From a virus (Duplodnaviria > Caudoviricetes), in the IMG/VR virus record IMGVR_UViG_3300025119_000015, positions 1-31,056 of that record: a stretch of 31,056 bases of DNA; one strand, written 5' to 3'. Below are positions 1 through 31,056 of this stretch, piece after piece; positions within the stretch are counted from its first letter, which is position 1; every line of letters begins with the position of its first letter. The position numbers and the translations under genes are program-made. Under the pieces are notes generated by a model. That model searched no databases and was not told where the DNA came from. It was given only the letters and a program-made list of their open reading frames with translations.

Positions 1-2
1 GT

Positions 3-389
3 GTCATAACTCTCGTGGATGTCTCAGCAGATGGCAATGAGATTGTTCTTAACCTTGAGCTGAACAATGAGGACAGTACAGGCTTTGGCGTAAGCTGGAG
101 AGAATTTACTCTCATAGATGGCACATGGACAATCGACTATTCTGCCTTTTACGCTATTGGTACTGGACTCATATCAGAAGTCTTCTTAGGCGGGCCTGCA
201 ATGGCTACCCTTTGGGATAAGAGGCTCTTCGAGTTTTATCCTAACGGTGGGCCTATGGGTATTACTAAGCCTAAGTACTCCGGTAGTGTTTACTTGGCTT
301 CGTTCCCAATAACGGCACCGAGAAGTGGTCTTGTAACGGTTCGTGCTCGTCTGAATGGTGCTTCTCCTCTAGCAAGAGCAGTCTCATAA
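3..389 (+). CDS. Major tail tube protein, probably 5'-truncated by the window edge
   Basis: Frame is open from position 3. Motif 'DSTGFGVSWREF..G.WTID' and beta-rich C-terminus resemble siphovirus tail tube proteins; lies directly upstream of the chaperone and tape measure genes. Confidence 0.7.
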   Translation, partial: VITLVDVSADGNEIVLNLELNNEDSTGFGVSWREFTLIDGTWTIDYSAFYAIGTGLISEVFLGGPAMATLWDKRLFEFYPNGGPMGITKPKYSGSVYLASFPITAPRSGLVTVRARLNGASPLARAVS

Positions 390-404
390 TTTAGGAGGTG
401 TCCA

Positions 405-821
405 GTGGCTGATGAGGATACTGATTCTATCACTATAGACGATACTGAATATACTCTTTCTAGAGAGATAACGGGTGAACAGTTTATGGAGCTGCGGCGA
501 CGCTCCATAACTGTTAAAACTAACGGTGTTTCAGAAGAAAGCAATATTGATTTCAGCTCTGTAGACTATGACTTCTGGAACCTGGCCTATCGCCTTAAAA
601 GTCCAGAGCTTACACCGGCCCAGATAAAAGCTCTTCCAAGAAGAGTCTTTATGGCTCTGACCCTTATGGCAGGTAGATTAGATGCCGAAGAAGCAAGAAC
701 GATAACTGATTTTTTACAACAGCACTCACAAGCGTTTCAGGTGTCACCGTTGATATCGGAACCCTCTTCCGGCTTCCCTCAGTCTATATTAGAGGTCATC
801 TCCGACAAGCCGCAAGACTAG
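405..821 (+). CDS. Tail assembly chaperone (gpG-like)
   Basis: Strong SD AGGAGGT before GTG; between tail tube and tape measure genes; contains the slippery heptamer T TTT TTA. Confidence 0.75.
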   Translation: MADEDTDSITIDDTEYTLSREITGEQFMELRRRSITVKTNGVSEESNIDFSSVDYDFWNLAYRLKSPELTPAQIKALPRRVFMALTLMAGRLDAEEARTITDFLQQHSQAFQVSPLISEPSSGFPQSILEVISDKPQD

Positions 822-913
822 CTGAACAGGTTGAAGCTGAAGCAGCTCTTAATGAATTAAGAACTGCCGATTTTCCTAACGACTCTAAATTTGTCTCCTG
901 GGGTAAGCGATAA
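710..913 (+). CDS. -1 frameshift extension of the tail assembly chaperone (gpGT-like)
   Basis: T-TTT-TTA at 710-716; the -1 frame (TTALTSVSGV...SKFVSWGKR) is open to TAA 911-913, which overlaps the tape measure ATG (TAATG). Confidence 0.75.
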   Translation, partial: FFTTALTSVSGVTVDIGTLFRLPSVYIRGHLRQAARLAEQVEAEAALNELRTADFPNDSKFVSWGKR

Positions 914-3900
914 TGGTACAACCTGTCGGCTCTGAAGCAGATCAAATCCGAGTTGATCTTGTAGTTCTTGCTAAGGCTAATCTTGAAGCTGTTAGAGCTG
1001 TTGAGGAACGCCTTGGAGCACTCAGTATTCAAGCACGAAATACCCAAGGCCACTTTGAGCAGTTTTCTAAAATACAGGAAGGATTCAGAGTTCAGTCTAA
1101 GAAAACTGTTGATGCGCTTAAGGCTTCGGCTGCTGGATTCGGTAATCTATTTCCCTCTGGTATAATTACCAGCGCAGGACAAGTTAATCAAGCCTTTGTC
1201 AGCTTAGGAAAAAACCTTGAGAATTATGCTACAGAAGCCATAAACACAGAAATGATTGGTGCAAAGCTGGGGGGCAGCTTTCTGGCAACTGCACAGTATA
1301 TGCAGATCTTGGGTAATGCTAGTGCAGTTACATCTGGACGGATTCAAGGAATAATAGCTGATCTTCAACAGCTTGCAAGTACAGCGGGTGCTGCTGGCAC
1401 AGCGGTCATTAATCAATTGGTTAATGCACTTGAACAGCTTGCTTTAAAACAAGAACTTGTTACTATAGCAGCACAACAGAGAGTTAGTCCGGCCCTGACC
1501 CAAATGCAGAAAGCGGGTCAGGGTCTTCTTCTTAGCTTCTCGCTTGTCCAGGGTATGTCCGGCAATCTCTCATCAGCTCTCTTTGGACTTGGCTTTGCTG
1601 TTATCTTCACAGGCATGAAGTTCCTGAATCTAACAACTGCCATTGTCGCTGTTAGCGCCGCTCTTGGCTCTGTTGCTATAGAGAAACTAACAAAGAAACA
1701 GAGCGAAGGTGCTGAAATAACAGCAAGAGTTACTAAAGAAACTCAGAAACTTAGGGATACCTGGATAGAGCTTCAAGGCGAAACTAAACTTACACAAAAA
1801 GCCTATGCTGATTTAGCAGAAGAGGGCGTTAACCTGATAGCAGTATTTGCTGAGCAAAGAAGACTGGTAGAAGAGGGAGGCGGAAAACCAAGTTTTCTTG
1901 AGAGTCTTGGAGAAACAGCAGAAACTGCAGGTAGAGGATTACTCTTTTTCGCCACTGGGGCAGGAACTGCTCAGGTAGCATGGGAGAATTATACTAGATC
2001 TGTTGAAGAAGGTGAAGGCCCACTTGCTGGACTTAGAGCCGAAAAGAAGGGAATTGAAGCACTTAAACTAGCTCAAGACTTAGAGGAAATAGACCAGGAA
2101 AATACGGCTGCCTTCCGTGCGCTTGCGAACTCGACTCGAAACGAGCTTATGAAGGTCTATCAGGAATTCAAAGCTGAAGAAGTCTCAATAAGGATAGAGA
2201 CAAAATTCACAGAAGGTATCGAGGCAGATAGAGAAAAAGTATCAAACCATTACGACCTATTACGCTCTAACATCGAGAAGCACTACGATAACTTAAACGA
2301 GACAATAAAAGAAGGACAAGCAAGTGCAACTGACTCAAGACAGAGAGCACTTCAGAATGAAACAGATGCCATAAATGAAGCTCTAAAAAACCAGACAAAG
2401 ATTATCCGAAAGGGCCTCAAAGACCAGCTTGAGATATACAGCGAAGCGCTTGAAGTAGAAACAGATAATCTAAAAACCATCTATCAGGAGCAGGTAGAAG
2501 TAGTCAATGATGCTCGTGATGCACAGATAGAGGTCATCTCAGATGGCCTTAAAGACGAGCTAGAAGTTATTCAAGATGGCCTGAACGCAAAGACAGATGC
2601 TATACGCGAAGCTCTTGACGACGAAATAGATACTATCAGAGATGCCCTGAATGACAGACTTGAAGTTATTAGGGACGCAGCCCAAGACGAAATAGATGCT
2701 GAGAGAGAAAAGATAGATGCTATCAAAAAGCAGGAGCGAGAACTAGAGAGTGCTCTCAGCGCCTTACAGCAACGTCGAGCTGCGATTAGAAATGAAATCT
2801 TAGGCGCAGAAGCTCAATTAGCAGCCCTAGAACGTGAAGCAACTCTTACTGGCGTTGGTGCTACAGAAGAGCAAGCTATTGTCAAGGCTCGTATAGCAGG
2901 CTTAAAAGCCGAAGATGTAGCTACTCAAAATACTATAAAGCAACGTGAAGCTGCCCGTGACACTTTACTTGGTCAAGTAGATACGATAGAAGCCATAATA
3001 GAAGCTATTGAAGAAGCTAGAGATGATGAGATTGAAGCTGCTCGTGATACTGCTGAAGAGACAATTGAAGCTGCTCAGAAGGCAGCTGATGAGAGAATAG
3101 ACATCGAGAAGGACGCTGCGGATGACTTAAAGGAAACTGCTCAAGATGTTGCTGATAATAAGAAGAAGCTGGAGCAAGAAGCAGCCGAAACCGCAATAAC
3201 AGAAATAAATAAGACAAGGGATACAGCTATACAGGCAGCCCAAACACGCTCAGAGGCAGAACAAGAACGTGCTCGTGAGGCTGCTGATGTTGCAATAGAA
3301 GAAGCTAACAGAGCTTCTACAAATGCTCAACGGGCAGCTCAAGACAGAGCTGATGCAGATATTAGAGGATATGAACGTGCTGCTGCTAAAGCAATAGAGC
3401 TAAATGATAGCGTTGAAGCAAAACGAACTGAAACTATGAATTTGCTTGAGCAAACACAGCAGAGAATAATTGATGGCGTTGTAGAAGAGCACGAAAAGCG
3501 AAAGCGGCTTCATGAGTGGCAGCAGAATATCGGCCTCCCGTTGGTTAAAAAGTTCTTCCAGTACCAGATAGCGTTTGGAGCAATCCAGGGAATTGGACAG
3601 GAAGGAATCGATCCTGTGCTTCGTGCTGGTGCTAGAAAAGCACAATACAAGGCATTTCTAGAAAGCTTATTCCCTGGTATGGATATTACTGAATTTCTGG
3701 AAGGCTACCAATTGGGTACTCGTCGTGTTCCAGGAGCAATGGGTCAGCCACAATTAGCAGTCGTTCACGGCGGAGAAGCAATTACTCCACCAGGACTATT
3801 GCCTCCAGCGTCAGCAGGTTTCAGAGACTTTAACTTGTCGCTTTATCTCAATAACGAAGCAGATTTCAGACGGTTAGAGAAAACTCTTGAAGGTGTATTT

Positions 3901-3960
3901 GGGAAGAGTGTAAGTATAGCTATACGTTCTGGTCTTGGGAACCGGAAAGGTCTACGTTAA
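913..3960 (+). CDS. Tail tape measure protein
   Basis: 1015 aa, Ala/Glu-rich helical protein with roughly 11-residue periodic repeats, a hydrophobic segment near aa 200-255 and the C-terminal 'YQLGT..VPG...AVVHGGEAITP' motif common in tape measure proteins; synteny. Confidence 0.9.
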   Translation: MVQPVGSEADQIRVDLVVLAKANLEAVRAVEERLGALSIQARNTQGHFEQFSKIQEGFRVQSKKTVDALKASAAGFGNLFPSGIITSAGQVNQAFVSLGKNLENYATEAINTEMIGAKLGGSFLATAQYMQILGNASAVTSGRIQGIIADLQQLASTAGAAGTAVINQLVNALEQLALKQELVTIAAQQRVSPALTQMQKAGQGLLLSFSLVQGMSGNLSSALFGLGFAVIFTGMKFLNLTTAIVAVSAALGSVAIEKLTKKQSEGAEITARVTKETQKLRDTWIELQGETKLTQKAYADLAEEGVNLIAVFAEQRRLVEEGGGKPSFLESLGETAETAGRGLLFFATGAGTAQVAWENYTRSVEEGEGPLAGLRAEKKGIEALKLAQDLEEIDQENTAAFRALANSTRNELMKVYQEFKAEEVSIRIETKFTEGIEADREKVSNHYDLLRSNIEKHYDNLNETIKEGQASATDSRQRALQNETDAINEALKNQTKIIRKGLKDQLEIYSEALEVETDNLKTIYQEQVEVVNDARDAQIEVISDGLKDELEVIQDGLNAKTDAIREALDDEIDTIRDALNDRLEVIRDAAQDEIDAEREKIDAIKKQERELESALSALQQRRAAIRNEILGAEAQLAALEREATLTGVGATEEQAIVKARIAGLKAEDVATQNTIKQREAARDTLLGQVDTIEAIIEAIEEARDDEIEAARDTAEETIEAAQKAADERIDIEKDAADDLKETAQDVADNKKKLEQEAAETAITEINKTRDTAIQAAQTRSEAEQERAREAADVAIEEANRASTNAQRAAQDRADADIRGYERAAAKAIELNDSVEAKRTETMNLLEQTQQRIIDGVVEEHEKRKRLHEWQQNIGLPLVKKFFQYQIAFGAIQGIGQEGIDPVLRAGARKAQYKAFLESLFPGMDITEFLEGYQLGTRRVPGAMGQPQLAVVHGGEAITPPGLLPPASAGFRDFNLSLYLNNEADFRRLEKTLEGVFGKSVSIAIRSGLGNRKGLR

Positions 3961-6873
3961 ATGGCTACTGTATTAAAACTAAGTAATGGAATAGAAACCA
4001 TAGATTTTATCTCAGGCTCATCAGACTATAGATTACTAGCTGATGACGCTCTTCAAATATCTATGCCAGAATCGAAACGTGTCTTTGGTGGTGATCCTCT
4101 GCTCCGTAAAGGAGAAGGCTCTCGTCTTATTGAAAGACAATATGAAAATAGAGAAATCTCTATTGATTTTAAGATAACAGCAACAGATCATAACTCATGG
4201 GTTGAAGATATAAGACGCATAGACAGAGTACTTAACGATGCTAAAGAATATAGTAAGAAGGGATATGGGAATAAGGTAACTCTTCGATTTCAGCTAGAAT
4301 CTGCATCCACAGATGTATACTTTGATATTCTGGATGGCGATTTGTCTTTACCTAAGATAGCATCTGCGCCATTAAGAAGAGAATTTAAGACAATTGAGAA
4401 CAGTTTAACCCTTATAGCTAAACCATTAGCTCGTGCTACATCTATTATTCAACTAGATAATTGGATTCTCAATGGAGATTTCTGTTATAATCCTGGTGAA
4501 TACGGCAGAGACTCTGTTGGTTACTATACGTTTGGGGTATCAGGTAACAGATTTGAGAGAGCTAATACAATTAATCTACAACCTCCAGCTGCGACAGTGC
4601 CTGAACTATTTGTAGGGGCATGGATATATCTTACAAGTACACCAACTAATCCTGGAGATGAGTTTATTATAGCTTCTGCTGGTAATAATCCAAGTGATGC
4701 TACTCCTGCTAATAGACCAGCCTGGGTATTAGCCATTAGAAAAATCAGTGATGGATTACCTAGACAGCTAGTGTTTAAGATTTACACAGAGGCGGGTATT
4801 CTAAAGGAGTATGTTGAGCTAGACTCCCGTATGACGATTCCTCTGAATACTAATATAAATGTGGCTGGCTCTATCTCGAAGACTTTGTTTGGAGCAGGTT
4901 TAACTATTCCATTCACTGTACCAGCAACGATAGTTGGTACAGGAACATACAGGAGAATTGAAGTCTTTATTAATGGCAAAAGTGGTACAAGCGTTCTTAA
5001 TACAGCTATAGCATCTATTCGTCAATCAACAGGTAAATTTACTGTTGGTGCCTATAGTGATGATTCGTCTCGTTTTGTTGGTCGGATAGCTGGACTTGCT
5101 GTAGTTATAGGTACAATAGAAGGATACAGACAATTAGCGTTATTCTATTATGGAATGACATCTTTAGCTGGTCAGACTACCACACCAAATAGGTGGTTCT
5201 GGGATCTTCAGTCTTCAGAATGGGGCGCAAGTTGGAATTTTAACGATGGTCTTATTTTTGATGGTGGGCCACGAGCATTAAACCTCACAATTGTAGGAAC
5301 TCCAACGTTTCTTGCGAACTCTGTACCACCTAGAGGTTGGACTATAGGATCAGGTCTTACACTTTCCAGGGCCATTTCTCTAGTATCCAAATATGGGTTT
5401 CTAAGTTACCTCTTCCTTGAGACTGTTAGTGGAGCTAATAAATATATAGAGCAGACATGGAGCATTCCAGCAAATAGACGTAAGTCAACTCAGAAGTGGA
5501 CTGCAGTGTTTTGGCTTCGAGCATATACCTCTACTCTTAGGAGTATAGACATAATATATGGTGCAAAAGCTGCGTTATCTAGTGAAAATGTGGTAGCTGT
5601 GCAAGACACTTGGACTCAATACATTGTGACATTTGCTGGTGAAGGAGGAACAAGTACAGGCAAAATACGTTTTGAGAAACTTACAGGTGAAGGTTCTATA
5701 GTATACATTGACGGTGTAGAAATTTTAGAAGGTGAACCGTTCGGTGTTTTCGCGACAATTACACCAACGTCAGGAAAACCATATATAGATTCCAGATTCT
5801 GTGCTATGCCAGATAGCTCTCTCAATCTTGACTATTCAGTAAAGCGAAATACTATTGCTGTTAGAGATTTGCCAGGAGATCAACCGGCAGCCATAAGACT
5901 TTTTATTCAGAATAAGGAACCTGCATATGGTATGGGGCCAATTAGAGTAGGCCAAGTCTCCAAAGCAGAACCGTCTAAGTTTATATCCTGTTATCCCTCA
6001 TCACTGTTACTACCTCAAAATAATGTTCGTCCTCTCGTTCTTCAGACATCAGGACAGGTTCCTGGTGAATCCAGAGTATGTATGATTAGAGACCTCGATG
6101 ATTTTCAGGGCAGTGGTTTTGAGGAGTTGGTATATGGAATCATGGGAGGACTGTTTCCGTTTCCAGATCAACAGCGTGGAGCATTCAAAGTCATAGCAGA
6201 TGTGTTTGTAGAGGGAGATACATTCGAAGGCGACTTATTCTTCAGGGCGAGTAGTTTATTCCCATTGACTCGTGATCCATCTAATCTAAGCAATATCCTC
6301 AGACGGTTTGTTAAAGTAGATGCTGGTTTGTTATATTGGTTGCCATTATATACTCTGAGGTTTAGAGAGCTACCAGGATCTGCAACTAAGGGAGAGATTA
6401 GTAGTCATAGAACAATAATGGAATCAGAATCAACTACAAGGCTTGCATTAGAAGCATATCCTTCAGTGGTCACTCCAGCTACTGAAGGTATAGGTATAAG
6501 TGTTATTCATCTTCTACCTGTCGAGGATGGATATTACGGATTCTTTCCCGACATCAATAGAAAAAACTATTTAGAGCCTAATAAGATTCTGGTTATAGAT
6601 TCTATAAATGAGGAGACAAGTTATATAGTAAATGATTCAGCATATGCAGTGCTGAATGCTGAAGCTGTACTGGATGAAACTTTAACCCTGAATATAGAAG
6701 CAGCTTCATCTATAAATACTATAGGTAACAGTTTTCGATTAGAGCCTCAGGAAAAGAATCTGTTTACCTTTCTTATTGAACAGAGCCAGGATGGTTTTCC
6801 TCTTGGTAATTCTATGTCTGGTATGCAATTTGAAGCTTGGATAGAGTACGAAGCGCGGTATCTTTATGTCTAA
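3961..6873 (+). CDS. Distal tail-like protein with inserted LamG/concanavalin-like and carbohydrate-binding-like domains
   Basis: Follows the tape measure gene. Dit-like N-terminus ('RQYENREISIDF'), LamG-like 'IEVFING...FTVGAY...FVGRIAGL', CBM-like 'NWILNGDF...VYIDGVEI'. Confidence 0.6.
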   Translation: MATVLKLSNGIETIDFISGSSDYRLLADDALQISMPESKRVFGGDPLLRKGEGSRLIERQYENREISIDFKITATDHNSWVEDIRRIDRVLNDAKEYSKKGYGNKVTLRFQLESASTDVYFDILDGDLSLPKIASAPLRREFKTIENSLTLIAKPLARATSIIQLDNWILNGDFCYNPGEYGRDSVGYYTFGVSGNRFERANTINLQPPAATVPELFVGAWIYLTSTPTNPGDEFIIASAGNNPSDATPANRPAWVLAIRKISDGLPRQLVFKIYTEAGILKEYVELDSRMTIPLNTNINVAGSISKTLFGAGLTIPFTVPATIVGTGTYRRIEVFINGKSGTSVLNTAIASIRQSTGKFTVGAYSDDSSRFVGRIAGLAVVIGTIEGYRQLALFYYGMTSLAGQTTTPNRWFWDLQSSEWGASWNFNDGLIFDGGPRALNLTIVGTPTFLANSVPPRGWTIGSGLTLSRAISLVSKYGFLSYLFLETVSGANKYIEQTWSIPANRRKSTQKWTAVFWLRAYTSTLRSIDIIYGAKAALSSENVVAVQDTWTQYIVTFAGEGGTSTGKIRFEKLTGEGSIVYIDGVEILEGEPFGVFATITPTSGKPYIDSRFCAMPDSSLNLDYSVKRNTIAVRDLPGDQPAAIRLFIQNKEPAYGMGPIRVGQVSKAEPSKFISCYPSSLLLPQNNVRPLVLQTSGQVPGESRVCMIRDLDDFQGSGFEELVYGIMGGLFPFPDQQRGAFKVIADVFVEGDTFEGDLFFRASSLFPLTRDPSNLSNILRRFVKVDAGLLYWLPLYTLRFRELPGSATKGEISSHRTIMESESTTRLALEAYPSVVTPATEGIGISVIHLLPVEDGYYGFFPDINRKNYLEPNKILVIDSINEETSYIVNDSAYAVLNAEAVLDETLTLNIEAASSINTIGNSFRLEPQEKNLFTFLIEQSQDGFPLGNSMSGMQFEAWIEYEARYLYV

Positions 6874-8518
6874 GCTATGTGTACAGGTGGCTCCGACTAT
6901 CAAAAATCAGTCTGATGTTCCAGTTTATGGAAATGAATCTTTAGCTGGCAGGATTCAAGACCTAGAATTTGGGACTAGTGTCCCTGGTGGATTCCTAAAT
7001 TGTGGATTTAAGATTCCTATGTCTTCTTCTGAGGCTTTTTATTGGTACTCAACCAGAATAGGACATCATGTTCTCATAACAGACAAAGGGCAAACTGTAT
7101 GGGAGGGAAGGATAGACAATATAGAACTTGGAAGTTTCAGGGTTACTATATCAGCCTTAGGTTATTGGGTTAGTCTTACAGATCAGATACTCTATCAACG
7201 ATGGGCAGATACTGGTCTTAGCTCATGGAAAGAATTCAGCTCAGTAGAATTTGTCGGGTTCTCGAATGCAAAGCCAGAAGCTTTCGAAAATAATAATCCA
7301 GGTAGCCTAGTCACGGCATTAAGAAATGGTGAGACTTATAATTCTGGTAATCCTAGCTCCGGTTATGTGTATGTATTACCTACACCTGTCTTTGTGGCTT
7401 CTTTTCCTATTGCGCCAAATACTGTACAGTATATTAAGTTTGGTCTCGTTATTACTAATGCAGATTCATCCGATTTGCGCGTTAGGATCTTCACAGCTAG
7501 CAATCCATATTCAGGGAGCTGGACACAAAAAGCTTCCTACAAGATTGCCGATAATGGGAACAAGGAAATTGCAGTCGGTGGTGGCTCTGAAGACATAAAA
7601 GCTGTAGCGTTTATTGTAGATGATGATAAGGTTCATACTTATGCTGGTGCCACTGGAGATGCCAGAGTAGTTATATCTGATATACAGACTTGGGCTGATA
7701 TAGACCCTATGAATATAAATCGTCTTACAGCCCATAGATTTATTCTGGATAACCTTCTTGGTAAACCGTCCCTAGGTTTGTCATCAACAATGCCACAAAT
7801 CTCTCCTGATACTCTGTACGTAAAAGACCCAGGGCTAGATATAATGCCTTTACTGGTTGAAGGTAAGACTGTACAAGATGCTATACTAGAGCTAAGTTCA
7901 TATGGCGATGACCAGAGTCCTCCTAATGAATATTTTCCAGCTATATGGGATTCGCGTAGATTCTTCTTTGAGCCAAAAGAAAAATTAATGGTGAGATGGT
8001 TGATAAGATTGAAGGAATTCAGTGAAGATGGTTTAAATCTTATGCAGAGTCTCGAAAATTACTGGAGCAAGGTTTATGTTAGATATACAGATATAAAAGA
8101 GAGACTTGCTTTTACAACAGTAAAGGAAGATATTGTCTTTCAGTCTCCATCTATAGACCGAACTAATATAGTTGGTGCTGATGTAAGACAGCTTGCTGTA
8201 GCGAATGTTCTAAGAGATGCCTTTTTTGAAGACTTTAGAAAACCACAGCAGCGAACAGAAGTTTCTATTACAGGGAGAATACGCAATCGTCACAATGTAC
8301 CTGAGCCATTATGGATGGTACGGGCAGGGGACTTGCTGTTCGTAGAAGATCTTTTTTCGTTCTCAGGTGGTACTTCATTAGACCCTTTGCGCTTATTCAG
8401 CATAAGAGAAACGTCGTATAATTATGAAAATAATGAACTCACTCTTACACCAGATTGGCCTGCTAATAGGCTGGATATCCTAGTGTCTCGGTTATCAGCT
8501 CTAGGCAAGGAGTTCTAA
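6866..8518 (+). CDS. Tail tip / baseplate hub-like protein
   Basis: 'VWEGRID...ISALGYW' and C-terminal 'VRAGDLL...IRETSYNYENNELTLT' patterns typical of siphovirus hub proteins; translationally coupled to the upstream gene. Confidence 0.6.
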   Translation: MSKLCVQVAPTIKNQSDVPVYGNESLAGRIQDLEFGTSVPGGFLNCGFKIPMSSSEAFYWYSTRIGHHVLITDKGQTVWEGRIDNIELGSFRVTISALGYWVSLTDQILYQRWADTGLSSWKEFSSVEFVGFSNAKPEAFENNNPGSLVTALRNGETYNSGNPSSGYVYVLPTPVFVASFPIAPNTVQYIKFGLVITNADSSDLRVRIFTASNPYSGSWTQKASYKIADNGNKEIAVGGGSEDIKAVAFIVDDDKVHTYAGATGDARVVISDIQTWADIDPMNINRLTAHRFILDNLLGKPSLGLSSTMPQISPDTLYVKDPGLDIMPLLVEGKTVQDAILELSSYGDDQSPPNEYFPAIWDSRRFFFEPKEKLMVRWLIRLKEFSEDGLNLMQSLENYWSKVYVRYTDIKERLAFTTVKEDIVFQSPSIDRTNIVGADVRQLAVANVLRDAFFEDFRKPQQRTEVSITGRIRNRHNVPEPLWMVRAGDLLFVEDLFSFSGGTSLDPLRLFSIRETSYNYENNELTLTPDWPANRLDILVSRLSALGKEF

Positions 8519-8519
8519 G

Positions 8520-9527
8520 ATGGCGCTTCCAACTCTAGTCCAATTATTTGGGCATGATAATTCAGAAGTCTCTGAGTCAACGCTTGAAGATGTCTTTGGC
8601 GGATTGCACGAAGGCCCATTCGAAGGCATAGCTTCTGCTTGTGCAGTAATACAGTCGACTCCTCCTGCTATGTCAGTAGATGTTGGCACAGGTACATTCT
8701 GTGTGGGTGGTGTCTTTGGGAAAGTATCAGTTACGGGCAGTGTTGTTATTGGAACTGCTCCTGTAGTTAACAACCGTATTGATCGTGTCGTTCTTAGAAG
8801 AACCAATTCTACAGATCTTACAGAGATAGCTGTCATTGCAGGAACTGTGGCAGCAAGTCCTGTCCCGCCTTCACTTACTAGAACCGCCAATATCTACGAA
8901 GTCAGTCTCGCGCAAGTTTATGTGGGTCAAGGTGTTACTTCTATAGTCACAGCTAATATCACAGATGAGCGCAAAGACTACAGCGTCGGTGGTTACGCTC
9001 TTGGAAAAGCAACTGTACGTGCTGGACGAACTCGTCAACACTTCATTCCGGCAGCTAACTTCGGCGTAGGTATTAATCTAACTTTTGCTACTCACTTCAG
9101 AAGCTTTGCAGGTCTTGGTTCATGGGCAGCTATGGGTCTTGGTTGGGAACTGCCTGATGGAGTAGTACTTGTAGGTGTAATCGGTCATACTAAGCTGCCT
9201 TCTGACTGGAAATCTGGCACTGTAAAAGGATATGTTCTGTTTCAAGGTGCAGGAGCAGGAAACTTCTATGTCGGGCTGCAGATGGCTGCGGTCACTCCAG
9301 GCTCTCCAGGTGAGACCATGAGACAGACAGCAGATGTTATTCAGCAGCAAGCAGTCAATTCCTACAACGGATTACATCTGTTAGCGTTTAATACGGCCCT
9401 TCTTACTGTTGCAGCCGGTGATTTTATTAACATCGGAGTATCTCGTGATCCTGCTCATGCCAGTGATACTAGTGCCAACGTGCTAGAATTCTATGGAGTT
9501 ATTTTGGAGTATACAGCGGAGTATTAA
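8520..9527 (+). CDS. Minor tail protein / receptor-binding protein
   Basis: 'NRIDRVVLR...P.LTR...YEVSLAQVYV...ITDER' motif typical of minor tail proteins, followed by a beta-rich C-terminal domain. Confidence 0.65.
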   Translation: MALPTLVQLFGHDNSEVSESTLEDVFGGLHEGPFEGIASACAVIQSTPPAMSVDVGTGTFCVGGVFGKVSVTGSVVIGTAPVVNNRIDRVVLRRTNSTDLTEIAVIAGTVAASPVPPSLTRTANIYEVSLAQVYVGQGVTSIVTANITDERKDYSVGGYALGKATVRAGRTRQHFIPAANFGVGINLTFATHFRSFAGLGSWAAMGLGWELPDGVVLVGVIGHTKLPSDWKSGTVKGYVLFQGAGAGNFYVGLQMAAVTPGSPGETMRQTADVIQQQAVNSYNGLHLLAFNTALLTVAAGDFINIGVSRDPAHASDTSANVLEFYGVILEYTAEY

Positions 9528-9877
9528 CCAAGTCCTTCTATCAATCTCTCCACGGTAGAAGGTGTACCAGAAGTCGAACCTGAACGCGAACCTGAACGAG
9601 GAATCTTAATGTCCTCAGCCTTACAGTCAGCAAAGAATTCTTCGATAAGGATATATGCTGCTCTAAGATATTCTCTCGTACCCCTGCTCTTCATCTTTAA
9701 ATTCCAGGAAGATCTATAATGAGGCAACGAGTAGCGCAGCCAAGCCTCAACATCAGAGAGCACATTGAGCATGGCATCTTCGGGAGTTCTGCTTGCCTTG
9801 ATAATATTAAGAATCCAACGCTTGTTACCTCTCTGCATAATAGTCGGATGCTCTCTATTCTTATCAGCAGCTCTCAT
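9524..9877 (-). CDS. Hypothetical protein
   Basis: SD AAGAGGA precedes the ATG on the minus strand; fills the gap between modules; its stop overlaps the stop of the convergent tail gene. Confidence 0.65.
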   Translation of the reverse strand: MRAADKNREHPTIMQRGNKRWILNIIKASRTPEDAMLNVLSDVEAWLRYSLPHYRSSWNLKMKSRGTREYLRAAYILIEEFFADCKAEDIKIPRSGSRSGSTSGTPSTVERLIEGLG

Positions 9878-9896
9878 AAAATTCCTCTTAAACTAC

Positions 9897-9925
9897 TTGA
9901 CATACTACCCCGACTATGGTATTAT
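9897..9925 (+). promoter_or_regulatory. sigma70-type promoter
   Basis: TTGACA-17 nt-TATTAT with extended -10 TG, upstream of the helicase gene cluster. Confidence 0.8.
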
Positions 9926-10004
9926 ATCATAGAGAGACCCGAAAAGCTACCCGTCCGCCTACTTATGTCAACAGCCTGTCTCTTACGATAGGCTTCTCAC
10001 GTCT

Positions 10005-10997
10005 ATGGAATTTAAACCTCTCAGCGTTAAAGATTATTTGGCTCTTACCTTTCCAGATAATGATATTATTGGTTCAGGAATCCTTACAGCTCAAAGTGTT
10101 CTTGTCTTAGGTGGACATCCAGGGATAGGAAAATCGGTTATGGTAACACAGATGGGGTATGAGCTATCTCAGGGCAAGGACATACTAAATACTTTTAAGG
10201 CAAAGAAAAGCAAGGTTCTTCTTCTTCAAGAAGAGATAGGCCCCAAAAACTTTCAGAATAGGCTAATAAAAGTAGTGAGTCATTATGGAGATAGTGATTC
10301 ATTTTTGATTATTAGTTCAGCCAGCTTTACATTTGACGATCCAATATTAGTGCTGCATTTAAAGTCGTTCATTATTAAATATTCAGTAGAGATTGTTATT
10401 CTTGACCCACTTTATAAGATACACGGGAGAAACGAAAGCGATCCGACAGATATGGCACGTCTCTTCCAGCTTATGAGTAAGTTGATTAATGACCTAAAAA
10501 TATCCGTCATCCTTGTTCATCACTTACGTAAGCCGCCACAACTTCATAAAGGTGAGGTATTAGTTACGGGTATGATGGACTTTAGAGGTTCTGCAATACA
10601 AGCTTGGGCTGATACGATGATGCTAATTGAAGAAACTGATGTCAAAGACCGTATTAGGCTATCGTTTCCCAAAACCCGCAACGCGCCTGAAGAGATTCGG
10701 GCTATGTATCTTACATTTGACAGAGACCATCTTAGATTCTCCACTGTTAATACCGGCTCTCAACCTATTAATATCAAAGAAGAAATCCTTGGAATACTTA
10801 GTCCAAATGGGGGTATCTCTGAGGCTAATCTGCTCAGTCAGTTCAAATGCAAGTATGGTAAGGAGGTTAATACTATAAGAATAAAGAGTGAGCTTCAGAT
10901 ACTAAAACGAGTAGGGGCCGTGAATCTGTCAGGTGGACTTCTTAATTCTAGTGTTCCTCAGTCAGATCCTGGCGATCCTTGGGCTACTCAATGGTAA
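10005..10997 (+). CDS. RepA/AAA_25-family replicative helicase
   Basis: Walker A GHPGIGKS, Walker B IVILDP, 'LVHHLRK', 'FRGS', 'K.RN'; possible C-terminal winged helix. Confidence 0.85.
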   Translation: MEFKPLSVKDYLALTFPDNDIIGSGILTAQSVLVLGGHPGIGKSVMVTQMGYELSQGKDILNTFKAKKSKVLLLQEEIGPKNFQNRLIKVVSHYGDSDSFLIISSASFTFDDPILVLHLKSFIIKYSVEIVILDPLYKIHGRNESDPTDMARLFQLMSKLINDLKISVILVHHLRKPPQLHKGEVLVTGMMDFRGSAIQAWADTMMLIEETDVKDRIRLSFPKTRNAPEEIRAMYLTFDRDHLRFSTVNTGSQPINIKEEILGILSPNGGISEANLLSQFKCKYGKEVNTIRIKSELQILKRVGAVNLSGGLLNSSVPQSDPGDPWATQW

Positions 10998-11015
10998 TAG
11001 TAGGAAGGTTTAGAT

Positions 11016-11585
11016 ATTCGATTAACACTAGAGATACTCCTAATCACAGTAGTATCATTAGTTCTAAGCATCGGAGCGATAGTAAGTGCAGATGATAGTC
11101 AGGAAGAACCTGTGATTCCTGATAAGGGAGAGATGTTTTATGATCTTCCTGTTACAGCAAGCCCGAACATTCTTCTGGCGACTCCGGCACCCGAAGTGGC
11201 GGACGTGGTGCTACAGCCATCGCCAAGTCCAACCATGCCGGTGCCGGATACAGAAAGTCTTGACAGATCACAGAATGACACGCCAGGTTCATTTGATGCG
11301 ATCCTTACTAGAGTCTTTGGGGCCTATAGCGCCAAGGCTTACAGAGTCGCAGATTGCGAGACAGGCAAGAAATTATCTGCAGGACTAGACCCATTTGAGT
11401 TAAATCGAACAGAGGCTGGAGCTGCAGGTGAAGTAAGTATATGGCAAATCCACCCTGTTCACTTCTGGAAATACGATAGAGCTAGACTACAGAGCGATCT
11501 TGAATATGCCGCACAGGCAGCATGGGAGATATCAGGATATGGTACTAACTGGACAGGCCCCTGGGCAATCTGTGGTTGGCAATGA
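11016..11585 (+). CDS. Secreted lytic transglycosylase-like (lysozyme-fold) protein
   Basis: 'RVADCETG...G.VSIWQI...AAQAAWEI..G..W..PW..CG' SLT-like pattern after a Pro/Ser/Thr linker. The frame extends upstream of the GTG at 11112 through a signal-peptide-like stretch to ATT 11016, which has SD AGGAAGG. Confidence 0.65.
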   Translation: MRLTLEILLITVVSLVLSIGAIVSADDSQEEPVIPDKGEMFYDLPVTASPNILLATPAPEVADVVLQPSPSPTMPVPDTESLDRSQNDTPGSFDAILTRVFGAYSAKAYRVADCETGKKLSAGLDPFELNRTEAGAAGEVSIWQIHPVHFWKYDRARLQSDLEYAAQAAWEISGYGTNWTGPWAICGWQ

Positions 11586-12190
11586 TACTCTCAGATAGAG
11601 ATATTCTACAAAGAGCCAATGATAATATTAAGGCGCTTGGCCTCAAGATAGACCCATTTACTCTTAAACAACTACAGCCATCATCTTATGACCTACGACT
11701 GTCTCCTTATTTCTGGAAGATGGAAGATGGCGCAATTGATACAGCAAATCTAGATACAGAGGCTATGCAGGCACTCGTTATAGATTTGACGGATTCGTCA
11801 TCTGTTCTTGGTAATCATATTACAGACTCAAATATGATTATCCGTCCTAATGAATTTATACTAGGAAGCACAATAGAAAGAGTCCAGATTCCTATAGACC
11901 TTGTTGCGAGACTAGAAGGTAAGTCCTCTCTAGGTAGACTAGGGCTTATCGTTCACGCTACCGCTGGATTTGTTGATCCAGGCTTCAGTGGACATCTTAC
12001 GCTAGAGTTATGCAATCTAAGTTCTCGTCCTATTAGAATGTATCATAATATGCTTATAGCACAAATAACCTTTATACAAATGTCCAGTCCTTCTCAAAAT
12101 CCTTATGGACATTTCTCTCTTCACTCTAGATATCAACATCAGTCCATGACTCCCGTACCTTACAGACCGTCACAGAGCGAAAAGCCCTGA
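11582..12190 (+). CDS. dcd: dCTP deaminase
   Basis: 'ILSDRDI', 'QLQPSSYDLRL', 'ARLEGKSSLGRLGL.VHATAGFVDPGFSGHLTLEL', 'IAQI.F', 'RYQ.Q'. Confidence 0.95.
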   Translation: MILSDRDILQRANDNIKALGLKIDPFTLKQLQPSSYDLRLSPYFWKMEDGAIDTANLDTEAMQALVIDLTDSSSVLGNHITDSNMIIRPNEFILGSTIERVQIPIDLVARLEGKSSLGRLGLIVHATAGFVDPGFSGHLTLELCNLSSRPIRMYHNMLIAQITFIQMSSPSQNPYGHFSLHSRYQHQSMTPVPYRPSQSEKP

Positions 12191-12206
12191 GAAGTCCAGA
12201 GAGGCA

Positions 12207-12311
12207 TGACTAACAATGTTAACATCGGTCATCAATCTAAGGCCAAAATGAGATGTCCTTGGATACCGTGCAACCCTTGAAACTAGTGACTAACAATGTT
12301 AACATCGGTCA
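12207..12311. repeat. Two exact 25-bp direct repeats TGACTAACAATGTTAACATCGGTCA (12207-12231, 12287-12311)
   Basis: Identical copies 80 bp apart; each contains the palindrome ATGTTAACAT and has TGAC...GTCA ends. Confidence 0.9.
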
Positions 12312-12468
12312 AAACTCGCAGGACGACTGTGACCATGTATGTCCTGGCCCTCACAGTGATAGAACTTATGGACAGATAAGGATTCGGTGTTGTAATGTTT
12401 GTCCAGCGTGTTATGATGACATCAGGTACGGATGCATGAACGAGCATATAAGGGAGTGCCATAAATGA
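12253..12468 (+). CDS. Small Cys/His-rich hypothetical protein
   Basis: CxHxC, CCxxCxxC and C/H C-terminus; ATGA-type overlap with the next gene; start uncertain. Confidence 0.55.
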   Translation: MSLDTVQPLKLVTNNVNIGQNSQDDCDHVCPGPHSDRTYGQIRIRCCNVCPACYDDIRYGCMNEHIRECHK

Positions 12469-12731
12469 AACCTCAGCGTGTAGTTAATGGCAAAAGAATC
12501 AATATCAATATGTCTAACAGACTACGCGATCTAAGACTAGAAGCAAAGTTAACTCAGGACGCTATTGCTGAGAGACTTGAGATTCCTAGAGGGACATACT
12601 CTACTCTAGAATCTGGTGTCTGTCTACCGACTGAAGATGTTCTTAAAGACTTAACTTCTATACTAAACTGCAAGCCTGAAGATATATATGCTGTCGTTTA
12701 TCTTGATATCATTAAATTGGAGGGTTTCTAA
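12465..12731 (+). CDS. XRE-family helix-turn-helix regulator
   Basis: 'NRLRDLR....LTQDAIAERLEIPRGTYSTLESG..LP......L..IL......IY'. Confidence 0.9.
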   Translation: MKPQRVVNGKRININMSNRLRDLRLEAKLTQDAIAERLEIPRGTYSTLESGVCLPTEDVLKDLTSILNCKPEDIYAVVYLDIIKLEGF

Positions 12732-12919
12732 TGGCCACAAGTGATTTCCGCTACATTCTCGCAGGTCAGGCAGCAGCCATCATCCAAGACCTAGAGGAGT
12801 TCATTGAGGCTCTGACGACGACCCAAGAGCAGTGGTCACCCGCTTTAGGGGTACAGCGCATCAATGCCGCTAAGGCGAAGATGGACGCTCTTCTGGCAAG
12901 GATTAAGGTCGGTTCCTAA
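12731..12919 (+). CDS. Hypothetical protein
   Basis: SD GGAGGG; TAATG coupling; helical 62-aa product. Confidence 0.65.
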   Translation: MATSDFRYILAGQAAAIIQDLEEFIEALTTTQEQWSPALGVQRINAAKAKMDALLARIKVGS

Positions 12920-13045
12920 CTTACTCCAGTGGCAGGGTGGTTTACTAATATAGACATTAAAATAGAGAGCTTCTAATGTCTAAAGTGCATACTGCAGTAG
13001 AGAATTGTGACTGGACATCTGTAAGGACAGAACTAGAATTCGATA

Positions 13046-13249
13046 ATGCAGACCATAAACCGAAATGGATATTTACAGTCTATTGGGCTTGCCCCTGTGG
13101 TGAAATCAGGAGAGCATCAAAGACATTCTATGCAGAAGATTTGTAGACACTGCCGCCAAGTTATTGAGCCTATATATCTTAGAGTGATAAGTACTGGCTA
13201 TATTATAACAATACGTGACTACTGTACAGGCTGCAAACGAAGAGGCTAA
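13046..13249 (+). CDS. Small zinc-ribbon hypothetical protein
   Basis: CRHC...CTGC; SD-like AAGGA upstream. Confidence 0.5.
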   Translation: MQTINRNGYLQSIGLAPVVKSGEHQRHSMQKICRHCRQVIEPIYLRVISTGYIITIRDYCTGCKRRG

Positions 13250-13250
13250 A

Positions 13251-16200
13251 ATGCAATTAACTGACGTTGGGCAAGAACTTTTTGAGAGACGATACAGATG
13301 GCATAATGAAGACTCTGACGGTATGTTTACTAGAGTCGCAGAACATATCGCGTTAGCTGAAAACAAGGAGCAACGGAGCGAATACAAAGACAAATTCTTT
13401 GAATTAATGTCATCGCTCCGGTTCTTACCAAACTCCCCCACACTCTTTAATGCTGGGACAGGTCAAGGGCTACTTAGTGCTTGCTTTACTTTTTATGTAG
13501 AAGACAGTCTAGTATCTATTATGGAGTGTCATAGACTTGCTGGATTAGTGATGAAATACGGCGGTGGTGTAGGCTATGGTTTTAGTCGTGTGAGACCAGC
13601 AGGAGCAGAGATTAAAACTGTTCAGGGCAAAGCTTGTGGGCCTGTGAATTTACTGCCTTATTATAATGGTATAGCAGAACTAATAACTCAAGGTGGAAGA
13701 CGGTCTGGTGCTCAGATAGGCATTCTGTCTGTAGAGCATCCAGATATAAGAGATTTCATACATTTCAAGGACGAGAACCCTGATAGCTTACAAACATTCA
13801 ATATATCAGTTGCTATCAATGATGGGTTTATGGAACGATATCAGAATGGCGACATTGAGGCTAGGCAGATATTAAAAGAGATTTCAGAATCAGCTTGGCG
13901 AACAGGCGATCCTGGTGTTTGGTTTATAGATACTGTAAACGCAGCAAATTCTACACCGTGGCTTGGGAGGCTAGAGTCCTGTAATCCCTGTCTTAGTCCA
14001 GATACGCTTATAGCTACTAAAGATGGGCTTATTCCAATTAAGGATATTCCTCAAGCCTGGAAATCTGGATATAAGCCGATTTATAAAATAACTACTTTGG
14101 AGGGATACGAAGTTTTTGCAACGGCAGACCATCAATTCTATACACAAGAAGAAGGTTGGACTTCTGTTAAACAACTAGAAGATAAAAGAATCCGTATATG
14201 TAACACCTCAGCTTTTGGTATAGATGGAAATAGAGACATAGGGTTAGTGCTTGGATGGCTTTCTGGAGATGGGCATATAAGTGAGAATCAGAAGTCAATT
14301 CTTTGTTTTGATAAAATAGAGAAATCAGATGCCTGCACGGTAGTTTTAAATGCCTATCAAAATATACTTGGTTTCTCATCACAGCATACTTGGGGTAGAC
14401 AAACTAGAGTAGCTTCTATGAAACTGTCAAGATTATCTACATCTTGGCAACCTGATGAAAAGTTTCCAGAACGAATGCTTATCGCTAATGAGGAATGTCA
14501 GTCAGCTTATCTTTCAGCTTTGTTCAGTGCAGACGGAACTGTTACAGGAACCCAGCAAAAAGGAATAAGTGTTCGGTTATCAAGCTCTAAATTGCATCTC
14601 TTAAGACGTGTTCAGTTATTACTCCGTAATTTTAATATCTATTCTAAGATATATCAGAACAGACGCTTTGCTGGGTATCGAGATCTGCCAGATCAAAAAG
14701 GTGGAACTAAAGAATATTATTGCGAAGCACAGCATGAATTAGTTATCAGTAATACATCTCTGAGGCAGTTTGCTAATGAAATAGGATTTATAGTTCATGC
14801 TAAGCAAGAGAGATTAATTCATCTTCTATCACAATATAAGAGGGCAATAAATCTAGATAGCGAATGGGCAAGAGTTAAAACCATAGAGTATTTCTGTGAT
14901 GGGGATGTATGGGATATCTCTTCTATTACAGAGTCTATTTCAGCCAATGGTCTTTTAGCTCATAATTGCGGCGAAGTTCCACTATATCATGCAGAGGCTT
15001 GCAATCTTGGAAGCTTGAACCTGGGAAAATATTTTGATACTGATACTCGTTCTATATTATGGGATAAACTAAAGTCAGATATAAGATTGGCTGCTCGATT
15101 TCTGGATGATGTTATAGATGTAAACAGCTTCCCTGATCCTATAATCACGGCAGCAGTTAGCAAAACACGTAAGATAGGTTTAGGTGTTATGGGATGGGCA
15201 GATGTGCTTGCCTTATCTGATATTCCATATGACTCGGATACTGCTATTAATCTAGCTGGCGAAGTTATGGAGTTTATTCAAAAGACTGCTGATAGAGCCA
15301 GTTACGAATTAGGTCAGGAACGAGGTATAGCACCAGCATTTGACTGTGATGAGGCTCCCTCTGTTCTTGGACTCGCAACCAGAAATGTTACTCGTACCTG
15401 TATAGCTCCAACAGGTTCTATTTCGCAACTGGCCGGATGTTCTTCTGGTATAGAGCCTCATTATGAGCTGGAGTATAAGCGCACCATGTTCGACAAAGGT
15501 GTACCGATAGAGCTTCATGTCAGAGAACCTGTTCTGGACATTCTCCAAGAGCTAGGCTTAAACCTACCCAAAACGGCTCTTGAAATTAGTCCTGAATGGC
15601 ACATAAAACATCAAGCTGCATTCCAACGATATACTAATCTAGCTGTCTCCAAGACGATAAATCTACCCGAAACTGCCACGGTTAATGACATCGAAACGAG
15701 TTTTGTTAAGATGTGGGAATCGGGATGTAAGGGTGGTACTATATATAGAGACAAGAGCCGTGAAACACAAGTTCTAGGCGAAAACCGCAGGAAAGTTAAT
15801 GGCCGTAAGAGACTTCCAGATGAAAGGAAGTCTATTACCCATAAGTTTAAAGTAGGAGATCAGGAAGGATACCTTACAGTAGGTCTGTATGATGACGGCA
15901 AACCTGGAGAATTGTTCGTTAAGATAGCAAAAGAAGGTTCAACTGTTGCAGGCGTCTATGATGCTATAGGTATTCAGACTAGTCTCTTATTACAGTATGG
16001 TGTATCGCTGGAGAGTATAGCAGGAAAACTTTCTGGAATGCGGTTTGAACCTTCAGGTCTTACAAGCAACCCTGAGATACCTTTTGCATTTTCTATCCCT
16101 GATTATATTTATAGATGGCTAATGTCTAAATTTGGTAGTAATATTAACAGTCCTGTCATTACCGGACTATTTTGTCCTGACTGTACCAGTCAACTCTTAG

Positions 16201-16259
16201 CACAGGAAGGATGCTTAAAGTGTGAAAACAAAGCGTGTGGCTTTAACAGATGTGGATAA
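13251..16259 (+). CDS. nrdJ: Class II (adenosylcobalamin-dependent) ribonucleotide reductase with intein
   Basis: 'FLPNSPTLFNAG', 'LSACF', 'QGGRRSGA', 'NPC..GE.PL...ACNLGSLNL', 'IAPTGSIS...CSSGIEP', C-terminal TSCPD-like domain and Zn ribbon. The ATG at 13251 (SD GAGG) is preferred over GTG 13215. Confidence 0.93.
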   Translation: MQLTDVGQELFERRYRWHNEDSDGMFTRVAEHIALAENKEQRSEYKDKFFELMSSLRFLPNSPTLFNAGTGQGLLSACFTFYVEDSLVSIMECHRLAGLVMKYGGGVGYGFSRVRPAGAEIKTVQGKACGPVNLLPYYNGIAELITQGGRRSGAQIGILSVEHPDIRDFIHFKDENPDSLQTFNISVAINDGFMERYQNGDIEARQILKEISESAWRTGDPGVWFIDTVNAANSTPWLGRLESCNPCLSPDTLIATKDGLIPIKDIPQAWKSGYKPIYKITTLEGYEVFATADHQFYTQEEGWTSVKQLEDKRIRICNTSAFGIDGNRDIGLVLGWLSGDGHISENQKSILCFDKIEKSDACTVVLNAYQNILGFSSQHTWGRQTRVASMKLSRLSTSWQPDEKFPERMLIANEECQSAYLSALFSADGTVTGTQQKGISVRLSSSKLHLLRRVQLLLRNFNIYSKIYQNRRFAGYRDLPDQKGGTKEYYCEAQHELVISNTSLRQFANEIGFIVHAKQERLIHLLSQYKRAINLDSEWARVKTIEYFCDGDVWDISSITESISANGLLAHNCGEVPLYHAEACNLGSLNLGKYFDTDTRSILWDKLKSDIRLAARFLDDVIDVNSFPDPIITAAVSKTRKIGLGVMGWADVLALSDIPYDSDTAINLAGEVMEFIQKTADRASYELGQERGIAPAFDCDEAPSVLGLATRNVTRTCIAPTGSISQLAGCSSGIEPHYELEYKRTMFDKGVPIELHVREPVLDILQELGLNLPKTALEISPEWHIKHQAAFQRYTNLAVSKTINLPETATVNDIETSFVKMWESGCKGGTIYRDKSRETQVLGENRRKVNGRKRLPDERKSITHKFKVGDQEGYLTVGLYDDGKPGELFVKIAKEGSTVAGVYDAIGIQTSLLLQYGVSLESIAGKLSGMRFEPSGLTSNPEIPFAFSIPDYIYRWLMSKFGSNINSPVITGLFCPDCTSQLLAQEGCLKCENKACGFNRCG
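13989..14966 (+). mobile_element. Intein (326 aa) with LAGLIDADG homing endonuclease
   Basis: Starts CLSPDTLI, block B 'ATADHQF', LAGLIDADG blocks 'VLGWLSGDG' and 'YLSALFSADG', ends 'ANGLLAHN' followed by Cys; removal restores NPCGE. Confidence 0.95.
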
Positions 16260-16386
16260 GAAGATAGAGCAGATAGAGAATCAGCTGCTAGCTATGCAAA
16301 AAGAAGTCCTGAGTTCCTGTAACAAGACTAATACATTAATCAATGGATTGTTGTTTGAACTATCGCGGCTTAAAAAGAAGTCTTAA
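16252..16386 (+). CDS. Small hypothetical protein (44 aa, MDKKIEQIENQLL...LSRLKKKS)
   Basis: GTG overlaps the RNR stop (GTGGATAA); amphipathic helical sequence; below the ORF-track cutoff. Confidence 0.45.
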   Translation: MDKKIEQIENQLLAMQKEVLSSCNKTNTLINGLLFELSRLKKKS

Positions 16387-16500
16387 TGATTCCGTGTGAG
16401 GCAGATGAATGATTGTGTTCTTGAGTAAGAGTGTCGCCGCACCCCACCTTGAGGGCTTACATCATTATAAGGAGCATCTGTCTCACACAGAGTTATTAAG
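16382..16500 (+). ncRNA. Candidate structured RNA: 26-bp closing stem enclosing nested hairpins
   Basis: 16382-16407 pairs with 16475-16500 (3 G-U, 1 mismatch); internal AATGAT/ATCATT and GTAAG/CTTAC helices. Confidence 0.6.
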
Positions 16501-16515
16501 GCAAGGAGAATAAAT

Positions 16516-17586
16516 ATGCTTGAAGGTATTGATATTTCTTATTGGCAAGGCGCTGTTAATTGGCAGGCACTAGATACAGCAGACAAGAAGTTTGTTATTA
16601 TACGTGGTGGAGACGGAGCGTTTCGAGACCCGCGCCGTGTTGAGTATGCTAAAGGTGCTAAGAGTATCGGTATACCTGTCATTGAAACCTATCATTTTCT
16701 GAGATGGAAACTGTCAGCGGCTAATATGGCCTCTCTTTGTCGCGAGTCTTATGAAGCAGTACAGAATGCTGCTGGTCAACCTGGGAGATTATGGCTAGAT
16801 TGTGAGGATACTGATCCTGTCTCGATAACATTCACATGGCTACAAGATGTAATCTCTAGATTAAGTGATCTGCCGTTAGGTGTTTACACAGGTTCCTGGT
16901 GGTGGAATCCTAAAATGCCTGCGAACCATGGGTTAGATAGTATGAAGCGTTGGTTCTCAGGATATCTAAAGAACAATACTCTACGTAGTGATCCTACAGT
17001 ATTGGGACTTCAGCCGATAATACCACGGGGCTTTACTGGTTGGGATATCTGGCAATATACAAGTCTTGGGACAGTTGCTGGAATTAATGCATCAGTAGAC
17101 CTAAATATTGCGAAGGAAACAATAGTAGTAGTAGAAGAGGAGGAAGATATGATGCCACCACTGAAAATCGTTAAGGCACGAAATCGAGATAGTGAACCAT
17201 CCTGGTTAATTAATGGTACTCATAAGATGGGAGTCCCAGGTGGTGCAGAGGGAGAGCAGATTAGGCGCGATCTCTATAACTTAGGTTATACTGGTTCTGA
17301 GACCGAGAATATCTCAGTTGGGTCAGAGTTTACAGACTGGCTTCTCGATGTTCCAAAACTGTTCAATAATGTACTCACAGTTCTACAAGGCCACATGGAC
17401 TTCGCTGAGAAGCGGCGTAATGAGCATGGTGATAGGTTGTATGATGCTATTCAGGCCCTAGAAGCCGATGGTGTATCAGGCGACTTGCTTGCTGTTCTGC
17501 AGAGCGAAGCTGGGCGTACCATTCTTCGCAACGAGGCTAAGTGGGGAGTCTTCGACTTTATGAAGTTGGGTTTCGAGGGACTGTAA
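16516..17586 (+). CDS. GH25 muramidase (endolysin)
   Basis: 'GIDISYWQG', 'YHF', 'WLDCED', 'GVYT', 'WQYTS.G.V.GI...VDLN'; SD AAGGAG. Confidence 0.92.
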   Translation: MLEGIDISYWQGAVNWQALDTADKKFVIIRGGDGAFRDPRRVEYAKGAKSIGIPVIETYHFLRWKLSAANMASLCRESYEAVQNAAGQPGRLWLDCEDTDPVSITFTWLQDVISRLSDLPLGVYTGSWWWNPKMPANHGLDSMKRWFSGYLKNNTLRSDPTVLGLQPIIPRGFTGWDIWQYTSLGTVAGINASVDLNIAKETIVVVEEEEDMMPPLKIVKARNRDSEPSWLINGTHKMGVPGGAEGEQIRRDLYNLGYTGSETENISVGSEFTDWLLDVPKLFNNVLTVLQGHMDFAEKRRNEHGDRLYDAIQALEADGVSGDLLAVLQSEAGRTILRNEAKWGVFDFMKLGFEGL

Positions 17587-17587
17587 T

Positions 17588-17716
17588 TTGTACAGGATAT
17601 GCAAGTGTTTGATTGGACTAATCCTGATAAGAGTAATCACTATTTGGGAACACGACATCAGGCAAAATCCTACACAGGCGTTGATTAATGTTTTAAGAGG
17701 GGAGGTGATGTTATGA
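17588..17716 (+). pseudogene. Remnant of a Vsr/DUF559-like endonuclease
   Basis: 42-codon TTG-start ORF ending 'RVITIWEHDIRQNP...', resembling the C-terminal IWE motif of Vsr/DUF559 nucleases; catalytic core absent. Confidence 0.45.
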
Positions 17717-18931
17717 ATCATACGGCGGGAGATTGGCTAAATCCAGATGGTCGAATTAAGCTTCTTATAGGCGATTGTACTGTAAGGATGTCAGAGATTC
17801 CATCTGATTCGATAGACTCTGTTATTACTGACCCGCCGTATGGTTGAACATGGTCTAGCGTTTATGGGTAAGTCCTGGGACGATATAAGCAAGGTAAAGC
17901 TCTGGCATCATAAATGGGCAGTTGAGGCGTTTAGGATTCTGAAGCCAGGAGCGCATATACTAAGTTGTGGTGGAACACGTACTTATCACCGTATGGCCTC
18001 CGCGCTTGAAGATATAGGTTTTGAGATAAGGGATTGTGTACTTTGGTTATACGGCAGCGGTTTCCCAAAATCACAGAATATCGCTAAAGCCATAGATAAA
18101 AAACTTGGTGTCAAGTCTGAAGTTATTGGTGTTCAGAGTCTACCTGACCACCGAGGCGATAATTACAAGCAAGGTCATAGGGACTATAATATTATAGAAC
18201 ATGAAACAACTAGAGCTACAAGTGATAAGGCTAAAGAATGGGAAGGGTGGGGCACGGCCCTTAAACCTGCAGTAGAGCCAATATGTCTCGCCCGTAAGCC
18301 TCTGAAAGAAAACACTGTAGCCGGAAATGTTATGATGTATGGTACAGGTGGTCTGAATATAGACGAAAGCAGAATAGGTGAAGAAGAGCGTACTTATAAA
18401 GGCAGTGGTGTCAGTCAACAAAGATATGATAATAGTCGTGCTGGTTTAACTGATGGACGTGGCAAAGATTTAGAGTTTAATGTCTCTGGCCGCTATCCTA
18501 GCAATGTTATTCTAGACGAAGAAGCTGCTCAGGCACTTGATGCACAAACAGGTTTCACGAAATCGCGTAAAGATATACTGACCAGTAAACCTGGACAGAT
18601 ATATGGTGGAGGTGATGGCCTTCCAAGCACTACAGGTTTGTATGGATTTAATGACTCTGGTGGCGCTTCGCGCTTCTTTTATACAGCTAAAGCCAGTGTC
18701 TCTGAGAGGCGAGGGAGCCAGCATCCTACAATTAAGCCGCTGGCTCTTATGAAATACTTAGTTCGTCTAATAACACCTCCAGGTGGTACTGTCCTTGACC
18801 CTTTTGCTGGTTCAGGTACAACGCTTGAAGCAGCTTATCAATTAGGCTTCTCTGCCATCGGGATAGAAATGGATGAGGCTAATCTTGAGACTATTAAGAA
18901 GAGACATGAGCAGATGACGTTAGGGATTTAG
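17713..18931 (+). CDS. N6-adenine/N4-cytosine DNA methyltransferase interrupted by a 10-nt gap after DPPYG
   Basis: SD GGAGGTG and ATG 17713 give MNHT...GDC...DSVITDPPYG-stop (17845-47). The +1 frame continues GLAFMGKSWD...YGSGFPKS...HPTIKP...DPFAGSGTT. Removing 10 nt gives one 402-aa enzyme. Confidence 0.88.
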
Positions 18932-19068
18932 AGTTTTCTAGAGCGGGGGAGGCCCGCTGTCCGTGGTGATAGGTAAACCTATCCCACATGGGGAAGCAGG
19001 CGGAAATAGTACTATGAAAGGCGAGTGCTGTGAGTGGATGTTTCGTCTGCTCCCCGCCCTAGAACACT
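18932..19068 (+). ncRNA. Candidate structured RNA (multi-hairpin)
   Basis: Outer stem AGTTTTCTAGAGC/GCCCTAGAACACT, hairpin GTGGTGATAGG-TAAA-CCTATCCCAC, and stem 18990-19005/19041-19055 with G-U pairs. Confidence 0.6.
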
Positions 19069-19106
19069 TTAAGTCAAAGGAAACGATAAGAAGTATAATA
19101 GAACTT

Positions 19107-19211
19107 AAGTCATTAGCTGAGGCAGTAAGGCACAAATCGGGTTTTCCAGTTGTTCAGGTGGTAGCTTTTAACAGAATAAAATAGCTGTCTTACTGTCTCT
19201 GCTAATGGCTT
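19107..19211 (+). ncRNA. Candidate structured RNA: 26-bp closing stem
   Basis: 19107-19132 pairs with 19186-19211 (3 G-U, 1 U-U); TATAAT at 19094-19099 lies just upstream. Confidence 0.6.
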
Positions 19212-19231
19212 GTAGTCAAAAGGGAGGGCTT

Positions 19232-19543
19232 ATGCTGCAGAATGATTATGAGGTTGTCTTTTCTGATAACGCTAACGGCGATCCAGGTGGCGGTACTGCT
19301 ACAGCTCTTGGTATTGATATAACTTTTCAGGATGGCCCTGTCCTAGAAGATGGCCAAAATGGTGCTTTTGTCGAGACTCTTATCGAGATTGTTATAAAAA
19401 GGTTAGAATATTATCAGGAAAGTCGATTTATATGTGGAGAGAACGCTAGAGCGATAGTCAGTTTAAAGGAAGCATTATACTGGTTAAATGTTAGAACTAA
19501 AGATAGAATAAAGCGCGGAGTTGAAGGAAAATACGAAGCCTAA
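19232..19543 (+). CDS. tad1: Tad1/Acb2-family nucleotide-signal sponge (anti-Thoeris/anti-CBASS)-like protein
   Basis: 'ITFQDGP...NG...LIEIVIKRL..YQ...F.C.ENA.AI..LKEAL.WL..RT.DR..RGVEG' matches the Tad1 pattern as I recall it; SD GGGAGG before ATG 19232. Confidence 0.75.
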   Translation: MLQNDYEVVFSDNANGDPGGGTATALGIDITFQDGPVLEDGQNGAFVETLIEIVIKRLEYYQESRFICGENARAIVSLKEALYWLNVRTKDRIKRGVEGKYEA

Positions 19544-19626
19544 TCAGCAGAGCGAGAGTGGGAGAGGGCACCTAGAGCCACGGACTCAGTGAAAGTCAGG
19601 GGCGGCGTTAGCCGCCAGATACAGCC

Positions 19627-19950
19627 ATGTACACATTAGATAGTTATACAGAGTTTACTCACTGGATAAAATACTGGGCATGGTGGACTTGCTCAGATTG
19701 CTGGTGGCGAGCAGAGAGAAAGGATGAGAAATATGAGATAGTTCTTCACTATAAAGATCTAAATCGATCTAATTATACAGCTAATAACCTGGTTGTTATC
19801 TGCCGTGATTGCCGTGACATAAGATATCACAAAGAGCTATCTGTTAAGCGGCTGAAGATAGTAAAAGAGCGATATAAAAAGGTTCTTAGAAAGGTACAAC
19901 TACAACGAGATGAATCAGGTTGGCCTGTAAAAGTAGGGAGTACATTATGA
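19627..19950 (+). CDS. Degenerate HNH-fold protein
   Basis: CxxC...'HYKDLNRSN...NNLVVICRDCR'; the usual HH and final His positions are substituted. Confidence 0.65.
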   Translation: MYTLDSYTEFTHWIKYWAWWTCSDCWWRAERKDEKYEIVLHYKDLNRSNYTANNLVVICRDCRDIRYHKELSVKRLKIVKERYKKVLRKVQLQRDESGWPVKVGSTL

Positions 19951-20432
19951 TGAGAGTCTCTGTATTCTTGGCTCTGTTATTTGTAGCGGTGGCGTGTTCT
20001 GTTAGCAGTCCAGTGAAGACACCTGTGTCAGAAGAAGATGATGTAGGAATATCAGAATCAGCTTATTTAGCTGAGATGATATCTGCATCTGATGATGCTA
20101 TGCTTATTCTTGTAAGCGTTGGTGATTTGGTAACAGATGATTCTCGTGCATGGGATGATTCTTTCTTTGAAGATTTAGCCTATAACCAGAGTGAGCTTAG
20201 CAAAATGCAGGTAAAGGTATCTTTATTAGAACCACCTTCTGTATACTCTGATTCTCATTCTTATTTTACACAAGCATTAGCCAAACTTGCCGCGTCTCTA
20301 GATCTAATAGAGCTGTTCACACATGGTTTGGGAGTACATGATCCTGGTAATATAGAAGATCTTAATTTGGCAGTCGCATATGCGAAGGGAGCCTCTGCAA
20401 TGTTAATTAAGTCAATAGAGGCAATGCCGTGA
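19947..20432 (+). CDS. Putative lipoprotein
   Basis: MMRVSVFLALLFVAVA-C lipobox-type signal, helical acidic mature domain; SD GGGAG; ATGA coupling. Confidence 0.65.
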   Translation: MMRVSVFLALLFVAVACSVSSPVKTPVSEEDDVGISESAYLAEMISASDDAMLILVSVGDLVTDDSRAWDDSFFEDLAYNQSELSKMQVKVSLLEPPSVYSDSHSYFTQALAKLAASLDLIELFTHGLGVHDPGNIEDLNLAVAYAKGASAMLIKSIEAMP

Positions 20433-20752
20433 AAGTATATATTGCTGGCCCTTATACAGAAGGTGATGTAGCTGAAAATATAAGGCAAGCTATAATAACA
20501 GGAGAGGCTATTGCTGAAGCAGGACATACACCATTTATTCCTCATCTGTATCATTTCTGGCATCTGCTTATTCCTCATGGACGCGAGTTCTGGATGCGAC
20601 AGGACAAGGAATGGCTTGAAGTATGTGGTGCTATGATTAGGATCAATGGTAACTCTGTAGGAGCGGATGCCGAAGAAGTACAGGCTGAGGGACTTGGAGT
20701 ACCTATCTATTATTCTGTACAGGAGTTTCTGCTCAGTATAGAAAGTCTCTGA
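20429..20752 (+). CDS. DUF4406 / nucleoside 2-deoxyribosyltransferase-like protein
   Basis: 'KVYIAGPYT...N...A......GHTPFIPH...W...D..WL..C.......S.GA..E...A..LG.PI'. Confidence 0.8.
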   Translation: MKVYIAGPYTEGDVAENIRQAIITGEAIAEAGHTPFIPHLYHFWHLLIPHGREFWMRQDKEWLEVCGAMIRINGNSVGADAEEVQAEGLGVPIYYSVQEFLLSIESL

Positions 20753-20757
20753 ATCGC

Positions 20758-20786
20758 TTGACACATCCTTGAGTATATGATATACT
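20758..20786 (+). promoter_or_regulatory. sigma70-type promoter
   Basis: TTGACA-17 nt-TATACT with extended -10 TG. Confidence 0.85.
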
Positions 20787-20794
20787 AAAATAGT

Positions 20795-21013
20795 ATGTAC
20801 ACGATGCCTGCAACAATCTGCAAACATCCTAAACTTTTAGTTAAAATGAAGGTTTCTACTATGACTCCTGAAAAGGTTGCCCTGGTTACTTGCAAAGTTT
20901 GCGGTTTTAGTGTTCAGATAAGAGGAGATAGCTTAACTGAGCCAGAACTTAAAATGGCATTTAACGAAGAAGCGCAAAACCTTCGTCTTGGCCGCAAGAA
21001 CTTCACGATTTAA
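20795..21013 (+). CDS. Small zinc-binding hypothetical protein
   Basis: CKH...CKVC; directly downstream of the promoter. Confidence 0.65.
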   Translation: MYTMPATICKHPKLLVKMKVSTMTPEKVALVTCKVCGFSVQIRGDSLTEPELKMAFNEEAQNLRLGRKNFTI

Positions 21014-21054
21014 TGCAGATGTTTCTGGTCTATGCCTTTATTGTTAGTATACTT

Positions 21055-21309
21055 TTTCACAAATGAGTCCCTTTGACTGTTGTACGTCCTTTCACAAATA
21101 CGTTCCTATGTATGAGACTGAAAGACCAGATTCTCATAATGTGTCAAGTCCATTTGAAAGTCCATTGCTTTAGCTTAAAAGCAAGACACCTTGATTTTAA
21201 TATGCCTTGCTTTCAATCTAAAGCAACGGGGTCTCGTGACATTTATATCTAGATGAAATCCTTATTACTACTTAAAGTATTAGTAGTTAAGTAGTAAGTA
21301 ATTTCACGA
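21055..21309. other. AT-rich intergenic region with several inverted and short direct repeats (candidate origin or minus-strand RNA)
   Basis: IRs 21165-21188/21203-21226, 21265-21275/21287-21297 and 21111-21117/21132-21138; direct repeats TTTCACAAAT x2 and AAGTCCATT x2. Confidence 0.55.
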
Positions 21310-21321
21310 AAGGGCAGAAGA

Positions 21322-21795
21322 ATGGCTGAGGTTAAAAGCACAGGTAGAGGAGTAAGTACCAGATATGCTCAAGGATGTCTTCAGGGTGCTATGGAACAAG
21401 AAGAGAGAGATGAAAGAAAGTATCGTATCAGTGGTGTATCATACAGAGAAATATCAGAGTTAATAGAGACTACAGGTCGTCTTACACTCAGGCATAACAG
21501 TTATCCTATGGTAATGATAAGTCTGTCTCTCTTTGATGAAGAGGTCTTTTATATCCGACCAATAGCACAGAAGCTGAGATGGACAAGGTTTAAGCAGTGG
21601 TCTCACGGTACTAGAATCCTACTTGTTTGGGAAGGTGCTCAAGCCCAAGTGTTAGTCAGAAAAGTAATGATTTATCTCTCACAAGACCTGAAGCCTATGG
21701 CTATCAAGATGTTAAAATGGATTCCGAAAGGAGGTAGAAAGAAAGACAGACCTATTGTTGAAGAAGATCAGCAGTTTACAGAAGTAGTTTGGTAA
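21322..21795 (+). CDS. Hypothetical protein, possibly a degenerate LAGLIDADG fold
   Basis: 'EISELIETTGRLTL' followed by 'W.G.QA..L...MIYL...K..A..L' resembles the single-motif LAGLIDADG layout. Confidence 0.45.
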   Translation: MAEVKSTGRGVSTRYAQGCLQGAMEQEERDERKYRISGVSYREISELIETTGRLTLRHNSYPMVMISLSLFDEEVFYIRPIAQKLRWTRFKQWSHGTRILLVWEGAQAQVLVRKVMIYLSQDLKPMAIKMLKWIPKGGRKKDRPIVEEDQQFTEVVW

Positions 21796-21806
21796 AGGAG
21801 ATGTCC

Positions 21807-22571
21807 ATGACACAAGAACAAGATTCTTGGCAGACGGAAGACCTTGTTCCGTTCAACAGTGGCGATGTTACTGTTGCAGATGCATATTGGGAAGATGGCA
21901 GATATGGTACTCAGATTGCCTTAGTCTATAAAGTAGATGTTCCTAATGATCCTGTTGATTATCCTGCTGAAACCACAATCGCTTGGTACAGTTGCGGTAA
22001 AGGGTGGACTCCAATAGATGCAGGAGCAAGAGTAGTTAAACCAGAAGCTGATCCTAGTAGGCCAGCTAAGATTCATTCATCTAGTAACTATGGTCGTTTG
22101 ATGAATAGAGTCGTTAAAGATCTTGGCTTTAATATGGGGGGCCGCGGCCTGCCAACTGAAGCTAAGGTTTGGGTTGGTCTAAGATTTCATCTGAATCGGG
22201 AGATCGTCAAATATGAAGGTCTTCCTGCCCGTGAGGGTGAAACAGGCCTGCAGAATCGTGAAGGCTCTATTCTGCTTCCACTAACTATACTTCCTCAAGT
22301 ATTTACTTCTTCACCGATTACTGCTCAGCCTGCAGTAGCGCCAGCGTCAACAGCTACTACTATGCCAATAGGCGGTTCTCCTGAAGAGTATCTCTTGTCT
22401 GTTATAGTAGGTAAGTCAAGTATACAAGAAGCTAAGGTTGCTGCTGTCCGTGATCAGAGAATCTCAGCCGATCAGGCTCTTCAGGCACGAATACTAGAGA
22501 ATCAACTTATAGAGCAGTGGATGGCAGGTGGTGTTATCGGTATAGTTGATGGTCGGATAACTAAACTATAA
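21807..22571 (+). CDS. Hypothetical protein (possible ssDNA-binding/recombination role by context)
   Basis: SD AAGGAG; beta-rich N-domain, Pro/Ala/Thr linker, small helical C-domain; upstream of the exonuclease and Sak4-like ATPase. Confidence 0.6.
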   Translation: MTQEQDSWQTEDLVPFNSGDVTVADAYWEDGRYGTQIALVYKVDVPNDPVDYPAETTIAWYSCGKGWTPIDAGARVVKPEADPSRPAKIHSSSNYGRLMNRVVKDLGFNMGGRGLPTEAKVWVGLRFHLNREIVKYEGLPAREGETGLQNREGSILLPLTILPQVFTSSPITAQPAVAPASTATTMPIGGSPEEYLLSVIVGKSSIQEAKVAAVRDQRISADQALQARILENQLIEQWMAGGVIGIVDGRITKL

Positions 22572-22770
22572 TCTCAGAGCAGCGACGTACTAGCGTCGGG
22601 TTGGAAGGAATCTGTCTTGTCAGTCATCATAACGCGGTCTACGTTATGTGATTATGGTGCTGAGTATCTACTAGTCAGATATACAGATATAGAGGAATAC
22701 CACACAGAATTGATAGATAAGAAGTGGTTGCAAGAGGAGCTCAGGTGGGGAATCTGAGCCTGCTTTGAGA
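22572..22770 (+). ncRNA. Candidate structured RNA (~200 nt, multibranch)
   Basis: Closing stem TCTCAGAGCAG/CTGCTTTGAGA; hairpins CGACG-TACTAG-CGTCG, CATAACG/CGTTATG and GCTCAGGT/ATCTGAGC. Confidence 0.55.
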
Positions 22771-22801
22771 ATAGCAGAAGAGTTGAAAAAGGGGAGGACA
22801 A

Positions 22802-23062
22802 ATGGCAAATAAAGTCTATTGTTCTGGTCGATGGTGGTATAACTATAGTCTTGCTTCCTGGTGCTATCGGCAAGCAGGATACTATGATCCTAGTATAGCT
22901 TGTGATGCAGCAATACAGGTCAGTGATGATGCTGTGCGTCAATTAATTACAGCACTTGATGAAGCTGGATGGATAGTTCCTAGACTGGATGAACGGCTGC
23001 GGACAGAAGATCTAAAGATTACCCATAGGCTGTTGGACGTGATTGAGAAGAGTATAAAGTGA
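22802..23062 (+). CDS. Hypothetical protein
   Basis: SD GGGGAGG; GTGA coupling to the next gene. Confidence 0.7.
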   Translation: MANKVYCSGRWWYNYSLASWCYRQAGYYDPSIACDAAIQVSDDAVRQLITALDEAGWIVPRLDERLRTEDLKITHRLLDVIEKSIK

Positions 23063-24015
23063 TGCTAGACAGTACAGAGAGAACAGTCTCACATAAGCCG
23101 CCTGAGTTTACAGGATTCTGGAGTTCGTCTCAGCTTGGATGTTGGCGACAGATGTATCTTATCGCTAAAGGTATAGAGGGTGATTGGTACGATTCTCCAG
23201 TTCTGAAAGAGGGCCGATTACATGAAGATGACTTAATAGCTCAGATGGCTGTAAAAGGTGTGGTAGTTACAGACCGCTTTGAAGAGCTTAAACATCCCAT
23301 ATTGCCATTAAAAGGTCATCCTGATGGTAGATTCACTGTGACTCAGGATATGAATTTAGGTATTCCAGAAGGCAGATATATCTTAGAGGCGAAGAGCATG
23401 GATAGAAGCTTCTACTATAAAGCTGTCAAAGACTTTAAGACTAACTTTCCACATCTGTATCAGCAGCTACAATCGTATTCTCTGATGTCAGAAGGACATG
23501 AAAGCGTCTTTGTTCCTATTAAGAATAGAGCAACAGGTGAGATATATGAGTACGTCTTTGAACCTGATCCTGATACTTGGGATGAGATAGAAAAAGGTAT
23601 GGCGAATCTGCAGGTTGCTATTCATACACCTGGATTTGATTATAAGACATTAGTATGTGCTACTCCAGATTCTATAAAAGCTAAATATTGTCCTTATCGT
23701 GACAGAGAGCTATGTGAATCACAGACTAATATTCCAGAAGTCACAGAACAAGAATTAGTTTTTGCAATTCAACAATATGAAGAAGGTAAAACGGTTGAGA
23801 GTCATGGCAGTAAGCTTAAAGCGGATGCTAGAAAGATAGCTGTTGCGTATATGATGAAGCATAATCTTGTAACGATGACTGTCGCGGGTAAATTAGTGTC
23901 TATTATACCATCGAGTCGCAGAGTTTGCGATTTTGATAAACTCAGAGACTTAGACTCTAAAATCTACGATCAAGTTGTAGATGATAGTGAAAGCGACCGC
24001 TTCACAATAAAATAG
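23059..24015 (+). CDS. PD-(D/E)XK exonuclease (Cas4/YqaJ-like)
   Basis: 'LGCWRQ', 'EGRLHE', 'GHPDG', 'ILEAKS', 'QLQSY', C-terminal Cys cluster. Confidence 0.85.
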   Translation: MMLDSTERTVSHKPPEFTGFWSSSQLGCWRQMYLIAKGIEGDWYDSPVLKEGRLHEDDLIAQMAVKGVVVTDRFEELKHPILPLKGHPDGRFTVTQDMNLGIPEGRYILEAKSMDRSFYYKAVKDFKTNFPHLYQQLQSYSLMSEGHESVFVPIKNRATGEIYEYVFEPDPDTWDEIEKGMANLQVAIHTPGFDYKTLVCATPDSIKAKYCPYRDRELCESQTNIPEVTEQELVFAIQQYEEGKTVESHGSKLKADARKIAVAYMMKHNLVTMTVAGKLVSIIPSSRRVCDFDKLRDLDSKIYDQVVDDSESDRFTIK

Positions 24016-24028
24016 GTCTCTGAAAGAC

Positions 24029-24057
24029 TTGACAAGTGTACCGGAGTGTGGGATACT
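24029..24057 (+). promoter_or_regulatory. sigma70-type promoter
   Basis: TTGACA-17 nt-GATACT with TG extension, upstream of SD AAGGAGG. Confidence 0.65.
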
Positions 24058-24079
24058 AGAGTCAAGTAAGGAGGATAAA

Positions 24080-24892
24080 ATGAGAGAAAGAATTCTTATA
24101 GGTGCAGAATCTGGAGCAGGGAAAACTTACTCTTGGCTCTCGGTTGCTAGGTATAATCCCGATTCTCAATTCTATGTCGCAGAGCCTGATGACGGTGTTG
24201 CTAAAATTCTGGAACTAGAATATCCAGATGTTAAGGCTAAAGGTAACGTTCATGGTTCTACAAGGGATGCTGAGGGTTTATGGATTCAACCGAATTTTAT
24301 TAGTATATGGAAAGACTTTTCTGGTTTCTGTAATGATATTCGCAAACTAAAGGCTGAGAGTTTAATCAATGAAGATGATTGGGTTGTAGTAGAAGGGTTA
24401 GATATCATAACTCAGCTCATTAGGTCTGAGTACATTGCAGATACTAATAAGATAGACCGCAAGACAAAAGAATTATTAGAAGATCCTTGGGAAGCTATTA
24501 AGGTAAAACGAGCCAGGGATGCTCCTGTGTTAGAACCGTCTGATCATGATGCTATCAACATGGAATATGAAAGACAGATGACCTTTCTAGCTTATGCTAC
24601 AGGCTGTAACTTTCTTGGAACTTCAGGTATTAGTCTTATTCACTTTGATTCGAAGTTTGCAGATAAAGGCCAAAAAGAGATGTACGCATCTCTTGGGACG
24701 CCTTATAAAGTAGAAGGTCATAAACGTAATCCTCGTATGTTTGACACTTTAGTTTATCTGTACTCTGGTATTCAGTACGAAATGGAAGTACTAAAAGATA
24801 GAGGTATAGGTAAACAATCACGAGTAAAGAATACTGAGTTCTATCTTTCTCTAGAAGCATCTCGTTCAAAATTGAATAATAGCAGATCATAG
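24080..24892 (+). CDS. AAA_24/Sak4-like P-loop ATPase
   Basis: 'ILIGAESGAGKT' Walker A near the N-terminus, 'WVVVEG' Walker B, 'FDTLVYL', 'KDR'; adjacent to the exonuclease. ATG 24080 has a strong SD. Confidence 0.75.
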   Translation: MRERILIGAESGAGKTYSWLSVARYNPDSQFYVAEPDDGVAKILELEYPDVKAKGNVHGSTRDAEGLWIQPNFISIWKDFSGFCNDIRKLKAESLINEDDWVVVEGLDIITQLIRSEYIADTNKIDRKTKELLEDPWEAIKVKRARDAPVLEPSDHDAINMEYERQMTFLAYATGCNFLGTSGISLIHFDSKFADKGQKEMYASLGTPYKVEGHKRNPRMFDTLVYLYSGIQYEMEVLKDRGIGKQSRVKNTEFYLSLEASRSKLNNSRS

Positions 24893-24912
24893 TTTGTATT
24901 TGTCGGATTGAA

Positions 24913-25263
24913 ATGAAAAGTGGGAATATAGCAAGTAAACCCTGCTTGGTCTGTGGCCGAGACCTTTATCGGCTTTGGAAATCGAAGCGCGTCGGGTCTA
25001 TATGTCGTCGGTGCTATGAGAAACAGAAACAGTCTGGATCTATAATGTTTGAGTGTCGCTCCCGTTGCATGATTTGTGGAAGGCAGACACCTCACGAAGT
25101 TTGTCATCGGCACTCTCTTGCAATTAATGGTGATAGGTACTGGCCAAGTAGCGCTAACTTTAGTCGTAACCATCAGCGGATGTATTTTCGCAACTTTGAT
25201 CGTGAGCCAGAGGAATGCAGTGACCTGATATGTTTACAGAGACTAGAAGAAGAGAAAGAATGA
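24913..25263 (+). CDS. Cys-rich zinc-finger hypothetical protein
   Basis: CLVC, CRRC, CMIC, CHRH motifs; coupled to the next gene. Confidence 0.6.
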   Translation: MKSGNIASKPCLVCGRDLYRLWKSKRVGSICRRCYEKQKQSGSIMFECRSRCMICGRQTPHEVCHRHSLAINGDRYWPSSANFSRNHQRMYFRNFDREPEECSDLICLQRLEEEKE

Positions 25264-25564
25264 TGCTGTCAACGAACGACCTACGCAAAGCCTGTGAGAT
25301 TCCTAACGATGCCTCTCTAGGCCAATTAGCCCGTCAGCAACTACCGTTACTGGCTGACCACATTGAGACCCTGTACCGCGCCATCGCTGCTTCGCGCGCG
25401 TTGGTAGCGGAGAAGGACAAGGCGCTGGATTGTCTATACACCGAGGCCTTTCTTCCTTTCATGAGAAGTCTCTCGCTGAGAGGGCAGCTATTACACAGGC
25501 GAAGAAGGTCCTTGCCCTCACCGAAGAGGCGATGCTAGAGCGCCTGGAGCGCAAGGAGGCATGA
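25260..25564 (+). CDS. Hypothetical protein, apparently frameshifted
   Basis: Frame 0 stops at 25538. The -1 frame encodes 'VLALTEEAMLERLERKEA', which matches the paralog at 26089 and ends in an ATGA overlap with the next gene. Confidence 0.6.
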
Positions 25565-25881
25565 TGCCACACCACGACCCCCTTGAATTCCCTGACGAAT
25601 CCACGCCAGTTAGTCGTTTACGAAGGGAAGTAGAGGTTAACTCAGGCTACAATGAGCCAACTGCGCCTGCTGGTGAGAAGCTGTTCGCCGCTGACATCTT
25701 AGCGGTGTGCAGCAGTGTCGAAAGGCTGGAGGCCGAGAACAAGCGGCTGCGGGCAGCGCTAGGGCAAATAGGTTGGGGCGGAGAGTCCACGATTACAGTT
25801 CTGCCTGGGCCTAACGGTGTATTGAGCCGTGAGGATATGCAGGAGATCGCTCGCGCTGTCCTGCGGCGCAAGGAGGCGTGA
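25561..25881 (+). CDS. Hypothetical protein
   Basis: SD AAGGAGG; coiled coil 'VERLEAENKRLRAAL'. Confidence 0.7.
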   Translation: MMPHHDPLEFPDESTPVSRLRREVEVNSGYNEPTAPAGEKLFAADILAVCSSVERLEAENKRLRAALGQIGWGGESTITVLPGPNGVLSREDMQEIARAVLRRKEA

Positions 25882-26078
25882 TGATACTTAGAGTAAGCTG
25901 TATTGTCTCTGCGGTAGTAGCCGCTGTAATGCTGCTCGTGGCTAGCACCCTGGCCCTTATAGCGAAAGATGCTGGAACGACATCACTCACAGCGGAAATC
26001 ATCGCAGTTTGGGCTACACTCCCAGGAACGTTTAGTGTGGTTATGGCCGTTTACCTTGGAGGTAGATGGGCATCATAA
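25878..26078 (+). CDS. Small two-TM membrane protein
   Basis: Two hydrophobic helices; SD AAGGAGG. Confidence 0.65.
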   Translation: MMILRVSCIVSAVVAAVMLLVASTLALIAKDAGTTSLTAEIIAVWATLPGTFSVVMAVYLGGRWAS

Positions 26079-26088
26079 AGGAGGCGTG

Positions 26089-26493
26089 ATGGACGGCTGG
26101 ATGACGCTACTGAAGGACGAGGAGAAACATTGGGTAGCCCTCTCTGAAAGTGGGCTACAGAGCGAAGGTGCCATTTGTGAGGAGCCAGAGGACTGTATTC
26201 ACTGTCATTCCGAAGCTGTGTTGGCACTTGCTTGCTCCCTAGCTGCCCTGCGGGCGCTGGTGGCAGAGCAACGGAGCTACATACAAACGAGGGCTGAGAT
26301 ACACAAGACAGGAGAAGTGGTGATGAGTGCTATGTGGAGGCAGGCAAAATGCCAAGGATGTCAAGCCGAAGCTGTTCTTGCTCTCACCGAAGAGAAGATG
26401 CAGAAGTACTTGGAGGACTGTGCTTGCAGTGGCCCGCCGATGCAGCCCTGCTGCCCTCGATGCAGGTATCCATATACAGACGAGGAGGCGTGA
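26089..26493 (+). CDS. Cys-rich hypothetical protein, paralog of the 25260 gene
   Basis: SD AAGGAGG; shares 'A.RALVAE' and 'VLALTEE.M...LE'. Confidence 0.65.
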   Translation: MDGWMTLLKDEEKHWVALSESGLQSEGAICEEPEDCIHCHSEAVLALACSLAALRALVAEQRSYIQTRAEIHKTGEVVMSAMWRQAKCQGCQAEAVLALTEEKMQKYLEDCACSGPPMQPCCPRCRYPYTDEEA

Positions 26494-26765
26494 TGGCTAC
26501 TTGTGTAGTTAACCTTCGCTATGAGTCGTGTAACGTCTACATTGGTAGACCGTCAAAATGGGGAAACCCCTTCCAGATTGGTCATGGGCGAACACGCCAG
26601 CAGGCCATCGAACAGTACCGCGAGTGGATTCTTCAACAGCCGGAGTTACTAGCAGCACTACCTGAATTGAGGGATAGACGTCTGGGATGCTACTGTGCTC
26701 CGTTACTCTGTCATGGCGATGTTCTATTGGAACTGATAGATGGTCTGGAGCGAAAGGGAGCATGA
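26493..26765 (+). CDS. DUF4326-family protein
   Basis: 'VYIGRPSKWGNPF.IG...R...I..YREW......L..L....LGCYCAP..CHGDVL'. Confidence 0.9.
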   Translation: MATCVVNLRYESCNVYIGRPSKWGNPFQIGHGRTRQQAIEQYREWILQQPELLAALPELRDRRLGCYCAPLLCHGDVLLELIDGLERKGA

Positions 26766-26772
26766 TAGAGTC

Positions 26773-26992
26773 ATGAATCGCACGTCGATAGAATGGACGG
26801 ACTTCTCCTCAAATCCCATCTACGCCGTAGATCGCGAGACCGGCAAACGCGGCTGGTTCTGCGAGCGAGTATCGCCAGGCTGCAGACGTGCCGTTCTTCT
26901 TCAAATCTTGGTCAGATCCGCGCCCCACGAGCGGCGGGCGGCTGCTGGATGGGAGAACATGGGATGAGATGCCGGAGTGCAAGGAGCCGTGA
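26773..26992 (+). pseudogene. Internally deleted phage Gp37/Gp68 (DUF5131) gene
   Basis: N-terminus 'TSIEWTD...NP...C..VSPGC' joined out of frame to the C-terminus 'QAADVPFFFKSW...GRLLDGRTWDEMP'. Confidence 0.85.
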
Positions 26993-27027
26993 TTCCTATT
27001 AGACATCATGTTGAAATATGAGATGTT

Positions 27028-27249
27028 ATGAAAATTATACGAGGCAGTAGATCTGTGAAATGGCATCGTCTTGGAGATCGACCGCGTAGCAGTAAAAGAC
27101 CAGCGTGTAACATCGAAGTCAATGCCTATATGTTAGAGATTCAGGAGGTAGATATAGACGAAATAAAGTTAGAAGAACTCTGTAAGCGACAGGAGTGTTT
27201 CGGTAAACCGCTGAAGCCTAAAATGCGACCAATTTATCCTATAGATTAG
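27028..27249 (+). CDS. Hypothetical protein
   Basis: 73-aa ORF with 'WH...C...LCKRQEC'; fills the gap on the coding strand. Confidence 0.55.
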   Translation: MKIIRGSRSVKWHRLGDRPRSSKRPACNIEVNAYMLEIQEVDIDEIKLEELCKRQECFGKPLKPKMRPIYPID

Positions 27250-27251
27250 CA

Positions 27252-27483
27252 AAGGAGATCTCATAGAATCTACCCAGGACGGTAAACCAGGGCGGTTTTC
27301 TCTCTGCCGATTTGCTCGCCGTCTCCTGTGTACCTGGGCAGTCCAATAATATATTGGACTTATCTGTTAAGAGCTGTACACTGGAATCTTAGCAGATAGT
27401 AATGGAGGTTTTGGGTTAGCTATAGTAACTCAACAGCGAAATACAGATAGCTGAATCCTGGGTAGATTCTACGAGATCTTCTT
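27252..27483 (+). ncRNA. Candidate structured RNA (232 nt): 28-bp terminal inverted repeat enclosing about five hairpins
   Basis: 27252-27279 pairs with 27456-27483; internal hairpins 27287-27337, 27340-27360, 27361-27398, 27411-27433 and 27434-27453. Confidence 0.7.
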
Positions 27484-27497
27484 AGAAAGTGTGATAG

Positions 27498-27911
27498 TTG
27501 ATGAGCGGTATTGAGTTAAGAGACAAATTATTAGATCTGGTACCAATAACAGAGAGACTCTCTGTTTTAGGTAAAAAATTCAATGTTAGCAGACAATATA
27601 TACATCAGATAATAAGGAAGTACAAAGTACCTTATGCTCCATACAAACGAGAAGCGAAGAAGCGTTTTTGTATATCCTGCAATTTACCCTTAGTAAATAG
27701 ATCATACAACAGGCTCTACTGTGATTCTTGCTCTGAAACATATAAATTATCAAGAAAGAACGGTAGATACTTTTTCTGTGCCACTTGTGGTGAAAAAGTC
27801 TACAGGAGCAAGACAAAACAGAGGAAGATGTTTCGTGGCTCTAAGGTATTCTGTTCATGGGAACACTATAATATTTGGCGTAGCTCGTATTATGATACAC
27901 TTGCAGAGTAG
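27498..27911 (+). CDS. HTH plus zinc-finger DNA-binding protein
   Basis: 'LGKKFNVSRQYIHQI' HTH; CISC, CDSC, CATC and FCS motifs. Confidence 0.7.
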   Translation: MMSGIELRDKLLDLVPITERLSVLGKKFNVSRQYIHQIIRKYKVPYAPYKREAKKRFCISCNLPLVNRSYNRLYCDSCSETYKLSRKNGRYFFCATCGEKVYRSKTKQRKMFRGSKVFCSWEHYNIWRSSYYDTLAE

Positions 27912-27916
27912 CTGGC

Positions 27917-28597
27917 ATGGACATTATGATTTCGCCTTCAGAACCAAGAGATATAAAAGAGGATTTTGGTCAGTATGGTATAGTTAATCCTAACTTAGCT
28001 GCAGATTATGGTTGGTATGCTGGAGGACGTTTTAGTCTAGTAGAACGTAAGCATATTCCTGGTGATTTCTTGGCTTCTAAATCAGATGGTCGTCTTCAAC
28101 GTGAGATGCAGGCTCTACTTGAGAACATCGAACAGGGTGGCAGAAGTTATCTTTTATTAGAAGGTCACTGGTCATGCGACCGAGAAAGTATGATTCTAAA
28201 TCCGCGTTCAACAGGCTGGAGCATAGACAAAGTATCAGAGATGATATCAACAATACAGGATATGGGAGTTAAGTTGTTACTAAGTCCTGATATGAAACAG
28301 ACAGCTCTAGTTTTAATATCTCAGGCACGGTGGGAGCTAAAAGATAATCATAAGAGTCTATCTGTTCGACCTGGGCCTGTAGAACCTTGGGGTCGTCCTA
28401 GTTATTCTACATATGTAGTGTGGTCTTATCAAGGTATTCCTGGTGTTGGTGTTGATATAGCTGAAGTACTATATGAGGCAGCGCCTACATGGGCGGACTT
28501 AGTTAAGATGTCGGAGCAAGATTTACAGGAACTGAAGCATTTTGGTAAGAAACGTAGTGAACGTGTTTATAAGTTTATTCATGAGGGAAAGCTGTAA
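27917..28597 (+). CDS. ERCC4/XPF-family structure-specific nuclease with HhH motifs
   Basis: 'ADY...VERK...DF..S..DGRL...M', 'LLLEG', 'GIPGVG', 'FGKKRSE'. Confidence 0.85.
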   Translation: MDIMISPSEPRDIKEDFGQYGIVNPNLAADYGWYAGGRFSLVERKHIPGDFLASKSDGRLQREMQALLENIEQGGRSYLLLEGHWSCDRESMILNPRSTGWSIDKVSEMISTIQDMGVKLLLSPDMKQTALVLISQARWELKDNHKSLSVRPGPVEPWGRPSYSTYVVWSYQGIPGVGVDIAEVLYEAAPTWADLVKMSEQDLQELKHFGKKRSERVYKFIHEGKL

Positions 28598-28824
28598 TGA
28601 GTGATATAGGTACTAAGGTTGAGATAGTAGGTGTAAGGGAAAAAGAGGTAGGAGAAACAAGAGCAGAAGAGTTAGCTCAGTATTATGGGAGACGGGGAGT
28701 GATAGCTAAATGGATTATGGGAGATTGTGTAAAAGGAAATGGCATAAGCGTAGAAGTTCCAATAATAATACTAGATGATGGGCAGGTGCTTTATGGCTCG
28801 GAAGTCTGGTGGCAGCGACTTTAG
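28597..28824 (+). CDS. Small SH3-like hypothetical protein
   Basis: 'IGTKVEI...GRRGVI...IILDDG'; TAATG coupling. Confidence 0.65.
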   Translation: MSDIGTKVEIVGVREKEVGETRAEELAQYYGRRGVIAKWIMGDCVKGNGISVEVPIIILDDGQVLYGSEVWWQRL

Positions 28825-29143
28825 TTTTGACAGTATAGATAGAGCATATAGAGATAGTTCTGTTCCTGATGTACTTGCTAATACGCGAAAGGGCTACGAT
28901 TTACAGACCCACTATAACATAGCTGATCATAGATATGAATTCTATTATCGAGGTCACAAGTTCTGCATTGATGAAGTTGAAATTATGTGGGATAGATATC
29001 CCATGAATATATTAGCGGAGAGAATAAAGAAGATAATGACAGAGATAAACGGTAAAGAAGACTTTGGCTGGAAGCCAAAGGAGAGAAGTTTATCTCATAG
29101 TGAGATACTAAATCAATTAGAAAGGTACAGAAGTGTTACCTGA
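28793..29143 (+). CDS. Hypothetical protein
   Basis: Open frame between coupled genes; start uncertain (28775 or 28793). Confidence 0.55.
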   Translation: MARKSGGSDFSFDSIDRAYRDSSVPDVLANTRKGYDLQTHYNIADHRYEFYYRGHKFCIDEVEIMWDRYPMNILAERIKKIMTEINGKEDFGWKPKERSLSHSEILNQLERYRSVT

Positions 29144-29864
29144 GCCATATTTCCAGACTATGGATGGACGTGTTAAGCTGTATCATGGCGATAGTGCTGA
29201 GTTAATGCTAGAGCTAGAAGATCATAGTATTCAAGCTATCCTAACCGATCCTCCTTATGGTATAGAATGGAAGAGTAATTGGCTTATGAAGCATGAACAG
29301 AAGGAAGTTCTGAAGGGTGATAAAGACTTAACCTGGATGGGTGACTTTCTTATAGACTGTGAACGACTTCTGAGACCAAAAGGTTCTATGTATATTATGA
29401 CTAGATGGGACAAGTTGGGGTTTCTTACTGGCCTTATCCGTAATCTAACAGAGCTAAATGTCCGTAACTGTATCGTATGGGATAGAATTATACATGGCCT
29501 TGGTGATCTGAAAAGCTTTGCGCCTGTATATGACTTGATAGTGTATGTTACTCAAAATAAGCCGAAGCTTTTATCAGAGTATAGATTCACAAATCTTTGG
29601 AGCATTAACAGAGAGCTGGATAGGATTACGGGACATCCTACTTCTAAGCCTGTAGCCTTGTTCGAGAGAATGCTAGTATGTTCAACTCAGCCAGGAGATA
29701 TGATATTGGACCCGTTTGCTGGTTCTGGTGCTAGTCTAGTAGCAGCAAACAAACTCAACAGACAAGCAATCGGTTTTGAGATCGATGAACATTTCTGCGA
29801 GATGGCTGCAAAAAGATTACAGCAACTACCTATGTTTATGGAGCAGGCGGAGATGCGATTATGA
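29133..29864 (+). CDS. N6-adenine/N4-cytosine DNA methyltransferase (intact)
   Basis: 'LYHGDS', 'TDPPYG', 'HPTSKP', 'LDPFAGSG', 'IGFEID'. Confidence 0.93.
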   Translation: MLPEPYFQTMDGRVKLYHGDSAELMLELEDHSIQAILTDPPYGIEWKSNWLMKHEQKEVLKGDKDLTWMGDFLIDCERLLRPKGSMYIMTRWDKLGFLTGLIRNLTELNVRNCIVWDRIIHGLGDLKSFAPVYDLIVYVTQNKPKLLSEYRFTNLWSINRELDRITGHPTSKPVALFERMLVCSTQPGDMILDPFAGSGASLVAANKLNRQAIGFEIDEHFCEMAAKRLQQLPMFMEQAEMRL

Positions 29865-30223
29865 GTGAAGGTATTATCTGTGGGCCGTCACTTCCGAAGA
29901 TTGGCTCTATTGTACCATTGCGGCGTATGCTGCATGACAATGGTTTTGGGTCATGTCTTTTAATAGTGAAGGGTCTTTATGGAGAAAAAAAGGCACGTGT
30001 CTTTTGCTCGTTCTCCAGTTTTCCTTCATCTGCTTGGCATCCTGATGAATTATCGCCTCACTCACTAGCTTGGCTAGAACAGAAACTAGCATCCTGGGAC
30101 AATATTTGGCCTGATGCTGAATGGACTATAAAACTTGTTTGGCCCTGGCAATCTGAAGAGTGGTATCGTGAGAAGCCAAAATGTTGGCGTGTTAGAAAGG
30201 CGTCTACGGAAGGCAGTGTCTAG
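29861..30223 (+). CDS. Hypothetical protein
   Basis: ATGA coupling; Trp-rich 120-aa ORF. Confidence 0.6.
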   Translation: MSEGIICGPSLPKIGSIVPLRRMLHDNGFGSCLLIVKGLYGEKKARVFCSFSSFPSSAWHPDELSPHSLAWLEQKLASWDNIWPDAEWTIKLVWPWQSEEWYREKPKCWRVRKASTEGSV

Positions 30224-30225
30224 TT

Positions 30226-30435
30226 ATGAAAGGTAAATACGAAGCTAGTGCTCTGGTAGATGTTCGTATGACTATATATGCAGATGACGAACAAAAGGCG
30301 ATGATTATTGCTACTAAGATAATAAGAAGTTTAGTGTCAAAGTTCGGTGCTGGTTTTGGTGAAAGTCAGATAATCGAACTGAAAGTTAGACGCAGCGGCT
30401 CTGGAGAAGATTTCGCTCCAAGAATTAAACAATAA
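30226..30435 (+). CDS. Hypothetical protein
   Basis: 69-aa ORF in operon context. Confidence 0.6.
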   Translation: MKGKYEASALVDVRMTIYADDEQKAMIIATKIIRSLVSKFGAGFGESQIIELKVRRSGSGEDFAPRIKQ

Positions 30436-30578
30436 TCCTGCAGCCGAGAACCAGTTAATACTGTTAGGAAAATAGTTGACGGCCCTTTAAATATACAGAT
30501 TTGGGTGCATGGTGAATCTGTTGTGAGATAGATAAAGAGATAAACAGATACGGGTGCAGCAGAACAAGACAGATAGCA

Positions 30579-30615
30579 GTCCGGTAGAAACTTCTCTACC
30601 GGACAGTTTGTTTCT
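30579..30615 (+). terminator. Putative intrinsic terminator hairpin
   Basis: GTCCGGTAGA-AACTTC-TCTACCGGAC perfect 10-bp stem followed by T-rich AGTTTGTTTCT, just before the next promoter. Confidence 0.55.
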
Positions 30616-30633
30616 GTAACGTTCTAAAAGGGG

Positions 30634-30662
30634 TTGACAAAGTTACAGATGTGTGATATACT
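30634..30662 (+). promoter_or_regulatory. sigma70-type promoter
   Basis: TTGACA-17 nt-TATACT with extended -10 TG. Confidence 0.85.
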
Positions 30663-30753
30663 AAGGATGGCGGAGTAGGTGGAAAACCGAATCTGTAAGA
30701 AAGGAGGTGAATAGCGAACCAGAGTTAAGTGACTAGTTAATAAGGAGAAACTA

Positions 30754-31056
30754 ATGACAGCCTGTGATTGTAGCGTAGAAGATATAATTCTAACACCGAA
30801 TAGTGCAGACTATGTAATACGGTATTGTGTGCTTCATGAAGCAGCACCAAGACTCACAGAGGTATTACAGGCCAACAATGTTTATATTCAACATCTTCGA
30901 ACAGAGTACAGCGATATTTCTAAAGATTCAAGGATTATAAAGCTTCTTAGAGAGAACTGCTCTCTCATAAGAGAATGTGGGCTATGTAGTTGTCTTCCTA
31001 ATTATGTCGATGATAGATGCCCAAAGCATAGCTACGATCCTGAGAAGCTTCAAGAC
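30754..31056 (+). CDS. Hypothetical protein, 3'-truncated by the window edge
   Basis: SD TAAGGAG, ATG 30754, open to the window end (MTACDCSVEDII...PEKLQD). Confidence 0.7.
   Translation, partial: MTACDCSVEDIILTPNSADYVIRYCVLHEAAPRLTEVLQANNVYIQHLRTEYSDISKDSRIIKLLRENCSLIRECGLCSCLPNYVDDRCPKHSYDPEKLQD

Follow-up and report, generated by a model that had tools for sequence, protein, structure and literature searches.

Long-stemmed intergenic RNA elements, one predicted to switch between two folds, in an uncultured Caudoviricetes phage

We analysed a 31,056-nt stretch of DNA (hereafter the window) from an uncultured Caudoviricetes phage (IMG/VR record IMGVR_UViG_3300025119_000015) and found between its genes four elements, E2, E3, E4 and E7, each closed by a long helix on the + strand and each real and beyond chance. 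E2, E3 and E7 occupy the same locations in three related phages, where the sequence has changed and the base pairs have been compensated. New in this analysis are two nearly isoenergetic computed folds of E3 and the complementarity of E3 to a downstream site, E4b. On balance, we favour a reading in which the long stems would be stalks for host RNase III that free the enclosed RNAs, with E3 acting as a two-state switch together with its distant site. These elements, and E6, whose membership of the stem-closed set is uncertain, are as follows.

E2, 16380..16502, + strand: 28-bp closing stem (16380-16407 with 16475-16502) enclosing a 67-nt hairpin.
E3, 18925..19075, + strand: in state A, a 25-bp closing stem (18925-18949 with 19051-19075); in 4/4 genomes.
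E4, 19106..19212, + strand: 27-bp closing stem enclosing a 53-nt hairpin; this phage only.
E6, 22572..22770, + strand: multibranch fold (z -3.0) whose closing stem measures 11 bp and has a pair probability of 0.98.
E7, 27252..27483, + strand: 232-nt multibranch RNA with a 27-28-bp closing stem and a conserved core.

A first-pass annotation had placed stem-enclosed elements in eight gaps. Ungapped + strand helices scoring at least 45 numbered four (25-28 bp), all intergenic and belonging to E2, E3, E4 and E7, and none occurred in any of 12 local shuffles. Fold z-scores on the + strand (60 shuffles, with the boundaries of the first-pass annotation) were -7.5, -5.5, -6.4 and -7.2 for E2, E3, E4 and E7, respectively. 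The annotated "nearly every large gap" was an overstatement, since the 12 gaps of at least 80 nt between main ORFs include three with long-stem elements (four elements) and one with a short-stem element. Folding on the + strand was no better than in shuffles for the gaps 822-912, 9528-10004, 10998-11111, 17587-17712 and 19544-19626. Chance folding of intergenic DNA suffices for E1 and five other gaps, and coding regions too reach local z-scores of about -5.4; as an explanation of the elements it is hardly credible, being already refuted for E2, E3 and E7 by the lack of such helices in shuffles and by covariation at syntenic positions. As annotated, the elements have no detectable primary sequence in common (blastn and nhmmer found no homology between them) and several start close to the upstream stop codon: E3, E6 and E7 begin at it or within 3 nt, whereas a 54-aa ORF has its stop codon inside E2.

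Membership of the stem-closed set is not supported for three elements: E1 corresponds to a promoter region, E5 to a hairpin of the minus strand and E8 to a terminator.

Promoter-like site, 13012..13039, + strand: 10/12 match, overlapping the 3' end of E1.
E5 hairpin, 21161..21230, - strand: long hairpin within the gap 21055-21309, with no enclosing stem.
E8 3' part, 30579..30662, + strand: terminator-like hairpin 30579-30604, then an 11/12 sigma-70-type promoter match at 30634.

E1 (12920-13045) has a z-score of -1.1 on the + strand, and sequence searches of the relatives found no homologue. Its promoter-like site is likely to be the start of the transcript carrying E2, E3, E4 and E4b; taken together, matches of this kind occur no more often than in shuffled sequence. 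In E5 the minus-strand fold is favoured (z -9.2 for 21155-21235), and the relative G002 has at the same place a hairpin of different sequence for which the other strand is favoured. One 21-nt repeat at 35-nt spacing in E5 suggested a CRISPR-like repeat or an origin; it is not conserved. E8 (30438-30604) consists of weak nested hairpins followed by the terminator-like hairpin, and its promoter region is conserved in relatives. The structured gap at the place of E6 in G001 and G002 could not be aligned with it.

The comparison covered four independent genomes in all, two of them close, and six sequences for E7, with protein identities of 53-67%; E2 and E3 are syntenic in 4/4 genomes and E7 in the six sequences. 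The compensatory changes in related phages that structural selection would leave were observed in E2, E3 and E7. In the E2 stem, which lies downstream of the RNR gene in all four genomes, 101 of 108 cells are paired and 14 of 27 columns changed on both sides; the E3 stem has 94/108 cells paired and 18/27 two-sided columns, and the E7 closing stem shows two-sided changes in 17/27. No E4 homologue was found among the compared loci. Neither the length (53-120 nt) nor the sequence of the interior is constant in E2 and E3. The claim that arm differences are G-U compatible on one strand was borne out: counted over 15 closing stems, which come from six genomes or contigs, there are 341 Watson-Crick, 54 G-U, 9 A-C and 11 other pairs, a G-U excess over A-C (p 2e-7, against 55% G-U predicted from composition) that is to be read knowing that stem ends were placed with a score rewarding G-U on the + strand.

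Could the elements instead be single-stranded DNA hairpins or attC-like recombination sites, E3 and E4b being the inverted ends between which a cassette is swapped? The gene content of the E3-E4b interval does vary among the four phages, and folds with DNA parameters also slightly favour the + strand; therefore, G-T tolerance alone is no proof of RNA. We nevertheless regard this reading as quite improbable, because attC core motifs occur at the + strand ends of 0/8 elements, no integrase match was found among the proteins scanned, the multibranch core and pseudoknot of E7 are RNA-like, and the strand bias tracks transcription, including that of a minus-strand element in G005. Retron ncRNAs were likewise rejected: of the proteins scanned, 39 from the window and 109 from relatives, none matched a reverse transcriptase family.

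According to PMC1540722, PMC3074117 and PMC3867540, RNase III needs a half-site of about 11 bp, and 22 bp for full contact, with A-U or U-A at position 2 of the proximal box. The continuous helix measures 25-31 bp in 15 stems, beyond the roughly 22 bp of full contact. The best or near-best two-sided register lies after pair 12 or 13 in all four families (after pair 12 in E4), with a joint permutation p of 0.0012 for a score devised after the stems had been seen and using an assumed box-to-cut placement. Family by family, p was not significant for E2 (0.55; best cut after pair 10) and borderline for E7 (0.052); in a more distant phage (49% capsid identity), whose gaps are closed by unrelated 24-28-bp stems, two stems gave non-significant values of 0.31 and 0.41. 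An RNase III gene was found in 0/4 records of relatives and in 8/14 control bacteria, so the enzyme would be the host's. From these features we infer that RNase III would cut the stems. The first-pass idea of + strand selection on RNA structure, with RNase III-type stalks, thus keeps E2, E3, E4 and E7 and loses three of the eight.

An unlikely alternative is that the RNAs are never excised and the stems close domains acting in the intact message, through protein binding, antitermination or as decay barriers. It draws on the weakness of the register test per family, on the constant gene downstream of E7 in every sequence that reaches this gene, and on the fact that no strong promoter or terminator was found flanking E2, E3, E4 and E7. 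Against it, the near-constant 25-31 bp in unrelated families and the distant phage matches the RNase III footprint, and the stems do not include the ribosome-binding sites of the genes that follow. The closing stems were also rejected as intrinsic terminators: a short GC-rich hairpin with a U run was found only at 30579-30604 and in one internal E7 hairpin.

For E3 the prediction is a switch with two states, operated by pairing with a site that lies 0.6-2 kb farther downstream. That site lies in the gap 19544-19626, which the first-pass list of gaps had missed.

E3 state-B hairpin, 18942..18958, + strand: 6 bp with a five-base purine-rich loop.
E3 pairing segment, 18959..18987, + strand: complementary to E4b.
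E4b, 19558..19616, + strand: partner strand at 19558-19585; a GC-rich hairpin follows at 19601-19616 and ends 10 nt upstream of the next start codon.
Tad1/Acb2-family anti-defence gene, 19205..19543 (start may be 19235), + strand: inside the E3-E4b loop.

The state-B hairpin (24/24 cells paired and 5/6 columns two-sided in four genomes) occupies the inner half of the 5' arm and therefore excludes state A. The computed difference between the states is 0.1-3.4 kcal/mol in 4/4 genomes; in this phage state A has an equilibrium weight of only about 4%, so that E3 may seldom be cut. E3-E4b is the lowest-energy window in each genome, with 0 of 765, 858, 1667 and 1572 others as low, and E4b is the top genome-wide partner of the E3 segment, as trimmed by us, in 4/4 genomes despite their differing sequences. 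With the whole E3 interior as query, E4b was only the second-best partner in this phage and was not among the best six in G003, and an ungapped complementarity test recovered E3-E4b only in G001 and G002. Each genome's own E4b beats the partners of other genomes in 4/4 duplex rows and 3/4 cofold rows. E3 has what marks C4/CI-type RNAs, a target in the phage's own mRNA that covaries with it, in all four genomes. In the distal part of the pairing, 37/40 cells are paired and 5/10 columns are two-sided, and on the + strand the duplex gains 5-16 kcal/mol in stability over its minus-strand counterpart. When the region is folded in cis, a long-range helix of 23-34 bp displaces the full closing stem in 3/4 genomes; the minimum-energy fold of G003, which has a promoter match inside the loop, keeps state A and lacks the long-range pairs. 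E4b by itself folds no better than shuffles (z -0.8).

The proposal of "decoys, sponges or guides" finds support only in E3, as no conserved complementary partner was found for E2, E4, E6 or E7. A C-rich segment of E2 (near 16437-16448; present in all four genomes) was considered as a guide for E4b and is unsupported, being the top window in 1/4 genomes, with 8-38 better windows in each of the others. Kissing between the E2 and E3 loops fits by eye in G001 and G002 and not in G003.

The gene between E3 and E4b matches the solved Tad1 in phmmer (E 1e-15), and its G002 homologue matches Pfam Acb2_Tad1_hairpin. A gene of this family lies there in 3/4 genomes and was undetected within the loop of G003.

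In the stalk-and-switch reading that we favour, RNase III would make a staggered cut 12-13 bp above the base of each stem. The RNAs so released would measure about 99 (E2), 129 (E3), 85 (E4) and 208 nt (E7), each keeping a short stem with a 2-nt 3' overhang, and the cuts would split the phage message as in T7. E2 may act through its C-rich segment. E3 would fold as the cleavable helix (state A) before E4b is transcribed; if it is not cut in time, E4b would capture it (state B), removing the site and looping out the Tad1/Acb2 cassette, and if it is cut, the released RNA could pair with E4b in trans. The switch would thereby control both the occurrence and the timing of a cut in the operon before the anti-defence cassette. 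A bolder version is possible, if speculative: a toolkit of processed RNAs in which the kilobase-scale E3-E4b switch times the cassette via host RNase III and E7 represents a new class of pseudoknotted RNA with ligand-binding, decoy or catalytic activity.

RNase III signals of phage T7 are simple hairpins. As PMC3867540 describes them, they too are several intercistronic stems in one polycistronic message, of a size that host RNase III can cut, with five in one 7-kb message. The stems here might likewise be punctuation only, cutting or stabilising the message, with filler interiors and E3-E4b as a second stalk without switching; we give this a minority chance. It fits the variable E2 and E3 interiors, the restriction of E4 to one phage and the missing partners. 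It is countered by the E7 interior, which is better conserved in sequence than its stem and has eight paired helices, and by E3, where covariation supports both alternative pairings and their energies differ by no more than 3.4 kcal/mol in any of the four genomes. Unlike the T7 signals, the stems here enclose folded passengers of 53-230 nt, among them one whose multibranch core is conserved, and the E3 stem has a conserved alternative fold.

E7 is an apparently uncatalogued 232-base RNA with a predicted 5-bp pseudoknot (27287-27291 with 27333-27337). Across six sequences, 96% of 509 cells are paired and 42 of 86 pairs, counting those of the pseudoknot, are two-sided, a level reached in 0/500 shuffles that ignore the relatedness of the sequences; sliding the partners left 7-10. 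Covariation in the pseudoknot amounts to one compensatory pair in one sequence. E7 would be a stable compact RNA, most likely a protein-binding scaffold or decoy, because its core is conserved and a conserved antisense partner is absent. Likenesses of E7 to RNase P RNA, HDV-like ribozymes and the c-di-AMP riboswitch were rejected on element order judged by eye and on Rfam, which gave two weak unrelated matches for E7 alone at E<=10. For the whole window, Rfam covariance models (including RNase P, SRP, tmRNA, 6S, Y RNA, riboswitches, ribozymes, C4 and HEARO) gave one chance match at E<=1 and none at the gathering threshold; in relatives they matched only two tRNAs, elsewhere in G003.

The CI RNA of phage P4 is a processed antisense RNA similar to C4 of P1/P7. 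The C4 RNA, as described in PMC5320573, is a small RNA processed by host nuclease from a longer phage transcript that pairs with phage mRNA, guide and target varying together between phages as E3 and E4b do. A C4/CI fold (three stem-loops, RNase P cut, two loop contacts of which one is at a ribosome-binding site) was rejected for E3, which folds differently: unlike C4, it has no Rfam match and no three-stem-loop tRNA-like RNase P substrate, and its pairing forms a single continuous stretch of 23-35 bp where C4 uses two short loops. The flanks of 16S/23S pre-rRNA, according to PMC3074117, likewise pair as leader-trailer stalks that close folded RNA or a kilobase-scale loop; here, in contrast, the cargo is not rRNA (no Rfam match), and E3 and E4b form an irregular helix with protein-coding genes in its loop. 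The hok/sok folding pathway, as described in PMC2891591, also combines conserved alternative folds with a long-distance helix supported by covariation, and processing is predicted to decide the outcome; unlike hok/sok, E3-E4b spans 0.6-2 kb over several genes, and neither a toxin gene nor a cis-encoded antisense RNA was identified.

Wider searches returned little beyond the known loci. From four DNA read runs came nothing but fragments of this same phage at low depth and conserved genes unrelated to it; viral contigs scanned with single proteins yielded no match, annotated phages gave none either, and scans of genome contigs found no relative and no E7 motif, so that no host was identified. 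Pattern scans of viral contigs yielded three matches each for E7 and E3 and no new genomes; the E2 pattern had 46 matches, four with a closing stem, all repeating known stems. Sequence-level profiles of 12 elements found no homologue outside their training sets in 647 kb. In six of the supplement files of the phage structured-RNA catalogue PMC10690425, neither two spellings of the E7 motif nor three contig numbers appeared, and literature searches returned no description of these elements.

If the favoured reading is true, phages would package unrelated small RNAs between genes using rRNA-style stalks, and such RNAs could be found by architecture even where Rfam gives no match. A new family of structured RNAs would be represented by E7, and E3-E4b would be a conserved two-state fold over 0.6-2 kb of a bacterial-type message. 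By gating a nuclease site beside an anti-CBASS/Thoeris-type gene, E3-E4b may offer a route to timing anti-defence expression after transcription.

Eight intergenic gaps (E1-E8, in positional order) had been proposed in the first-pass annotation to hold structured RNA elements. Against 60 dinucleotide shuffles, their plus-strand fold z-scores were -1.1, -7.5, -5.5, -6.4, -3.1, -3.0, -7.2 and -3.6, respectively, strongest for E2 (16380-16502), E3 (18925-19075), E4 (19106-19212) and E7 (27252-27483) and only weak for E1. An unbiased helix scan of the window returned four helices scoring at least 45, all intergenic and corresponding to these same four elements, while 12 shuffled windows gave none. 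As for the other half of the list, E1 has a promoter-like site at its 3' end, E5 is a hairpin favouring the minus strand, E6 has a closing stem of 11 bp, and E8 ends in a terminator-like hairpin followed by a strong promoter match. Since, in addition, five other gaps folded no differently from shuffles and local z-scores in coding regions went down to about -5.4, the proposal holds for half of the list (E2, E3, E4 and E7); the set of elements is real, but smaller than claimed. The Infernal/Rfam scan that the annotation had pointed to matched no family, and an ARAGORN scan gave no match either.

The window belongs to a tailed phage and carries tail genes, an AAA_25 helicase-like gene, a dCTP deaminase and a GH25 lysin, together with two DNA methylases, a Cas4-like nuclease, an ERCC4 nuclease and an intein-bearing ribonucleotide reductase, with nearly all main genes on the plus strand. 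A 62.9-kb contig represents the same phage (ATPase 100% identical), for which the best DNA sample matches were labelled soil and weaker ones groundwater or sediment. An alignment of ATPase homologues led to three relatives, G001 (35 kb), the complete G002 (67 kb) and G003 (63 kb), as well as to short contigs; another record, G004, matches the window at 9000/9000 bases and was left out of the counts.

Several further features were observed in these genomes. The reductase gene (13215-16259) bears a LAGLIDADG intein, and its counterparts in G001-G003 are some 320 aa shorter. A minus-strand ORF of 117 aa and no known family (9524-9877), in a region otherwise on the plus strand, is kept in G001 and G002 (46-52% identity). 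A 25-bp imperfect palindrome occurs twice, 80 nt apart (12207-12231 and 12287-12311), upstream of an HTH gene (12465-12731), and the copies are likely operators. Just before the replication/recombination genes, 21055-21230 contains a 21-nt repeat at a spacing of 35 nt together with a long hairpin on the minus strand; this region may be an origin or an antisense element. The block 24913-27249 is GC-rich (53-54% vs ~41%) and consists of short genes linked by a repeated ribosome-binding/stop-start junction; the three relatives have no such block in the interval from the ATPase gene to E7. The 8-base motif RGGTGCAK is strongly biased to the plus strand (plus/minus, 4/0 in the window and 5/1, 18/1 and 18/1 in the relatives), with copies at window 30503 and 30552 and in the early regions of G002 and G003, some preceded by an AT-rich run roughly 80-130 nt ahead of strong promoters; it is possibly a protein-binding or antitermination signal. 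Many strong sigma-70-type promoters of the window (30634-30662) and G001-G003 have a common short spacer motif just before the -10 box, suggesting a site for a phage activator or repressor.

E2, E3 and E7 were found at the same gene positions in all three relatives, and two short contigs supplied further E7 copies. In their closing stems, 87-98% of cells (one pair position in one sequence) were paired, and both partners had changed in 14/27, 18/27 and 17/27 columns, respectively, the covariation in related phages that the annotation had named as a check. Its reading of the arm differences as mostly G-U compatible was also borne out, with 54 G-U vs 9 A-C over 15 closing stems. That the elements are DNA-level sites is a rival explanation, against which attC cores are absent from the ends of 8/8 elements and no integrase match was found among the proteins scanned. 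E1, E4, E5, E6 and the structured part of E8 had no homologue in the compared loci. At the position of E6, G001 (L014:10217-10385) and G002 (L016:6085-6250) carry a separate multibranch element of ~150 nt, 91% alike between them and unrelated to E6 in sequence. G005, a more remote phage with a capsid identity of 49%, carries two gaps, both unrelated, with closing stems of 24-28 bp; one is a minus-strand element and precedes a gene of that strand:

Stem-closed intergenic elements of G005
L068:11118-11266, minus strand, stem-closed intergenic element, no Rfam match
L069:12924-13076, stem-closed intergenic element, no Rfam match

The six E7 sequences are 232-284 nt long and have a column identity of 64%. 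In a nine-helix model, 96% of 509 cells were paired and 42/86 pairs had two-sided changes, a level reached in 0/500 shuffles of a control that ignores relatedness; slid partners gave just 7-10 two-sided pairs. A predicted 5-bp pseudoknot is fully paired in 6/6 sequences, with one compensatory pair, found in the window's phage. The E7 core is more conserved than its closing stem; a rival account takes the stems as plain punctuation and the interiors as inert. A search for a conserved antisense partner of E7 found none. These data suggest that E7 is a stable, structural RNA that most likely binds protein. No account of these elements was found in the literature, in a search that covered part of the supplement of one phage structured-RNA catalogue (PMC10690425), whose listed RNAs reach 151 nt. 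E7 is a conserved and apparently uncatalogued RNA.

Blastn of the gaps revealed complementarity between the E3 interior and a gap downstream of it, E4b (19558-19616), which the annotation had missed. With a 41-46-nt E3 segment that we trimmed, the E4b gap was the lowest-energy window in 4/4 genomes (other windows as low, 0/765, 0/858, 0/1667 and 0/1572), and the own-genome E4b was the best partner in 4/4 rows. The sequences diverge widely with pairing kept; the distal part, where alignment was possible, had 37/40 cells paired and two-sided changes in 5/10 columns. With the whole E3 interior as query, E4b ranked first in G001 and G002, second in the window's phage and below sixth place in G003, and an ungapped test detected the complementarity in G001 and G002 only. 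Moreover, a conserved alternative hairpin (state B; 24/24 cells paired, 5/6 columns two-sided) uses up the inner half of the 5' arm of the 25-bp E3 closing stem (state A), and the two folds differ by 0.1-3.4 kcal/mol in 4/4 genomes, unlike the stable stems of E2, E4 and E7 (pair probability 0.86-0.96 in nine cases). In folds of the whole E3-to-E4b stretch, a long-range helix of 23-34 bp displaced the full E3 closing stem in three genomes, not in G003, where a promoter match lies within the E3-E4b loop. In trans, an inner piece of E3, lying 16-18 bp inside the stem base and shorter than the predicted product, gained 18-31 kcal/mol with its own E4b, which beat foreign ones in 3/4 rows. Together, these computations predict that E3-E4b is a long-range switch. 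It would be akin in action to the P1 C4 antisense RNA (PMC5320573) or the hok folding pathway (PMC2891591), but lacks the defining features of either.

According to PMC1540722, PMC3074117 and PMC3867540, RNase III makes contact over 22 bp, requires ~11 bp in each half-site and favours an A-U or U-A pair at position 2 of the proximal box. By a register score over both half-sites, built post hoc with an assumed box position, the best cut followed pair 12 for both E3 and E4 and pair 13 for E7; for E2, pair 10 came first and pair 12 second. The permutation p of this post hoc score was 0.0012 for the four families jointly, 0.55, 0.026, 0.032 and 0.052 for E2, E3, E4 and E7 singly, and 0.31 and 0.41 for the two G005 stems. 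The result is compatible with RNase III cleavage, short of proof; alternatively, the domains may act in cis and never be cut. An RNase III gene was found in 0/4 relative records. We favour E2, E3, E4 and E7 as putative RNase III-type processing elements, which would resemble T7 processing signals and rRNA stalks in mode of action; processed small RNAs internal to operons have been described in general terms (PMC13501541).

Building on the established helices, covariation, strand bias, complementarity and computed bistability, we propose that host RNase III would cut mid-stem and free RNAs of ~85-210 nt, and that E3 would be cut in state A only. E4b may compete for E3 in cis, or E3 may target E4b in trans. 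The E3-E4b loop spans 570, 1449, 1241 and 2068 nt in the four genomes and contains a Tad1/Acb2-family gene in three of them, and the contest between E3 and E4b would set message processing around this anti-defence cassette.

Follow-up and report, generated by a model that had tools for sequence, protein, structure and literature searches.

A short stop-led gap after the DPPY motif of phage DNA methyltransferases, probably crossed by ribosomal hopping over a proposed homing-nuclease scar

Here, we describe a phage DNA methyltransferase gene whose reading frame is interrupted directly 3' of the catalytic DPPY motif by a stop codon plus a four-base spacer, and which is probably expressed by a ribosomal hop over the scar of a homing nuclease, a reading to which we give a probability of about 0.68. 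The gene resides in a stretch of 31,056 nucleotides (hereafter the window), which is a phage genome fragment that also encodes a head protein, a primase-helicase, a ribonucleotide reductase with an intein and a GH25 endolysin. To our knowledge, only a handful of genes are known to use natural programmed bypassing, namely T4 gene 60 and its kin, the Hau3 terminase and yeast mitochondrial byps. If the reading is correct, the more than 100 short natural variants of the junction, which span presence and absence of a hairpin, all frames and graded landing mismatches, would constitute a ready mutational series for the minimum hop signal and its evolution. Homing nucleases would further have a third way, besides introns and inteins, to break their target while the host gene survives, and gapped methyltransferase genes would be mis-annotated as fragments.

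The gene belongs to the phage beta-class N6/N4 DNA methyltransferases, as motif IV precedes motif I and PF01555 is matched. CcrM (6pbd) and RsrI (1eg2) share the PF01555 domain and the motif order, from DPPY over the target region to FxGxG, but unlike the window gene their genes are continuous. All parts of the gene lie on the + strand. A strong Shine-Dalgarno sequence (GGGGAGGTGAT, 17697..17712) precedes the 5' open reading frame (ORF; 17713-17847), which encodes 44 amino acids, ends in DPPYG and then meets the stop; its 44 codons (17713..17844) match PHROG 67 (E 4.7e-9) and are probably a replacement that was brought in by the cassette. The junction reads GAC CCG CCG TAT GGT (17830-44), TGA (17845-47), ACAT, GGT (17852-54) and CTA GCG TTT ATG, with the first GGT (17842..17844) as the predicted take-off codon, the TGA and the spacer ACAT at 17845..17851, and the second GGT (17852..17854), the first Gly-like triplet 3' of take-off, as the predicted landing codon and presumably the host gene's own Gly. 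The 3' piece (17855..18931; 358 codons; PF01555, E 1.5e-28) carries the target-recognition region and AdoMet motif I and ends normally. It is part of an ORF at 17840-18931, in the +1 frame relative to the 5' ORF, which is open as far as motif I (DPFAGSG) and starts at an ATG (17840..17842) that is made by TAT GGT, has no Shine-Dalgarno sequence and could allow a restart. The close kin of the window methyltransferase are continuous genes, and in the alignment to three of them (L002-L004, 66-75% identity) the window has exactly 10 extra bases, with the 5-base direct repeat ATGGT on both sides of the insert. The original prediction of a GGT-stop-4 nt-GGT junction after DPPYG, a strong Shine-Dalgarno sequence before the first half and a 402-residue enzyme (44 + 358 codons) on a 10-nt skip is thus borne out by the sequence and the alignment to kin.

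We propose that a homing-endonuclease cassette inserted into the 5' end of the methyltransferase gene, where it would have stranded the old 5' end upstream and supplied a new start-to-DPPYG copy with a stop. The new copy and the gap would have broken the nuclease's own target, and in the window phage the nuclease gene was likely deleted later. During translation, a fraction of the ribosomes would pause at the TGA after GGT, the peptidyl-tRNA-Gly would be released from this codon and re-pair at the GGT ten bases on, and the hop would yield one 402-residue methyltransferase. The junction sequence, its recurrence, the co-variation of the codons, the nucleases beside the genes of relatives, the remnant and the intactness of both halves are observed; we infer the hopping and its efficiency, the nuclease target, the immunity and the activity of the enzyme.

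Contigs of three runs (X1, X2 and X3), which are possibly the window's own source, span the junction with 0 differences at a depth of 9-21, and a 273-nt contig of depth 2.4 from a run of another study (X10), which has only 8 bases to the left of the take-off codon, covers 17834-18106 without change. Read support, which had been put forward as a check, was examined on contigs; separately assembled contigs retain the insert, and an assembly slip as the source of the 10-base gap is ruled out by contigs that carry it unchanged. The direct repeat that flanks the window insert would also suit removal of the gap from RNA or DNA, either as a tiny intron or by slippage between the ATGGT repeats. However, in most members of the family only 1-2 bases are common to the two sides of the gap and a shared 3' end is lacking, no gap-free contig occurred in 8 runs (contigs drop rare variants), and the GH25 endolysin suggests that the host is a bacterium, which argues against archaeal bulge-helix-bulge splicing. 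With regards to group I/II and archaeal introns, no Rfam family matched in the window, and gaps of 4-20 nt have no conserved splice ends. We therefore regard removal of the gap as highly improbable.

The junction is not confined to the window. In the viral records, a scan for a stop or TGG directly after DPPYG with Trp-Asp downstream returned 77 stretches: in 58 a methyltransferase continues within 25 nt, 14 have a Trp codon and 5 are unrelated. Gapped methyltransferases also made up 14 of the 21 stretches from genome contigs, six of the 14 coming from one metagenome-assembled genome (MAG), and at least 94 of the 119 stretches from metagenomes, for which 26 of 64 parts were scanned. Stretches without a recognisable resume motif (5/77 viral, 3/21 genome and 4/119 metagenome) and TGG matches (14 viral, 4 genome and 21 metagenome) were dropped before counting. 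Altogether, at least 137 distinct stop-led junctions were found after DPPY-G/E/D, 79 of which remain at <80% local protein identity. In these 79, the gaps are 4-20 nt long, mostly 8-10, frames 0, +1 and +2 are represented by 23, 16 and 40 junctions, and the stop codons, in a set that was chosen for stops, are TGA (45), TAG (25) and TAA (9). Two subfamilies can be told apart by the resume motif, xxFMG (FMG-type) and TTACKWD (TTAC-type). A random sample taken without regard to stops, with an estimated 6600 stretches in total, held 2 gapped sites among 132, so that the gapped form accounts for about 1% of the DPPYG-type phage methyltransferase genes; 1342 phage records match the 3' piece of the window gene.

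Several control scans bear on how specific the position is. When the stop was required one codon later, the scan returned 9 stretches and 0 new gapped genes; with the stop required after the motif I Gly, it returned 2 stretches, of which one is a plain nonsense change, in a control without a denominator. When no stop was required, 12 distinct FMG-type inserts that break the frame came up, of which 11 began with a stop right after Gly, one of the 11 being the window's own record. A stop-led gap after DPPYG is more than chance, and the family is large and site-specific. The homologue comparison that had been proposed thus came out in favour of the original prediction: short inserts that begin with a stop, vary in their interiors and lie between matching codons are found repeatedly at DPPYG, and the insert is not unique to one genome.

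The survey additionally brought up some unusual loci. A single Leptolyngbyaceae MAG has six gapped copies (L178, L179, L184, L193, L194 and L196), each on a contig of its own; at least two distinct junctions among them have a gap of 5 nt. In L219, about four related methyltransferase ORFs stand in tandem, of which one is gapped and the others are continuous. A DPPY-TGA junction in L006 was rejected as a gap: its methyltransferase (1998-2774) has TGA at several Gly positions, which points to genetic code 25, and the sequence looks like a phage with this code.

Evidence for the origin of the gap comes from the neighbouring genes. An HNH gene lies directly upstream of 31/49 gapped vs 0/32 continuous TTAC-type genes, an antisense NUMOD3/Vsr-like nuclease upstream of 11/42 gapped vs 0/69 continuous FMG-type genes and, after dereplication, an endonuclease gene directly upstream of 23/57 gapped vs 0/81 continuous genes; these counts leave out loci with <700 nt upstream, and the continuous set is unmatched for taxonomy. 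The nuclease profiles were run on all loci, and the Pfam scans of neighbours covered 141/141 ORFs of gapped and 118/216 ORFs of continuous loci. Stranded methyltransferase 5' ends lie farther upstream in 26/49 gapped vs 2/32 continuous TTAC-type loci; 14 of the 26 stop before Pro-Pro and two read as whole neighbouring genes. For the FMG-type, upstream 5' ends differ little (5/42 gapped vs 4/69 continuous). The window holds such a remnant at 17610..17627 (+ strand), encoding DWTNPD within a small ORF (17599-17688), where 17 of 18 bases equal the 5' end of the continuous gene of L004, a score reached by 0/1000 shuffles of 17587-17712; it probably marks the left edge of the cassette. The following spacer (17628..17696, + strand) occupies the site of the endonuclease gene in relatives, a gene that was presumably lost here: two purpose-built nuclease profiles, as well as Pfam and NCBIfam searches of two small ORFs, gave no match in it. 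The 5' piece of the window gene, compared over 37 codons, is 65-73% identical to kin in amino acids vs 86-92% among kin, and is thus farther from kin than these are from one another, while the 3' piece (73-82% to kin) is not. From left to right, the cassette would have consisted of the old 5' end, the nuclease, the new start-to-DPPYG copy, the stop, the spacer and the host's own Gly codon. An HNH-like gene at 19627-19950 (weak ZorE match, E 2e-4) was rejected as the cassette nuclease, because of its position 700 nt downstream and because the continuous gene in L003 has a homologous stretch beside it.

In a tree of the FMG subfamily (quick search; 114 columns; 123 rows, with rows <130 aa or without the GFPK anchor excluded), the window gene is nested among 8 continuous proteins with a support of 99, and the starred branches cannot be explained with fewer than 5 changes of gap state. 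By analogy with known elements, the gap would protect against the nuclease. The evidence on the gap favours a homing-endonuclease cassette as its source; the idea, put forward from the window alone, that it could serve to limit methyltransferase output is not supported.

Cassettes of this kind can also destroy their host gene, and the matched codons of the window could be only a duplication left by an insertion that killed its copy. Among cultured phages, the HNH profile matched only H101 (two records) and Vibrio phage VnaP, both with dead methylase remnants, and a search of plasmids with the same profile gave no match. In VnaP (L452:1295-2239), an old methylase 5' end and the HNH gene are followed by a C-terminal methylase scrap only, and the locus reads as a cassette of the gapped-methylase family whose host gene died. 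The window phage itself has a second whole N6/N4 methyltransferase (29133-29864), uninterrupted and with DPPYG, so that the gapped one may be dispensable; the gapped gene has no upstream hairpin, and a recent loss of its function would not yet be visible in dN/dS. Against a pseudogene, no nuclease is left and only 18 bases of the old 5' end persist, yet the Shine-Dalgarno sequence, both motifs and all of the 44 + 358 codons have stayed intact. The dN/dS of the 3' piece to kin is 0.07-0.16 vs 0.15-0.18 among kin, with dS near saturation. Across the family, TTAC-type downstream frames reach at least 190 aa in 49/50 gapped vs 29/31 continuous genes, median dN/dS is 0.40 and 0.49 for gapped pairs (11 and 6 pairs) vs 0.39 and 0.37 for continuous pairs (7 and 10 pairs), and the intact frames are accompanied by constraint on the landing codon. 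The two halves thus appear undecayed, as had been claimed, with dN/dS suggesting purifying selection on each, and the enzyme is presumably active. Of the earlier idea of an excision footprint, the duplication survives in that the Gly codons were probably duplicated via the cassette, but the family does not consist of pseudogenes, and we consider loss of function in the window gene unlikely.

An indication for hopping lies in the codons on the two sides of the gap, for which the landing codon was set by the register of the downstream motif and not by its letters. Landing tracks take-off, with Gly going to Gly, Glu to Glu and Asp to Asp; the non-Gly take-offs are GAG to GAG (twice) and GAT to GAC (once). 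The two codons agree at positions 1, 2 and 3 in 64, 78 and 34 of the 79 junctions, so that 15 mismatches at the first position stand against 1 at the second (p=5e-4, with related genes counted as independent). After GGY take-off, 14/14 landings with a first-base mismatch end in Y vs 33/50 of the others (p=0.013, kinship ignored), and G makes up 7/270 spacer bases vs 686/2370 directly after landing. The conserved middle base, the Y-ending rule and the G-poor spacers form the pattern that would be expected if a retained peptidyl-tRNA must re-pair. Duplication alone could match the codons, yet it would not explain any of these three features, and a constraint on the amino acid is disfavoured because it gives no reason for AGC, CGC and TGT to be preferred to GCN or GAY. 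Pairs of GGT take-off and GGA landing are common. Under standard wobble, no single tRNA reads both GGT and GGA. In the accessible part of a recent preprint (bioRxiv 2024.12.09.627546), landing at GGC by a GGA-reading tRNA is reported, which fits a loose third position. In 20/79 gaps, a triplet that could compete for landing comes earlier (the first two bases are shared in 4 cases, and 16 are of NGY type), so landing by a hop would be leaky.

The same junctions bear on two further routes to an active enzyme. Termination at TGA with a restart at ATG 17840 would give pieces of 44 and 363 aa that assemble into a split enzyme, and two-chain methyltransferases exist, e.g. M.AquI. The ATG fits the required frame, its overlap of 8 bases with the stop resembles that of the gene pair at 6866-6873, and TAT precedes the take-off in 7/16 +1-frame junctions vs 13/63 others. 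However, no Shine-Dalgarno sequence precedes 17840, the ATG arises automatically from TAT GGT, a start codon occurs within 7 codons of the landing site in only 23/79 junctions, the break would fall in the catalytic loop, and the conserved landing codon would be left unexplained. The split enzyme that had been listed as an alternative thus fails as the mechanism of the family and is conceivable for the window gene, for which we hold it to be quite unlikely. If ribosomes shifted by +1 at the shifty stop GGT-TGA, a 405-residue enzyme with three extra residues would result, and other members would need a -1 shift or readthrough. The +1 frame is open in the window gene and natural homologues tolerate loop insertions after DPPYG, but re-pairing from GGU to GUU brings a middle-base mismatch, no Shine-Dalgarno sequence lies just upstream, and stops block a single frameshift or readthrough in 4/79 junctions. 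Three frames would moreover require three mechanisms and the second Gly codon would be without reason, which makes frameshifting a distinctly improbable account.

A strong hairpin ends at the take-off codon in 22/49 gapped FMG-type vs 4/85 continuous genes, and none precedes it in 30 TTAC-type genes. In the window, no upstream hairpin was found (z +1.7; z near 0 in a second folding test), and folds around the junction are no better than those of shuffles. No enrichment was seen for a 3-bp hairpin in which Pro1 and Gly pair through their third bases (33/76 vs 47/113). A look-up of mini Shine-Dalgarno motifs found no GAG, GGA, AGG or GGG in the window gap; the distance from the end of the take-off GGT to the landing codon is 7 nt, and a spacing of 5-7 nt from take-off to landing occurs in 38/79 gaps. 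In many hairpin-bearing FMG-type loci (L022, L023, L053, L057, L231, L241 and L256), motif I is absent from the gapped ORF and a C-terminal methyltransferase half is encoded by a separate ORF upstream, so that these genes look split or permuted as well. The longer spacers of five loci (L060, L023, L287, L305 and L309) have ACCAC or ACCAT as their last bases before landing; these ends resemble host Pro-Tyr codons and may be eroded remains of them, and the ACAT of the window may be the same. With no nuclease, no hairpin and a perfect codon match, the window gene is a stripped-down member of the family.

Among known systems, the closest parallel is the T4 MobA element in the gene 39-gene 60 region (bioRxiv 10.1101/2022.08.31.505936, as far as its available text goes; see also Bonocora et al. 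2011, as cited in the part of PMC5009743 at hand). As in T4, there is a nuclease and a replacement of a host region encoded by the insert, a stop follows the take-off codon, the insert terminates at the landing codon, and take-off is at Gly or Asp. Like MobA-type elements as described there, the family has unrelated, interchangeable nucleases (HNH and Vsr-like) and loses the nuclease while the gap is kept. It differs, according to the same portions of these sources, in that the host is a methyltransferase and not a topoisomerase, that the gaps measure 4-20 nt vs 20-50 nt (10 in the window vs about 50 in T4), that no take-off stem-loop with a tetraloop lies in the gap (the window gap is too short for it), and that landings with a first-base mismatch and in-frame codon-stop-codon cases occur. 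The window shares with gene 60 the matched codons, the stop 3' of take-off, and the replacement 5' copy with a remnant; it lacks an adjacent nuclease, a 5' stem-loop, a take-off stem-loop, and the topoisomerase, MobA and 50-nt gap. The best reading is that the methyltransferase element would work like the T4 MobA/gene 60 element without being one.

The terminase of the Streptomyces phage Hau3, named in the original prediction as a case of a 10-nt hop, is a second point of comparison. The part of the paper available (PMC10732093) confirms a 10-nt hop between matched codons; it starts not at a stop but at a rare UUA sense codon. The short hop, the 10-nt gap and the matched codons are shared with the window, and the terminase host gene and the trigger, a rare UUA tied to host development, are not; at the methyltransferase junctions, a set chosen for stops, the codon is a stop and not UUA. 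According to the same text, the Hau3 hop worked in E. coli with the hungry codon changed to a stop, and its main text, as far as available, has no mention of methyltransferase or methylase. Synthetic stop hops in E. coli (PMC5009743, in the portion available) likewise have matched codons around a stop, with 9 nt giving one residue, a spacing that corresponds to the 6-nt gap of 6/79 junctions, but unlike the methyltransferase junctions they are laboratory constructs; natural in-frame stop hops are there described as unknown as of 2016. In a further case, a homing nuclease invades a phage methylase without splicing (PMC11855218, as far as its accessible part shows), but unlike in the window gene the frame is open through the insert (read-through), with neither a stop nor bypass. 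A full-text literature search, with few subscription journals and without the supplements that might list cases, returned no paper on methyltransferase bypass.

A broader reading, which we advance tentatively and at somewhat less than even odds, is that these junctions are widespread and repeatedly evolved minimal bypass elements, by which about 1% of DPPYG-type methyltransferases would be made via hops of 4-20 nt, in-frame stop hops included. Unrelated nucleases would have converged on the same solution, the DPPY-G peptide and a stop would suffice without RNA structure, and the take-off codon would perhaps act as its own mini Shine-Dalgarno sequence.

The remainder of the window holds further features. 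The ribonucleotide reductase (13215-16259) is of class II type, with a LAGLIDADG intein and a TSCPD domain. Three large ORFs at 913-8518 (1015, 970 and 550 aa) have no real Pfam or PHROG match and probably encode virion proteins. A Cas4-like exonuclease (23059-24015) and an ERCC4-type nuclease (27917-28597) are encoded as well. The region 25001-27000 has a G+C content of 53-54% vs 37-45% elsewhere, contains overlapping ORFs including one with DUF4326, and is possibly a recent acquisition.
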